Shown: one piece after another, positions 1-64,000 of the stretch | How the letters are laid out: every line of letters starts with the position of its first letter | Position numbering within the stretch: the stretch's first letter is position 1 | Virus record (IMG/VR): IMGVR_UViG_3300044625_001067 | Span: 62,001-126,000 of that record | DNA: 64,000 nt | Reading direction: 5' to 3' (one strand) | The notes under the pieces: generated by a model | What the model saw: the letters and a program-made list of their open reading frames with translations, nothing else | Told to the model about the DNA's origin: nothing | Database searches by the model: none | Made by a program: the position numbers and the translations under genes

Positions 1-137
1 CCAAGTAGAAAAATTGGCACAAGGGTTGGTGAAAGCACTGTGAGCCAGGGCCAGGAAACCTGACCCGTTACTTTCATAGTCATGAATACGGTTTGCAGAA
101 CGATGCAGAGGGCACCCGGCAATTTGATCCAGATCAT
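1..137 (-). CDS. Small membrane protein, partial (runs off window start)
   Basis: ATG at 137 overlaps the stop of the upstream gene (ATGA); reads MIWIKLPGALCIVLQTVFMTMKVTGQVSWPWLTVLSP..., hydrophobic. Confidence 0.6.
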   Translation of the reverse strand, partial: MIWIKLPGALCIVLQTVFMTMKVTGQVSWPWLTVLSPTLVPIFLL

Positions 138-1612
138 GCTCCTTCAGCAAATACGGCACCGACAGCGTCGTACCTTTCAGTGTAAACAGCGTCACGCATA
201 GCCCCTACAGGCGTAATTACCCCGCCAGTAAGCACAGCTTTCAGGATTGAAGGGCTGCACCCGGAGACCAGGCAAGTTCCCGTGTCGTGCATTTTCATAG
301 GTACGTTGCCGCTAGAGTTAACATTCCAGAAGACAAGTTCCGGCAAGGAATACCCAGCTTGAGCGTACTTGATTCGCACCGCCTCAAAGTTTGTCACTGA
401 GTTGTTTCTGCAGCAGGAATCAAACTGCATGTCTGAGACAATGATGAGCTTGCGCGGCATTTCCCCCTCAGGAATATGGTTCATCGTGGCGGTAGCCAAC
501 ACAAGATTGAAGACTGCTTGCAGGTCTGTATTCGCACCCCAGTCGGCCCGGCTAAGGTTACGAACACGCTCAGCAACGTTTCTCCCTGTAACCGACTGCA
601 ACTGCGGTCTTCCGGAGAAGGTTAGGAACTTATCCTTCCATGCCCCGGTGTTACGCTCAGCGATGTACATCGCCAGCGAGATTGAAACCGCCATGGGCAT
701 GCCGCCGTTATTTCCCATTGATCCTGAGACGTCGGCAATTACCAGGCCGTTCAGCTGCTCTCCTTCCATGTAGTTGGGTAGAGCCTCCCACATTAAGTTT
801 AGAGTCTGATCGCTCCTCTCACCCCCGTAAAGGTACTTGTGCACGATCTCGTAAGGGTAGATCGTACCGGCATTGATTTTTGCCTCACCTTTCTCTACCG
901 AGTCAAGGTAGGATTGGTAGCGGTCGCCGTCGCGCTTGGCGAAAGCTTTACGATACATGAAGCCTGCCCGAGAAGGCAACTTGCTATAGTCAATGCTTTC
1001 CCACTCACGGGCACACATTGGCTGCTCAACAATCTTGACTTGTGACCTGAGGGCAGTCAGTGCCTTGCGGTACTGCCTCTCGGTCCAACCCATTGCTTCG
1101 GCAATTTTTCGGCCAATCCTCTTAGAGTCCTGGCTGGAAGCGTTAATGGAAGGCAGCCACTTTGCCAGAAGTGAAACTGACTTTCCAACTTCCGTATTTA
1201 GGTCGGCGTTCAGTTGTGCCTTAATTGCTTCGAGTGCGATGCCCCAAACTAAGGTACCGTCAAGGGCTACCACATCATCCCAGCGACCGTACTGTGGAAT
1301 CAGGCTAACTAGCCTGGCACCAATTGCAGCATCATTTCGAACCAGCTCCTTGAAAACTTCTCGAAAGATCTTTCGCTCTCCCTGGCCCCCACGAATGTCG
1401 CGTGCCCAAAACAAGATTCGAGTTGCGGTCTCAGGGTCTTCTGCGTAGGCAAGGTTGAACAGTCGAGTTGCTTCGCTGATTTTGTCACGGCAAGCTGCAA
1501 TCTTTCCAAAAAGGTCCAGGCACTTAGACTCGGTGGACTTGTATGCCTTTGCACCGTTTGCAGTGGTAGTTTGGTTAAACTCGTTTTCGAGTGCGTTTAA
1601 AAAGGTTGTCAT
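134..1612 (-). CDS. TROVE-like/vWA domain protein (DUF2828-type)
   Basis: N-terminal TxNGA and RDIRGGQGER, YGRWDD, AKWLP; C-terminal vWA MIDAS DVSGSM and SDMQFD, VFWNV. Confidence 0.85.
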   Translation of the reverse strand: MTTFLNALENEFNQTTTANGAKAYKSTESKCLDLFGKIAACRDKISEATRLFNLAYAEDPETATRILFWARDIRGGQGERKIFREVFKELVRNDAAIGARLVSLIPQYGRWDDVVALDGTLVWGIALEAIKAQLNADLNTEVGKSVSLLAKWLPSINASSQDSKRIGRKIAEAMGWTERQYRKALTALRSQVKIVEQPMCAREWESIDYSKLPSRAGFMYRKAFAKRDGDRYQSYLDSVEKGEAKINAGTIYPYEIVHKYLYGGERSDQTLNLMWEALPNYMEGEQLNGLVIADVSGSMGNNGGMPMAVSISLAMYIAERNTGAWKDKFLTFSGRPQLQSVTGRNVAERVRNLSRADWGANTDLQAVFNLVLATATMNHIPEGEMPRKLIIVSDMQFDSCCRNNSVTNFEAVRIKYAQAGYSLPELVFWNVNSSGNVPMKMHDTGTCLVSGCSPSILKAVLTGGVITPVGAMRDAVYTERYDAVGAVFAEGA

Positions 1613-1771
1613 TTTCTCAAGTTGATTGTTTGTTAAGATACAAATTAAAGCTGTATCAACTTTGCGCTATGGGTAAGGACTCGATGGTCGAATGGTGGAG
1701 GAAATCCTCAAGGGTTTCTGAGCCATCGACACCCAAGCATAGTTAAAACCTAATGCAGTAAATCCTGGGAA

Positions 1772-2275
1772 CTACCAGGAGGCCCGGTACACGAACCTCC
1801 AGCTATAGTCCTCCTCAGGAATCGCGGGGTGGTTGAGGACTTTCTCCAGGACTTTGACTGTGTGTTCAAGGTCGGCGTAGTAATTCTCACCGTAGTCTGT
1901 CGAGCCGAAGAAGAATCCCCCTTCGGTGGGTAGGATCTCCGCAGGGTTTACTGTGTTTGTTTCCGCAGGGGTGTCCCTACTTTCGAGGAGTTTTTTGCAC
2001 CGAGAGAGAAGTTCTACCAAGTCGTCTCGGCCAACATCAATGTCTTCGCATTTGTCTTCTCCCTCAGATAGATCCACAAAAAACTTGTGAATGTGGTTGG
2101 CTTTACGCCAGTAAGCAACTTCGACTCGCGTGTAAAGACTGTTGCGCCTAACGGCTGCAAAGTCGGTCATACCCAAAGCTGTTACAATCTTGTTATACGT
2201 TTCTTTTTCTTCGTCGGACGAATGGTCGTAGTTGCCAAGGTATTTCTCAGCGTAAAGGTAGGAGTCAAGTCCCAT
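1772..2275 (-). CDS. Conserved phage hypothetical protein
   Basis: MGLDSYL start, YWRKANHIH, GFFFGSTDY, terminal YRASW; start moved to ATG 2275. Confidence 0.75.
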   Translation of the reverse strand: MGLDSYLYAEKYLGNYDHSSDEEKETYNKIVTALGMTDFAAVRRNSLYTRVEVAYWRKANHIHKFFVDLSEGEDKCEDIDVGRDDLVELLSRCKKLLESRDTPAETNTVNPAEILPTEGGFFFGSTDYGENYYADLEHTVKVLEKVLNHPAIPEEDYSWRFVYRASW

Positions 2276-2530
2276 GGTTTTGCGAGGTTGGTTGATCAGG
2301 AGTTTGGGTCGGACGGCGGTGCAATCAGCGCAGGTTGTCCGTACCTGCGATCTCTTCTTGAAGACGTTCAATAGCTCCACGAGCCATACCTTCCCAGAAG
2401 GAAGGGTCAAAGGCAAGGTCAATGCCCCTATCTACCCATTCCTCAATTTTCGTTTCGTGAATGGCGTCGCGTCCGGGCTTTGTGAATCGGCCACGGGACT
2501 CGTTCCAAATCTGGCCAAAGTTGTCGAAGT

Positions 2531-2920
2531 TCATTGTTTTGTCAAGAAGTATAGTTGCGGTTGTTGGTTTTCCTCGTACCGTGAGTAGCCAATAAAGTCA
2601 CCCTCAAAGCCGTCTACCCACGGTGAAATCCATTCAAAGAACTCCTGAATTTCTCCCCGGTAGTTCTTAATGTCGCCTTTTCCTAGGAGTGCCCACTGCT
2701 TTGAGATCGTGTCTCGTTCCAGGAATTTGCAGTGTGTACGAGGAGTGTAGTAGCTGCAGTCACTGAAAAGGCAACCCCATCGGTCTGGAAGGTCCTTCAG
2801 GGCCTCTCTTTCCGAGTCTTCGTCGAGCTTTCCGCACATTGCCTTGAGAACGGTAATGACGTCGTCGGGTGTCGATGCTTTAAGGTCAACGTTGACGTAA
2901 ATCTCTGTATACATTCCCAT
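2531..2920 (-). CDS. Conserved phage hypothetical protein
   Basis: MGMYTE start, KNYRGEI and GYSRYEE; downstream of promoter element at 2977. Confidence 0.7.
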   Translation of the reverse strand: MGMYTEIYVNVDLKASTPDDVITVLKAMCGKLDEDSEREALKDLPDRWGCLFSDCSYYTPRTHCKFLERDTISKQWALLGKGDIKNYRGEIQEFFEWISPWVDGFEGDFIGYSRYEENQQPQLYFLTKQ

Positions 2921-2976
2921 GTTTTCTTTGCGGTTTTCTTTGGGTTATGGTGCCAGTGCGATGGTTTTGTAAGGGT

Positions 2977-3022
2977 ATACTAGCGTGTTTGCTACGGGGA
3001 AGCAAGGGGCGGCTTCCCGCCC
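2977..3022 (-). promoter_or_regulatory. Repeated early promoter element (degenerate copy)
   Basis: TTGCTT-17-TAGTAT with upstream GC box. Confidence 0.55.
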
Positions 3023-3039
3023 TTACCCCCGGACCACAC

Positions 3040-3858
3040 TCACTTCGTGTTAAAAACACCCTCGGATAGGGAGAGCACGTTGGCACCGTTAATCAGAATC
3101 TTCTGAATACTGCCGTTTTTCATGGCTTCACGGAGAACCTCAAGACGTTGGTACTCAAGAGACTGCGAAGTCACTGTGGACGCCAGTGCCTTGTTTTCCT
3201 CGGCCTTAAGTTGAGCCGTTTCAGTCTTAACTTGCTGCTCTTTTAGACCAGATTGGGCGGCAACTACACGATTCACCGACGCCACCAATTCGTCTGGTAA
3301 GTCAGCTTTGCCTACGATGATGGAGTCGACGGTTATTTTACCATCAAGGCCGTTCTTTCGGAGAGCTTCGGACAGGTTGGTTTTGATTGTGTCTTGAATC
3401 TGTTCCAGGCTGCTGTTTACGGCTAGTGCGGGGAACTCATCGACAGATTGATTTACGGCGGATGTAATCAGCCTGGAAATGTAGCTGGACATTAGTTGAA
3501 GCTGACCATTTTCGGCAATCCCGTGATTAGTCAGATCGTAGTTGGTGAAGAACTCGTAAAGGGAGTTAGGGTTGATGCTGTATGTTACAGTAACATCCAT
3601 CTCTTTCATGATGGTGTTGTCCTTGGTCTTCGGGCGAAGGTCGTTTGCAGTTACCGTGATCTTTCGGGTGTTGAACACCTTAATGGATCCGAACCCGTCG
3701 TACTTAATGCCTGGTGTCAGAACCTCGTTTTTCACTTGGCCGTCGAAACCGACATAGAGCCCGTTTTCACCGGTGTTGATCGTAGTGAACTGACCAGCTG
3801 TGAGGGCGAGAAGGAGAGCACCGGCACCAACGCCGATACCAATTTTTGCGAGTGACAT
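3040..3858 (-). CDS. SPFH/Band 7/prohibitin family membrane protein
   Basis: N-terminal TM anchor, GENGLYV..G.V, KTKDN, C-terminal coiled coil. Confidence 0.85.
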   Translation of the reverse strand: MSLAKIGIGVGAGALLLALTAGQFTTINTGENGLYVGFDGQVKNEVLTPGIKYDGFGSIKVFNTRKITVTANDLRPKTKDNTIMKEMDVTVTYSINPNSLYEFFTNYDLTNHGIAENGQLQLMSSYISRLITSAVNQSVDEFPALAVNSSLEQIQDTIKTNLSEALRKNGLDGKITVDSIIVGKADLPDELVASVNRVVAAQSGLKEQQVKTETAQLKAEENKALASTVTSQSLEYQRLEVLREAMKNGSIQKILINGANVLSLSEGVFNTK

Positions 3859-3903
3859 TTTGAATGTGATTTTGAATGTGAGTGGTTTGGAATTAAGGCT
3901 GGG

Positions 3904-4065
3904 CTAGTCTTTAGTTACACCGGCGTAAATAAACGCACATGCAACAAAAAGGAGGAGTGCTAGCGGTACAATTTTGAGGAAAAACACCACTGGAAGCCCC
4001 CTCAAAAAGAGAATGAACAGGAGTAAAGACACTCCAGCAGCGACACCAAGAACTCGTATTAGCAT
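3904..4065 (-). CDS. Small two-helix membrane protein (not in ORF track)
   Basis: 53-aa ORF MLIRVLGVAAGVSLLLFILFLRGLPVVFFLKIVPLALLLFVACAFIYAGVTKD. Confidence 0.6.
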   Translation of the reverse strand: MLIRVLGVAAGVSLLLFILFLRGLPVVFFLKIVPLALLLFVACAFIYAGVTKD

Positions 4066-4111
4066 GTGGGGTTACAGGGTGGAGAACTTTTGTAATTGTG
4101 TCGCACGGCAA

Positions 4112-4456
4112 CTAAGCAATTTTCCAGTCTTCAGCGTCACGAAACTCGATGGACTCAGACCCGTCGTATTCCGTAACCCTAAACATAACCCCTTCAGGTA
4201 CCCAGTAAATTGAAAGTTGTCTCGCGCCATCACCGTAAAAGTAGGACTCAGGGTAAACGGACTCAACGTACTCTGGTATGGAGTCTCGGCGGTCGTCTTC
4301 AACCATGCTCACCAAGGTAGGGTCGTACAATAGAAAGTTTTCGAGACCGTCGTCACCATTGCCATCGCGGGAGTTCCAGGTGCTCCAACCCGCGCCATAG
4401 CCTGGGCTGTATAAAACGGCGACTTCACCGCCTCGAACTACTCTGTCAGCTTTCAT
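4112..4456 (-). CDS. Conserved phage hypothetical protein
   Basis: VAVLYSPGYGAGWSTWN and EYDGSES motifs typical of a widespread phage family. Confidence 0.75.
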   Translation of the reverse strand: MKADRVVRGGEVAVLYSPGYGAGWSTWNSRDGNGDDGLENFLLYDPTLVSMVEDDRRDSIPEYVESVYPESYFYGDGARQLSIYWVPEGVMFRVTEYDGSESIEFRDAEDWKIA

Positions 4457-4688
4457 TTCGGTTAAAGTGTGTTACAAGGAAGGTTTCTTGGTTTTCGTAG
4501 GCCTGAGCGAGAGCTTCGCCCTCAGCTTGAAGGAGCCTTACAAGGTCAAACTGTCCGCGATCAAGGAGGAGATGACATTGCACGGAAAGGTCCCATAGTC
4601 GAGTCTGAATTGCATCGCCAAGGGAAAACGCCTTACCATGTAAGGCAGTGTCGTAGGGGTTGGGGTTCATAAGTTAAGGGTTGGGAGA

Positions 4689-5426
4689 CTAAGCAAACTG
4701 AACAAGGGTCTGTTCTTCCAGGTTCCACACACAGAGGCGAGCGTGCGCCGGGTCAAAACTTTTCTGAGTGCTGCCACCCATCTGACCGTCGAGAACCAGG
4801 CTCTTCTCGCTCGTGTGAACGTGGTGGTAGTGCCCTGCGACACGAACCCAGGTCCGATCGCATTCCTCTTCCCACCAATAGACGCGAGTCTCATCTTGAG
4901 GGTACACCGCGCCGGGGCGGCGAGGGCCAAACAGCATGTAGTCCTTGGCTTTTCTCGTCACCTCGTTCACACGGTACACTCCAGTGTAAGACGGTGGAAC
5001 AAGAACCCACTTCGGAAACATCGCGTGAGCACAACGGTACTCTGTCCCTCTGGAATCTCGCAAGGCAACCCCGTAGGGAAAAGTTTCCAGCCAGGCAGAG
5101 ACTTCCTCAATAGGGATACCTGCGTCTGAGAAGTCTTGTACGGTACGCTCAAAGCCCTCTTTAAGAACCACGTTGTTCCCGCGAGCGTAACGCTCCAGCT
5201 TGTTTTGATGGTTGCTTCGAAGCACAATCGCCCCTTCTTCCACGGCTTGCCGAACGGCTTTGTACACACCTGCGCTGTCGCTTGTTTCCATGCGAGAGTC
5301 AAAGAGGTCGCCGAGGAAAATTGGTGTGCAATTTGCTCCTCGGCAATAATCGAGCGCTTTGAGCAGGGGCTTTCTCTGAGAGTGTAGGTCGCCGATGAAG
5401 GCAAAATTGGAAGTAACGTTATTCAT
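4689..5426 (-). CDS. Calcineurin-like metallophosphoesterase
   Basis: GDLH, GDLFD, SNHQ, CAHA, GHYH motifs. Confidence 0.9.
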   Translation of the reverse strand: MNNVTSNFAFIGDLHSQRKPLLKALDYCRGANCTPIFLGDLFDSRMETSDSAGVYKAVRQAVEEGAIVLRSNHQNKLERYARGNNVVLKEGFERTVQDFSDAGIPIEEVSAWLETFPYGVALRDSRGTEYRCAHAMFPKWVLVPPSYTGVYRVNEVTRKAKDYMLFGPRRPGAVYPQDETRVYWWEEECDRTWVRVAGHYHHVHTSEKSLVLDGQMGGSTQKSFDPAHARLCVWNLEEQTLVQFA

Positions 5427-5432
5427 GATATT

Positions 5433-5477
5433 ACTATAGCGTTTTTCCGTCTGAAAGGCAAGGGCGGGAAACCGCCC
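5433..5477 (-). promoter_or_regulatory. Repeated early promoter element
   Basis: GGGCGGTTTCCC box, TTGCCT-17-TATAGT, ATG 6 nt after the -10. Confidence 0.8.
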
Positions 5478-5798
5478 TTAGCCACGTAGAAATCCTTTGT
5501 GTTGTGCAGGCTCGCGACGGGTGGGCCTTTTTCTGGCGACAGCAGGTGCTGAGACAACCGGGGATGGCGCAGGAGACTCTGCAAGAGCAAGGGGTTGGAC
5601 CGGTGACGGTGGCTCCTCCAGGGCATTAAGCAGTGCCTTCAGGGCAACGACAAGGTGGGGTCTTAGAGCCTTGGCAGCCTTGCCCGCAAGGCCAAAAAGG
5701 AGAACGGACCACGCAATCGTAGTCAGTGCCGCGTCCACGGCTCTGTTACCAACAACCACGTAGTTGACCCTGCGCAAGGGTTCAAGAAAGGTTTTCAT
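5478..5798 (-). CDS. Hypothetical membrane protein
   Basis: ORF with TM segment and Pro-rich tail, behind promoter at 5854. Confidence 0.6.
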   Translation of the reverse strand: MKTFLEPLRRVNYVVVGNRAVDAALTTIAWSVLLFGLAGKAAKALRPHLVVALKALLNALEEPPSPVQPLALAESPAPSPVVSAPAVARKRPTRREPAQHKGFLRG

Positions 5799-5853
5799 TT
5801 TCTTTGAGAAAGGTTTCTAGGAGTTCGTTGTAGAGGGTGAACTCCCTAAAGCT

Positions 5854-5898
5854 AGTATAGCCCATTTGCCCCGAAAAGCAAAGGGGGAAAACCGTCCC
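5854..5898 (-). promoter_or_regulatory. Repeated early promoter element
   Basis: GGGACGGTTTTCC box, TTTGCT-17-TATACT. Confidence 0.7.
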
Positions 5899-6094
5899 CT
5901 TTACCTCTGGCTTGGGCTGTTCGACGTAAAATGTGCCCTTAAGCGAGCCATAATGGCCATGTTCGCCTTAGACAGAGCCATGTCCAAGGTAGCCTTTTCT
6001 CCGACCTTGGCTTCGGTGGTGGACGATCCTCGAAGCCGTAGAGCGGAAAGGCGACGAGCAGCACACGAGGCGATGTTTAACCACTGCAGCGAGG

Positions 6095-6604
6095 TCATCG
6101 CACGTACCGTACGAGAGTGACGTCCGCAATATCGTGGCAAGACAGAGAGAAACTTTCAAGCATTTTTACTATCGTGTCTTCGTTACCGCCAGCGAGACCG
6201 CACCCAATGTATGGGAATCCTACCGCAAACTTCCCGTCTAGTGGCGCAGCTATGGCGCCGCTTCTCAAAAAAGTTTGAAAACTTTTGAGAAAGTCTCGGA
6301 AAAAGTTGTACTCGAAAATGTCTTTGCCCCTTCCGTACGAGTACTGAGTATATGCGTTGACAATGTGAAAAGTATGGTTACCGCTCCCTTGAACCTGTGC
6401 CATGGTAAAACGACCGAGTTTGCCCCGGTCCCCTTCCCGAGTGGAAAGGTCAACGCTCGCTGCTTCTGGGTGCTCACGACTTATTTGCCCTGCGATGCCT
6501 GACGCCATCTTATTAAAACAATTTGCCCCGTGGACAATAATGTCAAACTGGCCCTTGCGAGCCATTGACAACAAGTCCCCGTTGGCCCGATGAAGTGTAC
6601 TCAT
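6095..6604 (-). CDS. Macrodomain (ADP-ribose binding/hydrolase) protein
   Basis: GDLL, IVHGANCFNKMASGIA, NAYTQY, FPYIGCGLAGG. Confidence 0.9.
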   Translation of the reverse strand: MSTLHRANGDLLSMARKGQFDIIVHGANCFNKMASGIAGQISREHPEAASVDLSTREGDRGKLGRFTMAQVQGSGNHTFHIVNAYTQYSYGRGKDIFEYNFFRDFLKSFQTFLRSGAIAAPLDGKFAVGFPYIGCGLAGGNEDTIVKMLESFSLSCHDIADVTLVRYVR

Positions 6605-6608
6605 ACGG

Positions 6609-6776
6609 TTAATTGGGTTTCAGACCCAAAAATATAAGGTTGCAAAGTGCTACTACGGTGGTCAAAAAATTAAAGGAAGCCCACCCTAGTTTATTTTCCC
6701 TGTAACGTACGAGACCCAAAAATATGGACACCCACATTATAAACATCCAAATGAGCGCGGAGAGTAGTGGAGACAT
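6609..6776 (-). CDS. Small membrane protein (not in ORF track)
   Basis: 55-aa hydrophobic ORF MSPLLSALIWMFIMWVSIFLGL... filling the intergenic gap. Confidence 0.6.
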   Translation of the reverse strand: MSPLLSALIWMFIMWVSIFLGLVRYRENKLGWASFNFLTTVVALCNLIFLGLKPN

Positions 6777-7805
6777 TTTGACGAGTGATGAGTTAGCTAG
6801 AGAGGTTGGGGCAGAGTTTTGTGTTAATGCGGATACTTAGGTGAACCACCAAAGTCCTCATCGTCGTACTCGACGAAAAGGTTAACTTCCCAGAAGTCAA
6901 ACTCTTCCTCGATTTTCTCTTTAGCCCTGCAGTACTCAGGCTTTGTCATGCAGCCAGGATTTTGGTAAAGGACCTTGAGTTCTTCGAGCGCACTCTGGAG
7001 ATTGCGAATGTACTCGAACTGGTGTTTCCTTCGTTGGTACTGGGCTATGGTTTCTTGAGTCCCGTTAGGATACGTGAAAGTTTCGGTGAGAGGGTTAAAC
7101 GAGACTTGGTCTTCTGGATTTATCATTCAGGGTGGTTGTATCTATGGGGAGTTGAAATGGCTCGGTTTAGGGTGCTAGGAAACTTTCGAGTGGTCGACGG
7201 GATAAGAAATCCAAATGTAGTTGTCAGACCCGTCTTTGTATCCTCGGGAACCGTCGCTTGCGATGTCAAACTGAACCCATGGTTTACCGGAATCCCTGCA
7301 GAAGCCCCCGTTCCAGTCTCTTCGATCGCTTATATAGCCGAATGCACCGACAGCTACACTGAACAGGGCTATGGCAAGTAGTTCCATTTTTGAGATTTGC
7401 GGTTTGGACCGGGGAGTGCAACCGTAGGGTGTACTGAGCCGTATGCGAATAACGTACAGCTACAACTAAGGTTGGGTCAGGAGAGTTCGGAATAGTAGCT
7501 TTATTGTCGTGTGTAGTCGCCGAACGAGTCGTAATTTGCGGTTGCGTTTCGGAATCGCTCCAGGTCCCCAACCCTTTCATCCAAGTCGGAGAGATCGCGG
7601 GAAAGTTGCTCAAATATGGAAATCCGACCGGCAACAAACCCCTTCAGGAATATTTCAAAGACGGAGCCTAGGCGGACGTCGTCTTCAGGTGTTTGACACC
7701 ACAAGGTGCGAAAGGCTTCAATCGCGTCGGGAGTTGTGCCCGTAGGGTATTCGTACGGGGTTGAAGCGGACATTTGGGTTTAGTGCGGGGTGAACTGACT
7801 AAGTT

Positions 7806-7872
7806 AGTATAGCGTTTCTGCCGAGCAAAAACAAGCCGGGAAACCGTCCCGAAGCAAAAGGGAAACCGCCCC
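7806..7872 (-). promoter_or_regulatory. Repeated early promoter element (two boxes)
   Basis: Two GGxCGGTTTCCC boxes, TTGTTT-17-TATACT. Confidence 0.8.
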
Positions 7873-7900
7873 CAACCACTTTGGCTTTCACGAGGGAACA

Positions 7901-8143
7901 CTACCCCCGGATATCCGGCCTACCGGAATTTGGACGATGAACATACAACGTGAATGCAACACCGAGGAGTCCAAGTACCACACTCGTAACGGACAGAAAA
8001 GTTACAGGGACATGAACTCCGACAACTATCGCCAAGGACGAAATTAAGCATTGTATAGCAAAGACTGCCGCCATTGCTACGGTTGGTGTGTTATCACGGT
8101 AGTTTCGAATTACTAGATTGAAGTCACGAAAGAACTTACGCAT
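7901..8143 (-). CDS. Small membrane protein, paralog of 8143..8370
   Basis: Shared IRxYR...T.T..A.FA..CL...YxHRPN pattern. Confidence 0.65.
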   Translation of the reverse strand: MRKFFRDFNLVIRNYRDNTPTVAMAAVFAIQCLISSLAIVVGVHVPVTFLSVTSVVLGLLGVAFTLYVHRPNSGRPDIRG

Positions 8144-8370
8144 TAGGGGTCATTGTGTATGTTGGGACGATGAATGTAACATGTAATGGCAAGGAGTGAG
8201 ATACCGTATGACACTAGTAAGTGGTTCACGGGAGTTGCCAAGATCCCTAGACTTAAGGTGAAGCAGGCTACCAAACAATGAAAAGCAAATATAAGTGCTA
8301 GGGTTAGGGTAGAAGTGCCTTGTCTATAGCGGCGAATGTGCCAATTTGCGTAGCGAATTAAAGAGAGCAT
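8143..8370 (-). CDS. Small membrane protein, paralog of 7901..8143
   Basis: Shared IRxYR...T.T..A.FA..CL...YxHRPN pattern. Confidence 0.65.
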   Translation of the reverse strand: MLSLIRYANWHIRRYRQGTSTLTLALIFAFHCLVACFTLSLGILATPVNHLLVSYGISLLAITCYIHRPNIHNDP

Positions 8371-8845
8371 TTTTATTTTAGATTGGATAGACTCTTGAGT
8401 ATTTGGTCAATCTTTCGCTTGAGGGCGTCTTGGTCTATTTTAACCTCGCTCAGTAACCTCCCTAGATTTTCGTCGTCTAAGATAGCTTGAGCAGCTTTCT
8501 GCTCAGATTCAATTAGTGAAGTCCAAGGGACTTCTAGATTCACTTCAGCCATCACTTCTCCTTCTTTTTCATCGACCATTCATTACTGATGGCCTTAAAA
8601 GTGAAACCATACTCATTGGATTTGAGGACAATCTCTTCTCGCTTAACCTTGGGGTTCAGAGACGGGCCATCGGCGTAAGCTAGCAGCTCCTCTAGGGAGC
8701 CGAACCGGTCGGTCAGCACCATGGAAAGGTCCAGGACGGGTGCGTGCTCCAGGGGGGCTTTAGCGTCCCCAGGCACCAAGGGCCGTCTAGTTTTTAACTA
8801 GGCGAAGTCATTCAGGGTAAACCTTAACAAGTCGTTCTGAAACCA

Positions 8846-9979
8846 ATGAGAAATTGCTACACATACAGAGTGGGTTGGTCCCGGTTCAATAAGTACTACT
8901 ACGGAGTTAGATTCGCCAAAGGATGTCACCCTGCTGACCTTTGGGTTGCCTATTTCACCAGCTCCCGGCATGTAAAAGCATTTAGAAAAGTTCACGGGGA
9001 GCCAGATATCCTAGAAGTGAGAAAAACTTTTGGAGACGAACCTAAAAAGGCAGCCGAATGGGAACAAACTGTTTTACGAAGACTAAACATAGAGTTCAAC
9101 GAACTATACTTAAACAGAAGCCGAAAGAACGCTTTCGGGGCCAAGGGGGCGCCATGGAATGTGGGTAGAACCAAGGAGAATTGCCCCGTGACACATTTAA
9201 CTGCGGAGAAGATTAGCAAGACTAGAAAAGGTTTTAAAGCCTCAGAAGAAACTAAGAAGAAACTGTCTATGGCTGCAAAGGGAAGAGCCGAAGAAAATTC
9301 CTGGAAGCAGCTATTAAAAAGTCCAGCAATTAGAAACAGATTTCACTCCTATAAACATTTCTTAGTTGAGATAGAAAACCTATACGAGTCTTGTTGGGGT
9401 ATCGCGGAGGTCATTTCAAAAGCCCTGGGAGTAAACGTCAGAGGCGTTGCTAAAGCCCTAGAGCGCCTAAATCTGACTTCTTTGAACGACCAGCAGAGAA
9501 CTAAAGTGTATAATAAGTACGGGAACAGGTTCTCTAGTTACAGCGACTACTGCATAAGTATCTTGGTTTTACATCTCAAGGGCTACACTCCCAGTCAAAT
9601 TGGTAGTCAGTTGGATGTGAATGAATGCGGAGTGGGGAACCTTCTTCTCAGGGTTGATTTAACCCCAAACAAGGCCAAAACGGGACCGTCAAAGCCCGCT
9701 TTTAAGAAGGTACTGATTGCTGATGCTCTTGAAGCTAAAAGCACCACATTCACTCTTGAAGACAATCCCCTCCCGGAGAGTCTTATTGTTAAGTTGAGAG
9801 AAACCGTCTGCCATACCGAGGATCTCTTCCACACCCATATCCTTTATAGAGAAGCTTCCCAACACAGGGACGTGGCCCAAACCAAATTGATCGCAAAAGT
9901 TTTTCCTTTCCAGGGGGGTCATGTACCTCCCCATATCCGTAAGGTAGACATCAAAAACAAAGAACTTGAAGTCATTTAG
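8846..9979 (+). mobile_element. Free-standing GIY-YIG-like homing endonuclease gene with NUMOD3-like motif
   Basis: YTY..YYYGVR N-terminus, YFTSS, conserved E (AAEWE) and YLN, SEETKKKLSMAAKG; only large plus-strand ORF. Confidence 0.75.
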
Positions 9980-10768
9980 CTTGTAGATGTTTTGCTGGAT
10001 TTTTGGGCCTACAACTTCTCCCTGTACAGCCACATTGTCAAACCCTGCAGTCTTCAGTTTTTCTTCTAGATTGACTTTTCTAGCGACGGACCAATAAGTG
10101 TTATTATTATCCTCTTTTAGGTCTAAGTTACGGGAGCAAACTCCGAACTCTCCGTTGTTAAGGTACATCGTACAAGATGTACCCTCTAGTTTCTCCGTAA
10201 CTTCGTATACAACATTCTTGTATTCCCCCAGTTTGTCGTATAGAGATTGAACTCTCGGCTGATCCGTTTTGGTAATGTAGCTCGGGAAGTTTCCACGAAC
10301 TTGTCCCGCAAGGCAAGCGGGGACCGGAGCTTCCCACTTCTGAATGCCAAACTCTAGAGTGAAGTCTTCGCCTTCTTCCCACACACACTCGTCAACTCGG
10401 AGAGATCCCCTCCCCCCATAAGGTTCGGCTAGCGAAACAACGTAGAAGCTTGGAGAGATGTCTGAGAAGCGAAGTAGGAGACCCTGGGAGACTTGGCCAC
10501 GGAGCCGGACGGTTTTCAACCTTTCCCCCTTCACTCCATTGTACTCCCTTGGTTCCTTCCCCTTGGACAAGAACGGGGCAAGTTCATGGGGGATCCACGA
10601 GTCAATCTCGAAATAGATTGCAAGATCACCGGCTTGGAATTCCCCTCTCTTCACGACAACGGGCCAGCCACCACCCACGATGGCGCACTCAATTGCGTCG
10701 GCGTCCGGGATTGGGCGAATCTCCGTTACTTGTCGGACGGAGGCGAGTTTGCGTTCGATGTTTGCCAT
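9689..10768 (-). CDS. RNA ligase, DRB0094/Rnl5-like, with N-terminal OB domain
   Basis: RKLAS..I.PI.DADAIE N-terminus; ligase motifs EKLEG, GEVVG, FDV, EGIVF, FKSIS. Confidence 0.9.
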   Translation of the reverse strand: MANIERKLASVRQVTEIRPIPDADAIECAIVGGGWPVVVKRGEFQAGDLAIYFEIDSWIPHELAPFLSKGKEPREYNGVKGERLKTVRLRGQVSQGLLLRFSDISPSFYVVSLAEPYGGRGSLRVDECVWEEGEDFTLEFGIQKWEAPVPACLAGQVRGNFPSYITKTDQPRVQSLYDKLGEYKNVVYEVTEKLEGTSCTMYLNNGEFGVCSRNLDLKEDNNNTYWSVARKVNLEEKLKTAGFDNVAVQGEVVGPKIQQNIYKLNDFKFFVFDVYLTDMGRYMTPLERKNFCDQFGLGHVPVLGSFSIKDMGVEEILGMADGFSQLNNKTLREGIVFKSECGAFSFKSISNQYLLKSGL

Positions 10769-11214
10769 TTTGCTTAGGTTGGTTGTTGAGAAAGTGATAA
10801 ATTATTTGCGGCGGAACCTTCAGTTGGTCCGGAAACCAGAGACCCAGATGTTTTTCCAAAGGTGTAGTACCAAAACCCTACATAGAGAGATACAAGCGAA
10901 AAGTCGATGATCGATGGAAGGAGCACCAGAAGCCAGGGCCAGGACATATACCCTGTGAGTTTGAGGGCTAAAAGAGAAGAGTGAAAGGTGTCGTGAAGTC
11001 AAATGTTGTGAAGCTTACGCGATTGCTCAGCTAGCTTTTCTCTCTCCTTAGCTAACTTAACGATCAAAGTCATCTGAAGATTACCGCTGAACTGCGAGAA
11101 CGTGAAGATTTCAATTGCAGCGTCGATTAAAAGAGCATAGGGTACTAAAATCCTCATTACCCGACAGTTTAGGTTGGGTTCCTTCACAGGGTTTCTAGTA
11201 ATTTTGAATTTCAC

Positions 11215-11637
11215 TTAAGCTCCTCCCACTGGGTCACCGCCTTCGGCTGCCTCTCTGGCGAATAGCTCCACAGCCCTTCTTATGACGTCGGCTTTACTTA
11301 TACCGTCAGCCTTTGCAAGAAGGGTCACCACGTCATAAAAGTTTTGCGATACACGCAGCTCAATGGTATGTTGAGCTCCCCCTTCGGTAGGACTTTCAGT
11401 TTGTGCAGCGCCAGCAGAATCCCACTGGGTCACCGCCTTCGGCTTCACCGCCCAATCCGCCGGATCGCACTCGGTAGCAGCCGCAAAGTCAATTTCCATG
11501 ACGGAGTTCCCACGGTTGATGCGGGGCACCCCATAACGTACCTCAGACCCGCTGGGGACAGGGAGATAGTTGTCGTGAACCCATTCCCATAACTCGGGAA
11601 GGTCGATCTCGATTGTTCCTTCGGATGTGAATGCCAT
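11215..11637 (-). CDS. Hypothetical protein with C-terminal ribbon-helix-helix (CopG-like) domain
   Basis: IELRVSQNFYDVVTLLAKADGISKADVIRRAVELF; start moved downstream of the promoter. Confidence 0.65.
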   Translation of the reverse strand: MAFTSEGTIEIDLPELWEWVHDNYLPVPSGSEVRYGVPRINRGNSVMEIDFAAATECDPADWAVKPKAVTQWDSAGAAQTESPTEGGAQHTIELRVSQNFYDVVTLLAKADGISKADVIRRAVELFAREAAEGGDPVGGA

Positions 11638-11679
11638 TTTCTGGGACAAGGTGGATTGCGGGTTTTCCCGTATAAACCT

Positions 11680-11744
11680 ACTATACCGCTTTCCTGTCGG
11701 AAAGGCAAGGGTGGGACCGCCCCATGGTAACGGGGAAACCGCCC
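11680..11744 (-). promoter_or_regulatory. Repeated early promoter element (two boxes)
   Basis: TTGCCT-17-TATAGT, spacer hairpin CTTTCC-4-GGAAAG. Confidence 0.8.
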
Positions 11745-12301
11745 TAAGGCAGTACAAAGGGTGAGTCAGGGTCGTCTGTGAAAGCAGTGAAATAGGTCTC
11801 TGTGGCCGGGTTACCCAGGTTAAGGACGGGAATGTTGTGAAACCTAGCGATGCGAATCGCCTGTGAGGTTCCACCGACATCCTTACCGTTTTTTGTCCAG
11901 CAAATTACCACGTCTGTTGGGCTCTTGCAGTCTCTCCCTAGGACTTGCATCGCGTTCCTAGCCATTAACTTTCGCCCCTTGTCATAGAGCCGAGAGGGTG
12001 CGGGATGGAACCGCTCCACGCTTTCTTGAGCTAGTTCTCGCCCTGGGCACAAAAGGTAATCAAAGTGGGATTTACCGTCGTGGTACCGTCCGTTGAATCC
12101 GTTCCACGGCAAGAATATCTCCTTTCTCCTGGAGTTTGCTTCAAAAGCCGCATCGGCGCCATCAGCACCACCCGAGCGCAGTGTGAACCCTAAACGGTCC
12201 ATCTTTGCCGAAATTCGGCCCATAAGTGCCAGGATCGAACCAGGTGTCTCTTGCCTCCCAATTCCTGTGTACACTTTCATTGCCCCTTTAGCCTCAGTCA
12301 T
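11744..12301 (-). CDS. SLOG-superfamily (DprA/Smf-like) nucleotide-binding protein
   Basis: YTGIGxxETP, LRSGGADGAD, MARN, GGTSQAIRIA. Confidence 0.8.
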   Translation of the reverse strand: MTEAKGAMKVYTGIGRQETPGSILALMGRISAKMDRLGFTLRSGGADGADAAFEANSRRKEIFLPWNGFNGRYHDGKSHFDYLLCPGRELAQESVERFHPAPSRLYDKGRKLMARNAMQVLGRDCKSPTDVVICWTKNGKDVGGTSQAIRIARFHNIPVLNLGNPATETYFTAFTDDPDSPFVLP

Positions 12302-12843
12302 TGTTTCTCATTCAGCTTTTAGATCAATTTTCATAATGTCGTACTCGTGTTCGTCAATACTATCCCACCGACCTGTGTCGGTCCAAGTGAGAGCTGGAGC
12401 TGAGCCTGAGTTCATGAAGTACGGAAATAACTTGCCCATCCAACGCCAGGGCATTAAACTACCTGAAGAAGGCGAGATAACACCGGTACGAACTGAGCCA
12501 TCGCGTAGCACAACGGTGACTTCTTTGCCGAGAAACTCTGCAAGATTAAGAATTGGTGACTCAAGATTCATGGCAAATACTTCATCACAATGAGTCCTTC
12601 CGGTGTAAACCGGACCCGCTTGTTTTCTTGATCCAACTCAGTTAGTTCTGGATGGCTTTGCTCCACCACCAGCTTCCAAAGGAGGCTAGATACTGAGCGC
12701 CATCCGTCCCCTGAGTCCGTGCTGCGTTCAATCAGCCGTAACATGTTTCTTTGCGCATCTGTTATCGGTGGCTTGGGGTTGGTCATGGCTTTCCTTCAGT
12801 TTAAGGGCGTGGGTCGTTGACTCGTTGAAGTTGAGTGTGAGTG

Positions 12844-13119
12844 CTACGCACGAGCAATCATACCGAAGCCAGGCTCCAGAAAACTTTCCAAGTTGCTGTC
12901 GGGATGAACCTTCTCAGCCACAAGTAAAAGAGCCCTGTGGCAGTCCTGCCTGGATCTCCGAGCCCCGAGTTTGTAAGCAGAAAGTGCGTAGGAGTGGGCC
13001 AACTGCAGAAAAGAGTCTCGCAAACCTGCGGGCATCTTCTCAACCTTGCTTCGGGTTTCTTCGGGAAGCCCCAGCCAAAGTGCTTCGAGATCGGCTTCTA
13101 CTTGAGGGTGGAAGGCCAT
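12844..13119 (-). CDS. Hypothetical protein (single-gene cassette start)
   Basis: ORF directly behind promoter 13143; leader shared with the 13431 gene. Confidence 0.65.
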   Translation of the reverse strand: MAFHPQVEADLEALWLGLPEETRSKVEKMPAGLRDSFLQLAHSYALSAYKLGARRSRQDCHRALLLVAEKVHPDSNLESFLEPGFGMIARA

Positions 13120-13142
13120 GGTTGCGTGCGTGGACTGAAGTA

Positions 13143-13187
13143 AGTATACCGCTTTCTCTTCGAGAAAGAAAGGGGGTAAACCGCCCC
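13143..13187 (-). promoter_or_regulatory. Repeated early promoter element
   Basis: TTTCTT-17-TATACT, hairpin CTTTCTC-3-GAGAAAG. Confidence 0.75.
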
Positions 13188-13212
13188 AGGGAAAGGGATC
13201 GGTGGGTGTGCC

Positions 13213-13431
13213 TCAGCACGGGCTATGCGGGGCAGAGCAGTAGGCAGCAAGATACGCTTCGATCTGCTCACTGTTCCACCTGGGGTCCGGAAACTTTGGC
13301 CAGCCGTAGGCGCAGTGTGTAGCGCCATGCTCAGCGCAATCTCGAAGTGTTTTAGTGTGAGGTGGAATAACGTAGTACTTTTCCCAACAAAGCAGCATTG
13401 AGCGTGCTTCTGCTTGAGGGTCGAAGGTCAT
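13213..13431 (-). CDS. Hypothetical protein (single-gene cassette)
   Basis: ORF flanked by two promoter elements. Confidence 0.65.
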   Translation of the reverse strand: MTFDPQAEARSMLLCWEKYYVIPPHTKTLRDCAEHGATHCAYGWPKFPDPRWNSEQIEAYLAAYCSAPHSPC

Positions 13432-13454
13432 GGTTGCGTGCGTGGGCTGAAGTA

Positions 13455-13498
13455 ACTATACCGCTTTCCTGCCGGGAAGGCAAGGGGGGTGAACCGCC
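13455..13498 (-). promoter_or_regulatory. Repeated early promoter element
   Basis: TTGCCT-17-TATAGT. Confidence 0.8.
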
Positions 13499-14392
13499 TT
13501 AGTCCAATATCTCCCTACGAACTGAGGTCTGCAGCTTACTGATTGCGGCGAGTGCGGCAGTGTGATTGTCGCGAGAGGCTTTCATGGGTGTGGCTTTCTG
13601 TACCATGACCCAAATGGCGTCTAGATCTGATAGAACCTCCGCAGCGTTTTTCAGTGCGGGTTTCGTCCTATACTTCGCAATGTATAGTTTGATAGTATTC
13701 GTCACCCTCTTGTAAAGAGACAACTTTTCTGCTTTGCACTGGTCGAGAGTACCAATGAAAGGGGGAGACTTGGAAAAGTCCATGTCGTCAAACCCGGCGT
13801 ACTTCCCGTCGATCTTTGCAAATCGAATACCGCTGTGGGACGGGATATTGTAGTCTAAGCCATGAGCTTCGCAACAAGCTTTGAAGTCTCGGAGAGAAAT
13901 CGCATTGCGGTCTAAGGTGTATAGGTGTGCCTTGGTTGCGCATTGCGGAGAGTTCCACATAGACTGAATGTCTGGGTCGCCGGAGTTGGTACGAACCTCC
14001 ACCACCTCAAGTTTGACGGGATCCTTTTCCGTGCGAGACTCGCCGAACACCGGCTCCCACGTTTTGAGAAAACGCTTGTAGGCGAATTCGTCGTCGAGAT
14101 TCTCAAAGATGTAGCAGCTTGAGTACCCCTCTTCCGGGGTGCCTTTTGAAGCGAGATCGCTTTTCTGTTCCATGTACGACTCGACTGACAAAGTGCTACC
14201 AGTCTCGTTCTCATAATGCGTAACTGCGGGTTGAAACACGCGAACACGTAGGATGGTCGTAGGGTCCGACACAACGAAAGTGTTTGCCGTTACAGGGATT
14301 CCATCCACCTCAAGGCTGGCGGATGTGTGGCTTCTTTGAACAAGGTAGCTCCCCTCGTTCACAAGATGAGTGGCCTTCAGAGTGATTGACAC
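13499..14392 (-). CDS. Hypothetical phage protein
   Basis: 297-aa ORF exactly filling the space between two promoter elements. Confidence 0.75.
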   Translation of the reverse strand: MSITLKATHLVNEGSYLVQRSHTSASLEVDGIPVTANTFVVSDPTTILRVRVFQPAVTHYENETGSTLSVESYMEQKSDLASKGTPEEGYSSCYIFENLDDEFAYKRFLKTWEPVFGESRTEKDPVKLEVVEVRTNSGDPDIQSMWNSPQCATKAHLYTLDRNAISLRDFKACCEAHGLDYNIPSHSGIRFAKIDGKYAGFDDMDFSKSPPFIGTLDQCKAEKLSLYKRVTNTIKLYIAKYRTKPALKNAAEVLSDLDAIWVMVQKATPMKASRDNHTAALAAISKLQTSVRREILD

Positions 14393-14424
14393 TTTGGTAG
14401 GTTTCAGGTGTTTTGAACTAGTTT

Positions 14425-14468
14425 AGTTTACCGCTTTCCTCCCGGAAAGGCAAGGGGGAAAACCGCCC
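14425..14468 (-). promoter_or_regulatory. Repeated early promoter element
   Basis: TTGCCT-17-TAAACT, hairpin CTTTCC-4-GGAAAG. Confidence 0.8.
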
Positions 14469-14844
14469 TGCCTCTACGCTACGGAGAGACGACCGATAAA
14501 ACCTTGATAAGGGAGTGCCCGTCGATTTCAGGTTGATAGTTTTCACCAGTCTGCGGCAGCAGGGATCGCTTCTTCGACGGGGAGGTAAATTGTGTCGAAT
14601 TTTCATGTGATTAACTGGGGGAAATCAACCAAATAGATAAAGCACCGAAAGTAGCACGACGGGGACAAACCCTAATGAGACTTGTATTTCAATTGGCGTA
14701 ACCTCTTCGGGGGAACCTCGCTCTTTGTCAAGTTTACGAATGAGTTTCTCATTCGGGGTTAGCCTCTGCCCGTCTTTCAACCCCACCCACCTCGACCCCT
14801 TTGGGTGACGGTGTTTTCGGCTTAAGGGGTAGTTTCGTTGCATA

Positions 14845-15292
14845 CTAACCGCGAGCGATCACTTCCTTCAAGAAGGCGAGACCGTCTTCGTTGGAGTCAT
14901 AGAAGTGGAGTCTTGCTTCTGGCCCTAATAGCCTTCCACCCGCAGTTATAGGGTCAGTTGTGAAATCTAACTCTCCGCACATTAGTTGAGCAAACCCTGC
15001 GATACAGTGAACCGAGCCGCAGTTACTTGGGGGTTAAACCCCGGTAGGAGCTACGGTCTGCAGAACCTTCAAACGAGCCCGCGTAGTCAGCTTTCAGGTG
15101 GAAAGCATACATATAAAAGTTCCCCAGGTCACGCTCTACAATCCAGAGTGCAACGTGCCGTAAGTTCTCTCCTTGTTGTTTAGATGTAAGCTCAATGTCC
15201 CAACTTTCAGGAATGTGCGGGAGTCTGGGAATACCAGGTGTGGTGGGTGCTATAAGATGGGAACTGGAACGTGTTTCAGTGAAGGTAGTCAT
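14845..15292 (-). pseudogene. Frameshifted paralog of 15668..16120
   Basis: N-half NLRHVALWIVERDL ends at TAA 15023; the +1 frame continues CGSVHCIAGFAQ...HFYDSNEDGLAFL, matching the paralog; shift lies in a C5 run (15029-15033). Confidence 0.8.
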
Positions 15293-15667
15293 TTTGTTTC
15301 GGGGTTTGGTGTTTTGAGGCGAGCGGGGTCTTACGGGTCGTAGTTTACACCCGTAGTTTAACGTGGGAGGGTTGTTGCCCTGTAGCAATCACCGTCGTCC
15401 TGGAGATTGATGCCGCACAGATAGTCGAAAAACGCATTCTTTGCCCTGCGAAGAAAGCCAACTTTCTTAGGAAAGTTGTCTCCTGGAGCAGGGTCCTCAG
15501 CCAGTGCTGCATCCACACGGCGGTCGAGGTCGTCGAGTGTTGGCTCCCAATTCTCAAGTACAAGGTGGCCCGTCTGTGATTTGCACATTGACCGCAGTAC
15601 TGCCAGTGCAATTTGTTGCTTGCGACACAGAGACCGCAGGTTCAGGTTCTCGGTTTCCATTCTTGCT

Positions 15668-16120
15668 TCATGCACTAGGGGAATTACGTGAAATGACACG
15701 CTGAAGGAAGGCAAGGCCATCTTCGTTGCTGTCCCGAAAGTGGCATGCGGCTTCTTCACCAAGCAACCGAGCCCCAGCGAGAGAGGGGGTAATCTCAAAC
15801 CCCTTCTGACCAGCCATCACCTGGCTGAAACCGGCGATGCAGTGAACAGTTCCACATGCGTTGAGCATGTGCAGGGAACCCTTGCGAGATATCCCAAACA
15901 AGTGAACCCAGGCAGCATGCCACTGACCCATATCAAAGTTGTGCAAATCGCGTTCGACCACCCACAAGGCCACATGTAACAGGTTAGCTTCCTGCTGAGC
16001 AGGAGAAAGCCGGTCAGCGGGGAGCCAAGTAACAGGAATGAAAGGTAAGGCGGGAAGGCCAGGGTTGGTATCTAACGCGATTTCCTGGGCGGTCCGAATC
16101 GCTTGTGCCGTGAGAGTCAT
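15668..16120 (-). CDS. Hypothetical protein with CGTxHCIAG motif
   Basis: FDMGQWH...CGTVHCIAG; intact paralog of 14845..15292. Confidence 0.75.
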   Translation of the reverse strand: MTLTAQAIRTAQEIALDTNPGLPALPFIPVTWLPADRLSPAQQEANLLHVALWVVERDLHNFDMGQWHAAWVHLFGISRKGSLHMLNACGTVHCIAGFSQVMAGQKGFEITPSLAGARLLGEEAACHFRDSNEDGLAFLQRVISRNSPSA

Positions 16121-16282
16121 TTTGTTTGGTATGACATGTAATTTGTAAAGGGAGTCAGGCTCGGGTTTGGGCTCGATTCAGAACTCGGACCAAGAGCACC
16201 AAACCAGTTACCGTGAAGAGAGTGCTGTGAAGGGCAGAAAGGTCGTTCAGAGGAAACATAGTTGCTCAATTGGACTGTAATA

Positions 16283-16327
16283 ACTATACCGCTTTCCTGT
16301 CGGAAAGGTAAGGGGGTAAACCGCCCC
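16283..16327 (-). promoter_or_regulatory. Repeated early promoter element
   Basis: TTACCT-17-TATAGT, hairpin CTTTCC-4-GGAAAG. Confidence 0.8.
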
Positions 16328-16596
16328 CTTTCAGAGTCTTACAGGAACAAGAGTGGCAGCCTCAGAGCGAGTGCGAGCTATCTCGTTGCAGTCGGCCTCA
16401 CTTAGGCCCGTCATACTCTGCAGTTCGTGGTCTTGCACTCCATCCAAAACGGTTACGAGTGCGCGAGCAAAACGTTCGGCTTTCACCTCTGCTTCCCCTC
16501 GCTTCTCGTTCTCGTACAAGACACGGTTTTCAAGCGTTGTAAGGAAATCGGATGCGTTAGTGGAATCCATTGTTTTTGGAGGAACTCAACTCATTT

Positions 16597-16660
16597 GGTA
16601 TACCGTTTCTGCCCCGCAGAAACAAGACGGAAAACAGAACGTTTAGGGCGGTTAACCCCC
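16597..16660 (-). promoter_or_regulatory. Repeated early promoter element
   Basis: TTGTTT-17-TATACC, hairpin GTTTCTGC-3-GCAGAAAC, distal GGTTAACC box. Confidence 0.7.
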
Positions 16661-16699
16661 TGAGACTTTCCCCCTCGCCCCAACAACTCGAAAGGTCGC

Positions 16700-17275
16700 T
16701 TACCCTGCGAATGGCTTTTCGAGGGCATCCTCCAACTTTTGCAGTCTTAGCTCAATGCTCTGCAACCTGTCCTCCGCTTCCCTTTCCCTTTTTATCCTCC
16801 GCTCACGGCGCTGAATCTGCTCAAGGCGAACCTCCTCCCGCAGTCTTGAATTTTCTTCCTTAAGCCGTTCTGTTTCCTCCCGAAACTGGGCGGTCTCCTT
16901 TTCAATTATTGCTGTTTCCTCACGAATTCGAGCCGTTTCTTCTCTCGTATCTCTCGTCATTTGCTCTAGTCTCGAAATGTTATCTTCCATCACTCTGCTC
17001 AGACTTGTATTAAGGGGCAGCCCTTCCTCTCCCCGTCTAGTGAAAGGTGCGTCAAGCAGTGCCGTGTGCGGGGCTCCCGTGGCACTCAGAAAAACCCGGT
17101 GATGTTTAAGCCCATTAACACAGTGAATCGTTGACTCTCCCGTTTTCCACCAATGTAGTGTTTCTTCAATCCACACGGATAAGCGAAAGGGTCGCCTTCC
17201 GCCACGGGCACTGTCCTCCCAGCCAACTCTTAATACCTTATCAGTAATTGATCTTAGTTTGTTCATTTGTTCCAC
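16700..17275 (-). CDS. Hypothetical protein with heptad coiled-coil C-terminus
   Basis: Repeated REETARI/KETAQF/REETERL heptads. Confidence 0.65.
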   Translation of the reverse strand: MEQMNKLRSITDKVLRVGWEDSARGGRRPFRLSVWIEETLHWWKTGESTIHCVNGLKHHRVFLSATGAPHTALLDAPFTRRGEEGLPLNTSLSRVMEDNISRLEQMTRDTREETARIREETAIIEKETAQFREETERLKEENSRLREEVRLEQIQRRERRIKREREAEDRLQSIELRLQKLEDALEKPFAG

Positions 17276-17661
17276 TAAAGTAGTCGTCTAATCCGTTATT
17301 GTGCAAGTCTGCGCATAATAGTCAATTAGAGCAATTGACCTGGCTTGTTTTTCATCGTTCGCCCAACAGTGCGTCGTGCTTATGAGCTCCCCTTTAGAAC
17401 TGATACGGAGTTCGCTCGGGGGTGGAATAGCGCCGCAACAAGCGCCCACAGAGTAACACTCTTTAACCTCACCAGACACTACTTTCACAAACCAGAACTC
17501 TTGCCCAGGGGGGTTTTCCGTAAGAGGATCCAAGAAGTACTCTTTGATTTCCGAGTAGGGAAGTTCCTTTTTCAGGTCCTCAGCGAGTTTCATGGTTGAG
17601 AATAAGCCTATTACTTCAGCTTCTTCTGTCCCGTAGAAGTCTATAACAGCGTAGATGATTG

Positions 17662-18072
17662 TCATTTGATTGTTTTTTGAGTAGGTTGTGCTAGAACTTC
17701 TCGTAGCTTCCCGACCCATTCCCGGTCCGCAGGGTCATCCAAATCAACGTAAAGATCAAAGTAACCTCCGGGAGAAGACGGGTCAATCATGTGAAACCAT
17801 GCCTGCTGTTTTTTAGTTACAAAGTCAGGCTCGATATCGAGAGACGGGCACAGACCAAAGGTTAACCACTCAAGTTCAAGTCCGCCATCGAAGCTTGAGA
17901 AGGCACTCGGGTACGAATCGGGAGGAAAGTTCTTGTCGAAAAAATCAAACACCCAGCTTTCGAACCAGTCCAAGAGCTCCTTTGAAGGGGCTTTGCACTC
18001 TCCATCGAGCCAGCCGTCCTCCAGCACCCTGAGCTTACCTAGATTTTCACGGAATTGGGTCTAGGTTTGCAT
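17662..18072 (-). pseudogene. Hypothetical protein with in-frame TAG at codon 4
   Basis: ATG 18072 MQT*TQFRENLGKLRVLEDGWLDGE...; TAG at 18061-18063; a GTG restart at 18027 is possible. Confidence 0.5.
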
Positions 18073-19163
18073 GATTAGCGTGCTGAGGGATCAGGGGTAA
18101 GGGGGCCAGGGAACAACCACGTAGTTACGTGCAAAGTCCTAAGGCTCTTTTCTCCTCCTTAGTCAACTTGGCCAAGGCAATTTCCTTAACTACCTTCATT
18201 CGCTCAGCATCTCGTAACTTGTGATTGGCCCACCATTCCTGGTAAACAGGGAGAATAGTGTTTAAACTCCACTTATCAAAGGCATCCCGTGCCAGTTCAA
18301 GCTCAGTGAACGCATAGCATGCAATTTCCATGAGCGCTCCCGGAAGTTCCGCGTCGCTTACGGACACACCGTACAGGCGCAAGTTGTCCTTTGCTTGCTC
18401 GGTCGGAAGCAGATAACGAACTGGAGCTAGCACAGGATTCCCGGCACTCTCGCTCTTAGGAGAGCGGAAGTCGTGGTGAGGCACATCATAAAAAGGGTCT
18501 CGGCAGGGTATTTTACTCGGGGTGTGGTTAGGGTTGTAAGAGGTTGGGCTACTTGAAGTTTGACTCCGCAGTTATCTGCTCTACGGCGTCTTTCGCAAGA
18601 GCACGGCAGTTGCTTCGGCGATAGAGACCGACTACTGCCCAGTGGGGGAAGCCGTAAGCTCCTCCAGTATAGCTGTTGTCTCCGGTTTGGAAACCCCAAG
18701 AGAAGGAACCGTCATCGTTCAAATCGGCGCCAACCGTTACCAAAATCCCTGGAATGCTGTCTTCTTCGTAAGCACGATAGTCATTTTGAATGTCTTTTTT
18801 CAGAGATTTTAAGAGGGACTCAATTTTAGTCTGAAGAACTTTTTTGGGATTAGACGTCATTTGGATAACTTGGGGGGACTCTTTAGGTTGGCGACCGCGT
18901 TCGGGACTCCGAGGAGCCAAGTTAAGCGAAAAGCGCAGCCCCAGCGATCACAAATATACTCAAGGCTTGACTCGATGCTTTCCAGACTGGTGTAGCCATA
19001 GGTCTCCTCGCCGCTCCTTCTGTCTGGGTCGTACGAAAAGGAAAAAGACCGGAGCGCCTGAATGGCTCTCCTATTCTTCTCAATTTTGCGTACCACTTTA
19101 CCCAGGTCCAGAGGGTGCGAGAAGTCGAAAACTTCACGTTGGATGCGCGTCTGGATCCGCTTT

Positions 19164-19865
19164 TTAACTTTCTTTTTCATGGGGTAAGTTTAGCTCGTTT
19201 GATCCACGGAGGCAAGGGGGGGAAACCGTCTGCCCCGGCACGGTTAACCGTTTTCTGCTTACCCAGTCTCCGTAGCTTCCTTCAAAGTCCAACGGGTAAG
19301 GCTTCAGCACACTAAATCGCGCAGCTTCGTCCAAAGCGTCAAGTGCTTCAGTCCTGGCTAGGAAGATGACTGTATTCCACCCAGGGGATGTAATTTTTCC
19401 CTCAATATACTTTGCTCTTTTGTACACCCCTCTGTGAACGACTCCCCAGCATCTTCCGGAGCCTTCGCAAACTTTTGCATGAGACACCCACTTACGCCCC
19501 CGAAGACTAACCCCTCGTCTGGCGTCTGCAGGGACATCTAGTCCAATCAAGCCAGAGTCGGCTATCGTATAGGCCAGAAATGCGCCTTGGCTGGGAATAC
19601 CCTCTAGCAGGTGAGGTAGGGTGGTACCCTCAAAAGAAGATTTGAGTGCCCCGAATCTACACCTATCAAACAAAGCACCTTTGAGTATAGCACCATTAAA
19701 GTTGCAACGGCGAATGAGGGAGTGCCTAAAGTCAGCACCAGTTAAGTCAGTGAAGCTGAAATCAACACGCCAGAGTTTGGACCCGAAGAAAGTGCTGTAA
19801 GGCATATCGGACCCCGAAAAGTCCTTAGAAACAAGGTGTTTCCGGTGGAAATTAGACTCCCTCAT
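19164..19865 (-). CDS. Pentapeptide-repeat protein
   Basis: DFSGSDM/DFSFTDLTGADFRHS/NFNGAILKGALF repeats in the N-half. Confidence 0.8.
   Translation of the reverse strand: MRESNFHRKHLVSKDFSGSDMPYSTFFGSKLWRVDFSFTDLTGADFRHSLIRRCNFNGAILKGALFDRCRFGALKSSFEGTTLPHLLEGIPSQGAFLAYTIADSGLIGLDVPADARRGVSLRGRKWVSHAKVCEGSGRCWGVVHRGVYKRAKYIEGKITSPGWNTVIFLARTEALDALDEAARFSVLKPYPLDFEGSYGDWVSRKRLTVPGQTVSPPCLRGSNELNLPHEKES
19187..19250 (-). promoter_or_regulatory. Repeated early promoter element (two boxes)
   Basis: CGGTTAACCG and GACGGTTTCC boxes, TTGCCT-17-TAAACT, ATG 6 nt after the -10. Confidence 0.75.
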
Positions 19866-20959
19866 CCTTCTCCCCTGGTAGCTGCTTGCTCAACTTGTTG
19901 CTGCAGCACGTCGGCGGCTCGGATGAGCGAGGTAGACAGGCGCGGTCACCGCGTGCCAAGGATTGAAGAAACCTCGTTTAGGTCAATCACCAGCCCTTGC
20001 ATTTCCTCAGACATCGGCGCTGGCAGGGGGGTGGTGCGGCTCCAACGGGCTAGGACGGCGCAAGCGAATGACACTGCTTCGCCATACAAAGCAAAGTACT
20101 CCGCCACTTTGTCCCAAAGGTCGTATAGCTGTTTACCGCTCGGTCCCTCTCCCTCCGGATAAACCTTCAGGGCAGCCAGCTCGGCTTCCTGCTGCTGGAG
20201 CAGGGTGACGACAGAACGCAGAACACCACGGTGCAAATAATCTGCGATGCCATCCCCGTAATACAGGCGTGTCCCGTATGGCTGTTGTTCCCAGAAAGCG
20301 TCTGCACTGAGTAATCCCTCAATTCCGTGAGATCCCTTGAATACACCGTTATTGGTGAGCAACTCCCCCACTTCCATCGGCTCCGGCGCTGGCGGGGCGC
20401 ATTGCTGCTGGAGCAGGGTGGCTGGCGCTGGTGCTGGTACCGCAGCCGGCCATTCCGATGTTCGAATCCCGTGCTCCTTCATCACCGGGCGGATGGCGGC
20501 AAGGGCTTCGGTGCAGCGCAGCTCGGCCCATGTGACCTTTTCAGTGGCAGAGCACAAACGCCCAATTTCCCCCTCGGCAACATCCGCCAGGGCGGCCTCG
20601 GCCTGAAGCAAGGCATTGGCAACCGGGCTGTCCTTTACCGGGGCTTCTGGTGCTGGCGGGGTGGATTGGCCCCATCGGGCAAGAACAGCCAGCATCAGAT
20701 CAGACAGCTCAAGGTGAGCCGATTCCAGGGAGCCGCCAGATTTCAGCCATGTTGCCCAGGGCTCACGGCCACATGCGAAAGCGAGCATGCTCGCATGGTT
20801 TGGAATTGGCACATTCTCACTAGGCTCGGCATCTAGTGCAGCGGTAGCCTCATCAATGGCTTCGTTCATTAAGCCGACACTGAAGGAGTCAGCTGTGGCT
20901 TCAGCCACCTCGGTTAGCCTAACTAGAGCAGTGCGAATGTCAGGTGCAGGATTAGTCAT
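19862..20959 (-). CDS. Mosaic multi-module hypothetical protein with premature TGA near the C-terminus
   Basis: TGA at 19946-19948 is followed in frame by ...IRAADVLQQQ... and a TGA overlapping the next ATG (19862-19865). Confidence 0.65.
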
Positions 20960-21010
20960 GTTCCGGAGTGAAGGTGAGATTGAGGGGGTTATAGGGATGC
21001 TCACACCCAT

Positions 21011-21053
21011 ACTATATCTTTTTATTACGAAAAGGGTAAGGGGGAAACCGCCC
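21011..21053 (-). promoter_or_regulatory. Repeated early promoter element
   Basis: GGGCGGTTTCCC box, TTACCC-17-TATAGT. Confidence 0.7.
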
Positions 21054-21419
21054 TATAGGTCCTCAGGACCATGCAAGGGGGCGGAGGAAAGCTCAAGTAG
21101 TCTCTTCACAGTGTCTCCGTGACAACGCTTTGGCGCACAAAAGCAAATTAGCTCCAGGGACTTCACGCTCGGATCTTGAACAATCGCGAGAAACTCTTGA
21201 AACTGCGCAAGTTCGGCACCTTTCTGAAGTAGCCTTGGAGGCAACCACTCTTCGTAACCATCGCAGACGCGGTCTCTCTCGACCTGGCTAGAGTCCTTCA
21301 TCGGCAGCGGATTTCCAAGGGCAGTCCCTCGGTGAATAGCTCGGCGTACGACACCCTCGGGGGGGGGGCTTCGTCTCTCGCCCCAAGTGGTACTTGTTTA
21401 CAACTTTGATTTTTGACAC
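21053..21419 (-). pseudogene. DUF4326-family protein, frameshifted in a C10 tract
   Basis: IKVVNKYH N-terminus; removing one C from 21359-21368 gives IHRGTALGNPL...RDRVCDGY...LICFCAPKRCHGD. Confidence 0.8.
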
Positions 21420-21438
21420 TTTTCTTGGGAGTTGGATA

Positions 21439-22074
21439 TTAAAGGAGAGGCCACTCGCACTTGGAGCGAGCTTCAAACCCTCCCGTTTTAAAAGGGTTTA
21501 TGTAGAAAAAGGTGTTTTCAGGGCAGGGTTCTCCAGAGACTTTTTCTCTGAGTCGCAAGTATCTTGTGTACTGATTGTGCTGCTCATAGAAGTCATTCCA
21601 GGAAGCAAACTTTCCCTCGCTTACCGCAAAAACTGCCCCGTCTTTATACGCCTCCATTAACGCCCAACCGTACCACAAGGGGAGGAATCGAAAAAGCCTG
21701 AAGTCGTCGCAGCGGTGCGTTAAACTTCTTAGCAGCCTCTTCGTTGCGGTTTTCATATCGAGTCTCCCTAACTCTGCCTTAATGTTGTACAAGTCTAGAT
21801 CATCATGGTCGCTACTAGAAAACTCATCGAAGTGGTTCTTGAGCCCCAGGTAAAGGTCCAACTGAGCTAGAGACAAGAGCTTTCCACGTGAAAGGGCAAA
21901 AACAGCGCCAGCCTCAAACGCCTCCTTCAGCGCCCAGCTCCCGTACAGGAAGTACGGGACATAGTCAACTCTTTTGTCGCAGCGGCTTTTCAGAGTAGTC
22001 GTGTACTCTCTTGCAGCCGCAAAGAGGCCAAGACCCCATAAGCTGTTGACTTTGTTGGAAAGTTGCGGGTTCAT
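21439..22074 (-). CDS. Hypothetical protein with internal domain duplication
   Basis: RCD...WALKEAFEAGAVFALSRGK and RCD...WALMEAYKDGAVFAVSEGK. Confidence 0.7.
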   Translation of the reverse strand: MNPQLSNKVNSLWGLGLFAAAREYTTTLKSRCDKRVDYVPYFLYGSWALKEAFEAGAVFALSRGKLLSLAQLDLYLGLKNHFDEFSSSDHDDLDLYNIKAELGRLDMKTATKRLLRSLTHRCDDFRLFRFLPLWYGWALMEAYKDGAVFAVSEGKFASWNDFYEQHNQYTRYLRLREKVSGEPCPENTFFYINPFKTGGFEARSKCEWPLL

Positions 22075-22316
22075 CTCGCTTTGGGCTTTCGGATGGCTAG
22101 GTGGAGGTGATCGCTTCAATCTGCGAAAGATCTATGCTCTCAACAACAAGTTTTGGATGCGGTAGCAAGTTTGCTAGCCACCCCTTAGTAATACTCAGGT
22201 ACGTGATCTTCCCGCCCGTAGTGCGAATCTTCCAGTCTTGGATGTGGGGAAGGCGCAGTTGGTTGCCGCTTCTCAGATAGATTGTTAGAGTCGTCATTTT
22301 TGTGGAAAGGGGGGGT

Positions 22317-22559
22317 TGTACTAGTCAACAATTGCTAAGAAAAGCTTGCGTGAAACGAAGACTAACGCAGCTAACGGCCATACCAAGCCAACCCAAAGTG
22401 AGTCGTTGGATGGCCAGCCCTTAGCAAGGAGCGCACAGTAGGCTCCCGCGTAAATAGCGTTGTACGCTAGTGCAAAAGTTAGAACAGCAAGCATTGATTT
22501 GTGGTGAGTGAACTGTACTAGTCAACAATTGCTAAGAAAAGCTTGCGTGAAACGAAGAC
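22317..22559. repeat. 46-bp perfect direct repeat (22317-22362, 22514-22559) forming the 3' ends of two tandem membrane-protein paralogs
   Basis: TGTACTAGTCAACAATTGCTAAGAAAAGCTTGCGTGAAACGAAGAC twice; ORFs 22321..22494 and 22518..~22686 both end VFVSRKLFLAIVD. Confidence 0.9.
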
Positions 22560-23068
22560 CAATGCGGTTATCGGCCACACCCATGCTAACAAAGCTGAAC
22601 TGCCGGATAGGTACTTCCTTTCAAGAAGCGCACAGTAGGCTCCACAGCAGGTGCTGGCGTATGCTGCGGTAAAGAGAAAGAACATTGAGCTGGGGTGGGT
22701 AGGGGTAGACAAGGAAAGGGGGACCCTAGTAGCTGTTTTCGAAGCGGATTTTGTGCACCCCCTTTGGAATTTCGCTCACTACAACCTCGTATCCGTGTAC
22801 ACCCTCAATCGGATGAACTTGTCGAAACGGTACAAACGGTACTTCAACCTCCAAGGTTCTGTCGGGATCGATACACTCTAGTTTGTATGGCCCAAAGTAC
22901 TCAGCGGTTTCTTCTGGTAGAGAAACTCCTACCTCGCGACAGACCCTCAAGACTTTAAGGTGCTTTTGGTGCTCAGGGTCTTCGGGACTCCGGTAGCCTT
23001 TAACGCTGGTTCGCATTGACATTTTGGATCGAGAAATGTTTGGAGAGGGTTTGCCCCTGTACGAACCT

Positions 23069-23131
23069 ATTATAGCGTTGTTTTCCGAAGAAAACAAGGG
23101 TGGAAACCGCCGTTTTCCGGGGCGGTTTCCC
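23069..23131 (-). promoter_or_regulatory. Repeated early promoter element (distal box inverted)
   Basis: TTGTTT-17-TATAAT, hairpin TTGTTTTC-4-GAAAACAA. Confidence 0.8.
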
Positions 23132-23183
23132 CTCAACCCCCTGGAATGTGTTGAACTGAAGTGGGGGACACGACCATAAGTCC

Positions 23184-23609
23184 CTAAAACTCGCGATTGG
23201 GTGGGCAATATCGCTTTGTCAAGTCTGTGGCCTTTCCTTCGTTGTAGCAAGTTATTTTATTTCCGTCATTATCTAGAAGTTGTTCGAGAAAAACGTGACC
23301 ATTGCGTACGCTCTGGATAAGGTAAACAGAGTGAGTTTGAATGAATACCTTCTTAAGGTTAGGAAAGCACACTAGCATACGGTCAGGAAGGGCTCTTAGC
23401 TCCAGCAAGTTCGCCCATCGCTCAGGGTACTCAAGGTCAAATTCTTCTACGGAAGGGTCAACTTCGCACTTGTCAAACATCTGCTCAAGAATGGACTTTC
23501 CACGGTAGACGAACATAGTGCCGTCTCGGAGGTTTGGTCGGGTAGCGACTTGTACAGTGAAGTCGATTTCCTCTCCTTTAGAATTGACGTAGTTATGGGA
23601 CTTTGCCAT
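23184..23609 (-). CDS. Hypothetical protein resembling the C-terminal half of an ABC/AAA_15-type ATPase
   Basis: FDLEYPE (Walker B/D-loop-like) and FIQTHSVYLI (H-loop-like); no Walker A. Confidence 0.5.
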   Translation of the reverse strand: MAKSHNYVNSKGEEIDFTVQVATRPNLRDGTMFVYRGKSILEQMFDKCEVDPSVEEFDLEYPERWANLLELRALPDRMLVCFPNLKKVFIQTHSVYLIQSVRNGHVFLEQLLDNDGNKITCYNEGKATDLTKRYCPPNREF

Positions 23610-23669
23610 TTTGACTCAGGTTGGTTGGGGCGTAAACCCCACTTTCGGGGTGGGGGTAAGGGGGAATGC

Positions 23670-24782
23670 TCAGGCAATCCCGAGCAAAACGTCGAGCTTT
23701 TTCGGGGTTAAACCTTCGAGCCACTCTGCAAAGGATCCGACTTTGCCGGATCGAATCGCAAAGCATGCTCCAGAAAGTTCTTTTGACTCGGCAAGTACGG
23801 CTTGAGCGAAATCCTTCTGGTTAAGATGGTTGTGAGCCCTCATGTTCTCGCTCACCGCACTCTCCATCACTTCGATGGAACGCAGGTGAACGTCAAAACC
23901 CCCACGATACTCGGGAAAGTGAAGCAGAAACTCTTCCAAGTCGTCGTTCAGGAAAAGCTCGGAGAAATCCGGTTCGCCGTTTCCTTTAACCCTGTGCAAC
24001 TGGCAATATACGTTGGACTTGTCTTTCTGCCGGTTTCCCTTCCCATCGACAATAATCACTCCTTCAGCGGTACCACGAGAAGAGTCGTTTACAAACTGGG
24101 TTACAGCTTCATGTGAGCGCAGGTCGTAGGTCTGAGCGATATTGAATCGGTTCTCAAAGTACTTGAGATCCTTTTCGTTCAGGTCATCTATTACGCTACG
24201 GACCGTTAAGAGAGGTAAAAGGGGAGTCTCGTAGTCTACAACAATTTTGTTGTCTTTGTGGCACAACTCGTAGACGTAGACAAAATAAGGGTCGAGGTCA
24301 GCCCGGTCATATTCAACTTCATTAAAAACGTGCCAAAACAAGTCGGAGAAGGAGCGGCCCGTGGTCCCGACTTCTGAAGAACCAGCGACTGAACCTGATG
24401 TTGATACCAACCACTCTCCTTTATAGTTGAACAACTTGATCAGAGACCCGTCGTACTTCTCAGCTACACGGGCAGTGGACCAATCAATCTCTGCGGCGTA
24501 ACCCTCCCCGACGTTGAAGAAACGGTCGAAGGCGTACGCAACCAGCCGAAAGTACGGGGAGCCCGTACCATCGTCAACGAGTTCGACTACGGCACCACGG
24601 CAGGCACGAACGATCGGCAGTGCCTTGTCCGCCATCACACTGCCGTACTTTAAGTTGTAGAGAGCAGGGTAACGTTCGTCGCGAGCAACACGAATGTCGT
24701 GCTCGGCAAGTGCTTCAAAAGCAGTCTCGACCCGGTAGTTTAACCAGTCGATTAGAAAGTGGCGCAGGTTTAAAGGTTCCAT
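23670..24782 (-). CDS. T4 Rnl1-like RNA ligase
   Basis: CRGAV, FDRFFN, motif I EKYDGS, YEL, EGVII. Confidence 0.9.
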   Translation of the reverse strand: MEPLNLRHFLIDWLNYRVETAFEALAEHDIRVARDERYPALYNLKYGSVMADKALPIVRACRGAVVELVDDGTGSPYFRLVAYAFDRFFNVGEGYAAEIDWSTARVAEKYDGSLIKLFNYKGEWLVSTSGSVAGSSEVGTTGRSFSDLFWHVFNEVEYDRADLDPYFVYVYELCHKDNKIVVDYETPLLPLLTVRSVIDDLNEKDLKYFENRFNIAQTYDLRSHEAVTQFVNDSSRGTAEGVIIVDGKGNRQKDKSNVYCQLHRVKGNGEPDFSELFLNDDLEEFLLHFPEYRGGFDVHLRSIEVMESAVSENMRAHNHLNQKDFAQAVLAESKELSGACFAIRSGKVGSFAEWLEGLTPKKLDVLLGIA

Positions 24783-24837
24783 GGCAGCTTTAGGTGGGTG
24801 GGACCGTTGAGTTTTGTTTATCTGGGCAAGGTTGGGA

Positions 24838-25467
24838 CTAGCGATTTCGTTTCCCACTGTCCCAGGCTGGCGCTGATCTCCGCTTTGGAAAGTCATGTCC
24901 AAGATCGCCTTTTACTTCCCCGTTAGCGAGGACAACAAGGTGGTCTGTGCCGTAATCGTCCCAGTCGTCGGAGAACTTCGTGTCTACTGACAGAGTAACC
25001 TTGTGCTTGTAAAGAACTTGGCCGAGATCCTTTCTAAACTCGTCCATGTCGAACTTTTCGCCAGGGGTGTACGCGTAGGACGTAACTACTTGGTCTCGAA
25101 GGAGCTGGTCCCAGTCGAGGCAGTTGTACGGGAGTTTTGTCTCTGACATGTCTTCCGGGGAGAAGCAGCTTCGTAGTGTTCTGTGATTACGCCGTTCATT
25201 CGTCCAGGTTCGATCCTCACGGACTCTTACCAGAGTGTAGCAGTATGAGGATGGAACGTTCGGGTTCGTTGCTTTCGGGTGCATCCAGATGTCGGACACA
25301 ACGTAGAGACCGTCTTTTACTGGACTCTTCCGAAAGTGAAGGTAAGGAACTTCAGTGCCCCAGGTTCGACCGTCGGGTGAATTTTTAAGTATTTTTCCAG
25401 GAACAAACACACTGTCCCCTGGCTTCAGCAAAAGTTTTCCTGTAACTGATTCAGGGGGAGACTTCAT
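24838..25467 (-). CDS. Hypothetical protein
   Basis: ORF behind promoter 25495; start moved to ATG 25467. Confidence 0.65.
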   Translation of the reverse strand: MKSPPESVTGKLLLKPGDSVFVPGKILKNSPDGRTWGTEVPYLHFRKSPVKDGLYVVSDIWMHPKATNPNVPSSYCYTLVRVREDRTWTNERRNHRTLRSCFSPEDMSETKLPYNCLDWDQLLRDQVVTSYAYTPGEKFDMDEFRKDLGQVLYKHKVTLSVDTKFSDDWDDYGTDHLVVLANGEVKGDLGHDFPKRRSAPAWDSGKRNR

Positions 25468-25494
25468 GGGTTGGGGTGCTTTGGTCACGAACCA

Positions 25495-25556
25495 ACTATA
25501 CCGGTTTTGCCTGAGCAAAACAAGCCGGGAAACCGGTCAAAGCAGGGCGGTTTCCC
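25495..25556 (-). promoter_or_regulatory. Repeated early promoter element
   Basis: TTGTTT-17-TATAGT, hairpin GTTTTGC-4-GCAAAAC. Confidence 0.8.
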
Positions 25557-26471
25557 AAATGACCTCAGACACAGGTCAGGGATGAAACAAGGGGAAACCG
25601 CAAAAGATGTGTTTCGTCTGCTTGTCTACGTGTTGAATTGAGTGCTTCGGTCCAAAAACTACAAGTCAATCCGGACCCCTTAACGTGGCATTCTGTGTCC
25701 CACTCACCTTTTCTCTTGCTGATCCAGCATTGGGCCTCAACTTCGTCTTCCGTTTTGTAGCACGCTATCGGGGGAACACCTCTTCCCCTCCAGTAAGCTG
25801 GGCAGTTCCGGCTTCCGTCATCCCCCATCTTAAACAGTTGGTGGTAGAAGAGAGACGGCATAAAATAAAAGTTTGGGCAGTGGGGAACTAACCACGCAAA
25901 TTCATCCATAACACAATAATAAGGCGGCCTTGAAGGAATTAGGTTAAACGATGTGTGGCCTTACGGGGCTTCGAGGCAACAACGTAGTAGTCGGGAACAC
26001 GGTCTGTGGGGTTCCCCGCATTCACTTCTGTAAACCTGTCGTTTGCCTCGCCGTAAGTTGTGTAAAACTCGGACCAGGACTCGCTTCCCCATCCTCGCTC
26101 AGACTCATGCAAGTCAACAATCCAAACATCTTGAGCTAAGCTTAAACCTTGTTCTTCGGTGATTCTTGCCATTTTACACTAGTGGGATGAATGTGAAGTT
26201 TAGGGGTAACAGGTCAGTTGCGGGTCTTAGCCCGAGGGACATGCTCTCGACGTGCCAGCTCTTCCTTGATTGCGGCTTTTTGGTGCTCAAACCGCTTAGT
26301 TGCGGAACCCTCTTCGTCTTCGTCGTAGGCGAAGCTGGAAAAGTTTGCTCGAAAGTATGTTAGCAACCTGTGAGTTGGCAATTTGAGAAGGGTTTCGAGT
26401 GAGTTGCGATTCGGGTCCATGCGAGTCTCAGGGGTTGGGTGATTTAGGTTGGGGTTGGGAGTGCGGGGCAA

Positions 26472-26783
26472 CTAATCATTCTCAAATTCCTTCCTTAACG
26501 TTTCATACCTTTGTCGCCGCACTTCCTTTGCGATTCCTTCCTTTTGCGCTTTTTTACTAATGGCACTTAGCCTTTTGTCCCGCTCTTCGTTTGTTTCTGG
26601 GCGGTGCTTGTAGAGATCTTACACATCAGACCCAAACCGACAAGTATACTCAATACCCTCCCAACCCTCTTTCTCGAGCTTGTCAAGGGCTCTCTTAATG
26701 TCGCTGAATTTCCCACAGAAAGCGGTCTCAGGGTCGAGATAAGAGGTCTCTTTAATTGTGATGTTCTTTGGGAGGTTTGTCAT
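26472..26783 (-). pseudogene. Hypothetical phage protein interrupted by in-frame TAA
   Basis: MTNLPKN...FGSDV*DLYKHRPETNEERDKR...RRQRYETLRKEFEND; TAA at 26619-26621. Confidence 0.75.
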
Positions 26784-26806
26784 TGCGGGGTCTATTCAAC
26801 TCATTT

Positions 26807-26850
26807 AGTATACCGTTTCTGCCGAGCAAAGACAAGGGTGGAAACCGCCC
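26807..26850 (-). promoter_or_regulatory. Repeated early promoter element
   Basis: TTGTCT-17-TATACT. Confidence 0.8.
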
Positions 26851-27987
26851 TTGGCGGCCCATAGTGTCAAATCTTCGGGAAAAGCAGACTGTACGTGAGA
26901 ATTCCATCCGTTATCTTGTCCACGGTGTGGCCAACGGCTGAAAGGGCGTCGAGCTTTGCGGAAAGCTGTTGAATTGCCTCAATAAGTTGCTGAATTTGCT
27001 GCGGGTCTAGCGTGGGGGTTGCCATAGGCTTGCAAGTTTGTCTCTCTGGGTTAGTGGGAGATGCCCACTGTTGGTACGCTGTTTCTAGATCTTTGACTTT
27101 GTTTGGGTTGGCTACAGGGTAATACCCGTGGATAGTATGGCCTGTGGACTCGAGCCATTCTGGTGGTGTCTTGACCCGCTCTCGCCTTATCTCTCCCGGA
27201 CTTACTCTGCGGTAAAAGTTTCCGTCGTCGAAGAGAAAGTCGTCTCTTAGTGGGTTCGAGTCGTGTCTTCTCTGGTGGGTTAGGAGTTTCATTCGGTGGC
27301 TGTGTACCTTGGAGTCTCGTTGAAGGTTTCTCTAGCTATGTTGAACAATTTTGTGTGGGTTTAAGGTAACCGCCCTTGGATCGCCTTCTGCACTTCAATC
27401 GGTCGTTGGCATCAGACAGAGCTCGGGACTTTAGACGATTTTGTTCCTGGGCCATTGCCATTACGAGGGACACTGTTCCTGAGCTCTCTTTGTAGGAATA
27501 TCCGGTTAAACGTTCGGCGGCATCAAGGGGGTCGAAACTTAGGATCTTGTCGAAGGATTCGCTAGTTGGGTTGGGCATTTTCTTGTAGTAGGTTACCAGA
27601 GCAAAGGTCAGACCTTAGGTTGTTTCGACGCCCATTCCAAAACTGCGTCTTTCTCCACTGAGGAAAGCTTAGACAAGGCAAGTCCTACAAGTTGCTCTGC
27701 TTCTTTCTCACGAAGACGGTCCCCTTCGGTACGCTTGAGCCATTCGCCGCAGGTTTCGTGAACCCAAGTGCGGGATCTAGCATCGCACGGGTTCCATTTA
27801 AACCCCTCTTGTTCGGGAGACATCTCTGTGATCTCAGTCACAGTTTTTGTCGGGTCGCTGTCCCCGAACTCAAAGTCTCTGGCCTGTTTTGCGTCGTCCG
27901 CCAGCACAAAGTCAAATTCGTACCGCTCAACTTTGAAAAGTTTCTGTGCCATTTGAAGAGTCTTTTGGGGGGGGGGGTCACAAGTTA

Positions 27988-28054
27988 AGTATACCGCTTT
28001 CCTCTCGGAAAGGCAAGGCGGGGAAACCGCCCCCAGAGCAAACGGTTAACCGCC
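27988..28054 (-). promoter_or_regulatory. Repeated early promoter element (type copy)
   Basis: GGCGGTTAACCG-9-GGGGCGGTTTCCCCGCC-TTGCCT-17-TATACT. Confidence 0.85.
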
Positions 28055-28755
28055 TCAACGCGGAGCCCGAAGCTCTTAGAGTCTTTTTCTTCTCGTGGAT
28101 CGTGGAATTCGACCTGGTACAACAAAGAGGGACCATCGCTCCGCCCAAATAACTCTCCCCCAAGGGCAAACCTTTGAGGAAGGGTTTGAGTTTACCCACC
28201 GAAAGTTCCCCAGCCCACCCGATCTCGAGTTGACGTGGATAAACCGGCAGTCAGCATGTGGCGGTAAGGCTGACTCACTGTGATCATAATTGCTAGGAAG
28301 CTCTAAGACATCAAAAGAGTTTTTTACTAGGTAGTAAAAGCGAAGCCATGCGGTTCGAAAGTTCATGGTGAAGTCAGGAGTAGTATTCGTCAAGATCAAA
28401 GTCCTGAAGCAACCCGTCAAAAGGTTCTTTGCAGCCGGTGTAAGCGTAAAGCTTATCGTTCATGGCATACCACGAAACATTCAGCAGGTACCAGAAAGTT
28501 GCGTGGTGGCCGTCGTGCCAGAAAAGACCTTCAGTGTCACAATCGAGGGCCCAAAAGGTAGTTTCCTGTGGTACCGAAATCCAATTCTTCCAGTAGTTAA
28601 ATGTTTTTAGTGTGAGTTGAAGAGAATTTGGTATCATTCTGCTTTAGGTCTCCCGCTCGCGTCGTAAGGGCTAGACTTGTTTGAACGCACTACGGGTGGT
28701 GTCGGTAAAACTGGTTTCCGGGGTGTGTACGGTGACTGATTACCGTTATTACTGG

Positions 28756-29229
28756 TCATTTGGGGGCCTCGTGATTACCGGTCCTTAAGGTTGGGTTGAT
28801 GAGTGTAACGTTCACCACACCATTGCCGATATCTTGCGGAGAGTTGTTTGAATCGTCGCAAAAAACTTTCCAGTTTAGTACTGGCACAGACGGTAGTGGG
28901 ATGTACTTTACAATCACGTCTCGTAGAGAGTCCTTGGGGGTTTCCACGTTAGACGCGTCTAAGCATTTACCATTAAAGGGCTCAAAAGCGTCTTTTAGAT
29001 CGTTGCGAACTCTCTCCAAACACTTGCTTGCGTAAATTTTACGTGCGGACCCCTCAGCTTCTTTGAGGCTACCCCAAAAACCCGAGTGTTCTTCCTCGTT
29101 CAACCAGCACCACTCACAGTGATCGTACTCGTATATTTCTACGTGATTGCATCCCTCCTCCTCTCCAGGTAGGGGTGGAAAGTCAATAAAGTAGCTACCA
29201 CCGGATTTATACAGAGGGAAAGGTGTCAT
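28756..29229 (-). CDS. Small protein ending in a tail-sheath C-terminal-like domain
   Basis: KVFCDDSNNSPQDIGNGVVNVTLINP resembles the CDxxNN-P signature of contractile sheath C-termini. Confidence 0.55.
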   Translation of the reverse strand: MTPFPLYKSGGSYFIDFPPLPGEEEGCNHVEIYEYDHCEWCWLNEEEHSGFWGSLKEAEGSARKIYASKCLERVRNDLKDAFEPFNGKCLDASNVETPKDSLRDVIVKYIPLPSVPVLNWKVFCDDSNNSPQDIGNGVVNVTLINPTLRTGNHEAPK

Positions 29230-29256
29230 TTTTGTATGGGTCTTGGCTACTTGGTT

Positions 29257-29319
29257 ATTTTACCGCTTTTTCGGAGCATAAACAAGGCGGAGAACCGCCC
29301 CAAAGCAAGCGGTTAACCG
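29257..29319 (-). promoter_or_regulatory. Repeated early promoter element (two boxes)
   Basis: TTGTTT-17-TAAAAT, distal CGGTTAACCG. Confidence 0.75.
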
Positions 29320-30177
29320 AATAGGCGGGCTAGTGGCCATCTGCGTCTAAAACTAAGTAAGTCCAACCACCGGCAATTACTGACACCGCTAGAATTTCAG
29401 GGGGCCAGCCCTGTCTCAAGGCACCATAAGCTGATCCGCACGCCACGGCAAAGTACAGGGTGAGTTCAGCCAGCAACTTTAATCCCTTCCTCACCGATTT
29501 GACTTTTTCACTTGGTACGGGCTAACCCTCTAAAACTATGACTCTCTTCGTTACCATAGGAATTTCAAGGTTAACAAGTTCACCCTTAACTTCGTCTCTA
29601 TACTCGCATTTAGTATTCACGAAGGAGTAGTGATCGATGTTACTCTGCCACTTTGTAGTGTAGTTACAATGATTAACTTCCATGTTATCAATGGAGAACT
29701 CGTTCTCAAAGCAATAGCTGTGTTTTCTGCGAGTAACCAGAATAACCTCTGTGTCATCAGGGTACTGGCTTAAAAGTTCTTGTAGGCGTTTATTTAACAT
29801 GGTGAGCTCAGTCGTAAAGGTCCCAAAGATTACTATAGGTGATATCTTGTGTTGTAGAATCCAGTCTAACCTGCCCTTCCCCAATAAGGTCTACAATTCT
29901 CTGTAATTCTCCAAGTATTTTGTGCCCATGGGCGGAGTCGTCCAGTGAGGTTTGCAGTGTCTCGCTATTTGTCTGGTTTGGTAACCTGTAGTTCCCTTTC
30001 AGTGCATCTGTAGCCGTCTCTAGGCACCTTTTGCAAGGAACTTGGAAACTCTCGCCCATTTGAGCGCACGCAGCATGGTCTAAACTCTGAAACACCCAGT
30101 CAGAGCTACAAAGGGTTCTCCCGCACCAGGACGTTCCCTTCATGTCCTCGTGGGTGTGTCATATACACTGCCCAGAG

Positions 30178-30768
30178 TCAGACATAGACGTACTCACGCC
30201 ACTCTTCAACTTCTGCTGTACTGATTGTAACAGACATCTTGCTATAGGGTGCCTTCGGCTTTGAGGCGAGAGTGGTGCCACGTCGAGTGACGCGGGTTTC
30301 CATCATCCCAATCTGAAAGCTGTCCCAGCTGAATGGTAGCGGAGAAACATTCGTGGTTTCCTTTGCAAACACCTTCTTTAGGGCAACCGCCCACTCTTCC
30401 GGGGTGCGATTGTCCTTGCAGTTGTTGCACTCAAGGCAGCTGGTGACAAGGTTTTGCCAAGTGTCCTGCCCTCCTCTTGACTTCGGTATCACATGGTCCA
30501 AGGTTAGTTTCGGACCGGAGTACTCGCAATACTGGCAGGTGTGATTGTCCCGTTTTAGAATCAAGGTGCGAGAGGGCTTCGCCGCTGCCATCTTGGCTTG
30601 GGGAACCTTAACGTATGTCTTTAGGCGAATGGTGCGGCTGGACACGACATGGGCCTTGTCCTTCAATACAAGCACTCTAGCCCTCCGCCACGAGGTCTGG
30701 TTCAAGGGTTCGTACGTGGCATTTAAAACCAGAATGGTTTTCTTGTATGCGATTGTCTTGTAGTCCAT
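30178..30768 (-). CDS. HNH endonuclease (McrA-like, LVLNA family)
   Basis: LVLNATYEP, RDNHTCQYC, TLDHVIPKSRGG, NLVTSCLECN. Confidence 0.9.
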   Translation of the reverse strand: MDYKTIAYKKTILVLNATYEPLNQTSWRRARVLVLKDKAHVVSSRTIRLKTYVKVPQAKMAAAKPSRTLILKRDNHTCQYCEYSGPKLTLDHVIPKSRGGQDTWQNLVTSCLECNNCKDNRTPEEWAVALKKVFAKETTNVSPLPFSWDSFQIGMMETRVTRRGTTLASKPKAPYSKMSVTISTAEVEEWREYVYV

Positions 30769-30867
30769 GACCTTGGTGATTTAAGTGTTTCCCCATCGCA
30801 CGAGGGAACGTCAGTTCTTTCAGAATTATACCCCGGAACAGGGGGTGTAAACCCCCTTGTACCAAGC

Positions 30868-32382
30868 CTAAGCTGCGGGGTTAAGAAGTCGAGTACGAAT
30901 GTTAGGCAGTGAGTTTACATCCTCCCCGTAAACCACGCTGTTTAAGAACACGGTGCGAAGCTCGCCTCGCTGCTCTTGCTCACGAGTCTGCTGTTGATGA
31001 AGAACAAAGTTCTCCCCATCCTTTTCAACTCGCAGTAGACCCAACGCCGACTTTTTCGTGCCGCGATCCGTAATGGGATCCTTCATGGTTTCGACGGCGA
31101 GACCGTTAATTTGCCCCCAGGTTGTTTTGTAAGCAATACCGAACGTGTCTCGTGTATGGTATTGGTAGGTGTAAGAACCGATACCAAACACAATGTTTTC
31201 GGACGCCCACCCAAGCTGCCTCATGTGCTCTAGGATGGCCCTGGCCCGTGGAAGAGTGATTGAGTCGCCGTAAATTAGGCCAACTCGAGGGTTCAGTACC
31301 TTGAAACCCTTCTCGTTTATCGTTCCTCCGAAGACCTCCCAGAGAAGCTCAAGCGAGCCTTTGTACTCTCGGCTACCTAGCTCAGCGTCAGCGTCACCGC
31401 AGATGATTTTCTCAGGGTTACCGCTGTCGGGACGGAAGACGACCTTAGCGATGCCCTGAGAATTCGGACAACGATTTAAGATGTCTTCCTTAAGTGCGGG
31501 TGCAATAACAGTCAGTGCATCCCAGTAGTTCCAAGTGTCAAAAACTACACTGACCGGCCCAGTTGGGTATACTTTTGTAATAATTCGACGAATTGTCTCT
31601 AATTCGTTTCTTTGACCGCCAAGGCAGGTCACACTGTGTTCCGTAGCGGGAATACTACCACCAATGAAATTGGACCCACAATCGTAGTAATCTTCCAAGT
31701 AGTCAATGGAAAGGATTGTATCCGTGCCCTTGAAAGAAAAAAGGTGTCCGATATTGTGTGCAGCGGCATCGTAAATGCCTCCGACTCCGCGAGCGGAGAA
31801 GTCGTGCCCCTGAAAGTCAACAAACTGCGGATTACTCCCTGTGATTTCAGCGTAGTGGTCGAGAAGACGGCGAAACTCGTAGGCGATGGTTGCCACGTTG
31901 ATGGCCTTCCACAGCTCAGACGACTTGGCGGTTTCGACATAGTTGGTTAGCCACGGGGCCAGCCACTTGAAGTCATTGTGAGTGTTTTGCGCCGTCAAAA
32001 ACGGCACTCCAATGTTAACACGGCTACCCTCGGGCAGTGCCTTCACATGTAGCGGCATGTAGCCCAGGTCGTGAAGCTCAGCAATGTGGTCAGTGCCGAC
32101 AACACCTTCTCCGAGCGAGGAGTCCATTCGCCGCTTGTATTTGTCCAACACCTTGGCCTTGGGTTGCTGAAAAAAGGTCTCATTCCAAAGATCCCTCAGC
32201 ATCCATTTCATTGTCCCCTGGATGTTGGCCACGACGATCTTGTGGTCGAAGTCAGCGGGCATGTTCGCCAGACGGTCGGACCTTGCCGTCATGTTGGCGT
32301 AGATTACTTCGGTGCCTTCAGGGTTTTGCGAAGGGTGTCCTGTCTTGTAAAAGTCGGTTGCGTGGGGCGCAAAAATTTTCAT
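30868..32382 (-). CDS. Nicotinamide phosphoribosyltransferase-family protein (Nampt/NadV; Namat candidate)
   Basis: TDFYKTGH, HDFSARG, GTDT, PATEHSV, RPDSG, IYGDSIT, FGIGS, KDPITD. Confidence 0.92.
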   Translation of the reverse strand: MKIFAPHATDFYKTGHPSQNPEGTEVIYANMTARSDRLANMPADFDHKIVVANIQGTMKWMLRDLWNETFFQQPKAKVLDKYKRRMDSSLGEGVVGTDHIAELHDLGYMPLHVKALPEGSRVNIGVPFLTAQNTHNDFKWLAPWLTNYVETAKSSELWKAINVATIAYEFRRLLDHYAEITGSNPQFVDFQGHDFSARGVGGIYDAAAHNIGHLFSFKGTDTILSIDYLEDYYDCGSNFIGGSIPATEHSVTCLGGQRNELETIRRIITKVYPTGPVSVVFDTWNYWDALTVIAPALKEDILNRCPNSQGIAKVVFRPDSGNPEKIICGDADAELGSREYKGSLELLWEVFGGTINEKGFKVLNPRVGLIYGDSITLPRARAILEHMRQLGWASENIVFGIGSYTYQYHTRDTFGIAYKTTWGQINGLAVETMKDPITDRGTKKSALGLLRVEKDGENFVLHQQQTREQEQRGELRTVFLNSVVYGEDVNSLPNIRTRLLNPAA

Positions 32383-33320
32383 GGTTGGTTGCGTGGGGTG
32401 GGGTAGTTTTCGGTACGAAGGTAGGTCAAGTACGAGGGTAACTCTTGGTAAAAGGCTTTATACGGGAGCAAGTTCGCAACGAAAAAGTTGTCGATTAAGC
32501 TCCCAAACACCTTAAAACCCTTGGAGAAAATTCCGTGAGTTACATAGAGGTCAATTCGAGACGGGTCGAACTGACGTAGCACCTTGGCGAGTTCGATAAA
32601 GGTGCGACCGCCATCGCAGATGTCGTCCACAATCAGAAGGTTTTTGCCCTTGTAACTGACGTCTTCTGGAACTTCCGTCCTTAGGATTTGCCCGTCTTCA
32701 GGGTTGCGAACTTTCGTAGCGTACACTACAGAGTGGAGCCCCAGTGTTTGTTGTACGAGGGTTGCTCTTTCGACTGCACCTTTATCCGGAGCAATCACAA
32801 TTGTCTCAGCACTAAACTCTTGCCCCCGGTCTTTGAACTTCTGGAGAAACAGTTGGGGTTGTAGGTTGTTGAACTCGCAGCCGATTTCGGTTCGAAAGAG
32901 CTCATTTGCAACGTGGCTGTGCACGTCCCATGTGTACACCCGGTCGCACACTCCCTTAAGATAAGGGGCGAGAGCTTTTACAAAAGTTCTTAGCGAAAAC
33001 GCTTCCCCTTCAGCGCACTGGCGGTCTTGGCGGCTATAAGGTAAGTACGGGATGTCCAATTGTAGACTTCGCAGCACAGGAAGGTCTTTGATGGCCGACA
33101 GAGTCAGAAGAAGTTCTGCGAAACTTTCTCCGCTGTGTATGTCTGCGTCTACGATAATGTCAGTCGAATTTGTTGGAGTGTCGTGCAACCGGACCTGCCT
33201 TTCACCGGCACTGAACGTAAAGGAGGTCTTTGAAATCTTGTACAGGTTTTGTCCGTCGCGATTCGAGTAAACCTCAATCGGCTCTGTTTTCTGATACTCT
33301 TTAGTTTCGGTCACGTGCAT
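32379..33320 (-). CDS. Ribose-phosphate pyrophosphokinase-like protein (Prs family; Adps candidate)
   Basis: FSAGE, PYLPYSRQDR, DVHS, APDKGA, IVDDICDGGRTF, VTHGIFS; ATGA-coupled to the Nampt-like gene. Confidence 0.92.
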   Translation of the reverse strand: MHVTETKEYQKTEPIEVYSNRDGQNLYKISKTSFTFSAGERQVRLHDTPTNSTDIIVDADIHSGESFAELLLTLSAIKDLPVLRSLQLDIPYLPYSRQDRQCAEGEAFSLRTFVKALAPYLKGVCDRVYTWDVHSHVANELFRTEIGCEFNNLQPQLFLQKFKDRGQEFSAETIVIAPDKGAVERATLVQQTLGLHSVVYATKVRNPEDGQILRTEVPEDVSYKGKNLLIVDDICDGGRTFIELAKVLRQFDPSRIDLYVTHGIFSKGFKVFGSLIDNFFVANLLPYKAFYQELPSYLTYLRTENYPTPRNQP

Positions 33321-33342
33321 TGTTGTTTTACGGTGTGAGCTT

Positions 33343-33386
33343 ACTATAGCTTGTTTAGGGGCGAGGGTAAAGGACGGTTTCCCGCC
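33343..33386 (-). promoter_or_regulatory. Repeated early promoter element (variant, box inverted)
   Basis: TTTACC-17-TATAGT, GGCGGGAAACCGTCC. Confidence 0.65.
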
Positions 33387-33667
33387 GCGTACGGGGGGGT
33401 GAAACTAGACCGTGTACCCACTTCCGCTGCACTCGTACGGTAAGTCCTGCAGTACTCGGTAGTAAAGCTCACGATACGCATCGTAGGCAATCATCTCCAT
33501 CCACAAAACAAGAGAATAATCTACCCCCATGAACTCGTCAAAGTCTTCCGCTGTGGAGCGAAGGTAGCAGTCTCCAATCTCCCCGTCTCTCTCAAACTGT
33601 TCGTAGTCTTCGGTTAGTTGTTGGAGGTTTTGCTTGGTAAGTGCTTGGATTCTGTCTCTGAGGGTTT

Positions 33668-34036
33668 TCATTGGGTTTGCTCCGGCGAGTGGGTTAACGG
33701 GGAGGTGCGAGTGCGAAAGGGCAGGACATACTGAGTCTCTTCGGACAAATCGAGACTTTCTTGCGCGAGTTGCTCGTATGAGAGCAGCTTAATTGAGAGA
33801 GCACAGTCAAAAGCTTTGGCCACTTTCACCAGGAGATCTATGCTGTGGTCGTTTATCTCGGGGTCTTCTAACCACTCTACGACTCTCAATTTGACCCCAA
33901 CCTTGTCTGCAAGTTGTTGTTTTGTCAGACCTCGCTTTAGTCTGTTTATTTTTACTTGCCAGGAAATCGCTTGCTCAATGGAGGCTTCCATGTAAGCTTC
34001 TCGGTACTCTTTGTCGTCCCACTGCGGGTTTGTCAT
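33668..34036 (-). CDS. XRE-family HTH protein (antitoxin-like)
   Basis: RLKRGLTKQQLADKVGV...WLE...SIDLLVKVAKAF. Confidence 0.8.
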   Translation of the reverse strand: MTNPQWDDKEYREAYMEASIEQAISWQVKINRLKRGLTKQQLADKVGVKLRVVEWLEDPEINDHSIDLLVKVAKAFDCALSIKLLSYEQLAQESLDLSEETQYVLPFRTRTSPLTHSPEQTQ

Positions 34037-34059
34037 TGCGGGTGTCCTTCAACTGATTT

Positions 34060-34105
34060 AGTATAGCGTTTCTGCGATGCAGAAACAAGGGCGGGAAACC
34101 GCCCC
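34060..34105 (-). promoter_or_regulatory. Repeated early promoter element
   Basis: TTGTTT-17-TATACT, hairpin GTTTCTGC-3-GCAGAAAC. Confidence 0.8.
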
Positions 34106-34240
34106 CCTTGACCCACCGTATGTTTAATCGGGGGCAACCCGTGAGGGTTCCTCTGCTGCCGCCCTAAAAATCTCGTCTATTTTCCTGTGCGCCCTAGTGC
34201 TTCACATATCAGAAACAGCCTAAGTCATTTTAAGTAAAGA

Positions 34241-34263
34241 GGGGGGGGGGTTCACCCCCCCCC
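34241..34263 (-). terminator. Probable intrinsic terminator hairpin
   Basis: G10-TTCA-C9 inverted repeat 16 nt after the stop of the beta-barrel gene, followed by TCTTTACTT on the minus strand. Confidence 0.6.
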
Positions 34264-34279
34264 GTTCTTCTGACGGTAA

Positions 34280-34846
34280 TCAGAACTTGAAACCGAGGCC
34301 AACGGTGCCGACAGGTGCGTAGGCCGTCCCCGAAACACCATTCGTTTGAGTGGGGAACTTCACGTCAGCGAACCCGACGAGAGACGGCGAGAAGGAACGC
34401 TCAACACCTGCAACGAAGAGGAACTGGGATCCTTGTCCTACACTTGTCTGGTAGTTGGCTTGTCCGTTGTTCGTCAACGCCCATTGACCACCTACACCAA
34501 CGTAAACGTTCGTGTCACTCATATACGAATCAGCAACTTCGCGTCCGGTTAAGGAGAAATCAACGGTGCCAAGGACACCAGCGGCAGAGCCAATTTGGCT
34601 GTCGGGGCCAGCCGCAAAGTTAAAGAAAGGGCGAACAGAGGCGGATACATTGGAAGGCTCGCTCAGACGGAACCGCGACTGAACCGCGACTCCAGCGACG
34701 GTGCGGTTCGAAGTGTACTCAGTACCGTCAACTCCTTGGCGGTTAAGATTCACTCCAACTCCGACGTAGTTTCCAACCTCGGACGCCACTACCGGAGTTG
34801 ACAGGAAGGAAGCAACTGCTAACGCGGGAATAAGTTTAAAAGTCAT
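34280..34846 (-). CDS. Outer-membrane beta-barrel protein
   Basis: Signal peptide, alternating amphipathic strands (NYVGVG, VYVGVG), terminal GLGFKF. Confidence 0.8.
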   Translation of the reverse strand: MTFKLIPALAVASFLSTPVVASEVGNYVGVGVNLNRQGVDGTEYTSNRTVAGVAVQSRFRLSEPSNVSASVRPFFNFAAGPDSQIGSAAGVLGTVDFSLTGREVADSYMSDTNVYVGVGGQWALTNNGQANYQTSVGQGSQFLFVAGVERSFSPSLVGFADVKFPTQTNGVSGTAYAPVGTVGLGFKF

Positions 34847-34969
34847 GTTTGTTTTTGTGTGTGTTTTTCTGTACAGAACCGGGTTACATATCCCGGAAGG
34901 TAGTTGTAAGGGTGCGAACCTTTGCAAAACTTTGCTAACCCTCTTAGAGTTACAACTACGGTGGTTGCG

Positions 34970-35215
34970 TTAGTTCTCAGGGCTTATGGAGCCATGGCCA
35001 GGGCCATAAGTACAAAGGGCGACAGGGCTGCCGTTCTCCGTGCCTTCGGTCCAGTTTCCCCCAGATCGAACACAGTCACTCATTCTGTACGGACTTTTAC
35101 CAAAGAGTAAACTCGATGAGACAGAAAGGAGTATGACAGTGATAGACACGAAAATTAAGAGTTCTATGAGAGTGAAGCCGTTAGGTGCTTTCGGTTTAAG
35201 ATGTAACATTTTCAT
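34970..35215 (-). CDS. Type IV pilin-like protein
   Basis: Class III signal peptide G/FTLIEL with E5, hydrophobic helix, C-terminal Cys pair. Confidence 0.8.
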   Translation of the reverse strand: MKMLHLKPKAPNGFTLIELLIFVSITVILLSVSSSLLFGKSPYRMSDCVRSGGNWTEGTENGSPVALCTYGPGHGSISPEN

Positions 35216-35478
35216 GGACTAACCTCAAGAGAATTACATTCAATGGTGAAAAACGGTGTTGAACGGGTAGGCAATATTGTGAATACAATCCCGAGCACTC
35301 TTGCAACATCTGCCACAAATCCCACGTCTACCTCGGAGCCACGCTCAATCTTTCGAAGAAGTTCTACGGGTATTTGTGCAGCAAACGCAATGTCCTGCTT
35401 GGACCATCCCTGAGAAAGCCGTGCTTCGCACAATTGAGTCCCAAATCGTTGGGCGTGGGTTGAGTCGTAGAAAATCAT
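35212..35478 (-). CDS. XRE-family HTH protein
   Basis: ARLSQGWSKQDIAFAAQI...KIERG...VARVLG. Confidence 0.8.
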   Translation of the reverse strand: MIFYDSTHAQRFGTQLCEARLSQGWSKQDIAFAAQIPVELLRKIERGSEVDVGFVADVARVLGIVFTILPTRSTPFFTIECNSLEVSP

Positions 35479-35530
35479 TGGGCAAGATGGCTAAGGAAAG
35501 GGTGACAACCAGGGTCATCACCCGAAGGGG

Positions 35531-35884
35531 CTAAATGCGAGTGATGCAAACGTTAGCGAGTCCACTCTCAGTTACTCGGAGACGCTGAGCAGATCCGTGC
35601 CCCAGGTCGATGATTCGTCCACCGACATAGGGTCCTCGGTCGTTAATGCGAACGTCGGCAATAAGCCCGTTGTCGCGATTGACAACTCGCACCCAAGACC
35701 CGAGGGGGAGGTACGGGTGAGCAGCGGTCATGGTTCCGGGTCGGAAAGTCTCTCCGTTGGCAGTTTTATTTCCGTAGAGGCCTGGACCGTACCAGCTGGC
35801 TTGACCGCACTGCCTTGCTTGAGCGGGTGCTCCGGAGAGAAGTCCGGCGGCGAGAAAGAATGAAGCGAGTCTTGTAAGACGCAT
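35531..35884 (-). CDS. rlpA: RlpA-like double-psi beta-barrel lytic transglycosylase
   Basis: Signal peptide, GQASWYG, TANGE, TAAHPYLPLG, VRINDRGPY, RIIDL; start moved to ATG 35884. Confidence 0.9.
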   Translation of the reverse strand: MRLTRLASFFLAAGLLSGAPAQARQCGQASWYGPGLYGNKTANGETFRPGTMTAAHPYLPLGSWVRVVNRDNGLIADVRINDRGPYVGGRIIDLGHGSAQRLRVTESGLANVCITRI

Positions 35885-35993
35885 GAAAAAAGTAGAGTTC
35901 AACATCCGTGTTTGTTGCATTGCGCAACCACGGCTCAGTGCCCGTTGGCCCAGCGAAGGTGTACCTAGCTGAAGCCGTTTCGGGCTGGACTCA

Positions 35994-36038
35994 AGCTTAG
36001 CTCGTAAAAGGCCCAAGGTAAAGTTCGGGAAACCGCCC
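35994..36038 (-). promoter_or_regulatory. Repeated early promoter element (variant)
   Basis: GGGCGGTTTCCC box, TTTACC-17-TAAGCT. Confidence 0.6.
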
Positions 36039-36039
36039 A

Positions 36040-36678
36040 TCAACCTTCCTCCTGGCGCAGCATCGCCAAGTTGTTTTCGTAGAAGAGGCGAAGGTTGTCG
36101 TAGGTTTTGACCGGCTGATCGTAGTAACTGCTTCCATTGTAAGTTGGAAGGGAAGCCCATTCTGGTGCGAGTCTTGCGAGTAGAGTTGGGGTAATCTTCC
36201 CAGAGTCAGCGAGGTGCAAAGCGTCGCGTCGCTCTATTAAGTACAAGGCAGCCTGATCCTGGTTAGTGGGACCGAAATCGCTTAGGTTGAGCTTTCGGGC
36301 TGCCTCATACCAAGTACTTGGCAGAAACTGGTAGGCCCCCGCTGCTGCGCTAGCATAACGCAGCGAGTAACGTACTTGATTTGGATGTCTGTCTAGCGTG
36401 GACACCGTTCCACCCCCAAATACAACCCGGTAGCCATCATTATGGCCGTCTTTCCAAGTTCCTTCAGCGAAGCGAATGGTGTTTAAAAGGGCTCGACGCT
36501 CTGGGGTGAGTTTGTAAGCGTGAGTCGGCAGAGAATTGATTGGACCGCAGCCTGTGCAAATGAAGCGCGATTCGAAAGTTGTTTCTGGGGCAATGTCCCT
36601 AGCGGCAACGGTGTTGCTGAAAGGGGTTGCAGCAGTTCCAACGAGGGAGACGGCCATAAGTGTAGCAAGGTTGAGCAT
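36040..36678 (-). CDS. Lambda-R-like muramidase/lytic transglycosylase (GH104-type) with signal peptide
   Basis: ALLNTIRFAEGT, AAGAYQFL, DFGPTNQD, EWASLP. Confidence 0.9.
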   Translation of the reverse strand: MLNLATLMAVSLVGTAATPFSNTVAARDIAPETTFESRFICTGCGPINSLPTHAYKLTPERRALLNTIRFAEGTWKDGHNDGYRVVFGGGTVSTLDRHPNQVRYSLRYASAAAGAYQFLPSTWYEAARKLNLSDFGPTNQDQAALYLIERRDALHLADSGKITPTLLARLAPEWASLPTYNGSSYYDQPVKTYDNLRLFYENNLAMLRQEEG

Positions 36679-37203
36679 TTATTGAAGAGAATTCGGCATC
36701 CGTATAGGAAACGGTCACTCACCTGTTTCAAGGTGCGTTTTCCCACGGCACATTTGATTTAAGAGCGCAATGTTAGGCTCCGAGTCCTACCTTGTCTGCG
36801 AAGACAGGGAACCCACTCATAACGGGCGACGTATTTACGTCTCAGGACTTTCACAGTATATCGCTTTCTCGAATTGGTAAACTACCCGGCGTTGAAGGCG
36901 ATAGGTATGTGTTCCACGCAATATTCACGGAATAATTCTTTCGTTTCTTCCCAGCTTTCCTCGCTCGCTGGCTTCCCGAGTGCGGCTGCGGCTTGAGGAA
37001 TGTTTCACTGGGCTGTGAAGAGCTTTTCCATTGCCCAAGTATGATCAATGTCTTTCACTACCCTTCTTGGGATTCCTTAACCGTGGTCTTTCACTCGGAG
37101 GTGAAACCTCAAAGTAAACATCTTGCATCCTCTCTTTCAAGCCTGACTCAGGCTTGGGGGGTGTTTTCTCAATGTCCTTCATAGTAAGTGTTTAAGGTGA
37201 AAA

Positions 37204-38124
37204 CTAGTCGAGTTCAACGACAAGAACGCCGTCTTCTCTTTTTGTAACTTTGCGAACGGTTTGTTCGGTGTTTCGAGGTAAGATAGCCTCATTTTCATAA
37301 GGTACATCAGAATACATGTTTACCGGAGTTAAACTTCTATTCTTTGAGACAAACAAGACACTTCTAGACGTTCTGGAAGCACCAAGGAAACCATTTGCAG
37401 TCTTTTCGTCTAAGGAATAGGACCCGAAACCGGGGTCTTTTAGAACGGACCCAGGGGTCAGTTTTTCCACTTGGGCGTACAAGTCAGCGGATTTTAACGG
37501 GAAATTAACCCCACGATAGAATGAGATACCTTCATTGTTTTTCGGGAGCTTACCTAGAGCTGAATCAAATTCTTTTACAAACTCCTTAGTGATCTCAGGT
37601 TTTTTGCAAGTGGGAGGGTTTCTTAAACAGGCGTTAGTCTTTTTGTGCGGGCGGTCAGACATGTCTGAGGGGGCTGTGTAGTCATAAACGGATTTAGCCT
37701 CCGCGCTACTTAGCTTAACCTTTCTTTGTGCTTCGTTTATCCTTGTAAGGACTTCTTCATGTGTGTCTTTCTTTGACACCTTTTGTTGGTTGTCCTGTGC
37801 TAGCTTATCTGTAAGCTTTTCGAGAGAGGAGTTCAGTTCAATGGGTATCTTTTTACTTGGCTTAACCTTCGCCCCGGTACTCTTTGTTTTTCTCGGCGTC
37901 TTAGTGGCTTTCGCACGCTTAGGCTTTTTAGTTGCCACCTCTTTCGCTTGCTTTGTACCTTTCCTGCACTTTCCAGAAGTCCCGTACGCAGTACCGTCCT
38001 CTCGAACACAACGAGTGTAGTCGTACGGCTCTAAGCCTAGCTCAGAGAAGTTACAGGACGATAGTGCTCCAACCATCTCTTCGCACTTCCTTAGCGATTG
38101 CTCTGAAAAAGACCCTTGGCTCAT
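37204..38124 (-). CDS. Tag-fused ADP-ribosyltransferase (R-S-E clade, VIP2/Alt-like)
   Basis: N-terminal RCVREDGTAYGTSGKCRKG tag; C-terminal FYRG, GFGSYS, ENEAILPR. Confidence 0.85.
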   Translation of the reverse strand: MSQGSFSEQSLRKCEEMVGALSSCNFSELGLEPYDYTRCVREDGTAYGTSGKCRKGTKQAKEVATKKPKRAKATKTPRKTKSTGAKVKPSKKIPIELNSSLEKLTDKLAQDNQQKVSKKDTHEEVLTRINEAQRKVKLSSAEAKSVYDYTAPSDMSDRPHKKTNACLRNPPTCKKPEITKEFVKEFDSALGKLPKNNEGISFYRGVNFPLKSADLYAQVEKLTPGSVLKDPGFGSYSLDEKTANGFLGASRTSRSVLFVSKNRSLTPVNMYSDVPYENEAILPRNTEQTVRKVTKREDGVLVVELD

Positions 38125-38195
38125 AACTGCGACTACTCTTATAAACAAACTTACCCCTAATGCACCCACGACGGGGGTGAGTTTTCAATGAGGAC

Positions 38196-38351
38196 TCACA
38201 GAGTCGATTTGTATCGGTTCAACCCTTTCAGAAAGGTTTTCATGTCTGGGGCCTGCGCAGCATCCTGTCGAAATTGCTCGCGGGAATCAGCTGCAATATT
38301 CTGAATGAGTGCCGCGAGAGTGCGACTGGTTGTGGGGTCGTTAAGGTTCAT
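38196..38351 (-). CDS. 51-aa helical protein coupled to the upstream ART-like gene (not in ORF track)
   Basis: MNLNDPTTSRTLAALIQNIAADSREQFRQDAAQAPDMKTFLKGLNRYKSTL; ATG 1 nt after the upstream stop. Confidence 0.65.
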   Translation of the reverse strand: MNLNDPTTSRTLAALIQNIAADSREQFRQDAAQAPDMKTFLKGLNRYKSTL

Positions 38352-38352
38352 T

Positions 38353-39552
38353 TTAGTCCGGTGTTAATTCAGGGTCGTTCGCTACGATGATTGCTCCACG
38401 GTTGAGAACAACCCAGAAGTCTTGGCCATCGGTCTGTGGAACTCTATACGCATGTATTCCCAGAGATGCAGCGGCTGACCCCACATCGTGATGGTCGTAC
38501 CCCGTAATCTCTCTTGCTTTCTGCAGGGTCTCTCCTTCCCACTGCCTAAACTGCTTCCCGTCTCCCTCAAACTGTACGAGTCGAGCGTCGGACCGGAATG
38601 CAAACGCTGAAACCCTTAGTGTTTTATTTCCACTTTCCCCAGAGTAGTCTTTCGCTGTATCTTGGGCCCATCTATCATGCTTAACCTTGCCAGATAAAGG
38701 GGAAGAAGCAGAGTAACTCCCACTCCCGTAAATCCCGCCACCAGGAAAGTGCTTGTCTCCGTCTGGACCACCACCTTTGAACTGCAAGGAAAACTCATTT
38801 GAACCTACGCCGCGATAAGCCACAATTGGCCTTCCGTCGGGGTTCCGGGCTATATCTTTTCTTGATTCCAGTTCCGATCGTGTTGCAACAACCTCCGGTC
38901 GAGCATGAAAACCTTGCCGTTCGTACACAGAAGTGAGAATCGGCGGTAACAAGGTGCCCTTGCGAGCACTCGAAAGTGTTCGACCGAGCTCCATACCTTC
39001 CTTTTGCAGATGTAAAAGCTTCTCTCTTGACACGTCGTCGGTAGGCTCTCCTATTGCTCGGACTCTTTTCTTCAGTGCTTCAAGTTCCTTTTCGAGAAGC
39101 TCAACCTCTTTCTCAACCGTGGCTTTCAGTAAAGGTTTGCTCGATCCAGGTGTTTGCGTGTACTTCGGCGAGTTTCTCACCAATTCGTCGTATTGATCCT
39201 GAAGGGCACCCTTTTGTTGTGTTTGCTCTGCCTTCTTCGCCAAGTGAGTCTTTAGGCGAAGATACCGTAAGGCGGTAAGGGCACTCTCTGTGAGGGGTGT
39301 GCGGTACCCTGGCTTTGACAAAAGCATTCCCTCAAGAGTCCTTAGATTCTTGTTTAGAGCGTCAGGATCATTCTTTTCGTAAATCTTGACATTTTTGAGA
39401 ACAGACTCTCTTCGAGTGCTACGGTCTTCTTTTGCGGACTCCACTCCCTTGCGACATTGTCCTGCTGTACCGTACACCCCACCGTCCGGTTTCACACAAC
39501 GTGTAAAGTCGTGCACAAACGCTAGGGTATCGGGGGAAATTTCTCCGTACAT
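38353..39552 (-). CDS. Tag-fused protein with C-terminal ART-like fold
   Basis: N-terminal RCVKPDGGVYGTAGQCRKG tag, coiled coil, then AYRG...GGGIYGSGSY...AKDY...WVVLNR. Confidence 0.65.
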   Translation of the reverse strand: MYGEISPDTLAFVHDFTRCVKPDGGVYGTAGQCRKGVESAKEDRSTRRESVLKNVKIYEKNDPDALNKNLRTLEGMLLSKPGYRTPLTESALTALRYLRLKTHLAKKAEQTQQKGALQDQYDELVRNSPKYTQTPGSSKPLLKATVEKEVELLEKELEALKKRVRAIGEPTDDVSREKLLHLQKEGMELGRTLSSARKGTLLPPILTSVYERQGFHARPEVVATRSELESRKDIARNPDGRPIVAYRGVGSNEFSLQFKGGGPDGDKHFPGGGIYGSGSYSASSPLSGKVKHDRWAQDTAKDYSGESGNKTLRVSAFAFRSDARLVQFEGDGKQFRQWEGETLQKAREITGYDHHDVGSAAASLGIHAYRVPQTDGQDFWVVLNRGAIIVANDPELTPD

Positions 39553-39582
39553 TCGTACAACCGAACTAAGCACCAGGGTACT

Positions 39583-39990
39583 TTACCCCTCCGCGTGGTT
39601 CACCAAGCGGCCTTCCCGCATTAGTGAGAAAAAATGTGAAGCTACCGTTTGCCCCTTGATGTCCACCGGCGTAGCCCTGAGGGGAACCCACAGAGGGAAC
39701 TCAGAGAGCACATAGCGGTGGTCTTCGTCGACCAGGCACGCTAGGGCACTGGGGTCAAACCCCTTGTAGTCTGGATCGTGAAATTCTACCACCGAGAGTC
39801 CGTAACTCCGAAGAACACACGAGAGTTGCAAAAGCTCCCATTTGCTCTCAACCGACAGCCACACAAAGGGTGGGTGTTCCTTGGCTAAAGACTCAGGGTG
39901 CAACCTCGCAAACTCGACTTGTGCGTGAGCCGCCTGAATAGCTTGCTGAGCAGGGTCAAGGTCGCGGCGTGTGATCGCGTAGAAATGCAT
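39583..39990 (-). CDS. Peptidyl-tRNA hydrolase 2-like protein
   Basis: YAITRRDL...QAIQAAHA, F.DPD...ALA, L..FPL. Confidence 0.65.
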   Translation of the reverse strand: MHFYAITRRDLDPAQQAIQAAHAQVEFARLHPESLAKEHPPFVWLSVESKWELLQLSCVLRSYGLSVVEFHDPDYKGFDPSALACLVDEDHRYVLSEFPLWVPLRATPVDIKGQTVASHFFSLMREGRLVNHAEG

Positions 39991-40018
39991 TTGCGGTTTC
40001 GAGAGCTTAAGTAAGGGT

Positions 40019-40062
40019 ATTATACGTTATTTCAGAGTAGAAACAAGGGGGGAAACCGTCCC
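40019..40062 (-). promoter_or_regulatory. Repeated early promoter element
   Basis: TTGTTT-16-TATAAT, GGGACGGTTTCCC box. Confidence 0.7.
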
Positions 40063-40887
40063 AAACGAAAGGTCGTACAAAGTGCTCGCTATGAGCAAAA
40101 GTCTTTCGCTGTCGTGCAACCCCGAAACCCATCGCTTAGGAATAGCCTTGTAACCGTAGTAAGCACCTGCTAGCTGCCCCGTAATCGCAGCAACCGTGTC
40201 TGAGTCGTCCCCGTAGTTCACAGCCTGCAGGATGGCCTCTTCAAAGGACGAAGTTGACCCAAAGTGGTAGAGTGCGGCGTTTAAGGACTTCGGTGCGTAC
40301 CCGGAATTTTCAATTCCCTCCGGCGAGACTTCAGGTTTTCCCCCCGTGCCATTTAAGTATTGGTGCAGCAAACGACCGAGATCTTTGCATAGGTCGGATG
40401 CCAAGTGGCCATGGGTTGTTGATGATGACGCGTCACACGCTGCTACAGCGTCCTGCTCACTTGACTTGTGGTACACAATAGAAACGGGGGATAAACGCAT
40501 CAAAGACCCGTTTCCTTTCGAATTCTCCGGATAGAGACTCAAAGACCCCTCAACGAGAAAAGTCTCAATTGCACGAAGTGTTCCATTGCCGATGTCAAAA
40601 CAGACACCTGTTGAGCTGTTCCTTCCGTACTCGTACCAGTTGGAGTACCGACGCATTTGGTCTCCAAGATTGATCTGCCCATTGCAATGAATAAAAGACT
40701 CGGCAAGGCAAACAGCCTGCGATGTGTCGTCCGTCCAGTAGCCTGACGGCAGATTAAAGGGCCCCCCTGCTCGGTAACCTGTGACGGTCTCAAAGGTCCC
40801 CGGTGGAGAGAACTCCACTGGCGCACCCATCGCGTCACCGATCGCAAGGCCAATAAAGGCTCCGAGGCATTTGTCGAAAGTTGTCAT
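40027..40887 (-). CDS. ADP-ribosylglycohydrolase (DraG/ARH family)
   Basis: GLAIGDAMG, WTDDT, GNGSLMR, TTH, GDDSDTVAAITGQLAGA. Confidence 0.93.
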   Translation of the reverse strand: MTTFDKCLGAFIGLAIGDAMGAPVEFSPPGTFETVTGYRAGGPFNLPSGYWTDDTSQAVCLAESFIHCNGQINLGDQMRRYSNWYEYGRNSSTGVCFDIGNGTLRAIETFLVEGSLSLYPENSKGNGSLMRLSPVSIVYHKSSEQDAVAACDASSSTTHGHLASDLCKDLGRLLHQYLNGTGGKPEVSPEGIENSGYAPKSLNAALYHFGSTSSFEEAILQAVNYGDDSDTVAAITGQLAGAYYGYKAIPKRWVSGLHDSERLLLIASTLYDLSFGTVSPLVSTLK

Positions 40888-40977
40888 TTTTCCTTGTATG
40901 GTTCTTGTTTGAGCGGGCTTGCTTGGGTGGATATAAGACCCAAGGTAAGGGTTAGAGTCTCGCACCATGGGCAAGGG

Positions 40978-41673
40978 CTATGCACGGGGGAACTTTCCTC
41001 GAAAAGATATCTTAGCGTCAAACCCCTTCTGCACGAGTCGATCCTTGTCCGATACACTCACAGGCGGAACACTGTCTGGGCTATCCCTCAGCGAGGCCAT
41101 AAACATTGATATATTTTGGTACATTTGCTCAGCCGGAATTGCTGAGGCGAATCCCAACTTCCCAAGGATTGGGATCTCGCGACTTACGGCCACTTGAGGC
41201 GACTTTTTGAGTCCGCTGAACCTCGGAGTGGGCTCTATCACGAATACGGGAACCTGAAGTTGTCTTGAGATATCGACACAACTTTTGTTCGGAACTCCCC
41301 ATATTTCGTCCATCCTAATTTCTTCGAACCATCTTCGGTGGCTGCTGTGTACCATGCGCAGAGAGGGGTGGTCTTCTGTAATTAGTCTCCAATCAGGAGT
41401 AAAACTTATCTTTGAGACAAGAAGGTACAGCTCTCCGCAAACTGAGCACCACTTAAACGCCCACGGAAGGATCTCCCCGTAGTAGTCTCTTCTGGTGGGT
41501 ACTTCTGGTATGCGTTCGGTTTCGTTGACGTTTACGTACACATTCGAAGAGTCCGGTTGGTCAGGCTGTGACAGCTCTTTGCGAACGTAAGTGTTCGAGG
41601 GGTCACCACCTTCTTGAGAGTACAAATACTCCACATAGTCGTAGTAGTCCTTGAATTTTGATTGGATCTTCAT
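40978..41673 (-). CDS. Conserved phage hypothetical protein
   Basis: MKIQSKFKDYYD start and KGFDAKISFR end. Confidence 0.75.
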   Translation of the reverse strand: MKIQSKFKDYYDYVEYLYSQEGGDPSNTYVRKELSQPDQPDSSNVYVNVNETERIPEVPTRRDYYGEILPWAFKWCSVCGELYLLVSKISFTPDWRLITEDHPSLRMVHSSHRRWFEEIRMDEIWGVPNKSCVDISRQLQVPVFVIEPTPRFSGLKKSPQVAVSREIPILGKLGFASAIPAEQMYQNISMFMASLRDSPDSVPPVSVSDKDRLVQKGFDAKISFRGKFPRA

Positions 41674-41727
41674 TTTCCTACTGATTTAGGCCCCTGCCTG
41701 GTTCTGATGGGTTAACGTGTCGGAGTC

Positions 41728-42328
41728 TTAGTGGGATGCTAGTATGGCAAACGCATCAAGATTGTCGTAAGTTTGAGAACGTCCCCAGTGGTTTATGGCG
41801 TCCTTGTCCCACCAATCTGAAGGCAACACATCGGAACCAATTCTAGGACCAAACTCAGTTACTAACCAACTTTCTCTGTCGTAGTCCCAAACTGAGTTCG
41901 AAAGCTCTATTTGTTCGGCTATATACCTTCTTCCGTCTGGCCCCTCAGCAACAACAACTTCATACTCGGTCCAACCTCCGTGAAACTCCTCTCGCCGCTT
42001 CTTCAGCGTTTTCCACTTTCTGCCTTAGGTCAAGGACGATGCAGGCAAAGTTCTTAAATACTTTCTCTTGAGACTCGGACAAGTTCGTCCAGTTAATTCC
42101 CGCGTCGCTCGTCGGATTCGGGGTGACCTCTTCGGTGTTCAAACCAGACAAGATCTCCCGCATGACCTGGTGTGTGTCCCACTCCACCTTAAACCGGTAG
42201 AAGTCTTCTGAACTTTTGAAATCTGCCCAGTTAAATACACCGTAGTTTCGTATTTCTACGGGGTCCAACATTAGTTTCTTGGCCTTTTTCTTTCCTGAAG
42301 GACTAAGGGCCTTTAGTTCAAGGTTCAC
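41728..42328 (-). pseudogene. Hypothetical protein, probably frameshifted
   Basis: ORF 41960..42328 overlaps a ~100-codon open +1 frame with no early start codon (WKTLKKRREEFHGGWTEYEVV...ILASH) ending at 41728. Confidence 0.5.
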
Positions 42329-42384
42329 AGTGTTTCAGCGTGGGTTGGAGTGTAGGGTGCTGTTTTGGCTAGGAAAGTTGGCGG

Positions 42385-42715
42385 TGTAAGGGGGCCGAAA
42401 CCCCCGAGTTATGAGTCAGAGTGCGGTTGCTCAAACGGCAACGGCAATCCTCTCGAATTTGACGATGTTGTTAGCGTCTATTTTGTGCTTATGCAAGCGG
42501 CTTTCACTCAGGCGACATCTTTACCCTAGCGAGACCATGGCACCCCCTTGACTAGAGGTGGGAGTTTAACCCACAGTGACCCTGCCTTCTCAGTAAGTCG
42601 GAAGGTTGAAGAAGGGACGGTCACGTTCTCAAATGGAGGTGAGGGGATTCGAACCCCTGTATAGGGCACTATCTTCCAGAGCTACACCCAGTTTAATGTC
42701 GTGTGGTAGGACTGT
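42385..42715 (-). ncRNA. ssrA: Permuted two-piece tmRNA (outer ends approximate)
   Basis: T-arm AGGGGTTCGAATCCCCT plus CACCTCCA (ends 42634) precedes the 5' strand GGGGGTG (starts 42547), giving G3.U70; tag ORF 42431-42475 ANNIVKFERIAVAV*. Confidence 0.9.
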
Positions 42716-44358
42716 CCGCCTAATAAACTTCTATGCTTAGCCCACTCGTTTCAGGGGTGGGTGTTGACCAGGAGCCTATCCCTATGCAAGCTCCGGACGG
42801 TAAAATGAGTTGCAGGTATTCTCCGCCATGTGAACCCTGGCAGCCTTTAACCTCCGAGTAAGAGTAGCTCAGAATGTCTCTATTTTCTACCAACTTTTCA
42901 AGGTCCCCTTCAATCATGAGCGGCAAGCCCCGTAAGTATCGGTTTCACGTCGTATTTTCGTACTAAAAGCGCCAAAAGCTCTTTCTTCAGCCCCTCAAAC
43001 CCACCTACAATTTGGTCCTGGGGAACAGCGTAGCAGGGTCCAACCTTCGTACCCGCCCAAGGGATAACCTGCTTCGTTTCGAGTATCTCTTTTCGGTACT
43101 TCATAAGCAGGTCATCAACTTCGATCATCAGAGTGAGCTGGGGGTCGGGTTGGCTGGATTGCCTCATTTTAACAGTGTAGTTAGTGCTAAGTGAAAGTAA
43201 ACCGGAGCATGCCGTCAAAACTCCTTCAGTAGAGCCGATGTGGAGAAATCTTGGCCAGCTTGAGAGTTTATCAGCACACACTCTGCTTGCACAGAAGGGT
43301 GCCAGAATCCTTTTATCTCAGAAAACGGGACGTAGTTTTCCCTGGCCCAGCTACGAAAAGAGTCCTCTTCTTCAGCTGTGAGACTACGATAGAGTTCCAT
43401 GGACTTTGAGGGAGTTACCGGAGAGTGTTTTTAGTGTAGTCAAAACCGGGACTTCTGGCGAAAGACCCTGCTTCGGGAGACCCTGAATAGAGCAGAGAGG
43501 GATAGTGCCAAAATTATCAGGATCCAGAGGCCATCCACAACTGTGCTACTCAGGGCTATGGGGTCTCCCAAGGTCTGCGAGGGGACTTCAGTCTGAGTCT
43601 GGTGACGCTTTTCCATTTGATGAGAAGGGCGGAGTAAGCAGTGTGGGGTTGAATGGAATGAGAACCTCGGACCAGAAGGAGTCACCGTTGGGGCACTTGT
43701 AGAGAAACTCCCAAGTTTGTGTCCCAACACTTTGTGCTCCAGCGATTAACTTGCAGCTTTCCTCTGTGACTTTCTGAGCGTCCTTTGACCAGAAAGGTCT
43801 CCACCCCTCCGGGTGGTATGCGAAAGCAGGTTGTGCCGAAGAAAACGAGCATAGGGCGCAGAGGGTTAAACTCAGTATAAACTTCATGGGGCAGGATTAA
43901 AGGACAAGATCCCAGTTCGGGTCTCCCGAAAGGTCGACCCACACGCAGTACCCACTCTTGGAAGAGACAAGTACTTTGTTGCCAGTGCGTTTTTCCAGCC
44001 GAACGGCGCTGTCACCGCCCATAGACTTTTCCAGGGCTGCCCTGGCTTTGTTTGACCGGGGGACTAAGCGCATTCCTCCATCTCAGGGTGGTACAGCGGA
44101 GTGGTAAGACTCCCCCAGTTATCGCCCAGGAAGGCCAGGAACCCTGGGACAAGAGTGTCGTTGTAGAAGGGGTCTAGGTCCTCTGGGACTCGGCTATAAG
44201 CCGTGGGGCTCAGCTTCATGAGCTGGTTAACAAGGTGCTGACCCCACCGAATACCCTGGGTCTGAGGCTGGTTAGAAGCCCATTCGACAAATTCCTGAAA
44301 GTCCATTGGATCTCCTGAGTTGAGGGCTAAGTGTCTGAGCACCGCTGCTCATGTAAAT

Positions 44359-44423
44359 ACTATACCGTTTCTGCCGAGCAGAAGCAAGCCGGGAAACCGC
44401 CCCGGAGCAAGCGGTTAACCGCC
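44359..44423 (-). promoter_or_regulatory. Repeated early promoter element (two boxes)
   Basis: GGCGGTTAACCG and GGGGCGGTTTCCC, TTGCTT-17-TATAGT. Confidence 0.85.
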
Positions 44424-44450
44424 TCTGGTTTAGCCAAGAAATTGCAGGAG

Positions 44451-44918
44451 TCAGGCGAAGGAAGGCTCAAGGAGTAACGATAGCATTTCCTGTATGGTCG
44501 CGTAGATGGGATCTTCAACTGTAAAGGCGAACTTTTCGGTTGCCTTGTCGTCAATCCACTCTCTCACTCCTGTTCCGAACTCGGTGGACCTTGCGTACCA
44601 ATCGCAAACCATCTCCGCGACGTAAACTTTGGGCATGTCGTGAATGCTCCCCCAGTATTCAGGGTGGTGCGGGTTCACTGACTGATGGTGTTTTACGACT
44701 TCGGACAGCAAGGGGTCTGAATGAAAAAGGTGTGCAAACTCAATTCCCTTAAACTTTGAATTGTCATGGATCTGCCCGTTTGCGATTAAGTTGCGCCCCA
44801 GCTCAATGTCGCCGCGTTTCATTAGCTTCAGGCCAAGCTTGTAACAGCTCCTTTGCACGTTTTTTATGTGCGAGAAAACCAACTCAATTTTTTCGACGGC
44901 TTCGGTCTCAATTGTCAT
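44451..44918 (-). CDS. HD-superfamily hydrolase (DUF5662-like)
   Basis: HIKNV, HDNSKF, HHQSVNPHHPEYW, EMVCDW. Confidence 0.8.
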   Translation of the reverse strand: MTIETEAVEKIELVFSHIKNVQRSCYKLGLKLMKRGDIELGRNLIANGQIHDNSKFKGIEFAHLFHSDPLLSEVVKHHQSVNPHHPEYWGSIHDMPKVYVAEMVCDWYARSTEFGTGVREWIDDKATEKFAFTVEDPIYATIQEMLSLLLEPSFA

Positions 44919-44959
44919 GGGAGTAGTATGCATTCGCACAGAAAATGTTACCCTTGCGC

Positions 44960-46102
44960 TCACCGGTTCTCAATACAACCGAGACTTTGAAATTTTTCCA
45001 CAGTCTCAGCACAGAGAGTGTTGATGAGTTGGTCATCTACCGTGTTCGGCAAGACGCACTCGTTCTTCCCCACGTGCTCAGCCTCCTTAAAGAGCTGAGT
45101 TACAATTGTGCTTAGTTCGTCATACGTAATCCTGCCGTACTTAATGTCCAGAAGAAAATCTGCGTCCCCAACCAACTTTCTATTCACAAGAAGCTCTCCG
45201 GTTCGCATTCCCTCAATGGCCATTTTCATAAGTCGAACACAGTGGCTGGCGTTCTTCCCGTCGTACCCACAGGCCCGCTCAATTTCGGATCGCTTCACAT
45301 TCCGATTAGTCAACCAATCTTGGTAATTACTCCACCGTTTTAAATCTGACCGGTACTGTTGGCTTGAGTGGAGAAGGGCCATGTACTCATCGCTTGCTCT
45401 CGTGATTTTCTGTGTTTCATTGAAGCACTCCTCCGGTAAGACACTCTGCTTCAAAATTCCTTTCCAATCAACACGGTCGTTGAGAAGCTCGTACAGCTCG
45501 ACTGAAGGTTGGTAGTACTCGATTCTGTCTTTAATCAGCAAGTACAAGTACTCGATGAAAGACTCGATTTGAGACGGGGTTAAGCTCGGGGAAGAGACAC
45601 CGTAGTCCTCCCACTCCGGTCGCCGTGTTGGAGGGTTTAAGAGCCATTTGCGGTGAGTCTCCATTTTCTTGATCTGGGACCTTGCGTACTGAACGAATGT
45701 GCCAGAGATTCTCCTGGAAATTAGCTTCCTCCGGTTGTCAATTAGCGACTGCCCCAGAAAGTCAAGGTACAGGTAGCTGTCGGGAGTCTGCCAGAGCATC
45801 TCCAAAATGTTGGGGTTTTGCGACCGCAACAAGCTCAGGTACCTGCGAATGCCGTACACCACTGAATCCGAGTTATCTAACTCAGGGAATCTAGAGTTGA
45901 ACTCACCCTCGTCTTGTTGCTCCCCTACCCACCCCTTATCCTTTTGCTCAAATGTTTCGAGAGTGGTGTAAAACCGCTGTGGCGCCACACAGATTCCCTT
46001 AAAGTCCAAGTCGGACATCTCGGTGTTGAGGCCATAGGCGTGGCTGCCTGACTTGCAAAACAGGATCATCCCGTCTTCAATTTCTTTTCGTGTAATTGTC
46101 AT
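44960..46102 (-). CDS. Pol-beta-superfamily nucleotidyltransferase (RlaP/YcgL-like)
   Basis: GSHAYGLNTEMSDLDFKG, NPNILEML, GYDGKNASHCVRL. Confidence 0.88.
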   Translation of the reverse strand: MTITRKEIEDGMILFCKSGSHAYGLNTEMSDLDFKGICVAPQRFYTTLETFEQKDKGWVGEQQDEGEFNSRFPELDNSDSVVYGIRRYLSLLRSQNPNILEMLWQTPDSYLYLDFLGQSLIDNRRKLISRRISGTFVQYARSQIKKMETHRKWLLNPPTRRPEWEDYGVSSPSLTPSQIESFIEYLYLLIKDRIEYYQPSVELYELLNDRVDWKGILKQSVLPEECFNETQKITRASDEYMALLHSSQQYRSDLKRWSNYQDWLTNRNVKRSEIERACGYDGKNASHCVRLMKMAIEGMRTGELLVNRKLVGDADFLLDIKYGRITYDELSTIVTQLFKEAEHVGKNECVLPNTVDDQLINTLCAETVEKFQSLGCIENR

Positions 46103-46438
46103 TTTTCCAGTTACTGGTTTGTCTACGTGTGTTACTAGCGGTTTTCAATCCCAGTCCCTTACGTCAACAATCTCGTACCAGTCGTACTCCCGGTCTGGGT
46201 CTTTGCTGCACTTAATTCGGTAGGTTATGTTGTTGCTTTTTAGTTGGCCTTTCATGGGGCCAGACTTGAAGAATCGTGGACAATCAACGTACTCGATTTG
46301 CTCTCTAGCCTCGCTCACAGTTTCAAAACGAGCTATCCAATCTTCTGACCCTTGTGAAGGGTAGTAATGATCGCCGGCAATCAAGAGGAAAGGCTTGTCC
46401 ATGCTTAAGCTCAGGTTGTTTTCGGAGTATGATAACTA

Positions 46439-46496
46439 AGTGTAGCGGGTGTTTGTAACGTGAACAAGACAGGGAACCCCGCTAAGGGTTAATCGG
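46439..46496 (-). promoter_or_regulatory. Repeated early promoter element (degenerate)
   Basis: TTGTTC-17-TACACT with degenerate boxes. Confidence 0.55.
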
Positions 46497-46986
46497 TCAA
46501 ACCTTTACTAAATCGGCAGGGTCACAAGCCCGAGACGTGGCCCCGTCCCATCCGAATCGAGACACTGCCTCGTTGAACTTTACGAAAACATTCTTGCCAT
46601 TGTGAGAGGACACCGTGCCGTGCTCAACGTCAAAGTGGTCTAGGCATCCTGAGGCATGAAGTGGGACGTAGGCTACTCGTGTTCCAGGTGTTGCAAGTTC
46701 GATGTTCATTGTTTTCGGGGTTGTTTTAACTTGTTTAACTCGTTTAACTCAATTTTAAGCCCCAGCTCTTTAAGGGCCAGGGTCTGGGCTCTTAGCCTCA
46801 GCTCTTCGGCTCTTAGCCTCAGTGTGTCTTCTCGGCAGGAAAGTTCTTCCTCCTTCAGGGAAAGTTCTTCCTCCTTCAGGGCGAGGGTCTCAGCTCGAAG
46901 CTCTTCGAGTCTTTTGCCCCTTGGGGGCAGGGGCATTCGCATCCACAATGGTAAAAAGGCTGGGCACCACATTTGTTTAAGGGGAC

Positions 46987-47595
46987 TCAGGAGCTGCCGA
47001 GGACAAAACGTACGAATCGCTTCACAACTATGTTTTCGCCAACTATTGCAGCGAAGTTCTTCACGTATGTTTCGATACTCATTGAGTTGTCTTTGATGTA
47101 GGGCTGGTCCATGAGAGACAGCTCTCTGAATCGCTTTGCCACACGACCCTCAACGATCTTGTTTTGAATTGCCTCGGGCTTCTTCACAAGGTCTGCCTTT
47201 CCGGACTCAATCCGAGTCTCCTCAAGGAGAGTCTCCTCAGGGATATCAAAGATTGAAACGTGGCACACAGAGGGGCACGCTGCAATTTGCATCGAAAGAT
47301 TTCGAACAAGTTCCTGAAAGGGTTCGGACTTGGCCACAAAGTCCGTTTCGCAGTTGACCTCGATAAGGACTCCAACCTTACCGCCAGTGTGAATGTAGCT
47401 ACCCACAGTACCTTCTCGTGCGCTCCGACCGATCTTTCCGTCAGCCAGGGCGACTCCTTTCTGCCGCAGCCACGTGATCGCACCGGCCTCATCACTGTCA
47501 GACAAAATAAGTGCTTCTTTGCAGAGAATCAGGCCCGCACCGGTCTTCTCTCGCAGGGACTTAACTTGTAGGATTGTTGGAGGGGTGGAAGCCAT
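46987..47595 (-). CDS. tsf: Translation elongation factor Ts (short cyanobacterial-type)
   Basis: VKSLREKTGAG..CKEAL, SYIHTGGKVGVLIEVNCETDFVA, GENIVVKRFVRF. Confidence 0.95.
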   Translation of the reverse strand: MASTPPTILQVKSLREKTGAGLILCKEALILSDSDEAGAITWLRQKGVALADGKIGRSAREGTVGSYIHTGGKVGVLIEVNCETDFVAKSEPFQELVRNLSMQIAACPSVCHVSIFDIPEETLLEETRIESGKADLVKKPEAIQNKIVEGRVAKRFRELSLMDQPYIKDNSMSIETYVKNFAAIVGENIVVKRFVRFVLGSS

Positions 47596-47636
47596 GTTAC
47601 TTAGGTGTGGTAGAGGGGGTTATTCAGGCTGTAAAT

Positions 47637-47701
47637 ACTATAACGCTTTCTCTTCGAGAAACCAAGCCGGGAAACCGTCCCCGAGCAAACGGTTAACCGC
47701 C
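47637..47701 (-). promoter_or_regulatory. Repeated early promoter element (two boxes)
   Basis: TTGGTT-17-TATAGT, hairpin TTTCTC-3-GAGAAA. Confidence 0.8.
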
Positions 47702-48037
47702 TAGAAGCGCAGGAATGTGGAGAGAGAAAGGTAATCCCTTTAGCTGTGCGAAAGAGATCTCGGACTGAACTCCAGTGGACTCACACCAACCAGGTAAGGT
47801 TAAGACGTAGAGCTCGTCGGACTTACTCAGCAGCGTTAGGCACTGGTTTTCCCAGAATTTGTAGTCGGTAGGCAAGTCGATACCTGAACTCAGGGCAAAG
47901 TGCATAAGCAACGGCGAGAATGCCACTAACCCTTTCGATGCAAGGTGTGCGAGTTCGTAAGTCACCGCGTTCATACGAAACTTTACAACAGTAGGGTCGC
48001 GGTCGTTGTAAGGTGCCGCGACGTAAATTAAGGGCAT
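47693..48037 (-). CDS. DUF1937 / nucleoside deoxyribosyltransferase-like protein
   Basis: IYVAAPY, FSPLLMH, LPGWCESTGVQSEI. Confidence 0.8.
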   Translation of the reverse strand: MPLIYVAAPYNDRDPTVVKFRMNAVTYELAHLASKGLVAFSPLLMHFALSSGIDLPTDYKFWENQCLTLLSKSDELYVLTLPGWCESTGVQSEISFAQLKGLPFSLHIPALLGG

Positions 48038-49029
48038 TTGCCTGGCACCTTTTCATAGGAAGTCACTGTTTTCTCCTGCATTTCAAAGAATTGATACACG
48101 AAGCTAGCGTCTTCGACACTGTCGTTTTCGTTCTTCATATGGGTAACTTGGCGTATTCCAAGGAAAGACCCGTGAATCTTGATCACTTCTGTGGAAATTT
48201 CGTACCACCTGTGCCTATCAAGGTCTAAGTCCCTAGCCACAACTTCGTAGTTGGTGTCGTAGAAGAAGTTTTCGTAGATGTCTTCCGGAAGGTCGTCAAC
48301 CCAGTAACCAGTTTGCTTGAGGCTAAGCCCTTGAAGTTTGCTTAAGAGATTGCTGAAGGTTGTTTGGGGTTTGCTCATTGGAGTCAGTAGGTCAGTCGTC
48401 GGGCTCAATTGTGTACTCGATGCGTAGCAGTGAGCAAAGTTCTCGTGCAAAATAAATCTCTCCGACTCTGCATCCACTGTCAAAGGCGTCGTCCACCCTG
48501 TCTATGTCGCTAAAGTCGTACTCTTCTTGTCCGGGTGATCTATCAAAAACGGTACGCTTTGAAGCTACGAACCTTAGCTTGTCAATCAGTTTGGTGTTGA
48601 TTAGTTCCACGGGAGTCCCTCAGCGGCGATCAAGAGCCTGTAAAGAAGCCTCAATTTCTTGCCTCTTTTCCTCGGATACTCCAACGGTGTAGTCCTCGGC
48701 ACCCTCTTCTTCGAAGTAACTAAGCGGGTTAATGCCCGTTGCCATCTCGTGAATCTCGAAGAAGTTTACAATTTCTTCCTCATCTGTTACGAAGATGAAA
48801 TTTTCCACGGAGACAACTCCGGAAATTTCGCTGTGCTTTCCGAGAACTTCACCGAAGTAAAGTTCTTTCCCGCTATCGATCAACCTTTTGACTTCTTGAG
48901 GTTCGGCAACGAAAATTCCCTCAAGCTCGCCCATTCGTCCGCAATCGAAGAAGAACTTGTAAATAGCTTTTTTCATCTGTTTTGTGTCGGTTGGAGTTGG
49001 TTGTGTGTTTTGCTGCTTCATTCAGGATA

Positions 49030-49075
49030 ACTTTAGCGTATCCGCAGCGCAGAAACAAGGGCGGAAAACCGTCCC
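49030..49075 (-). promoter_or_regulatory. Repeated early promoter element
   Basis: TTGTTT-17-TAAAGT. Confidence 0.7.
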
Positions 49076-49076
49076 T

Positions 49077-49973
49077 TCACTTGGACAAACTTTGGAAGTA
49101 AGTGAGTAGGTCCGTGCTATCGAACGGAGTGCGTTCGCTGCTCCTGCTTGTTTTTGCGTACGTGCCTTCGACAGCGTCGATGTACATTGTGAAGCTACCG
49201 TCGTCTCCCATGTAAAACTTTGACCAACCCTCGTTCGTGAGCAATCTTCTGATGTTTAGTTGTTCCACAGCAAGGTTGTCGAACGATAAGTGAATCTTTC
49301 CAAGGAAAGTTGGGATGGCCCGGTACCATTCGGAAAGAAGCTTCTTGGTCTTGTTACCGTAGAACTGGATACCACGGCCAAAGGTTTTGTACCCAAGCAC
49401 AAGAGTTTTGCTGTTCGGGAGGGTGCTTAGGTCTGATAGAACTCTGGGCGAGTGCACACCAGCAATCACATGAAACACGGTGTGCGGGTTGTTTTTCAGG
49501 AATTGTCTTACCAGGGGCAGGTTTGCACCGGTCACAGAAACTCCGACCCCTTTTACCAAGTCCTTCCTTCTCAGATACCCTAAAAGAAACTGGTAAGGTT
49601 CCAGGTGCCGTTCATTCACAGTCAAATTGGCTACCAAACCCTTATTGCGAACTTCTCGAAGGAAGGGGATAAGGTCAGGGTGGGATAGCGGGTTCCCGCC
49701 CCCAATCGCCAGCTCTACGCCCGGTGGTAAAGGCTCCAAAACTGTAAGTAAGCGGTTCAGATCCCCGTGCTTTCCTTCGAGAGTGGAGTTTTCGTGGCAG
49801 TAAGGGCACGCAAGGTCGCAAAAATTTGTAACCTTGATGTCAATGCTTTCCGGGTGTTCTGCCCAAGGGTGGTCTGCGTCCAGAGTCTCTCGAGTCTTGG
49901 TGCCGCCAGACCACAAAGTAACGTTGCAGTTACCGTTTTTGTACGCGTGAAGGACTGTCTCAGTAGTTGTCAT
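49077..49973 (-). CDS. Radical SAM protein
   Basis: YKNGN N-terminus, CDLACPYC (CxxxCxxC), AIGGGNP. Confidence 0.92.
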   Translation of the reverse strand: MTTTETVLHAYKNGNCNVTLWSGGTKTRETLDADHPWAEHPESIDIKVTNFCDLACPYCHENSTLEGKHGDLNRLLTVLEPLPPGVELAIGGGNPLSHPDLIPFLREVRNKGLVANLTVNERHLEPYQFLLGYLRRKDLVKGVGVSVTGANLPLVRQFLKNNPHTVFHVIAGVHSPRVLSDLSTLPNSKTLVLGYKTFGRGIQFYGNKTKKLLSEWYRAIPTFLGKIHLSFDNLAVEQLNIRRLLTNEGWSKFYMGDDGSFTMYIDAVEGTYAKTSRSSERTPFDSTDLLTYFQSLSK

Positions 49974-50418
49974 TGTCGGTATGAAGGACACTGCGAGGGT
50001 TAAAGATAAACTGTCGCAAAAGTTCTGGGTCTTCGAACAAGTAGTCTAGCTGACCCCCTTCAACAGACTGGTGGTCGATGTACGATGTTTCCCGTGGGTG
50101 AGACCAGTCTGTAGATAAATCGTATACAACGTTTGAGCAACCCGTTTGCTGCTTGATCACTGTGTCAAGAACTTCCTTGAACTCCGCACTCTTTTCCCCG
50201 GACCACTCGGAAACGTAAATGGCCGCGTAACTCGCCTTAGTGCCCGCATCGGAGTAGTCTTCCACTTCCCAGCCAAACTGGCCCCCATTGAGGACCACTT
50301 CCCCCTGTTCGTTCAAGGGCAAAGTATCAAGGAGATCTGTGGAACTTGAAGAGATACTGAGTGAGTGAGTGCTTGAACTGTTGGTTTCAAAAACTGCTTG
50401 TCTTGTTTGAATGGTCAT
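49960..50418 (-). CDS. FETNSSS-motif protein coupled to the radical SAM gene
   Basis: R..VFETNSSSTHS, GQFGWE, YIDHQS, FIFN...TDNDN; overlaps the radical SAM start. Confidence 0.8.
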   Translation of the reverse strand: MTIQTRQAVFETNSSSTHSLSISSSSTDLLDTLPLNEQGEVVLNGGQFGWEVEDYSDAGTKASYAAIYVSEWSGEKSAEFKEVLDTVIKQQTGCSNVVYDLSTDWSHPRETSYIDHQSVEGGQLDYLFEDPELLRQFIFNPRSVLHTDNDNY

Positions 50419-51472
50419 CGTTTGTGAGTGGGTCTGAGAGATTAAGTACTGAAAAATTTGTGTCGTAAGCTTGGGGGAAACGCTCGTGAAAAGAGGAGTG
50501 GGACGCTCAAGCCACCCACTTTTCTGAGAACTTTTAGAAAGTTCGCATACTTTTTAGGTGGAGTCGGTCTGCTTGCCGTCTGATTTGTGACCCGTGCCAG
50601 TTTAGAGCTTGGGGCGAGCAGGTACCACAGGAAGTGCGTAGTAGGGCAACCAGTGGCTGCCGTCCCCAACCCTGGCAGAGTATTTCCAGCAACTACAGGA
50701 AAACACCGGGTGCGAACTTCCAGCTATGGCTTCATTACCCCACCAGCAGTACCCCTTCGAGTCACAATCTTCAGCTCCAGGTAACCTTTCGGTCTTAGGG
50801 ACAGGGTTCAACGAGTTGTACGGAAGGAGGTCCAAGGGATTTCCGTCGTAGTCACCGGTGCTGGCGGCGGACAAAGCGTCAAGTACCTCTACGCTCGCGT
50901 TGAGAACTCCGCAAACTTGGTAGATAGCTGCGCAGAGGTCGCGAAGTTTTCTAATTTCCCGCAAGGACTGAGACGCTTGGTAACGCACCAACCGTTCGAA
51001 CCCGATTTTCGTTAGATCTTGCATGGAAGGGTGTTCAGGTGAATTTATGGGACCCATTGTGTGTCGTACGGGGAACTTATTTGATTACTCTTTCCAGCAA
51101 ATTCCGGAGTAGAAACAAGGGCCAAAGCAACGCACCCTTCGCAGGGTGAACCGGAGACTTATATGTGCCCCACTGAAGAGAGCCTAAAAACAAATCCACC
51201 TGAAAAAGAAGGGCAACTAGCACAACACCTGAAATATAGGTCGTTGCCAGAATCTGAAGTACTAAGAGTGTCATGGGGTTAAGCTGGAATCAGCTTGTAA
51301 AGAAGGCGAACAGCACTCAGCAAGTCCTTGTCTGTAAGGTTAATCAAGTCGGGTTGTTCGGCGGCAATACACTCAGCGTCGCCTTCAAAGAGAGTCACCA
51401 GTCGGCTAATCTCGGTCTGGTCTTGGACGGTGAGGGATGTGGATGACATTGGTTGCTCTTGTTTACCCTTTC

Positions 51473-51517
51473 ACTATAGCGTGTTTAACCAAGGAAGGCA
51501 AGCCGGGAAACCGTCCC
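51473..51517 (-). promoter_or_regulatory. Repeated early promoter element
   Basis: TTGCCT-17-TATAGT. Confidence 0.8.
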
Positions 51518-52040
51518 TCCCTCCTAGTCTTAGGGGACCAGTGTGCAAGGGCTTCTTCTACTATAAGAGCCACTCGGCCAAGGTAGTCGTCTGAGCCCCA
51601 AGATGATCGGTCTTCTATCCAACTCAGGATTTCTGAGCGTGCGGGTTTGTTACTTTGCTCTTCAAACACTTCCTGATCGGTTTTCTTGTCTCTAAAGTAA
51701 ACACTCCACACACCACCTTCTTCTTCCAGGTCGCAGTAGAAACCAGGGTGGTCTATGTAGTAGCCTAAAGTGTTACCGTCTTCGTCAACCCTTTGCTTAA
51801 ACAGCATCTCTCCGCCTTTATGTTCGGCCTCGCAGTCAGTTTCCCCCAACGCAAGAGAAACGTCTTGCATACTTTTGTTCAGTCGCTCCGCTCTTTGGCT
51901 TGCCGTAGTTGTATGGGTGTCGGTGAATAGCAAGTAAGAGTTGCAGGCGAACAAGAGTTCGGTGCACAGTTTACGAAAGTTATGTTCCAACATGTTTATC
52001 TAGGAGTTACGACGGGTTTGTTAGTGGGAGTGTTCCAGTT

Positions 52041-52676
52041 TTAGGGTTGTACTCCGCTTTTCAATAAATTCTCTAGTTCGGCAATTCTAGCAGCCTGCTG
52101 TTGTTCTACGGTGAGAGGCCGGGGTATGTTGTAGTAAGCAGAACTAGCTTCTTTTGCTGTTGACCAACTAAACTTCTTGAAAAATTCCACACAGGTAACA
52201 GAATTAGGCTTTTCCCACATACCCTCTTTGTTCAGATAGTGGCTACCAACCCTTACTACCCAATGCTTACGCAGACGGTCACACGCTTCCACGTAAGTCC
52301 CACTGGCAGGGTGTTTGAGCGGAAACCTAAAAGGTACTGGTTCTGGTATAGGCCCTAAAAAAGAAGGTTCTCGAATCCAACGGACTAGGCCCAAAATAGT
52401 GTCTGTGGCATCCATTTTCTCCCAGTCGTCGTCCCCGTCGTACCTATTGAGTTCACGACTGTAGGCCCAGCGTAGTGTGCCGTCTTCGTTTTGTTCTAGT
52501 TCCCCGTCAATAAACCCCTGATTGTCCAAAAAGCGCAGGATTTCATCGTCAGTCCTGGTGTCTTGTTCCTGGGAGTCAAGTTCTTTCAATAGAGCAGAGC
52601 GATACTGACCAAGAGTCTGAAAACTAATGGCATAGGAATCATCGGCGATTAGGTCTCGGAGAATGCTGAGTGACAT
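52041..52676 (-). CDS. Hypothetical mosaic protein
   Basis: LIADDSYAISFQTLGQYRSALL N-terminal module, C-terminal QQQAARIAELE. Confidence 0.7.
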   Translation of the reverse strand: MSLSILRDLIADDSYAISFQTLGQYRSALLKELDSQEQDTRTDDEILRFLDNQGFIDGELEQNEDGTLRWAYSRELNRYDGDDDWEKMDATDTILGLVRWIREPSFLGPIPEPVPFRFPLKHPASGTYVEACDRLRKHWVVRVGSHYLNKEGMWEKPNSVTCVEFFKKFSWSTAKEASSAYYNIPRPLTVEQQQAARIAELENLLKSGVQP

Positions 52677-52721
52677 GCGTAGCTCTTGTGGTGTGATGGG
52701 GGAATACTAGTTCTTTTGATA

Positions 52722-52786
52722 ACTATAGCGTGTAACTCATCAGAAAACAAGCCGGGAAACCGTCCCAGGGCAAACGGTTAACCGCC
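52722..52786 (-). promoter_or_regulatory. Repeated early promoter element (two boxes)
   Basis: GGCGGTTAACCG and GGGACGGTTTCCC, TTGTTT-17-TATAGT. Confidence 0.8.
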
Positions 52787-52807
52787 CCCTTTAGAGTGTA
52801 ACAACTA

Positions 52808-54484
52808 CTAACCAAGCTTGTGCACTGTGGAATTTCCTATCGCAACTCCCAAGAGAAAAGAATCCTCGCATGCTTCTCGAACGTGAACGCCAACATAAAC
52901 ACGTCCTATGGCATTTTCCAAGCCAGCTTCAAAGAAGCTGTTATCTTTCCACAGGCTAGAGCTTGTCACGGAGCTTATATCACCTAGACTCCCGTTTGCA
53001 ATGCGACCGTCAAAAGATCGAGACTTTCCGGGCAGGTCCTGCGAAGTTGTTGACCATATGAGGTTGTCGCCGAAAAAGTGTGTCATTACACTCGCAAACA
53101 CTCCGCCCATCACTGAGTGACCGGATATAAAGTCAGGGAACGGTGGAGATTGTACTCCGTTTATGGAGGAAAGCAACGACTTCCACTCTGTGTCTCGGAC
53201 AGTGAGGTCTGAGCCGTCTTCATCGGAAAAACTGCCAGTGATTACGTCCCACGGTCGAGGCTGAACATTGTCGTATTTTTCTCTCCATGCCACGGTTACG
53301 GCGTCTGCCATGGCGACGCTTAAGCTAGCGAATAACCTAGCGTTGTTAGCTGGGGTTGTTGCTTGGTTCGTTGCTATTTCAGTTGCAATATCAAACAACT
53401 GACCATACGGCCTATAGGTGTCAGGCCGATCGTAAGCCCAAAAAAGAGCAATGTCCGTCTGATCAGCATTTCGGCGCGAGGTGGTGGTTGCAGTGTTTGT
53501 TAGTCCGCCGTACAAACGCACTTCAGCTAAGTCTCTGGCGTACAGGTCCAAATTCACGTCTGGCTTGCCCTGTAGACCGTTGGTCCTATGTGTAACTTCA
53601 CTGCCTAAACCCCACGGTTTTACTGTGCCCCAATTGGGGCCTAGAGCAGCCCCTGCAGTGGGTCCGCTTGAGGCTGGCATCCAGGTATATCCCGGCAAGC
53701 TATTAGTAGGGGGTTGATAAGGTGTATTATTCGTTGATCCGTCGTTGGATCTTAGTGAGCGGATTTGATCAGCTATTCCGGACCCCAGGGCTAAGCCAGA
53801 GTGAATGCTCTGCGAGGTTCCCGTCAGATTGGCCAGACTTGATTTGTAGTGCTTTTGGAGTATTTCTTGTTCTCCAGGAAGCTCCAACGAAAGAATGCGG
53901 TAGGCCGCACCAATCAACGCGGCATCTACGCTAGCAGCAGCGGGTGCGTTTTGGTCGATCTTGTAGAAGGCCACTTGATCACCGAACGCTGCCCGAGTGT
54001 CCAACATTGCCGTGGAAAGCATTGCCATCAGACGACTACCTGTGGTAGGAGGCACTCCAGGTTTTCCATTGCTGCCCGCTGATTGGATTGCTTCCAGAGC
54101 ACAGCTAATCCAGGACAGAACTTGGTCGGGACCAGGCTGATTGACCGGTGGCGTGATGTTAGCGGCCTTTTGGTTGCGAAAGAAGATGGCCTTTTCATTG
54201 GTGCTGAGAGAGCGAATGTCGCCGTAACCGATCTTGTCGAATCTGTTGACGCTGGTATAAGTGACAGCGACGGTGTCTGTGGCGAGGACCGCTGAGGCAA
54301 GATTTAAGCGAACGGTTTTTCCACCGTCAATTAGCGTTGCGGGTCCAATGACAGTGCGGCGAACCCCGTTCACTGTTACTTGAAAGCGGCTGAAGCTAGG
54401 GAGAGTACTGCTTAGGACATCGCTGTAGCGCAGCTCGACGAACGACTCTTTTGCAATTAGCTCAACCAGGGTCAATGATTTCAT
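52808..54484 (-). CDS. Vanadium-dependent haloperoxidase / PAP2-superfamily protein with N-terminal SwmB-like domain
   Basis: KYDNVQPRP, PFPDFISGHS, RVYVGVH vanadate/phosphate-binding motifs; N-terminal FQVTVNG...VRLNLA...DTVAVTY. Confidence 0.85.
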   Translation of the reverse strand: MKSLTLVELIAKESFVELRYSDVLSSTLPSFSRFQVTVNGVRRTVIGPATLIDGGKTVRLNLASAVLATDTVAVTYTSVNRFDKIGYGDIRSLSTNEKAIFFRNQKAANITPPVNQPGPDQVLSWISCALEAIQSAGSNGKPGVPPTTGSRLMAMLSTAMLDTRAAFGDQVAFYKIDQNAPAAASVDAALIGAAYRILSLELPGEQEILQKHYKSSLANLTGTSQSIHSGLALGSGIADQIRSLRSNDGSTNNTPYQPPTNSLPGYTWMPASSGPTAGAALGPNWGTVKPWGLGSEVTHRTNGLQGKPDVNLDLYARDLAEVRLYGGLTNTATTTSRRNADQTDIALFWAYDRPDTYRPYGQLFDIATEIATNQATTPANNARLFASLSVAMADAVTVAWREKYDNVQPRPWDVITGSFSDEDGSDLTVRDTEWKSLLSSINGVQSPPFPDFISGHSVMGGVFASVMTHFFGDNLIWSTTSQDLPGKSRSFDGRIANGSLGDISSVTSSSLWKDNSFFEAGLENAIGRVYVGVHVREACEDSFLLGVAIGNSTVHKLG

Positions 54485-54629
54485 AGACTAGAACTGAGTT
54501 TAGAAAACGGATGAAGAATTTCCTGTGGTACGACCAGAGAACATTCGTTTTAAAGGGGTTTAGCACCCCCTTAGTCTTGGTAGCACTCGGTTAAAGTAAA
54601 CCCGTAACCCCTGGGTCATTTTGCGCTAG

Positions 54630-55523
54630 CTACCAACCTACCCGTCCAAGTTCAACATTTTGCGCCTCAAGCTCTGCTATCCTGGCTTCCTGCTCCTGTA
54701 CTAAAATCGCAGCGCAAGCGAGTCGTTCTGCCATGCCAATCCTCCCTTCGTAGGAGGCTTCTCTCAACTCATCCTGTAGCCATTCCACCACCTTTTTCAC
54801 GTTTCGGGTCTTAGGTGATGGCGGCCTTCTGTTGGGTTGCTCCGACAGCTGAAAGGCAACGTTTTCAGCACCCCAGCGGTCCTCACTCCCTGGATCCATA
54901 CACTCGGCAGTATTGTTAAGTGTATGAATCAAGGCGTCCACGTCTACCATGGGTGTGCAATCCGGTAAAATGCTTTGACCATTCTGATGTAGCATCATGG
55001 CAAAGTTTGCAACATCCACGGGGTCCCCTTTGCGAATGTGTTCGCATAGAAGACGAGACAGGTGCTCAGCGGATGCCCCTTTCCACCCCTGCCTGCCTTC
55101 TTTGCTCTTTCGGGAAAGTTTAAGTTTCATTGCAGCGGCAAACTGATCAACGGCGATCCGGTCTTCTTCAACTAAGCCCGGTGTTTTGGATTGAGCAGGT
55201 AATGCGGAGTTAAGCAACGGTGCAGTCGCGGGGTGCGTCAGCAGATGACGAGCAAGGTCCTCCAGCGTGAAACCAGCTGCAATTGGGTTAAGTGTGTCAC
55301 CACGCATTACGTCTGCAAGATCCTCAACCGTGAGGGGGCGGGTAGCTATAGGCATAGGGTGCGTGTACAGCGCTATAAGATAATGGACTTGATCTCGAAG
55401 GTAGTCCACAACTTTTTCTGGAGTCGGAGTAATTCCGGCCCACTGCCAAAGAGAAGGGCCATCGCCTCCGATTTCGTCAACAAAATTTGTGAGAGCTTTC
55501 GCCCAATCGTCCGGTGTTGTCAT
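54630..55523 (-). CDS. Mosaic protein containing a KGDPVDVANF module
   Basis: FAAAMKLKL...GW...HIRKGDPVDVANFAMML; C-terminal VVEWL...ARIAELE. Confidence 0.7.
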   Translation of the reverse strand: MTTPDDWAKALTNFVDEIGGDGPSLWQWAGITPTPEKVVDYLRDQVHYLIALYTHPMPIATRPLTVEDLADVMRGDTLNPIAAGFTLEDLARHLLTHPATAPLLNSALPAQSKTPGLVEEDRIAVDQFAAAMKLKLSRKSKEGRQGWKGASAEHLSRLLCEHIRKGDPVDVANFAMMLHQNGQSILPDCTPMVDVDALIHTLNNTAECMDPGSEDRWGAENVAFQLSEQPNRRPPSPKTRNVKKVVEWLQDELREASYEGRIGMAERLACAAILVQEQEARIAELEAQNVELGRVGW

Positions 55524-56416
55524 AGCTGTTCGGTTTGTAGTTGTTGGAGTAGGGTGGCGGCGCGGAAGAGAAAGTGAGCATCACCAAACTGAAGAGCATC
55601 TGCGGCACGCTTGGTCATCAGTTCCAGTTCTTCCGCCAACTCCCCCACCCCCTCTACTCGTTTCGGCGCTGGCGGGGTTGAAACCTGCTGGAGCAGGGCG
55701 GGGGTGCAGATGATTCGGTCAGCAATCTTCGAAGCCCACCACAACGGATCACCTATAACTGTGCCCTCGGGCATTTCCCCTTCAAGCCACTCAGCAAAGT
55801 CGGGATACCACTGGTCCACTCCCGTGATCAGGGGTGGTAAAGCTACCCTACGGGCAAGTGCGGTGCGAACGATCTCTAGAATTGCGACAACAACGGTGTC
55901 AAAATCGTTTGAGCCAACAAACATTGAAATTTCGTTGTCTGCGCACAGTTGTCTAACATCGGCTAGGCTCGGCCCCGGCTCTGATGGGGCACTGCGCTGT
56001 AGCAGGTGCTGGGCCCAACGAATTGCATCGCAAAGGGGAATGGATCCAAAATAGGGGGAGCCGTGGGTAATTTCGTACCAGTTCCGGAAGTTGCCCTCCA
56101 AGACGGCGTCGCTCTGCCCCTGCTTCGGTGAAGGTATGGACCCGCCGAACTCGGCCAACGCCTCTGGCCCGAACACTTCAGCTACAACCCACGGGTCAAT
56201 GTAACGGGATTCAAAGGGGCCAGGCCGAAACTTGTCAAAGCAGAACGCAATACCTTGCTCGACTAGGCGCAACTGCTCCTCTTCTGGTTCTGCCCTTAAG
56301 GCAGCACGAGCATCGGCGATAGCGTCAGTCCAGGCATTTGCGATTGCCGGGGCAGGTCCTTTGCGGTCTTCAAGTTGTATCAGGCGTTGTAGGGCGGTTC
56401 TTGTAGATAGAGTCAT
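55520..56416 (-). CDS. Mosaic multi-module hypothetical protein
   Basis: Modules shared with the 19862 and 57351 proteins (RTALxRL, GPS, LLQQ..PPAP, VGEL, RAATLLQQ). Confidence 0.7.
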   Translation of the reverse strand: MTLSTRTALQRLIQLEDRKGPAPAIANAWTDAIADARAALRAEPEEEQLRLVEQGIAFCFDKFRPGPFESRYIDPWVVAEVFGPEALAEFGGSIPSPKQGQSDAVLEGNFRNWYEITHGSPYFGSIPLCDAIRWAQHLLQRSAPSEPGPSLADVRQLCADNEISMFVGSNDFDTVVVAILEIVRTALARRVALPPLITGVDQWYPDFAEWLEGEMPEGTVIGDPLWWASKIADRIICTPALLQQVSTPPAPKRVEGVGELAEELELMTKRAADALQFGDAHFLFRAATLLQQLQTEQL

Positions 56417-56566
56417 TGGTGGTATGCGCATTGCGACCAGTAGCCAGGTTGAGAGCCGGATCGAGCCGGGACCCAAACAACTCGTGGCAGGAACACCGGA
56501 GTGTCTGCCCCCGAATGAGGATAACAAAATGGCTTCTTGTCTAAAACAGGGATGTATGCTATCATT

Positions 56567-57019
56567 TTATTGGGGAAAAAGGTCTAAGGCCACCGCAATT
56601 TCCCAACATAAGAGCATAGTTTGGAAAGCAGTTACAAGGGTCCAGACTGTATTTTGTGCAGACATTCGAAACGGGGTAGAGCGAGTGTGGGGGGTTTGAC
56701 TCATGGCGCATTCATGCTCTTGTCTCTCTTCTCCAGGGTAGGGGTAGCAGGTCTCCAGCCGTGCACAGGTTGCTGTAGCTTGTGCAACAACGTCTGACCA
56801 GGAGATCCCATTGGCCTCTGTAATTGACATCAAGACAAGCAGAACATCTGCGGCTTCCGACTTCGGGTCACCACGCTTCCCACGAAGCGCCTCAATTAGT
56901 TCTGATGACTCAAGGTGTAGGTATGCACCACGAGCCGACCAGTGCAGTGACCAACCACGCCTCTTGCACATTGCTAGTATACGTGGTGCTAAGCTCTGAT
57001 CATCAGTTTCCTTACTCAT
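56567..57019 (-). CDS. MazG-like NTP pyrophosphohydrolase
   Basis: LESSELIEA...SEAADVLLVL (ExxE...ExxD). Confidence 0.7.
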   Translation of the reverse strand: MSKETDDQSLAPRILAMCKRRGWSLHWSARGAYLHLESSELIEALRGKRGDPKSEAADVLLVLMSITEANGISWSDVVAQATATCARLETCYPYPGEERQEHECAMSQTPHTRSTPFRMSAQNTVWTLVTAFQTMLLCWEIAVALDLFPQ

Positions 57020-57268
57020 TTCACACCAAGTTCGGTTTAGGGGGTCAGCTCTTTCACTGTGCTTACTTATCAAGTAAGTAGTAGAATTCGGAGTCGGGTT
57101 CAGGTGGAAAATAACCACCACAAAGTGTGGCCATTGAGTCTAGTGCCTCTCGAACAATCTCAGCTTCTTTGCCATACAAACAATCACGTTCCAGAAAGTT
57201 CAACCTACTGTAGATTGTTTCAAAGGCTTCGAGGGGGGTCATTGGACTTGAGGGTTTGCACTGAAGTA

Positions 57269-57332
57269 AGTATACCGTTTCTGCAGAGCAGAAACAAGGG
57301 TGTAAACCGCCCTGGTGCAGCCGGTTATCCGG
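57269..57332 (-). promoter_or_regulatory. Repeated early promoter element
   Basis: TTGTTT-17-TATACT, hairpin GTTTCTGC-3-GCAGAAAC. Confidence 0.8.
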
Positions 57333-57784
57333 CACGGTGAAACGTGGGCATCAATCCTGAACATTTAGCTCTGTACGAACCCACTGAAGAAGAAGTAAGC
57401 ATGCGCCGCTGTGGTCTCCCGCACCTTCTGCAAAGGTCACCGCGTTCCTTAGCACATCTTGTACGTTCCTTACACACCAGTCGTTTTGCTCTAGTAGGGT
57501 TGCAGAGCGGTCTAAAAAGTCTGCTGCCTCAACAGTTCCACCATTTTCAGTATCTCTCTCGTCTTTTGCGTTGTCCCTCAGCCATTGTACAAGCTCAACC
57601 ACTTCCCCTTCTCTCTGGGGTTTTACTCGGAGTGCGGTGGCGGCGATAGCCGAGACTGACTGAAGTGCCTGGAGCTGACCGGCACGGTAGGGTCCGGTGC
57701 TACCCATTATGGGGCGAAAAGACTGGATCCGTTCTAGTGCCTCTGTCGGAGTTATCATGGCAGTGAGTTTCTGGGGTCTATCTA

Positions 57785-57829
57785 ATTTTACCGTTTCTGC
57801 GCCGCAGAAACAAGCCGGGAAACCGCCCC
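57785..57829 (-). promoter_or_regulatory. Repeated early promoter element
   Basis: TTGTTT-17-TAAAAT, hairpin GTTTCTGC-3-GCAGAAAC. Confidence 0.8.
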
Positions 57830-58704
57830 AGAGCAAGACGGCTGCACTACCGCTGTGCTACGTGGGTGAGTTCTCTCCGGCCCTACCTTAGCATCTTTCT
57901 CGATCGAGTCGAAACTCGGCCTGAATTTGCTTGTAGACGCTTCGCTTCCACTCGGGCTCTCTCACTACGGGAATTTGATACGGGATCTCACTCAGCAAGC
58001 GCACCTCAACGGTGTTATCTTTCACGTTTGACGCCATGACAGTATCCCTCAGGTGTTGTTTTTTGGACAAGCTTTGCTCAGCGCACGAATCGCCGAGAGT
58101 GCGCTTCGAACTTCGGATGGTGTTCGGCACCACTCTAAAGCGTTGGATACCTGTCTACGGTTTGAGCACATTTCTTGCGCCCAAAATCGGAACAGTTCCG
58201 CGTCTTCCCCGTCTTTTTCAGTTCCCATGAAGACTCCCGACGTTTTCACAAACTTTCCGAATTTCCCCTTGAGTGATCTTGGTTACACCGAAGTCACACA
58301 TGTTCGGGGGACTACCCGCAGCGTGAAGGGCGATTAACTCAGCTTCCAACGTCGGAGTGTGTCGAGATCGAGTGCGCAAGTACCACACGTCTTGAGCGCA
58401 ACTCACAGAAACTCCGAGTTCGGCTGCAAGGTCTCTCATGTACTGCTCCAGCTCATCGTAGTACTCTTGTTGTTCATTCATGAGAGTTTGCTGAGATGGA
58501 TGTAGGGGTTAAACATTTCCATGGAAGTTCATCTTCGTAGTTCCCCATTAGTAGTCTCACCCAGAGTTTTCCGTGAGAGTCGAGAGCAACTACATGTTCG
58601 GTTACAACAGTAGTTATTTTACTGTCGTCCGGGGTGGTGTAAACTGAAACGCTCTGAGGGACTACCTTAAAGGAGACAATTTTCTCAGGGAAGTTGTTCA
58701 TGGG

Positions 58705-59097
58705 TCAGGGAAAGGGTACAAACTCGCAAACGAGGGGAAAACTAAAGTTCTCTCTTTGAATTGAAAGTGGAGACTGAAGCATCACATTCGACTCAACCGG
58801 TCGTACACCGGGAAGCATCGAAATTGTCATGTGAGGGTTCTTGTTCAAGCAAACACTCCGGATTCCGTTCGGAAGCTCAACTCGCAGGGCATGAATGCGG
58901 TCGCCAAAGCAGTTCTCAGTGGCACGAACCGTGAAAGTTCTCCCTAAGATCCCGTCTGGAATCTCGTTCTCCACCACACCAAACTGCAAAGTAACGTGAA
59001 AGTGCTAAGCAGCTTGGTTGAAGATTGGGTGAACTGGGGATTTTTGCTCCGGGAGGGACAACCAGAGAATCCCACGGCGAGGGGCGGTGTTTTCCAT
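58705..59097 (-). pseudogene. 2H phosphoesterase-like protein interrupted by in-frame TAG
   Basis: HVTL and HMTI (two HxT motifs); ATG 59097, TAG at 59005-59007 three codons before the first HxT. Confidence 0.75.
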
Positions 59098-59103
59098 ACT
59101 TTA

Positions 59104-59165
59104 ACTATACCGCTTTTGCTCTGTGAGGGAAAGCGGGGAAACCGTCCGAGTTAGGGCGGTTATCC
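59104..59165 (-). promoter_or_regulatory. Repeated early promoter element
   Basis: TTTCCC-17-TATAGT, ATG 6 nt after the -10. Confidence 0.7.
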
Positions 59166-59331
59166 TCGTTTAAGTTGAAGAAAACAGTGCCACTCCAATG
59201 GCACCTCCGCCTAACATTGATGACAAGAGGCCCAGTGGGGTGGTATAGCGAGCCCAGCGACGAAGAAAAAGAGTCCGATGAGTAGGAGGGGTTTGTCCAT
59301 AGCGGGTACAATCGGTGGGGACAAGGGTAAA

Positions 59332-59405
59332 CGCCCTGTGCAGGATTTGAACCTGCGACATTCTCTTTAGGAAAGAGATGTTCTAATCCACTGAACTAAC
59401 AGGGC
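59332..59405 (-). tRNA. tRNA-Arg(CCT)
   Basis: Cloverleaf; anticodon arm TCTCT-TTCCTAA-AGAGA; T loop GTTCAAATC; no encoded CCA. Confidence 0.92.
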
Positions 59406-59477
59406 TTTTGGCTTAAGTCCGTATGCTTCTTGCAAAGGGCAAACCGGACTCAGTACGATGGTAACCTTATGGGGTTA

Positions 59478-59551
59478 CGCCCCCTAGAGGATTCGAACCT
59501 CTGACACCACGGGCCGAAACCGTGTGCTCTAATCCGCTGAGCTAAGGGGGC
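59478..59551 (-). tRNA. tRNA-Arg(TCG)
   Basis: Cloverleaf; anticodon arm CACGG-TTTCGGC-CCGTG; GTTCGAATC. Confidence 0.92.
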
Positions 59552-59837
59552 TTGGCTGCATAATGTGCCGGGGGTGACTACCCCATTTGACGTGCAAATC
59601 TTCCGGCGGAACTCACCTTTACCCCTGGGTGGGAATAGACGGGGAAGTGAATTTGCCCATCCAAGAAAACTAACCTGTAGTGGTTCTTAACAAGGAAGTT
59701 TTCGAAGTTTGTAGCGTTCAGAGTCTCAATTCGCCTTAGCGTCTCAAGGGTTTTGCAATGATTTTGTAGCAGAGTAACTTGCCTCTGCAACGCCACGTTT
59801 TTGTTGTGCAATTCCACGTTTTGTTTTCTCATGTGCG

Positions 59838-60371
59838 TCACCACCGACTTGTAGTTGGTTTGGGTGCAAGTCCCAGGATTTCAAGATCGTCCTTGCTTAA
59901 GGAAGCCAAAAGTTCGGCTTTCCGCTCCCGAACTCGTTTCTCCTCGTCCTTTGCTCGTTGAACCTCGCTCAGGAACTCATTTGCGTCCCAGAGGTCGGAA
60001 TTAAGGGAATTCAGCTCTTGTTGTGACTGAGGACCCTGCCGAGAGAATTTCACACCACATTCACCCATTGGGCGTGAAGTGTCAAGTGTAAGGGCGAATC
60101 GATCCGGTGTTACAGCCTCACCGAACTCACTGTAGGTGATTCGTTCAAGGATGGGCTCCACCCCAAGCTCTCTGGCTTTAGCCATAAGGCTCAGGATGGT
60201 CCACGGCAACTCTGCTGTCGCCGCAGCCAAATTCGCCTCAAGATCCTTTTGCTGCTGCGCAGCTTTCTCAGCCTTTAGTTGAGCTTTTCGTTCTGCTCGG
60301 TCTTTACTAGCTGCCCACTGGGCAACTGTTTGAGTGGTTTCTTCGTCAGAAATTTGGATGGGGTTGGTCAT
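59838..60371 (-). CDS. Hypothetical protein
   Basis: ORF behind promoter 60397; ends with A.LS..DL..LGL. Confidence 0.7.
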   Translation of the reverse strand: MTNPIQISDEETTQTVAQWAASKDRAERKAQLKAEKAAQQQKDLEANLAAATAELPWTILSLMAKARELGVEPILERITYSEFGEAVTPDRFALTLDTSRPMGECGVKFSRQGPQSQQELNSLNSDLWDANEFLSEVQRAKDEEKRVRERKAELLASLSKDDLEILGLAPKPTTSRW

Positions 60372-60396
60372 TGGTTCGACTGGCTCGACTGAATTA

Positions 60397-60461
60397 ATCA
60401 TACCGTTTCTGCAGAGCGAAAACAAGCGGGGAAACCGTCCCAGATGAAACGGTTTACCGCC
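60397..60461 (-). promoter_or_regulatory. Repeated early promoter element (two boxes)
   Basis: TTGTTT-17-TATGAT. Confidence 0.8.
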
Positions 60462-60845
60462 CTCTCACCCCCGAAGCTACTCAGGAAGCAACCGCAACGG
60501 TAGGAACTAAGGAAGTGTCCCGACCCGCTTGAGCCTTCATTGCAGAGCGAGCACGAAGCATCGCCTGAGCCTGCAGAGCTGCGTCGTTGACGGTTAGCTG
60601 CAGGGCGGAATGGCGACTGGTGTAGGAGCCGTATGAGCGCCCGTACTTGCGGTTCCACTCATCTTGGCGTTCTTGCGGCCAGACGTAAGAGAACACAGGA
60701 AGCTCTTCAATGCTTCTTTGAGACTCTTTAATTTCCATTTTACGAGTGCGCTGACGCTCGCTGAGCTGAGCGTAGGTAGCTTGCCATTCGGCAACTTCAC
60801 GCAGGTATGTGTCGCGGTCTTGCATTGTTTTGTAAGGTTGGTTAA

Positions 60846-60918
60846 CACCGGCAGAGGGATTTGAACCCCCGACATCAAGCTTAGAAGGCTCGCGTTCTGT
60901 CCGCTGAACTATGCCGGT
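60846..60918 (-). tRNA. tRNA-Arg(TCT)
   Basis: Cloverleaf; anticodon arm CGAGC-CTTCTAA-GCTTG. Confidence 0.9.
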
Positions 60919-61275
60919 TTGCTCGAGGTGGGTTACACGGTGTCCCCCACCTGATTGGTTCTAACTTAGCGCATTATGCACCGGGGTACTCTTCAAGGTA
61001 GCCCTTGTACCAGTCCTGGGCAGCCCCTGAAATAACCCCTCAACCATATTCTTTAGGATCCAGAGCTGGCGTTCAGGAAACGCTGTCATTTTCAGATGAG
61101 TGTATCTGAGTGAGCCCCAGCTCCTCAGGAACTTGGGGTTTTGCTCTGGGAACAAAGTCAGGAGCAAGGAGTCCACCAGGGGGCGTTTCTCGAACCCGCG
61201 AGTCATGCTCGAAAGAGTTTCTTCGATGGCGGTGAGCTGGGTGGGGCTGAGGCTGAGGTTGTTTTCCATGAACTA

Positions 61276-61342
61276 ACTATACCGCTTTTGCCCCGTAGAA
61301 ACAAGGGGGTAAACCGCCCTCGAATAGGAGGGTAAACCGCCC
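61276..61342 (-). promoter_or_regulatory. Repeated early promoter element (two boxes)
   Basis: Two GGGCGGTTTACC boxes, TTGTTT-17-TATAGT, ATG 6 nt after the -10. Confidence 0.8.
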
Positions 61343-61810
61343 TAGTTCAGTCGTTGCCAGTGGGGAGAGTGGTAGGGGACCTCGGAGAGCCGGGTGCCTC
61401 TTAGGTGAAAGCAGAGCCAAAGAGAACCGCCATCATCCACTGCAAGAATGTACGGGTCGTACCCTAAGTGTGAATTACCGGGAACAAGCTCGTAACTAAC
61501 GATACTATCTGGTGCTAGGGGACGTGGGATAGTATGGATTTCTGGAGTATGAGGGTTGTCAAAGTCCATAGTGACCTGGGGCAGGTGTACGGCGCAGTAT
61601 AGCCTATTCAAGGGTCCGTAAAGCCCTTGCTAGACGTCGTCGAGTGCGAGATATCTGTCTTTTTATGTAGGGTAGAGACCGCAGGTGGCTCTTCCACCTA
61701 CGCTTTCCTCGCTGCCATAGTAGGATTGACTCCTGTTTTGACTCAGGTTTTGCCATGCTTCTTTAGGGTGTCAGGATGCTGGTAGGTTTTGTAGGCGTGC
61801 AAGCCTATTC

Positions 61811-62608
61811 TCAGCCAAGGTGATCCTTTGGGGTTCCCCTTGAGGGAAGTTCCCCGAATAGAACAACGTACCAGTCTCTCAAACTTCCAGGGTTCTCGGA
61901 GAAGGAATGCGGTGGTTCAACGCCACCACCTTTGCGAACCTGGCCGACCAGTTGTCCATCCCCCTTGTCTACAAAGCCTATGCGCTCGTATGCTTTCTTG
62001 CGTTTGTCTCCTCTGCCGTCCTCGTCGTAGGCGTAACAATGAATGACATCACCGGGGCTAAGAGACTGCGTGAGGAGCCCAAACATACGTCTTACGGTGA
62101 GTGCCGCTTTGACTTTGTCGCGAGGGTCTTCTATACTACCGTAGTCGTACTCGCCATTTACAAGAAAATCAACTTCCTTCGTGTTCCCCTTGAACTTTAG
62201 GGAAACTTCGTCAAAGTCGTTCAGTCTTCTCTTTAAGGATACAAAAGTCTGGTTCGACACGACAACTGTGGACCCATCGTCTAAGTTTCGTATGTTGTTG
62301 GCCTTGTCACGATTTAGGTTAAACCTCTTGATAGCAATATCTCGTCTTTCGGGCTCATCAACTAGCTTTTCATTAATCTGTTTGGTCCACCAGCGATCTT
62401 CGTACTCTTGTTCCTGTTTCTCCTCGTCGGACCTCTTCACCGCCCTGCGCAGGATTTCCTTCGCCTGCTCTACACCTTTACGGCACTTTCCCGATGTCCC
62501 GTACGCAGTACCGTCCTTCCTAACGCAACGTGCGAAGTCGAGCGTGTAACCCTCAGGCAAAAGTTGCGAGAGTTTTTGAAAACTTTCGTGAGAAAAAGAA
62601 CTTTGCAC
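61811..62608 (-). CDS. Tag-fused protein with possible GNAT-like C-terminus
   Basis: N-terminal RCVRKDGTAYGTSGKCRKG tag; C-terminal R.KAYERIGF. Confidence 0.7.
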   Translation of the reverse strand: MQSSFSHESFQKLSQLLPEGYTLDFARCVRKDGTAYGTSGKCRKGVEQAKEILRRAVKRSDEEKQEQEYEDRWWTKQINEKLVDEPERRDIAIKRFNLNRDKANNIRNLDDGSTVVVSNQTFVSLKRRLNDFDEVSLKFKGNTKEVDFLVNGEYDYGSIEDPRDKVKAALTVRRMFGLLTQSLSPGDVIHCYAYDEDGRGDKRKKAYERIGFVDKGDGQLVGQVRKGGGVEPPHSFSENPGSLRDWYVVLFGELPSRGTPKDHLG

Positions 62609-62660
62609 TTGAAGATGGCACTCTTACAAATTTACCCTCTTACCTGGAAATCATCCGTAA

Positions 62661-62732
62661 AAGCTGTAGCAGGAATCGAACCTGCGACCCACTCCGTATG
62701 AAAGAGCTGTTCTACCGCTGAACTATACAGCC
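62661..62732 (-). tRNA. tRNA with CAT anticodon (Met or lysidine-Ile), atypical
   Basis: Cloverleaf; arm GCTCT-TTCATAC-GGAGT; G1.U72 pair and U73 discriminator. Confidence 0.8.
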
Positions 62733-62978
62733 TTGTTCCCGCCGTGTGGCGGGGTTTTGAACCAAGGTTTATTGTACCCTCAGCTAAGATTCGTAAACGC
62801 ACTGAGCTGCTTCAGGAGCCAAATAGAGTGAACAATTCCGCTCACGAACGCAACGCCAATGAGACCACTTACCCAACCGACTCTGCGTTCGTGCCGCATT
62901 ATTTTTTCATCAGCAATCTCGCTGGCGATACGGGTTATTTCTGCCAGGGTGGGCGGGTCGAGGAGTGTCATTGTTTGC

Positions 62979-63251
62979 TCAACATTTCATCCTGGTGGTC
63001 GATGTACGATGTTCTCCGTGCGCCGTAGGGTGTCCCGACTCTGGACACGTGGATTCACTCTGTGGCAACCCTGAGTGAAGCCTATTTAGGGCTTCTTGTT
63101 CTTTCGGGCCACCAAAGGAAGGGTCAATCTCGTGGTGGAAAACCATGCTCAAGTGGTTTCGAATCATTTGAACTCGCGTCGGTGTGAGTGTGACCGGTTC
63201 GGCAAGCTCGAAGAACCCTTGAAGCCAGTAGCAAAAGTCGCGTGATTTCAT
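62979..63251 (-). CDS. Conserved hypothetical protein (F.YWLQG family)
   Basis: MKSRDFCYWLQGFFE...IRNHLSMVF; tandem paralog at 63291..63503. Confidence 0.75.
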   Translation of the reverse strand: MKSRDFCYWLQGFFELAEPVTLTPTRVQMIRNHLSMVFHHEIDPSFGGPKEQEALNRLHSGLPQSESTCPESGHPTAHGEHRTSTTRMKC

Positions 63252-63290
63252 TTTGGTTTAGTACTGCAATAAGTTGTGTGAAGGTTCAAG

Positions 63291-63503
63291 TCAGCAGCGG
63301 TAAATTTCACCGTTCGGGCCGGTGCCGCCAGGACTCCACGGGGTCGTACCCGTGAGTGTCTCTGTGACGGGGGTATTGGCCGTGTCAGACTTCACCTTGT
63401 TCAGGTTACTCTTAATGAGACTCACTTGGGCCTCGTTCAGTTCTACACCTGTTACCCCAAGGATAAACCCTTGGAGCCATGTTGAAAATTCGTCTTTGTT
63501 CAT
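63291..63503 (-). CDS. Conserved hypothetical protein, paralog of 62979..63251
   Basis: MNKDEFSTWLQGF...QVSLIKSNL.KV; terminal Cys. Confidence 0.7.
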   Translation of the reverse strand: MNKDEFSTWLQGFILGVTGVELNEAQVSLIKSNLNKVKSDTANTPVTETLTGTTPWSPGGTGPNGEIYRC

Positions 63504-63534
63504 TTTGTATGAAGATGTGAGTGAAGTGAAGAAG

Positions 63535-63915
63535 TTAGATTGAAGTGAGCCACCTCTCCCTCTCGTCGGACCTGAGAATGACTTGTTCGCCATCTTTGAC
63601 AGCTTCCTTTGCAATTTTGTAGAGGCCAATGGCGCGACGAAACACTTCAGCCGCATTCAGTCCAGTAATTTCCTGAATCTCGTGAAACTCTTGTGCGAGT
63701 TCGTCGCTCATTCTTACCTCAAAGTGGTTGCATGGAGTTGTAGGGCTGAGCAAAGATTCTTGGTCATACAGGGGCCACTCCTCCTTTTCTATATTGTCTT
63801 CTTCGGTGCGAACAACATCTTGGACAACTGAGAGAAGAATCTTGTGTCCGTCCAAGTCAGTGTTCTGGCTACCCTCGTGTCCCCCCGGAGTCCACAGCTT
63901 TCGGGTCTTGTCCAT
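63535..63915 (-). CDS. Ribbon-helix-helix (CopG-like) regulator
   Basis: FEVRMSDELAQEFHEIQEITGLNAAEVFRRAIGLY. Confidence 0.7.
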   Translation of the reverse strand: MDKTRKLWTPGGHEGSQNTDLDGHKILLSVVQDVVRTEEDNIEKEEWPLYDQESLLSPTTPCNHFEVRMSDELAQEFHEIQEITGLNAAEVFRRAIGLYKIAKEAVKDGEQVILRSDERERWLTSI

Positions 63916-64000
63916 GAAAGTATCAAGGATAATCCCCTTTAGGCAGTCTGAGAGAAACTCTTTCAGGTTGCACAGTCTTTCTTCCTGGCTAAGGCTCTCT

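What the first reader, a model, noticed from the sequence alone, without database searches (positions are those of the whole stretch)
35885..36850. Shared leader motif before both peptidoglycan-lytic genes: candidate cis-regulatory RNA
Seen: both genes have long leaders (~100 and ~170 nt), unlike their neighbours. Each ends in ACGGATGYYGAAYTCT (35894-35909 and 36688-36703, 13/16 identical) exactly 9 nt before the ATG. Each also has an upstream GCCGTGG whose CCGT can pair with that ACGG to close a hairpin-containing stem. Inference: a conserved riboswitch-like or protein-binding element holding cell-wall enzymes translationally in check. I cannot assign it to a known Rfam family.
Basis: partly seen in the sequence, partly recalled or inferred. 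Interest (0 to 1): 0.62.

Follow-up and report, generated by a model that had tools for sequence, protein, structure and literature searches.

The report
Cyanophage leader RNA before murein hydrolases
The shared sequence in front of the two cell-wall-cutting genes is real: it is a folded leader RNA found in well over a hundred cyanophage sequences, cultured phages included, always just before exported peptidoglycan hydrolase genes, absent from the RNA family library, and of unproven function.

Summary
Both 16-mers lie on the minus strand, 9 nt before the two ATGs. Each is closed by a CCGT/ACGG stem.

The window is part of a 277-kb lake cyanophage genome that carries psbA. The two copies are the only ones in it.

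Covariance models built here found 162 copies in phage contigs and one strong copy in each of five cultured Synechococcus phages: S-PM2, S-SRM01, DSL-LC02, DSL-LC03 and S-CREM1.

Three nested helices (P1-P3) are supported. About 93% of cells are paired, 12-14 of 15 pairs show compensatory changes, and no shuffle matched this.

The flanks are nearly invariant: 5' G-W-G-C-C, and 3' GGAUG-NN-GAAUUC. The upstream AUG lies a fixed 21-22 nt before the main start codon.

Every classifiable downstream gene (158 of 158) belongs to one of three unrelated exported murein-hydrolase families: RlpA/DPBB, lambda-lysozyme-like and Phage_lysozyme2.

No Rfam 15 family matches. No copy was found in about 156 picocyanobacterial genomes.

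It is best read as a new cis-regulatory 5' UTR RNA that acts on translation initiation. Whether it senses a ligand, a host protein or the ribosome is open. T4-type RegA is unlikely, because this phage lacks it.

The parts
36676..36756 (-). Full-length copy of the leader RNA motif before gene 2. Elements, 5' to 3': flank UGUGCC; P1 C36748-G36700, C36747-G36701, G36746-C36702, U36745-A36703; P2 36743-36736 with 36713-36707; P3 36735-36731 with 36724-36720, loop UGAAAC; 3'-side internal loop AGUGAC 36719-36714; tail; AUG.
   Evidence: Model R2 scores 70 bits, E 6e-17 within the whole phage record. Sequence. A relative with 60% protein identity (L006) shows compensatory changes in P2 and P3.
36688..36703 (-). 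It is the P1 3' strand plus the near-invariant tail. Its AUG (36699-36697) lies 21 nt before the main AUG and opens a 6-codon frame (MPNSLQ) whose stop abuts the main AUG.
35882..35941 (-). Short-form copy before gene 1. Elements: flank CUGAGCC; P1 C35933-G35906 to G35929-C35910; one inner hairpin GUUGC/GCAAC (35928-35924 with 35918-35914) and an AAA bulge; tail; AUG.
   Evidence: Model R2 scores 31.3 bits, E 1.4e-5 within the record. The minimum-free-energy fold gives the same stem. The leader is conserved in L003-L021.
35894..35909 (-). Its AUG (35905-35903) is in frame with the main AUG 21 nt downstream.
36040..36678 (-). Gene 2: an exported lambda-lysozyme-like (GH104-type) muramidase or lytic transglycosylase, 212 aa, with a hydrophobic N-terminal signal-like segment.
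   Evidence: Matches PDB 1AM7 and 3D3D lambda lysozyme at E 7e-16. tblastn finds phage endolysins and GH104 proteins. No Pfam hit.
35531..35884 (-). Gene 1: an exported RlpA-like double-psi beta-barrel (DPBB) protein, 117 aa, with a signal peptide ending AQA.
   Evidence: Pfam DPBB_1 E 9e-20. The closest cellular relatives are picocyanobacterial RlpA proteins.
35500..35523 (-). Terminator-like hairpin with a T run just after the stop codon of gene 1. It is the likely end of the two-gene unit.
   Evidence: Consensus scan only.
36757..36860 (-). Upstream part of the gene 2 leader. It holds further hairpins, among them CCCG-UUAUGAG-UGGG at about 36826-36812, which resembles the UUAUGAG-loop hairpin of relatives. 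It also holds a weak -10-like TATACT (36860-36855).
   Evidence: Read from the sequence and compared with relatives. Inference; no start site is mapped.

Best explanation
The two sites are copies, one full-length and one short-form, of a conserved structured RNA in the 5' untranslated leader of phage genes for exported peptidoglycan hydrolases. Shown: a stem P1 (CCGUG/YACGG) closes either a P2-P3 arm, whose loop is mostly GNRA, or a single hairpin. P1 is framed by near-invariant unpaired nucleotides: 5' G-W-G-C-C, and 3' GGAUG-NN-GAAUUC. The element sits at a fixed distance from the main start codon (upstream AUG to main AUG 21-22 nt). It occurs once or twice per phage genome, and only before such genes. 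Inferred mechanism: the mRNA is made from its own promoter, which in most relatives is a consensus sigma-70 promoter. The folded stem base plus the 12-nt tail covers about -24 to -10 relative to the start codon. This is where a 30S subunit must sit on these Shine-Dalgarno-less messages. I take it to be a platform whose occupancy sets how often the main AUG is used, and so limits or times production of enzymes that would damage the wall if made freely. The occupant would be a host-supplied partner: a small ligand, a host protein or the ribosome itself. It is probably not specific to one phage lineage, because the motif is shared by T4-like cyanophages and by this non-T4-like 277-kb phage. The confidence given (0.5) is for the inferred mechanism; that this is a functional cis-acting RNA I put at about 0.9.
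For: Structure: on model-fitted alignments 93.1-93.5% of cells are paired. 13/15, 14/15 and 12/15 pairs show changes on both sides. 0 of 500 shuffles reach these values, and slid registers give 39-62% paired. An independent mutual-information scan ranks model pairs as its top seven column pairs. RNAalifold on a plain MAFFT alignment recovers P1 with compensatory changes. Conservation: the leader is 77-90% identical where the coding DNA is 66-74% in most comparisons. Specificity: G000 has 2 copies. Ten other whole phage records have 1-2 copies at E<=1e-5, always before these genes. Of 160 loci picked by a tail pattern alone, 124 carry the full motif. All 158 classifiable downstream ORFs fall in three hydrolase families: Phage_lysozyme2-like 95, DPBB 55, GH104 8. 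Fixed geometry: the upstream AUG lies 21 nt (19 distinct sequences) or 22 nt (47) before the main AUG. Own promoter: TTGACA-N17-TATAAT/TATTAT occurs in 105 of 144 distinct upstream regions against 8 of 144 shuffled. The -10 box ends mostly 123-135 nt before the AUG. Lineage spread: G000 and G002 lack the gp23 capsid and RegA genes that S-PM2, S-SRM01 or G004 carry, and G000 carries psbA. RNA libraries from three studies hold contigs across both leaders.
Against: There is no direct evidence of regulation, binding or even the transcription start. The RNA-library contigs show presence only, and DNA carry-over is possible. Predicted unpaired probabilities of the tail and start region are middling (0.35-0.65) and show no clear open or closed switch. 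No conserved alternative pairing (expression platform) and no pseudoknot was detected, though invariant columns cannot covary. The pair counts rest on alignments fitted to the model. The window's two copies lack the consensus promoter and the AUGAG-N4-UGA box seen in most relatives.
Confidence: 0.5

Rival explanations
1. It is a true metabolite-binding riboswitch. The pocket is formed by the P1 base, the GWG flank and the GGAUG..GAAUUC tail. It senses a compound that reports cell-wall or infection state and gates translation.
For: The regulon is functionally coherent across three unrelated enzyme families and two phage lineages. Unpaired nucleotides are near-invariant next to a covarying helix. 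Peripheral stems are optional, as in several riboswitch classes (short forms). No phage protein is obviously shared.
Against: There is no multi-helix junction with a conserved core. No pseudoknot or alternative pairing was detected. The short forms leave only about 35 conserved nucleotides. No ligand candidate follows from the gene context.
Confidence: 0.25
2. It is a ribosome-sensed attenuator built on tiny upstream reading frames. In most relatives a mini-ORF (AUG-AGN-NNN-UGA) ends 12-15 nt before P1, so a terminating ribosome would melt P1. The invariant second AUG at the 3' foot of P1, often followed at once by UAG, captures or releases ribosomes 21-22 nt before the real start.
For: The AUGAG-N4-UGA box occurs in 91 of 125 full-length leaders and in 0 shuffled, at a tight 12-15 nt from P1. 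The second AUG is nearly invariant and at a fixed distance. AUG-UAG start-stop occurs in S-PM2, S-SRM01, DSL-LC03 and in all 65 distinct sequences of the second pattern scan, which selected for it.
Against: The frame and length of the second upstream ORF are not conserved: 1-11 codons, or open into the gene. Nucleotides after a UAG stop stay conserved, so coding does not explain the tail. The mini-ORF box is missing from the short forms and from both copies in the window. AUG and UGA also lie in a weak hairpin that could account for their spacing.
Confidence: 0.2
3. It is the operator of a phage-encoded translational repressor of the T4 type (RegA-like, or an autogenous operator like those of gp43 and gp32). 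These proteins bind a hairpin plus an adjacent single strand over the ribosome site.
For: The architecture is the same: a hairpin base plus a single-stranded tail next to the start codon. RegA is present in S-PM2, S-SRM01 and G004.
Against: RegA (PF01818) is not found in G000 or G002, which are 98-100% complete and carry the motif. The motif is restricted to one or two genes per genome, unlike the broad RegA regulon (established knowledge of T4, from memory).
Confidence: 0.05
4. It is an mRNA stability or processing element: a protective 5' structure, or an RNase E or RNase III site, that sets transcript half-life rather than translation.
For: A stable stem-loop is followed by an A/U-rich single strand. 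Many relatives also have a promoter-proximal hairpin with a U tract (57 of 86), which suggests control at the RNA level.
Against: The fixed 21-22-nt spacing to the start codon points to the ribosome and is not needed for a stability element.
Confidence: 0.08
5. It is a DNA-level site, such as an operator or promoter element, or a chance resemblance.
For: GAATTC is a palindrome. XRE-type HTH genes lie nearby (35212-35478, 33668-34036).
Against: Compensatory changes keep pairing in helices whose sequence and length vary (18-50 nt between the P1 arms), which fits RNA and not a dimeric DNA site. The element lies downstream of the consensus promoters. Chance is excluded by 160+ conserved copies.
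Confidence: 0.03

Closest known systems
ydaO/yuaA c-di-AMP riboswitch (Rfam RF00379)
   Same: A 5' leader RNA linked to cell-wall hydrolase genes, for example resuscitation-promoting factors of Actinobacteria (from memory). It is the known precedent for riboswitch control of wall-lytic enzymes.
   Different: No match, even at E<=5-10. ydaO is a large pseudo-symmetric fold of about 120+ nt. This motif is a single arm with an invariant 3' tail, and it is phage-borne.
Cyanophage cis-regulatory RNA motifs wcaG, manA, glnA/Downstream-peptide, PhotoRC-II (Weinberg et al. 2010, PMC2864571; listed for S-CREM1 in PMC9964418)
   Same: Structured 5' UTR motifs carried by T4-like cyanophages and found by comparative genomics. 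Most have no known ligand.
   Different: The sequence, fold and gene association differ. None of these families matches the sites. In S-CREM1 those motifs lie at other coordinates than the copy at 38094-38175.
T4 translational operators (RegA sites; gp43 and gp32 autogenous operators)
   Same: A hairpin plus an adjoining single strand at the ribosome binding site, used to repress translation of phage mRNAs (from memory).
   Different: There is no sequence relation. RegA is absent from this phage. The partner here is unknown and probably host-supplied.
Leader-peptide translational attenuators (ermC/cat type) and bacterial start-stop sites
   Same: Very short upstream reading frames placed so that a ribosome on them would remodel a downstream helix near the main start.
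   Different: The main start is not sequestered in the conserved helix. The peptides are not conserved. The mini-ORF is absent from part of the family, including the window.
Automated catalogue of 8,495 candidate structured RNAs from IMG/VR (PMC10690425)
   Same: It used the same data source and the same kind of evidence, and it lists candidates within 25 bp upstream of domain-annotated genes. This abundant motif may be one of its unnamed DNAVirus_N entries.
   Different: The paper's text describes no such motif. Its supplementary tables are not held, so this could not be checked. The regulon, the cultured-phage copies and the geometry are worked out here.

Membership tests
Any Rfam 15 family (4227 models) | A covariance-model match at or near the family's gathering score | tested here: not met
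   No match overlaps either site at E<=10 in window 35400-37300. None overlaps the S-PM2, S-SRM01 or S-CREM1 copies at E<=5. The gathering-threshold scan of the window finds only 4 tRNAs and a permuted tmRNA.
Conserved structured cis-regulatory 5' UTR RNA (riboswitch-candidate class) | A secondary structure supported by compensatory base changes across diverged sequences | tested here: met
   P1, P2 and P3 all covary. For example, P1 pair 11-82 is GC 42, CG 17, UA 5, and pair 12-81 is UA 36, AU 27.
Conserved structured cis-regulatory 5' UTR RNA (riboswitch-candidate class) | A position in the sense orientation directly upstream of functionally related genes | tested here: met
   158 of 158 classifiable downstream ORFs are murein hydrolases of three families. 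The motif ends at the start codon in all hits.
Metabolite riboswitch | Highly conserved unpaired nucleotides that could form a pocket | tested here: inconclusive
   The invariant GWG flank and the GGAUG..GAAUUC tail exist. There is no conserved junction, and the inner arm is dispensable in short forms.
Metabolite riboswitch | An expression platform with mutually exclusive pairings | tested here: inconclusive
   No conserved alternative helix appears in folds or in the mutual-information scan. Invariant columns hide covariation.
Metabolite riboswitch | Direct, selective ligand binding | not testable with these tools
   This needs in-line probing, ITC or a reporter assay.
T4 RegA regulon operator | The repressor gene is present in every genome that carries the site | tested here: not met
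   PF01818 is absent from G000 (98% complete) and G002 (100%). It is present in S-PM2, S-SRM01 and G004.
Host (picocyanobacterial) rlpA leader element | The same motif before the cellular homologues | tested here: not met
   No hit in 14 picocyanobacterial rlpA loci. None in 5 whole genomes. The best per-genome E among 151 further genomes is 0.013. Tail-pattern hits in 201 genomes lie in orthologous coding DNA.

The most novel reading that the evidence does not exclude
This is a new orphan riboswitch class carried by cyanophages of at least two lineages. Its small aptamer (P1 base, GWG flank and GGAUG..GAAUUC tail) reads a host metabolite that reports wall or infection state, and so times translation of exported murein hydrolases.
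Probability: 0.25. Interest if true: 0.85.

Novelty: new member of a known kind. Interest (0 to 1): 0.62.

Why it matters
Phages are thought to control wall-degrading enzymes mainly through holins and gene timing. Here three unrelated families of signal-peptide-bearing murein hydrolases share one RNA leader, in abundant freshwater, estuarine and marine cyanophages. This points to a dedicated post-transcriptional gate on wall remodelling during infection of picocyanobacteria.

The same leader sits before an RlpA-like gene in S-PM2 and before a Phage_lysozyme2 gene in DSL-LC03. In both phages the neighbourhood holds nrdB and RusA. The leader therefore behaves as a portable expression module.

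Because the motif is in S-PM2, a long-used model phage with a culturable host, the question can be tested directly. If a ligand exists, this would be a new riboswitch class. If the ribosome or a host protein is the partner, it would show how start sites are chosen on messages without a Shine-Dalgarno sequence.

Tried and rejected
**Rfam.** Three scans found nothing at the sites.

**Near-DNA search of cultured phages with the window's own region.** No match. The cultured copies were reached only through diverged relatives.

**Host origin.** The closest cellular RlpA genes, from Cyanobium, Synechococcus and Vulcanococcus, have a different conserved leader (..GAGTTYCGYCTGTYATG) and give no model hit. 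The weak hits L180-L184 lie in coding DNA or are isolated tail look-alikes. The 3- to 4-fold excess of the tail pattern over its reversed control in 201 host genomes comes from recurring orthologous coding sequence.

**Pseudoknot or extra pairing between the 5' flank (UAGAG) and the tail (UUCUA).** Not supported. Column 7 (A/U) does not covary with its would-be partner, and no non-model pair stands out in the mutual-information scan.

**The tail as protein-coding sequence.** Rejected. The frame relative to the gene varies (21 or 22 nt), codon 2 reads S, P, L or stop, and conservation continues after a UAG.

**The tail as a T4-type late promoter or a leaderless-start promoter.** No consistent match by eye. 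Consensus sigma-70 promoters lie about 125-135 nt upstream instead.

**CsrA-like site (RUACARGGAUGU, from memory).** The resemblance to UAUACGGAUGU was noted, but its GG is paired in P1. Whether the hosts encode CsrA was not checked here, and the idea was not pursued.

**Thermodynamic accessibility profile.** Uninformative.

**RNAalifold on the 5' leader part.** It failed on the MAFFT alignment, so the promoter-proximal hairpin is described from inspection only.

**RNA evidence.** Only assembled contigs were available. They cannot show start, strand or level.

**Literature.** Four searches found no description of this motif.

Full report
**1. The observation**

Both genes lie on the minus strand.
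- Gene 1 (35531-35884) is a 117-aa signal-peptide protein with a DPBB/RlpA domain (Pfam DPBB_1, E 9e-20).
- Gene 2 (36040-36678) is a 212-aa protein with a hydrophobic N-terminus. It is related to phage lambda lysozyme (PDB 1AM7, E 7e-16) and to phage GH104 endolysins.

Read on the minus strand, ACGGATGTTGAACTCT (35909-35894) and ACGGATGCCGAATTCT (36703-36688) each stand 9 nt before the ATG. They share 13 of 16 bases. GCCGTGG lies at 35934-35928 and at 36749-36743. In each leader its CCGT(G) pairs with (Y)ACGG around an inner hairpin.

The pattern has no other copy in the window or in the whole 277,244-bp record. A 13/16 match at equal offset is rare but not unheard of among ORF pairs of this window (3 of 2775). 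The case therefore rests on the comparative evidence below.

**2. The genome**

The window is bases 62001-126000 of an IMG/VR virus record judged 98% complete.
- It carries phage-type genes: a Ro/TROVE-like RNA-binding protein, a T4-type RNA ligase, NAMPT with PRPP synthetase, and an ADP-ribosylglycohydrolase.
- It carries four tRNAs and a permuted tmRNA.
- Elsewhere in the record there is a psbA gene (E 8.6e-86).
- DNA runs that hold the sequence come from lake water.
- The closest cellular RlpA homologues are from freshwater and marine picocyanobacteria.

It is therefore a large cyanophage. It lacks a T4-type gp23 capsid gene and RegA, so it is not a T4-like phage.

**3. The motif is a family**

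Leaders of homologous genes in related viral contigs keep the same sequence even where the proteins are 40-60% identical. They show compensatory changes.

I built a covariance model from eight sequences (R1) and rebuilt it from 29 hits (R2). Two scans of the viral collection with nothing but a 15-16-nt tail pattern returned 160 loci. Of these, 124 carry the complete motif.

Cultured Synechococcus phages carry one strong copy each:

| Phage | Position | Gene that follows |
|---|---|---|
| S-PM2 | 117359-117440 | S-PM2p160, 'lipoprotein precursor' |
| S-SRM01 | 181929-182011 | gp278 |
| DSL-LC03 | 164615-164695 | 'tail tip lysozyme' |
| DSL-LC02 | 107309-107390 (-) | 'virion structural protein' |
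| S-CREM1 | 38094-38175 | 'lipoprotein A' |

**4. Structure**

The consensus, 5' to 3', is:
- the flank G-W-G-C-C;
- P1 (5 bp);
- P2 (5 bp), directly stacked on P1;
- UG;
- P3 (5-6 bp, mostly with a GNRA loop);
- a 6-10-nt loop on the 3' side;
- the P2 3' strand, then UA(U), then the P1 3' strand;
- the tail (GG)AUG-NN-GAAUUC-N;
- 9-10 A/U-rich nt, then the main AUG.

Pair counts on three alignments:

| Alignment | Distinct rows | Cells paired | Pairs with changes on both sides | Shuffles reaching the observed values |
|---|---|---|---|---|
| A6 | 29 | 93.1% | 13 of 15 | 0 of 500 |
| A8 | 75 | 93.4% | 14 of 15 | 0 of 500 |
| A9 | 65 | 93.5% | 12 of 15 | 0 of 500 on four of five measures; 4 of 500 on 'further pair types' |

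Slid registers give only 39-62% paired cells. These alignments are fitted to the model, which favours it. Two checks do not depend on that:
- RNAalifold on a plain MAFFT alignment finds P1 with compensatory changes.
- A mutual-information scan of all column pairs puts seven model pairs on top.

P1 itself covaries: CCGU/ACGG, CCCA/UGGG, CCUA/UAGG and CCGA/UCGG all occur.

Short forms keep the flanks, P1 and the tail, but replace P2-P3 with one hairpin. Gene 1 of the window has such a short form. The leader is more conserved than the coding DNA behind it in most comparisons.

**5. Gene association**

In eleven whole phage records the motif occurs once or twice, always before these genes. Of the 162 model hits, 158 have a classifiable downstream ORF:
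- 95 are Phage_lysozyme2-like (Pfam PF18013, E about 1e-16).
- 55 are DPBB/RlpA-like.
- 8 are GH104-like.
- None is anything else.

The ORF starts that I inspected begin with signal-peptide-like or lipoprotein-like N-termini. In S-PM2 and DSL-LC03 the same leader lies in a neighbourhood that holds nrdB and RusA, but it precedes an RlpA-like gene in one and a Phage_lysozyme2 gene in the other. The leader thus acts as a module that outlasts its cargo.

The canonical endolysin genes of S-SRM01, which lie just upstream, carry no copy.

**6. Wider leader architecture in relatives**

- A consensus sigma-70 promoter (TTGACA-N17-TATAAT or TATTAT) occurs in 105 of 144 distinct upstream regions, against 8 of 144 shuffled. 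S-PM2 has it too. The -10 box ends mostly 123-135 nt before the AUG.
- A variable-sequence hairpin follows the promoter. It often carries a U tract (57 of 86).
- An AUGAG-N4-UGA box reads as the mini-ORF M-(R/S)-X-stop. It occurs in 91 of 125 full-length leaders and in none of the shuffled ones. It ends 12-15 nt before P1.

The window's own two leaders lack the consensus promoter and this box at that position. Gene 2's leader does hold a CCCG-UUAUGAG-UGGG hairpin like those of some relatives.

**7. Mechanism**

Shown:
- The RNA fold.
- Its invariant flanks.
- The fixed 21-22 nt between the conserved upstream AUG and the main AUG.
- The exclusive link to exported murein hydrolases.

Inferred: the element works on translation initiation. 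My reasons:
- The conserved stem base and tail cover about -24 to -10, the part of the message a 30S subunit must occupy.
- These leaders have no Shine-Dalgarno sequence.
- The strict spacing has no obvious use for a stability element or a DNA site.

The partner is unknown. The motif spans T4-like cyanophages (G004 and the cultured phages) and the non-T4-like lineage of the window. I therefore favour a host-supplied partner: a ligand, a host protein or the ribosome. RegA is disfavoured because G000 and G002 lack it.

My estimates:
- About 0.9 that this is a functional cis-acting RNA.
- About 0.5 that it acts as described on initiation.
- Within that, roughly 0.25 for a metabolite riboswitch and 0.2 for an upstream-ORF or start-stop attenuator. 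The remainder goes to host-protein binding.

RNA evidence is weak. Contigs from four metatranscriptome runs of three studies cover both leaders and both genes. Contigs cannot show starts, strand or level.

**8. Comparison with what is known, and novelty**

No Rfam 15 family matches any tested copy. The S-CREM1 genome paper lists only abiF, wcaG, manA and glnA from Rfam, all at other coordinates. Four literature searches found no description.

A 2023 automated catalogue of 8,495 candidate structured RNAs from IMG/VR (PMC10690425) may contain this motif as an unnamed entry. Its supplements are not held, so I could not check.

I file it as a new member of a known kind: an orphan cis-regulatory leader RNA. 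It is not a member of any named family.

**9. Verdict**

The proposed action, translational restraint by a ligand or a protein, remains an inference. Interest 0.62.

Noticed in passing
window 42431-42689 (-); tRNAs at 59332-59405, 59478-59551, 60846-60918, 62661-62732 (-): A permuted (two-piece) tmRNA gene (67.9 bits against a gathering score of 47) and four tRNA genes lie inside a phage genome. From memory, two-piece tmRNA is typical of cyanobacteria and alphaproteobacteria, so this would fit the cyanobacterial host.
   Followed up: no
window 37204-38169 (-), 38353-39573 (-), 40027-40974 (-): An ADP-ribosyltransferase (Pfam ADPrib_exo_Tox, 1e-13) lies directly upstream of the hydrolase pair. 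Next to it is a 406-aa ORF with a similar N-terminal segment by eye and no Pfam hit. An ADP-ribosylglycohydrolase (3.5e-61) follows. Together they look like a writer/eraser set.
   Followed up: no
window 134-1612 (-), 23670-24902 (-), 44960-46102 (-): A Ro/TROVE-like RNA-binding protein (phrog_850, 3e-152), a T4-type RNA ligase and an RlaP-type nucleotidyltransferase are present. This is an RNA-repair-like gene set in the phage.
   Followed up: no
window 30868-33320 (-): Nicotinamide phosphoribosyltransferase and ribose-phosphate pyrophosphokinase genes lie side by side. They look like an NAD salvage pair.
   Followed up: no
window 34280-34927 (-) and 34970-35215 (-); L045 3417-4910: Downstream of gene 1 lie a secreted beta-rich protein and a small protein with a type IV pilin N-methylation motif. 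The secreted protein is related by BLAST clustering to SLH+OprB porin genes that sit near the motif in many relatives; S-SRM01 annotates a porin there too. Together they suggest a phage cell-envelope module.
   Followed up: partly
Relatives, e.g. L045 2350-2395, L304 (S-PM2) 2495-2520, L305 (S-SRM01) 2440-2530: Upstream of the core motif most relatives have three further elements: a consensus sigma-70 promoter, a covarying hairpin that often looks like an intrinsic terminator, and an AUGAG-N4-UGA mini-ORF ending 12-15 nt before P1. Some first hairpins carry UUAUGAG in their loop.
   Followed up: partly
S-PM2 L304 2599-2961 versus DSL-LC03 L306 2583-3200: In both phages the neighbourhood holds nrdB and RusA and the leader is the same, but the gene behind it differs: RlpA-like in S-PM2, Phage_lysozyme2-like in DSL-LC03. 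This looks like cassette exchange behind a conserved leader. DSL-LC03 also has an rlpA gene elsewhere (about 73.6 kb), and the model gave no hit near it.
   Followed up: partly
window ORF starts at 2275 and 60825 (-); 61269 and 5426 (-): Other pairs of ORFs share upstream strings at the same offset. AACCAACCTYRCAAAAC lies 1 nt before the ATG (14/16 identical in the best window). GSTATAGT lies about 8-9 nt before the ATG (13/16 identical in the best window). These may be further phage promoter or start-site signals.
   Followed up: no
G005 (record of L059) 29607-30179 and 31064-31372: psbA matches in two pieces about 0.9 kb apart. This suggests an interrupted psbA in that relative, perhaps by an intron or an inserted element.
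   Followed up: no
L182 (picocyanobacterial genome G032, C1:2768793-2768852): An isolated tail look-alike, AUGUUGAAUUCUAUUUUCUUUA-AUG, has the 22-nt spacing but no P1 partner, and only an 8-codon frame follows. It is probably chance or a relic.
   Followed up: partly

What the first reader, a model, noticed from the sequence alone, without database searches (positions are those of the whole stretch)
37204..40887. ADP-ribosylation writers next to an eraser
Seen: two ART-fold genes lie within ~0.5 kb (one intervening gene) of a DraG/ARH hydrolase, with a macrodomain at 6095 and a SLOG protein at 11744. Established: ExE ARTs modify arginine and DraG/ARH1 hydrolases reverse it, while macrodomains reverse other linkages such as DarT marks. 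Inference: a timed, reversible host-takeover circuit whose released ADP-ribose could be recycled by the NARP1-like pair.
Basis: partly seen in the sequence, partly recalled or inferred. Interest (0 to 1): 0.6.

Follow-up and report, generated by a model that had tools for sequence, protein, structure and literature searches.

The report
Phage ADP-ribosyltransferase effector cassettes beside a hydrolase
A 277-kb lake cyanophage carries two ADP-ribosyltransferase genes next to an ADP-ribose-removing hydrolase, but each transferase belongs to a large family of swappable effector genes that share an undescribed N-terminal leader and have their own small partner gene, so the hydrolase is an add-on and not their fixed eraser.

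Summary
On the minus strand lie a DraG/Tri1-like hydrolase (40027-40887), a PTH2-like gene, a divergent ART-fold gene (ART2, 38353-39552) and an R-S-ExE ART (ART1, 37204-38124). A NARP1 pair, a probable macrodomain and a DprA/SLOG protein lie elsewhere in the window.

The writer/eraser circuit is only partly supported.
- ART1 sits in a 1,160-bp cassette that very close relatives lack, although they keep DraG.
- ART2 occurs without DraG in most relatives.
- DraG occurs without an adjacent ART in one relative.
- Nothing here shows timing.

What is there instead:
- Both ARTs start with a roughly 60-aa leader, followed by a basic linker. Fourteen genes of this genome share it, as do about 970 protein clusters in metagenomes. 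No Pfam or PHROG family covers it.
- The cargo attached to the leader varies: ARTs, kinases, mostly unknown domains.
- Each ART type is followed by its own 45-57-aa ORF.
- In other phages the ART2 domain plus that small ORF is attached to a MuF head protein.

My best reading is polymorphic effector-plus-partner cassettes, probably delivered with the virion, with DraG as an accessory arginine-ADP-ribose eraser. This is a new variant of a known kind.

The parts
40027..40887 (-). DraG/ARH-family ADP-ribosylhydrolase, 286 aa from ATG 40887. Closest solved relatives are T. thermophilus ARH and the Tri1 immunity hydrolase. It has no Tri1-type N-terminal extension.
   Evidence: Pfam PF03747 3.5e-61. 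PDB matches 2cwc 3e-63, 6dre 6e-56 and 2woc 5e-33, with the GDAxGAPVE, TDDT and GDDSDT segments aligned. 6DRE is Tri1, acting on protein-Arg-ADPr.
39583..39990 (-). PTH2-like (peptidyl-tRNA hydrolase 2 fold) protein of 135 aa. It recurs next to ART2-type genes and next to DraG in relatives.
   Evidence: Atlas feature score 0.93 to PTH2 clusters. No Pfam or PDB sequence hit. Homologues lie next to ART2 in L006, L008, L010, L024-29 and L066, and next to DraG in L068.
38353..39552 (-). ART2: a short leader (residues 1-~40), a helical middle part, and a divergent ART-fold catalytic domain (38356-38961). Conserved YRGV, GxGxYGxG[ST]Y[AS]A, [EQ]D[YF]W and LNRGA; no ExE.
   Evidence: Alignment A1. 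Model pLDDT 89. Foldseek and VIA hits are all ART superfamily, with Z up to 7.8. Atlas TM 0.78 to a MuF-fused viral domain. phrog_16619 1.9e-11.
38196..38351 (-). 51-aa partner ORF of ART2 (MNxNxPxxSRxLAxLIQ...), starting 1 nt after the ART2 stop.
   Evidence: A homologue lies beside the ART2-type gene in all 33 IMG/VR loci: directly after it in 32, upstream of it in L041. Homologues also follow both paralogues in this genome (alignment A2). Complex prediction gave weak support: ipSAE 0.37 against a best control of 0.04.
37035..38194 (-). ART1 cassette, a 1,160-bp presence/absence polymorphism holding the upstream motif, ART1 and its small partner ORF.
   Evidence: Replaced by 31 bp in L011-13. 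Both alleles occur in lake RNA-library contigs X15/X16, and the stretch is uncovered in X17/X18 (the X17 loose end at 38195 matches the 31-bp filler).
38148..38156 (-). GGGTAAGTT motif 32 nt before the ART1 start. The same motif precedes ART2 (39580-39588) and the leader gene at 62608 (62629-62637).
   Evidence: Three of the five matches in the window lie just upstream of the three leader genes. Ten of 14 leader genes in the genome have it.
37204..38124 (-). ART1: leader (MSQGSFSE...YDYTRCVREDGTAYGTSGKCRKG), a K/R/P-rich linker, then an R-S-ExE mono-ADP-ribosyltransferase domain.
   Evidence: Pfam PF03496 1.2e-13 and PF01129 1.7e-5. R, S and ExE are invariant in 8 leader-ART1-type proteins of 34-46% identity. 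Best PDB hit is VsdC 3nts at 0.009.
37045..37182 (-). 45-aa partner ORF of ART1 (..GLKERMQDVYFE..), inside the cassette.
   Evidence: Homologous 47-49-aa ORFs directly follow the ART1-type genes in L070, L071 and L073 (alignment A7).
61811..62608 (-). Third leader-bearing gene of the window (265 aa), cargo unknown.
32379..33320 (-). Adps-like (PRPS-like) gene of the NARP1 pair.
   Evidence: Pfam Pribosyltran 5.6e-12, Pribosyltran_N and Pribosyl_synth. phrog_619 8e-65. PRPS structures score only 2.5e-17.
30868..32382 (-). Namat-type nicotinamide ADP-ribose transferase of the NARP1 pair.
   Evidence: Pfam NAPRTase 8.6e-33. PDB 9W5X/9W5W (phage Namat) 5e-129 against human NAMPT 1e-55.
6095..6604 (-). 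Probable macrodomain protein.
   Evidence: phrog_335 2.6e-38. Pfam Macro 0.011, below cut-off. PDB 2dx6 0.0036.
11744..12301 (-). DprA-like (SLOG superfamily) protein.
   Evidence: phrog_768 7.8e-54. No Pfam hit.

Best explanation
The stretch is a variable effector island of a 277-kb freshwater jumbo cyanophage related to Synechococcus phage S-CBWM1.

It holds two cassettes built like polymorphic toxins. Each encodes a protein made of three parts: a shared leader of about 60 aa (M-x-G-S-F-S-E, a helix, F-S-E, then Y-D-F-T-R-C-V-R-x-D-G-x-x-Y-G-T-x-G-x-C-R-K-G), a basic linker, and an ADP-ribosyltransferase cargo. Each is followed by a cognate ORF of 45-57 aa.

Shown:
- the architecture of the cassettes;
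- 14 leader genes in this genome, and about 970 protein clusters elsewhere with varied cargo;
- the intact R-S-ExE site of ART1;
- the ART fold of ART2;
- attachment of the ART2 domain plus its small ORF to MuF head proteins in other phages;
- the strain-level gain or loss of the ART1 cassette;
- the intact DraG/Tri1-like hydrolase.

Inferred:
- the leader takes the place of MuF as a module that loads the effectors into the capsid, so that they enter the next host with the DNA, as T4 Alt does;
- the small ORFs neutralise or chaperone their ART in the producing cell;
- ART1 modifies arginines of host proteins;
- DraG is an accessory, broad arginine-ADP-ribose eraser acquired by this sub-lineage. 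It would limit or reset ADP-ribosylation in the infected cell, whether made by the phage's own ARTs or by host ARTs, and it is not the fixed partner of either ART;
- NARP1 could regenerate NAD+ from the ADP-ribose and nicotinamide released, but it is conserved independently.
For: Identity of the phage:
- One contig of 277,244 bp, 98% complete by CheckV.
- psbA matches at 3e-170.
- Portal is 61% and MCP 62-78% identical to S-CBWM1.
- Found in lake metagenomes of 14 or more studies.

Leader:
- 14 genes in the genome carry it.
- A profile of the leader finds 973 clusters at E<=1e-3 and 520 at E<=1e-10.
- The core sits at median residue 36, 138 cargo regions fall into 59 clusters, and the next 40 residues carry a median net charge of +4.
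- Recognisable cargo among the best 146: 7 ExE ARTs and about 6 kinase-like domains. No Pfam or PHROG family covers the leader.

Partners:
- An orf51-type ORF lies beside the ART2-type gene in all 33 IMG/VR loci (directly after it in 32) and follows both paralogues in this genome.
- An ART1-type partner is present in 4 of 4 loci examined.
- Complex prediction for the ART2 domain with orf51 gave weak support: median ipSAE 0.37, best control 0.04, partner pLDDT at least 64, and the three runs did not agree (0.57, 0.00, 0.37). In the tool's calibration 58 of 80 solved complexes and 2 of 110 mismatched pairs reached the mark.

Link to MuF and to ejection proteins:
- Atlas TM 0.78 to a cluster in which every member carries Phage_Mu_F.
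- L046 and L043 carry Pfam Phage_Mu_F (2.6e-16), an ART2-type C-terminus and the small ORF.
- MuF toxins with small immunity ORFs, thought to be delivered on injection, are described in PMC5576092.
- A fold match to ejection protein chain B of the cyanophage A4 pre-ejectosome, Z 7.2.

DraG. Synteny.
Against: - No virion proteomics exists. The S-CBWM1 leader gene gp165 is annotated only 'hypothetical', while neighbouring genes are labelled 'virion structural protein'.
- Leader genes lie scattered among metabolic genes, not in the head module.
- The shared upstream motif is not found before the sheath, portal or capsid genes, so late expression is not shown.
- The leader model is poor (pLDDT 65).
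- The complex prediction is only weak, and one of three runs gave 0.00.
- ART2 lacks a canonical catalytic Glu. An Asp is nearly invariant, and one homologue has Asn. It may therefore be an NADase or an unusual transferase.
- DraG recurs near ART2-type or PTH2-like genes in two further lineages (L065, L066, L068). A closer functional tie than 'accessory' is therefore possible.
Confidence: 0.5

Rival explanations
1. DraG is the dedicated eraser of marks written by ART1 and/or ART2. It is timed to reverse host takeover, and NARP1 recycles the released ADP-ribose.
For: - The genes are adjacent on one strand.
- ART1 has the ExE motif and the hydrolase is Tri1/DraG-like.
- All near-identical strains with ART1 also have DraG.
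- DraG lies directly upstream of a leader-ART2 gene in an independent lineage, L065, with DraG 61% and ART2 51% identical.
- ART-ARG pairs in Aeromonas phages are described in PMC9503650.
Against: - DraG persists where ART1 is absent.
- Diverged ART1-type loci lack DraG in the flanks held.
- 30 of 33 ART2-type loci lack DraG within 6 kb.
- L068 has DraG without an adjacent ART.
- Each ART has its own small partner.
- NARP1 is present in relatives without DraG at the locus.
- There are no timing data.
Confidence: 0.25
2. DraG is a counter-defence enzyme, an orphan antitoxin-like eraser aimed at host arginine-ADP-ribosylating defence toxins. It sits next to the ARTs only because accessory genes collect in this island.
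For: - A precedent exists in phage NADAR AdfN, which reverses DarT1 marks (PMC11825919).
- DraG occurs in the same island without an adjacent ART in L068.
- Its relatives form a graded series in phage-like contigs, and cellular homologues reach 45-48% identity, including one from Cyanobium.
- The island's content varies between relatives.
Against: - No host ART defence system is identified here.
- DraG recurs near ART2-type or PTH2-like genes in three lineages.
- Iyer et al. argue that phage ARGs act on macromolecular adducts, without naming their source.
Confidence: 0.25
3. The leader is not a packaging signal. It is a docking or regulatory module that brings different enzymes to one host or phage hub, or controls their stability, and the effectors act in the cell where they are made.
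For: - Leader genes are scattered outside the structural module.
- gp165 of S-CBWM1 is not annotated as a virion protein.
- 20 of 146 family members carry two copies of the Cys-pair core, some of them internal.
- The upstream motif looks like a -10 element (TAAAAT or TAAAGT) and could be an early promoter (the reading of the element is mine).
Against: - The same ART2 domain with the same small ORF is attached to MuF head proteins elsewhere.
- The basic linker resembles DNA-associated internal proteins (inference).
- Effector-plus-small-ORF cassettes are typical of delivered toxins.
Confidence: 0.3
4. ART2-type domains are not protein ADP-ribosyltransferases. They are NAD+-degrading enzymes or enzymes that modify nucleic acids, or they are inactive.
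For: - There is no ExE or QxE motif. The position holds a nearly invariant Asp, and one homologue has Asn.
- Structural neighbours include MbcT, RES and RhsP2 as well as diphtheria-type toxins.
Against: - Strong conservation of YRGV, the Gly-rich S/T-Y loop and LNRGA over sequences of 35-93% identity argues for activity.
- The best Z scores are to protein-modifying DT/ExoA toxins.
- A phage that carries NARP1 to rebuild NAD+ is an odd carrier of an NADase.
Confidence: 0.15

Closest known systems
MuF polymorphic toxins of phages (Jamet et al. 2017, PMC5576092; for example the EFV ART toxin)
   Same: A variable C-terminal toxin domain (14% of them ARTs) is followed by a small ORF taken to be immunity, and delivery with the injected DNA is proposed. 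The ART2-type domain and its small ORF occur on true MuF proteins in L043 and L046.
   Different: The window's proteins have no MuF domain. A leader of about 60 aa stands in its place. The genes are not next to the portal gene. There are 14 such genes in one genome. The phage is a jumbo cyanophage in which I noted no lysogeny gene, whereas MuF toxins were reported only in temperate phages.
T4 Alt (head-packaged R-S-E ART with a capsid-targeting sequence), ModA and ModB
   Same: ART1 is an R-S-ExE ART of a myovirus-type phage, with a weak match to the Alt-like phrog_802 (3.9e-4). Host takeover by arginine ADP-ribosylation is the established role of Alt.
   Different: The match to phrog_802 covers only part of that profile. 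Packaging is unproven. No T4-type prohead protease or gp23 family was found. T4 encodes no DraG-type hydrolase (my knowledge).
Tre1-Tri1 (a T6SS ART toxin with a DraG-like immunity protein) and DraT-DraG
   Same: The hydrolase matches Tri1 at 6e-56 and DraG at 5e-33 with the metal site intact. Both reverse arginine ADP-ribosylation made by a neighbouring ART.
   Different: The alignment starts at Tri1 residue 68, so the N-terminal extension that occludes the toxin is absent. The writer-eraser pairing is not conserved across relatives.
Phage ART-ARG pairs and virion-packaged NAD+/ADPr enzymes, and polyvalent proteins (Iyer et al. 2022, PMC9503650)
   Same: Those authors already report an ART-ARG pair in Aeromonas phages, ARG in about 5% of jumbo phages, and frequent head packaging of ARTs in myoviruses.
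   Different: They describe no leader module or small-partner cassettes in the passages I read. Here the effectors are stand-alone proteins and not domains of one giant polyvalent protein. ART2 gives no ART-PolyVal hit at E<=0.1.
NARP1 (Adps + Namat; Osterman et al., bioRxiv 10.1101/2024.02.11.579819)
   Same: An overlapping PRPS-like and Namat-type gene pair, with the Namat best matched by the solved phage Namat.
   Different: Its shown role is to counter host NAD+ depletion. A link to the ARTs or DraG is inference only, and the pair is conserved in relatives that lack DraG at the locus.
AdfN, the orphan NADAR antitoxin-like eraser of T4-like phages (PMC11825919)
   Same: A phage-borne ADP-ribose eraser acting without a cognate toxin, as a counter-defence. 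It is a model for the rival reading of DraG.
   Different: It has a different fold (NADAR) and a different substrate (DNA guanine).

Membership tests
R-S-E (ExE) arginine-specific mono-ADP-ribosyltransferases (Pfam ADPrib_exo_Tox / ART): ART1 | Profile match above the curated cut-off | tested here: met
   PF03496 scores 51.3 bits (cut-off 23.4) and PF01129 scores 24.7 bits (cut-off 22.3).
R-S-E (ExE) arginine-specific mono-ADP-ribosyltransferases: ART1 | Catalytic Arg, Ser (S-x-S) and Glu-x-Glu | tested here: met
   The R of FYRGV, the S of GSYS and ENE are invariant in 8 sequences of 34-46% identity.
R-S-E (ExE) arginine-specific mono-ADP-ribosyltransferases: ART1 | NAD+-dependent transfer of ADP-ribose to arginine | not testable with these tools
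   This needs an enzyme assay.
ART superfamily fold: ART2 C-terminal domain | Split beta-sheet ART fold with an NAD+ cleft | tested here: met
   Model pLDDT 89. The 50 best VIA rows are all ART-superfamily or ART-like toxin chains, Z 7.8 to 2.4. The best row aligns 141 residues at rmsd 3.6. Foldseek probabilities reach 0.97 but no E-value is below 1e-3.
ART superfamily: ART2 | Canonical catalytic triad (H-Y-E or R-S-E) | tested here: inconclusive
   R (YRGV) and an S/T-Y strand are conserved. The third position is a nearly invariant Asp preceded by E or Q, and one homologue has Asn.
ART-PolyVal (PF18760): ART2 | Profile match | tested here: not met
   No Pfam hit at E<=0.1. Atlas TM is only 0.44-0.46 to ART-PolyVal clusters.
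DraG/ARH ADP-ribosylhydrolases (PF03747) | Profile match and conserved binuclear metal-site residues | tested here: met
   207.8 bits against a cut-off of 26.2. The segments GDAMGAPVE, WTDDTS and GDDSDT align with 2cwc and 6dre. The E-D-D motif is listed in PMC8120803.
DraG/ARH ADP-ribosylhydrolases | Hydrolysis of arginine-linked ADP-ribose | not testable with these tools
   Inferred from the nearest characterised relatives only.
Tri1-type bifunctional immunity proteins | N-terminal extension that occludes the toxin's active site | tested here: not met
   The query aligns from Tri1 residue 68 onward, and the phage protein has no extra N-terminus.
Toxin-antitoxin-like ART/ARG pair (DraT-DraG, Tre1-Tri1) | Conserved co-occurrence of writer and eraser across relatives | tested here: not met
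   DraG occurs without ART1. ART1-type genes occur without DraG. ART2-type genes lack DraG in 30 of 33 loci. DraG occurs without an adjacent ART.
MuF polymorphic toxins | N-terminal MuF (PF04233 / PF06152) domain | tested here: not met
   No MuF hit in ART1, ART2 or the other leader proteins. It is present in the homologous L043 and L046 proteins.
MuF polymorphic toxins | Variable C-terminal toxin domain followed by a small ORF | tested here: met
Head-packaged internal proteins (T4 Alt / IP type) | Presence in virions and processing of a targeting sequence | not testable with these tools
   No proteomics data. T4-type protease and capsid families were not found, although the control genomes did not ring either.
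NARP1 | Adjacent PRPS-like Adps and Nampt-like Namat genes, with the Namat closer to phage Namat than to Nampt | tested here: met
Macro domain (gene at 6095-6604) | Profile match above the cut-off | tested here: inconclusive
   Pfam gives 16.2 bits against a cut-off of 22. phrog_335 scores 2.6e-38. PDB 2dx6 scores 0.0036.

The most novel reading that the evidence does not exclude
The roughly 60-aa Cys-pair leader is an undescribed, portable capsid-loading and ejection signal. It lets S-CBWM1-like cyanophages arm each virion with an exchangeable arsenal of a dozen or more effectors (ARTs, kinases, unknown enzymes). Each effector travels as a promoter-effector-antidote cassette that is gained and lost between strains in the same lake. 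DraG-type hydrolases serve as a broad back-up eraser.
Probability: 0.35. Interest if true: 0.8.

Novelty: new variant of a known kind. Interest (0 to 1): 0.6.

Why it matters
If the leader is a delivery tag, it marks out about a thousand mostly unknown phage effector families in freshwater and marine viromes, each with a candidate neutralising partner. It would also give a ready tool for loading foreign cargo into cyanophage capsids.

The locus is a natural test bed for how a phage keeps several ADP-ribosylating enzymes, an arginine-ADP-ribose hydrolase and an NAD+ rebuilding pathway in balance. The coexistence of alleles with and without ART1 in the same lakes shows effector turnover in natural populations.

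For the original claim, the lesson is cautionary: adjacency of a writer and an eraser here does not reflect a conserved pair.

Tried and rejected
- Megablast of the locus against isolated phages found nothing. The phage is uncultured.
- Searches for the T4-type prohead protease (PF03420) and gp23 (PF07068) in the genome found nothing, but the control genomes did not ring either, so this is uninformative.
- I first took the GGGTAA[AG]DT motif for a late promoter, because it precedes the tape-measure gene and a tail-fibre-assembly-like gene. I dropped that reading. The motif is absent before the sheath, portal and capsid genes, and its count in the window is not above chance (5 found, 2.96 expected). 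Only its association with leader genes stands.
- The sigma-70 and terminator scan of the locus gave nothing above the shuffles.
- The leader fold had pLDDT 65, too poor for a fold search.
- Sequence searches of PDB with ART2 and the PTH2-like protein gave nothing.
- Whole-contig searches of the 241-282 kb metagenomic relatives were not possible. 'No DraG' in them therefore means none within the 10-kb flanks held.
- RNA-library contigs cover DraG, ART2 and ART1, but they cannot show strand, level or timing, and may include DNA.
- A search of the contigs of L011-13 for ART1 found none, but those records are only 24-67% complete.
- Neighbours of the hydrolase in Serratia phage BF and Aeromonas phage PX29 are unannotated, and I did not analyse them further.

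Full report
**What the window is.** It is bases 62001-126000 of a single 277,244-bp viral contig, rated 98% complete by CheckV. Nearly all genes lie on the minus strand. The genome encodes PsbA (phrog_182, 3e-170). Its portal, capsid, sheath, tape-measure and sigma-factor proteins are 32-78% identical to those of Synechococcus phage S-CBWM1 (annotation). The locus is held by lake-water metagenomes of at least 14 studies and by lake metatranscriptome libraries. It is therefore an uncultured freshwater jumbo cyanophage. Megablast against isolated phages finds nothing.

**Observation check.**
- ART1 (37204-38124, minus strand) matches Pfam ADPrib_exo_Tox (1.2e-13) and ART (1.7e-5).
- The hydrolase (40027-40887) matches ADP_ribosyl_GH at 3.5e-61. 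Among solved proteins it is closest to T. thermophilus ARH (2cwc, 3e-63), Tri1 (6dre, 6e-56) and DraG (2woc, 5e-33), with the metal-binding segments aligned. Tri1 and DraG remove ADP-ribose from protein arginine (PMC8120803).
- ART2 (38353-39552) has no Pfam hit. Its last 202 residues, folded with 24 homologues, give pLDDT 89. An exhaustive structural search returns only ART-superfamily or ART-like toxin chains: cholix, exotoxin A and diphtheria toxins at Z 7-7.8, then PARPs, MbcT, ParT, RES and Rhs ART toxins (Foldseek agrees weakly).
- The intervening gene is PTH2-like.
- The NARP1-like pair is real. A PRPS-like gene overlaps a gene that matches the solved phage Namat (9W5X/9W5W) at 5e-129, against 1e-55 for human NAMPT.
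- The macrodomain is probable but below Pfam's cut-off.
- The 'SLOG' protein is DprA-like.

**ART1.** Eight leader-ART1-type proteins of 34-46% identity keep the Arg, the Ser and both Glu of ExE invariant. The enzyme is therefore under selection as an ExE-type ART, a class that modifies arginine.

**ART2.** The family conserves YRGV, a glycine-rich loop ending in [ST]-Y-[AS]-A, [EQ]-D-[YF]-W and LNRGA. There is no ExE or QxE motif. Its chemistry and target are open.

**A leader shared by many genes.** Both ARTs begin with the same module. It consists of M-x-G-S-F-S-E, a predicted helix, a second F-S-E, and then Y-D-[FY]-T-R-C-V-[RK]-x-D-G-x-x-Y-G-T-x-G-x-C-R-K-G, followed by a K/R/P-rich stretch.
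- Fourteen ORFs of the genome start this way, including one more in the window (61811-62608).
- Their C-termini differ. One is ART1, three are ART2-type domains, one is a protein-kinase-like domain, and the rest are unknown.
- A profile of the leader finds 973 clusters (at 50% identity) with E<=1e-3 and 520 with E<=1e-10 among 1.84 billion proteins. Almost always the match is at residues 1-65 of proteins 75-709 aa long.
- Among the best 146, the core sits at median residue 36. The 138 cargo regions of 60 aa or more fall into 59 clusters, and the 40 residues after the core have a median net charge of +4.
- Recognisable cargo is mainly ExE ARTs (7) and kinase-like domains (about 6). No Pfam or PHROG family is shared by the set, so the leader is in neither library.
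- Among 50,697 isolated phage records, a search with ART1 found its leader only in S-CBWM1 gp165, two genes upstream of the tail sheath gene.
- The leader alone folds poorly (pLDDT 65).

**Each ART has a small partner gene.**
- The ART2-type domain has three paralogues in the genome, each followed by a homologue of the 51-aa ORF at 38196-38351.
- All 33 IMG/VR loci with an ART2-type domain, down to 35% identity, carry a homologue of this 49-57-aa ORF. In 32 it directly follows the ART gene, usually with overlapping stop and start. In L041 it lies upstream of the ART gene.
- ART1 is followed by a 45-aa ORF (37045-37182) with the motif G-L-K-E-R-M-Q-D-V-Y-F-E. Homologous 47-49-aa ORFs directly follow three diverged ART1-type genes.
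- Leader-kinase genes have their own small downstream ORFs.
- A complex prediction of the ART2 domain with its partner gave weak support. The median ipSAE was 0.37 (runs 0.57, 0.00 and 0.37, so the runs did not agree), the best control was 0.04, and the partner pLDDT was at least 64. In the tool's calibration 58 of 80 solved complexes and 2 of 110 mismatched pairs reached the mark, and passes at or below 0.60 are weak.

**Link to head proteins.** The best structural match of the ART2 domain in the ESM Atlas (TM 0.78 over 182 residues) is a cluster of 748-aa viral proteins that all carry Phage_Mu_F. The 754-aa and 819-aa proteins of L046 and L043 carry Pfam Phage_Mu_F (2.6e-16), an ART2-type C-terminus and the same small ORF downstream. 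MuF proteins are portal-associated minor head proteins. MuF proteins with C-terminal toxins and small immunity ORFs have been described as polymorphic toxins, probably delivered with the DNA (PMC5576092). The ART2 domain also resembles part of chain B of the cyanophage A4 pre-ejectosome (Z 7.2). One effector-plus-partner unit is thus attached either to MuF or to the leader. That is my main reason to infer that the leader is a capsid-loading module. It is an inference, not a result.

**Comparative genomics of the island.** The island lies between a conserved 231-aa gene (40978-41673) and a lysozyme/DPBB pair, and it differs between relatives.
- Three relatives of 241-282 kb have PTH2-like, leader-ART2 and the small ORF, with no DraG and no ART1 domain.
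- Relatives 92-100% identical to the window have DraG, PTH2-like, ART2 and the small ORF, but not ART1.
- The window and at least 16 contigs have all of these plus ART1.
- ART1 with its upstream motif and its small ORF is an exact 1,160-bp insertion (37035-38194) replacing 31 bp.
- Both alleles occur in the same lake samples. Two older samples have no contig over the cassette.
- A 268-kb relative has DraG (62% identical) plus the PTH2-like gene and no adjacent ART. An 8.7-kb contig has DraG (61%) directly before a leader-ART2 gene. A 28-kb contig has DraG 7 kb from PTH2-like plus leader-ART2.
- Three diverged ART1-type loci have no DraG in the flanks held.

DraG, PTH2-like and ART2 therefore recur together loosely. 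No writer is strictly tied to the eraser.

**Regulation and expression.** A GGGTAA[AG]DT motif lies 15-36 nt before the three leader genes of the window and before 10 of the 14 in the genome. It is absent before DraG, the PTH2-like gene and NARP1. This suggests that the leader genes are co-regulated. The class cannot be assigned. The motif also precedes the tape-measure gene but not the main head and tail operon. Contigs from RNA libraries cover the locus but cannot show timing.

**How it most likely works.**
- Shown: the cassette architecture, the polymorphic leader family, the catalytic integrity of ART1 and of the hydrolase, the ART fold of ART2, the MuF connection, and strain-level turnover.
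- Inferred, with about 50% confidence overall: leader proteins are loaded into capsids and enter the next cell with the DNA. The small ORFs hold their ART in check, or escort it, in the producing cell. ART1 ADP-ribosylates host arginines. DraG is an accessory arginine-ADP-ribose eraser that limits or resets modification, whether that comes from the phage's own ARTs or from host ARTs.
- ART activity followed by DraG converts NAD+ to nicotinamide and ADP-ribose, which are the substrates of NARP1. Recycling is therefore chemically plausible, but NARP1 is conserved independently of DraG.
- The rivals are listed separately: a dedicated timed circuit, DraG as counter-defence only, the leader as a docking module and not a packaging module, and ART2 as an NADase.

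**Comparison and novelty.** Head-packaged ARTs (T4 Alt), MuF polymorphic toxins, polyvalent proteins, a phage ART-ARG pair and NARP1 are all published. The following are not described in the libraries and papers I could check:
- the leader module and its spread;
- the two small-partner families;
- the mobile ART1 cassette;
- the loose trio of DraG, PTH2-like and ART2 in cyanophages.

I class it as a new variant of a known kind.

**Limits.**
- There is no experimental evidence for packaging, binding, activity or timing.
- Absence of DraG in relatives refers to the flanks held, not to whole genomes.
- Near-identical strains are not independent observations.
- The literature check covers open-access text only.

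Noticed in passing
window 42431-42689 (-): A permuted (two-piece) tmRNA gene about 1.5 kb upstream of DraG. Rfam tmRNA_permuted scores 67.9 bits (7.7e-12), and ARAGORN gives the tag ANNIVKFERIAVAV. Together with the PTH2-like gene, this points to a ribosome-rescue theme near the ARTs.
   Followed up: partly
window 59332-62733 (-): Three tRNA-Arg genes (CCT, TCG, TCT) and a tRNA-Met. The tRNA-Met lies directly upstream of the leader gene that starts at 62608.
   Followed up: no
L001:12659-13000 and L001:13082-14500 (genome 269903-270244 and 270326-271744): A leader-only ORF of 113 aa is followed, 80 nt later, by an ART2-type ORF of 472 aa that lacks a leader. This may be one effector gene split by a stop or frameshift, or a two-piece version.
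   Followed up: no
genome 137066 (-), L062:409-1566; also P0029 and L041:5746-6636: A second kind of N-terminal module, Cys-rich (C-x2-GK-x-CG-x-SC...C). It heads a kinase-like protein of this genome and ART2-type proteins of other phages. It may be an alternative leader.
   Followed up: no
proteins P0054-P0072, P0086, P0123: Twenty of the 146 best leader-family proteins carry two copies of the Cys-pair core, the second one internal at residues 107-362.
   Followed up: no
genome 193031-195483 and 187321-189849: The matches to the S-CBWM1 major capsid protein and to the head peptidase each fall into two pieces 1.4-1.5 kb apart. This suggests inserted introns, inteins or homing endonucleases. 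S-CBWM1 itself has group I introns in psbA.
   Followed up: no
window 134-1612, 23670-24902, 44960-46102 (-): A set of RNA-repair-type genes: an RNA-binding protein (phrog_850), an Rnl1-type RNA ligase (phrog_562) and a nucleotidyltransferase (phrog_388).
   Followed up: no
window 30178-30768 (-): An HNH endonuclease lies directly after Namat. It is conserved at that place in all relatives examined.
   Followed up: no
L073:5202-7130: In a relative, a second ExE-type ART and a leader-kinase sit side by side just upstream of the ART1-type gene and psbA. The ART has a leader variant (WDFVRCQRPDGTFYG...). This is a denser effector cluster than in the window.
   Followed up: no

Follow-up and report, generated by a model that had tools for sequence, protein, structure and literature searches.

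The window, a 64-kb stretch of the 277-kb genome of a freshwater cyanophage, contains three minus-strand genes that share an N-terminal two-cysteine module of about 57 aa, here called the tag, as read from the ORFs and alignments A1 and A2. Past the tag, the three proteins diverge completely. The genes and their tags are as follows.

37204..38124, minus strand: gene A (P0001, 306 aa), tag, K-rich linker and ADP-ribosyltransferase (ORF and translation)
37939..38124, minus strand: tag of gene A, spanning residues 1-62 (domain E of 2e-28 with the tag HMM; alignments A1 and A2)
38353..39552, minus strand: gene B (P0002, 399 aa), short tag, helical linker and toxin-like payload (ORF, translation and tag HMM)
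39427..39552, minus strand: tag of gene B, spanning residues 1-42, with a shorter N-terminal helix (tag HMM E 5e-19)
61811..62608, minus strand: gene C (P0003, 265 aa, GTG start), tag, acidic/basic helices and putative GNAT-like domain (ORF, translation and tag HMM)
62456..62608, minus strand: tag of gene C, residues 1-51 (tag HMM E 9e-24)

The initial annotation had described these ORFs with a short leader and a shared block of 29 aa near the N-terminus, and we recovered the ORFs, the quoted blocks and the leaders exactly. The block is real and occurs exactly three times in the window in a six-frame regular-expression search, but its extent needed revision, the conserved module running for about 57 aa from the initiator Met itself. 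Its consensus reads M-x-G-x-F-S, a helix, [DN]FSE and then YDFTRCVRPDG-AYGT-G-CRKG-[TV]-E, and its last conserved elements are a G-[TVS]-E (85%) and, after it, A-K-E. The tag is a basic, small beta-hairpin module with a helix, two invariant cysteines and conserved Arg and Lys, its fold being predicted with moderate confidence only (pLDDT 54-76). As earlier noted, charged linkers follow the tag, and they are K/A/P-rich family-wide. The tag DNAs of the three genes are 62-80% identical, and different codons are used at 8-11 of the 18-23 identical tag residues; the tag is therefore conserved at the protein level and not through recent duplication or gene conversion. The earlier reader did not recognise it as a named domain, and it indeed has no counterpart in Pfam or PDB.

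With the tag HMM, the search for further copies that had been proposed returned the three ORFs at E 1e-19 to 1e-28 and no further match in the window, while the 277-kb genome holds 5-6 copies. The HMM matched 873 cluster representatives at E<=1e-3 (413 at E<=1e-10), and in nearly all of the best 150 of the 873 the match begins at residue 1-5. Among 185,579 species genomes, the tag occurred only in two MAG contigs of 3-4 kb each, so the family is phage-restricted. A Pfam census of the payloads in 150 representatives gave ADP-ribosyltransferases (ART, 8), kinases (about 5), DUF6496 (3) and a nucleotidyltransferase (1), with more than 125 of the 150 lacking any Pfam payload family. In tagged relatives the payloads include kinases, an NMNAT and over 100 of unknown kind, and most payloads are small and non-enzymatic-looking (median 247 aa, no Pfam match). 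The layout proposed from three genes, a constant N-terminus with a variable payload, is hereby enlarged to the 873 representatives, whose tabulated C-termini comprise many unrelated payloads and not one common domain. Measured against polymorphic toxin systems as the reference class (Zhang et al. 2012, PMC3482391; MuF toxins, PMC5576092), one N-terminal module is common to many proteins, and the C-terminal toxin/enzyme domains behind it are unrelated and swappable.

The payloads of the window were described as unrelated, which agrees with our finding that gene A matches ADPrib_exo_Tox while B and C have no Pfam match. For gene A and its neighborhood, we delineated the following features.

37237..37734, minus strand: ART catalytic domain of gene A, residues 131-296 (Pfam ADPrib_exo_Tox)
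37035..38194, minus strand: gene A cassette (promoter motif, gene and downstream spacer), missing from related strains
40027..40974, minus strand: ADP-ribosylglycohydrolase gene (Pfam ADP_ribosyl_GH, 3.5e-61), two genes upstream of B and A

Gene A matches ADPrib_exo_Tox at E 1.1e-13, with 51.5 bits against a curated cut-off of 23.4. In its family alignment (A8), R90, S121, E163 and E165 are invariant, within the conserved motifs FYRG, GS[YF]S and E-x-E-A. By both profile and motifs, gene A is an intact R-S-ExE ADP-ribosyltransferase of the Alt/C3-like kind, as it had been called. The gene is missing from loci L165, L166 and L168, where the small ORF next to gene B runs straight into the region 3' of A. 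In contigs of two metatranscriptome runs, moreover, just 31 other letters separate 37034 from 38195; coming from RNA libraries, these contigs show sequence presence only, not timing. The ADP-ribosylglycohydrolase gene is linked to the B/A cluster in close relatives only (L165, L166 and L168). It is a possible antidote or regulator for ADP-ribosylation, and its membership in the system is uncertain.

Gene B has a conserved payload and a conserved small neighbor.

38356..38955, minus strand: payload domain of gene B, residues 200-399 (family alignment A6)
38196..38351, minus strand: 51-aa ORF directly 3' of gene B, conserved partner (alignment A7)

The invariants of the B payload in A6 are R, H, G-x-G-x-Y-G-x-G-S-Y, R-x-D, H-A, D and L-N-R-x-A. 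No Pfam match was obtained for gene B or for any of the 17 B-family members. The payload nevertheless matches the C-terminal part of P-SS2 gp030 with an hhalign probability of 99.9% (E 1e-31), and gene B matches phrog_16619, 'minor head protein', at 2e-11. An ART-like fold, as suggested for gene B initially, is hinted at weakly: hhalign of the B family against the A family gives a probability of 23%, only YRGV and G-S-Y-S (the R and S motifs) align, and the language-model neighbor cluster is partly ART-PolyVal. Against it, the B family has no ExE and no invariant Glu, an invariant Asp standing in that place in A6. The AF2 model of gene B has a pLDDT of 84.6, and Foldseek found only a weak tankyrase match.

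An ORF of about 50 aa follows the aligned B-type payload at a distance of 2-14 nt in all 17 loci matching it, according to tblastn coordinates from at least 13 different contigs. The partner has 13 invariant residues in A7 and no Pfam match; downstream of genes A and C, no conserved ORF was found. The 51-aa ORF after gene B is a candidate immunity- or antitoxin-like partner. Its placement resembles that of polymorphic-toxin immunity genes, which we count in favor of the reading proposed below.

For gene C, the payload is a putative acetyltransferase-type domain.

61931..62278, minus strand: putative GNAT-like fold in the gene C payload, at residues about 111-226 (VIA-align, Atlas structure matches)

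Gene C has no Pfam match. Its AF2 model has a pLDDT of 85 (about 95 in the payload), and GNAT acetyltransferases make up most of the 50 best PDB matches in VIA-align, with Z of 5.2-6.7 over about 100 aligned residues. The Atlas structure matches are likewise GNAT, and Foldseek gave E>=0.1. The sequence reads as a partial acetyl-CoA pyrophosphate loop, D-G-R-G-D-K versus the GNAT Q/R-x-x-G-x-G/A. Thus, the model points to a GNAT-like payload with modest Z, in agreement with the original guess.

Directly upstream of each tagged gene, we found a short promoter-like motif.

38150..38156, minus strand: GGGTAAG, 32 nt upstream of the gene A ATG
39582..39588, minus strand: GGGTAAA, 36 nt upstream of the gene B ATG, overlapping the upstream ORF's stop codon
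62631..62637, minus strand: GGGTAAA, 29 nt upstream of the gene C GTG

The initial annotation was right that the repeated early-type promoter, GGGCGGTTTCCC..CTTGTTTCT..TATAGT (minus strand, 13 upstream-element matches at 11 promoter sites), is absent directly upstream of A, B and C, but it missed that each gene has its own GGGTAA[AG] 29-36 nt 5' of its start. The nine other minus-strand copies in the 64 kb, judged by an overall look and not ORF by ORF, are not so spaced before annotated ORFs. The strict motif is present upstream of 53 of 107 unique tagged IMG/VR ORFs, with a sharp mode at -29 to -32. In phage S-CBWM1, it occurs 43 times on the coding strand versus 6 on the other, lying 30-39 nt before the portal, protease, tape measure, tail fibre, baseplate-region and endolysin genes and farther upstream of sheath and major capsid; it likewise precedes some non-virion genes (lectin, PhoH, homing endonuclease and tRNAs). 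In the genome of the window phage, the motif stands before the genes for sheath, portal and protease and before a gp177-like one. The tagged genes thus carry the motif of virion genes though they are situated in an early-promoter region. From the genes that the motif precedes, we infer late timing for the GGGTAAA genes.

We then turned to phages with virion proteomes. In cyanophage P-SS2, gp030 combines Phage_Mu_F and Zeta_toxin domains with a B-type payload domain, and ORF030 has the highest peptide count (96.5) among the table rows considered of the purified-virion proteome (PMC2784084). In S-CBWM1, an NMNAT carries the tag, and two papers citing Xu et al. 2018 place this NMNAT in the virion proteome (PMC10665884; PMC9602691). 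The other tagged protein of S-CBWM1 is gp165, which its GenBank record does not label structural. Two points temper the NMNAT evidence. CsCl-purified virions may carry abundant late proteins as contaminants, a caution given by the authors of PMC9602691 themselves. Moreover, NMNAT-like proteins are reported in virions of T4-like cyanophages, where the tag has no match (the gene C protein, tag included, had no tblastn match at E<=0.01 outside S-CBWM1 in the phage collection); NMNAT packaging therefore does not require the tag.

Three S-CBWM1 kinases (APH, ChoK and Rio2) are also in the virion according to PMC10665884, and each starts with a second leader, K-x-C-x-K-G-K-S-C-G-x-x-C. A leaderless PknB-like kinase of the same phage is missing from the virion kinases reported there. 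The full form of the second leader, K-x-C-x-K-G-K-S-C-G-x-x-C-[IV]-x6-7-C, has four cysteines, is zinc-knuckle-like and is also found on gp106. It takes the place of the tag on some B-payload homologues, so that the B-type payload is found behind the tag, behind the second leader and within a MuF protein. The second leader is absent from the window, and we found no prior description of it in the literature.

Taken together, we propose, with a probability of about 0.65, that the tag is a portable, late-expressed virion-loading address (for capsid or ejection cargo) whose proteins are delivered into the next host. Its users are most likely the S-CBWM1-like cyanomyoviruses, a large clade that has Mu-type portals and includes the window phage. 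A virion-loading address had been suggested from the three genes, and the support is now convergent though indirect: the strict N-terminal position, the payload diversity, the virion-gene motif, the homology of the B payload to the virion MuF protein of P-SS2, and the tagged NMNAT of S-CBWM1 in the proteome. A head maturation protease gene adjoins the portal (phrog_976), and together with the conserved G-[TVS]-E / A-K-E tag end this counts for the same reading. The tagged genes would be transcribed late, from the promoter class of virion and lysis genes, and the tag would direct the fused payload into the assembling particle. The payload would enter the next host along with the DNA and act there before any phage gene expression. 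The range of payloads covers enzymes (an Alt-like ART, a GNAT-like one, kinases and NMNAT), the toxin-like domain that MuF polyvalent head proteins also have, and numerous small basic proteins. If a payload is toxic, as may be the case for gene B, the small cognate protein encoded directly downstream probably neutralizes it in the producing cell. We infer that the tag itself causes loading; it would bind some partner and may be cleaved after the conserved G-[TVS]-E / A-K-E, and the window's own three proteins would be packaged.

We also considered an intracellular docking or assembly function, in which the tag gathers enzymes at a common target or hub, such as DNA, RNA polymerase, the ribosome or the phage factory, with no role in virion loading. 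The tag is basic, the K/A/P-rich linkers behind it look nucleic-acid binding, the module is a small beta-hairpin in which Arg and Lys are conserved, and ART, kinase and GNAT-like payloads fit enzymes modifying RNA polymerase or the translation machinery, which T4 and T7 do modify with such enzymes. However, docking has no need for the residue-1 position at which nearly all of the 150 best matches begin, same-cell takeover enzymes would be expected behind early promoters and not behind the virion-gene motif, and a tagged NMNAT is reported in virions by the papers cited above. We therefore regard docking as unlikely.

A module placed strictly at the N-terminus, with a conserved G-[TVS]-E / A-K-E at its boundary, could also be a propeptide of the zymogen type or a regulatory element (an autoinhibitor, a degron or a chaperone handle) that silences toxic payloads until late lysis or processing, independent of loading; at least one payload has an immunity-like partner, implying toxicity. 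This is quite improbable, since most payloads are small and non-enzymatic-looking and would need no silencing, and since the virion-proteome reports and the sharing of the B payload with a MuF head protein are left unexplained. Least probable is that the proteins are exotoxins freed at lysis, a phage-borne polymorphic toxin whose disulfide module serves receptor binding or entry against competing cyanobacteria. The polymorphic-toxin layout, the immunity-like gene behind B and two invariant cysteines that could make a disulfide in oxidising water would agree with it, and MuF toxins have been discussed along such lines (PMC5576092). Yet the genomes look lytic (no integrase was seen in the regions read), post-lysis immunity protects nothing, NMNAT and kinases make poor sense as exotoxins, and 57 aa is small for both receptor binding and translocation.

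Returning to the virion-loading address, a wider version is that the two cysteine leaders together make up a portable code for virion cargo that is general to a large clade of aquatic myoviruses, to which we give slightly less than even odds. If true, the more than 800 leader-bearing protein clusters, for most of which no function is known, would list the proteins that are injected along with the DNA, among them first-minute host-takeover and anti-defence effectors, NAD+-centred ones included. The tag could then load arbitrary cargo into cyanophage particles.

Among known systems, the T4 capsid targeting sequence (CTS) of internal proteins IPI-III and the packaged ART Alt is, like the tag, constant and N-terminal; it is the address of diverse proteins that are expressed late, encapsidated and injected, and the T4 set, like the present one with gene A, includes an ADP-ribosyltransferase. 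The T4 CTS is about 10 residues long, binds the scaffolding core and is cut off by gp21, whereas the tag has about 57 residues, consists of a helix and a two-cysteine beta-hairpin, and is not similar to it in sequence. The head module here also differs, with a Mu-type portal and a lambda-E-type capsid protein versus T4-type in T4; the PHROG scan gave no internal-protein match, and the tag is not a homologous CTS of about 10 aa. Encapsulin cargo-loading peptides offer another parallel, a short terminal peptide sufficing to load unrelated enzymes into an HK97-fold shell. They are about 10 residues long, mostly C-terminal and belong to cellular nanocompartments, whereas the tag is N-terminal and phage-borne, and we found no sequence or genomic relation between the two. 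The second leader resembles the tag in standing right at the N-terminus of enzymes that the S-CBWM1 virion reportedly contains, in swapping with the tag on B-type payloads and in a C-[RK]-K-G core; it differs in having four cysteines and neither the M-x-G-x-F-S helix nor the YDFTRCV hairpin. MuF polymorphic toxins and polyvalent head proteins such as P-SS2 gp030 (PMC5576092, PMC5512222, PMC9503650) resemble the proposed arrangement: behind a virion-associated N-terminal carrier come toxin or enzyme domains that vary, and immunity genes lie close by. Their carrier is a structural domain of about 300 aa versus the 57-aa tag here, and Phage_Mu_F (PF04233) was not detected in A, B or C at E<=1. 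MuF and polyvalent proteins are single giant multidomain proteins, whereas the effectors here are separate, individually promoted, 'monovalent' genes; still, the payload of gene B is a true homologue of a domain of gp030, a protein abundant in virions.

Genes A (37204..38124), B (38353..39552) and C (61811..62608) are present as open reading frames (ORFs) on the minus strand of the window, and their translations match the sequences quoted in the initial annotation. In a six-frame pattern search of the 64 kb, the two-cysteine block had exactly three matches, and the profile of the N-terminal module (about 57 aa, the tag) recognised only ORFs A, B and C in the window, at E values of 1e-19 to 1e-28. 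Beyond the tag, the three proteins are unrelated. The ORFs, the pattern search and the profile thus confirm that three genes carry one block in front of unrelated downstream parts. The tag DNA of A, B and C is 62-80% identical, with different codons at 8-11 of the 18-23 identical residues. These synonymous differences indicate that conservation of the tag is selected at the protein level, and a recent duplication or gene conversion was rejected on the same ground as the origin of the block.

Alignment of 12 N-termini placed the beginning of the module at the initiator Met. It comprises M-x-G-x-F-S, an amphipathic helix, [DN]-F-S-E, and Y-D-F-T-R-C-V-R-P-[DN]-G-x-A-Y-G-T-x-G-x-C-R-K-G, and ends in C-R-K-G-[TVS]-E (E in 85%), followed by x-[AG]-K-[EK]-E and a K/A/P-rich linker; both cysteines and three glycines are invariant. 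AlphaFold modeled the tag as a helix and three short strands with moderate confidence (pLDDT 54-76).

We searched 1.84 billion cluster representatives with the tag profile and obtained 873 matches at E≤1e-3, 413 of them at ≤1e-10; in nearly all of the best 150 of the 873, the tag starts at residue 1-5. With residues 1-50 of B as the query, a word-based search found the same N-terminus with other C-termini, including kinases of about 520 aa. With the C-terminal domains (payloads) tabulated, the profile search bears out the proposed constant N-terminus with variable enzymes: the family is large, its payloads are unrelated, and the N-terminal position is strict. The tag corresponds to no named domain, as initially suspected: Pfam holds no family for it, a PHROG scan matched payload regions only, and PDB sequences gave no relative, only chance matches to designed beta-trefoils (E≥0.04). 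Among 185,579 bacterial and archaeal species (one genome each), the tag was found only on two MAG contigs of 3-4 kb. The metagenomic contigs of the proteins found by the word-based search, 200-262 kb long, carry psbA, MazG, two sigma-like factors and RNR, with 4-5 tagged genes within 20 kb. Synechococcus phage S-CBWM1 was the only tagged isolate in the phage collection searched, with two tagged ORFs, gp165 (immediately before the tail sheath gene) and NMNAT, an enzyme of the NAD+ pathway. Judged from these sequence searches, the tag is a large phage-restricted family, so far undescribed.

The window belongs to IMG/VR contig IMGVR_UViG_3300044625_001067, which is 277,244 bp long, comes from a lake metagenome and has its locus L091 entirely within the window. 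The window has a GC content of about 0.50 and nearly all its genes on the minus strand; its gene set is what one typically finds in accessory regions of large phages. A megablast comparison with 50,697 phage records gave no match for the region. The same contig also has a head and tail module related to that of S-CBWM1 (Aokuangvirus), with a sheath, a Mu-type portal, a head maturation protease, a lambda-E-type capsid protein and others. Outside the window, the homologue of the major capsid protein is in two pieces (17227..17469 and 18990..19679 of locus L044), and the approximately 1.5 kb between them holds a 216-aa ORF (17920..18570). An intron or intein carrying a homing endonuclease may interrupt the gene, as happens in psbA of S-CBWM1.

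We compared the promoter motifs of the window, where one unit is repeated:

61341/61318, 57827, 44401, 34103, 28031, 21052, 16325, 13185, 11743, 7870 and 5476, minus strand: repeated sigma-70-like promoter unit

This unit, composed of GGGCGGTTTCCC, CTTG(T/C)(T/C)T, an inverted repeat and TATAGT/TATACT, lies about 15-25 nt before small ORFs, and its upstream element has 13 matches at the 11 sites. None of the 11 sites lies in front of A, B or C, and these positions agree with the earlier remark that the repeated early-type promoter is not directly upstream of them. In S-CBWM1, one copy of the element precedes a virion structural gene (132293).

The tagged genes have another motif, GGGTAA[AG], which precedes the start codon by 32 nt in A, 36 nt in B and 29 nt in C; the repeated unit belongs to a different class. 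The coding strand has only 12 copies in 64 kb, and none of the other nine was seen at that spacing before annotated ORFs in a survey that did not go ORF by ORF. We estimate the chance of the motif falling in a 16-nt window before three given genes at about 1e-8. In the relatives, the motif was present ahead of 53 of the 107 unique tagged ORFs, its positions peaking sharply at -29 to -32; many of the remaining ones carry GGGTATAA instead. The complete S-CBWM1 genome has 43 GGGTAAA copies on the coding strand versus 6 on the other strand. There, at a distance of 30-39 nt, the motif precedes the genes for portal, protease, tape measure and a tail fibre, genes of the baseplate region, the endolysin gene and several ORFs of the neck and head; before the sheath and major capsid genes it lies at a greater distance. 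The DNA polymerase, primase, topoisomerase and sigma-factor genes have no GGGTAAA at 30-39 nt; the RNR beta gene has one copy 68 nt ahead of it. The sheath, portal, protease and a gp177-like gene of the window's genome also have the motif in front of them. Since GGGTAAA stands before virion and lysis genes, we read it as a promoter element of the virion/lysis class, from which we infer late timing. Metatranscriptome contigs over 36700-42600 place the genes in RNA libraries; containing no 5' ends, they give no transcript starts and are no test of the promoter.

Virion proteomes bear on where the tagged proteins go. According to two papers citing Xu et al. 2018 (PMC10665884, PMC9602691), the virion proteome of S-CBWM1 contained an NMNAT. 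The three kinases that the first of these papers reports from the virion (RIO-, ChoK- and APH-like) all begin with a second leader, a different four-cysteine segment with the consensus M-x-x-K-x-C-x-[KR]-G-K-S-C-G-x-x-C-[IV]-x6-7-C:

66779, 70398, 117830 and 118742 of S-CBWM1 NC_048106 (loci L009 and L010): second leader

In the RIO and ChoK genes, the start appears to be annotated too far downstream, so that the leader is lost; in-frame ATGs lie at 117830 and 70398. A fourth S-CBWM1 ORF with this leader is gp106, and the PknB-like kinase, which has no leader, is not among the virion enzymes named by the citing papers. The second leader also occurs in phage loci L095, L105, L109, L113 and L136, is absent from the window, and replaces the tag on several homologues of the B payload. 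With the kinases bearing the second leader and NMNAT the tag, all four virion-reported enzymes are leader-bearing: four of four non-structural enzymes fall among six such ORFs of about 177 S-CBWM1 CDS (hypergeometric probability about 4e-7, for a list of four taken from citing papers and not from the primary table).

The payload of B, which alone gave no match in profile, Pfam or PDB sequence searches, is homologous to residues ~1176-1377 of gp030 of cyanophage P-SS2 (hhalign 99.9%, E 1e-31), a protein of 1,499 aa that contains Phage_Mu_F and Zeta_toxin domains and whose gene adjoins the portal gene. In the purified-virion proteome of P-SS2, ORF030 had a peptide count of 96.5, the highest among the table rows examined (PMC2784084).

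The tag and the second leader are most economically read as virion-loading addresses: enzymes and toxins made late would be loaded via the tag and carried into the next cell. The capsid-loading or ejection address first proposed for the tag thus has independent support of an indirect kind, short of proof for the window's phage. The tag might instead be an intracellular docking domain, or a zymogen propeptide or degron, or the tagged proteins might be exotoxins released at lysis. Each of these explains fewer of the observations than a virion-loading address does, and they fit more poorly with a tag that sits strictly at the N-terminus, with the class of promoter and with the reports from virion proteomes. 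When the complex of the S-CBWM1 tag with the portal and the protease/scaffold was predicted, the outcome was 'no answer' (score 0.00), which speaks neither for nor against binding. The head protease might cleave the tag at its conserved Glu, and the cysteines might bind metal or form a disulfide.

Among the best 150 of the 873 tag matches, payloads were assigned to ADP-ribosyltransferases (ARTs, 8), kinases (about 5), DUF6496 (3) and a nucleotidyltransferase (1), and more than 125 had no Pfam family. Gene A carries an ADPrib_exo_Tox/Alt-like ART (Pfam 1e-13), and Arg, Ser and E-x-E are invariant among its tagged relatives, so its description as an R-S-ExE ART was correct. Gene A and its own promoter motif form a cassette that is present or absent according to strain.

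For B and C, the initial assignments stay tentative. The C-terminal domain of B is well folded in the model, and an invariant S-P-K-Y-x-x-T-P-G-S-x-K-P stands ahead of the payload. Y-R-G-V and G-S-Y-S are common to B and family A, but the hhalign probability is only 23% and the B family has an invariant Asp in place of E-x-E, so that 'divergent ART' is a tentative label for this payload. When the whole B model was compared by Foldseek (PDB, AFDB clusters) and VIA-align, its long helical hairpin dominated the matches, which were uninformative for the payload. The domain of C was modeled at pLDDT ~95; GNAT acetyltransferases make up most of its 50 best PDB matches in VIA-align, but Z is only 5.2-6.7 and Foldseek gave nothing significant, and a GNAT-like fold is possible. 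B has a small partner:

38196..38351, minus strand: 51-aa ORF, conserved partner of B-type payload genes, 2-14 nt downstream

A conserved ORF of about 50 aa follows the B-type payload in the 17 loci that matched it, on at least 13 different contigs. By analogy, this arrangement is that of a toxin and its putative immunity protein. No homology links the 51-aa partner to the small virion proteins whose genes follow that of P-SS2 gp030.

Single-linkage clustering of the C-termini gave one component of 107 proteins and was uninformative because short shared linker modules join them. Two modules, A-I-K-Q-L-G-G-M-L-P-K-G-E-K-I..G-G-L-H-T-A-A-G-K and G-M-R-L-T-x-K-V-K-A-L-x-x-E-E-L-K-K-V-L-N-D-P-R-L-N-D-K-Q-R, recur behind the tag in otherwise different proteins (P0006, P0038, P0046, P0051, P0060; P0009-P0015, P0029, P0044). 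In locus L004 (17473..19749), a 758-aa ORF unites two neighbouring tagged genes and holds the second tag internally; in L001 (7576..7689), a 38-aa tag remnant lies behind a tagged gene; and in L132 of the window's genome (2995..3315), a tagged gene like that of protein P0007 is truncated at 106 aa. We regard these as signs of cassette turnover.

Other genes of the window concern NAD+ and ADP-ribose:

30868..33320, minus strand: NAMPT-like (504 aa) and PRPP-synthetase-like (313 aa) genes, adjoining, 4-nt overlap
40027..40974, minus strand: ADP-ribosylglycohydrolase (ARH) gene, Pfam 3.5e-61
39583..39990, minus strand: 135-aa ORF of no known family, with ARH directly upstream of B and A

The first pair resembles the phage NAD+ reconstitution pathway NARP1 (Adps and Namat). 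Together with ARH, the ARTs and the tagged S-CBWM1 NMNAT, it suggests an NAD+-centred arsenal. ARH was rejected as a regular partner of tagged ARTs, being linked to them in close relatives only; the 135-aa ORF is linked to B-type genes more widely than ARH (loci L092, L093, L121).

The window further contains RNA genes, an RNA-repair set and some unusual ORFs:

42340..42723, minus strand: permuted (two-piece type) tmRNA, tag peptide ANNIVKFERIAVAV
59332..59405, 59478..59551, 60846..60918 and 62660..62733, minus strand: four tRNAs (three tRNA-Arg, one tRNA-Met)
134..1612, 9689..10768, 23670..24902 and 44960..46102, minus strand: phrog_850 'RNA-binding protein' (492 aa), two RNA ligases and RlaP-type nucleotidyltransferase
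35531..36160 and 36040..36678, minus strand: RlpA-like DPBB lytic transglycosylase and lysozyme-like ORFs, 121-nt overlap in different frames
52808..54484, minus strand: 558-aa protein with SWM repeat, PAP2 and weak vanadium-chloroperoxidase N-terminal matches

The RNA-repair genes accompany the tRNAs and tmRNA, and gene C begins about 50 nt downstream of the tRNA-Met. The true start of one of the overlapping lytic ORFs is probably later than listed. The SWM/PAP2 protein is unusual for a phage.

To our knowledge, injected phage proteins are hard to recognise by sequence except in T4, P22, N4 and a few giant phages. If the proposed address is real, hundreds of 'hypothetical' cyanophage proteins would become candidate injected effectors, the recurrence of kinases and NMNAT in cyanophage virion proteomes would be explained, and the tag would offer a handle for cargo loading of cyanophage particles. 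NAD+-related warfare (ART, ARH, NAD+ salvage, NMNAT) would be tied to the first moments of infection, in ecologically important picocyanobacteria. Since S-CBWM1 and its Synechococcus host are in culture, the idea is directly testable.

In its proposed function, the tag resembles the CTS on the internal proteins and Alt of T4 (PMC3012670) and the MuF/polyvalent head proteins (PMC5512222, PMC5576092, PMC9503650). Unlike both, it is a new module of about 57 aa on separate, individually promoted genes. The tag system is a known principle in a new form, with a large undescribed family behind it.
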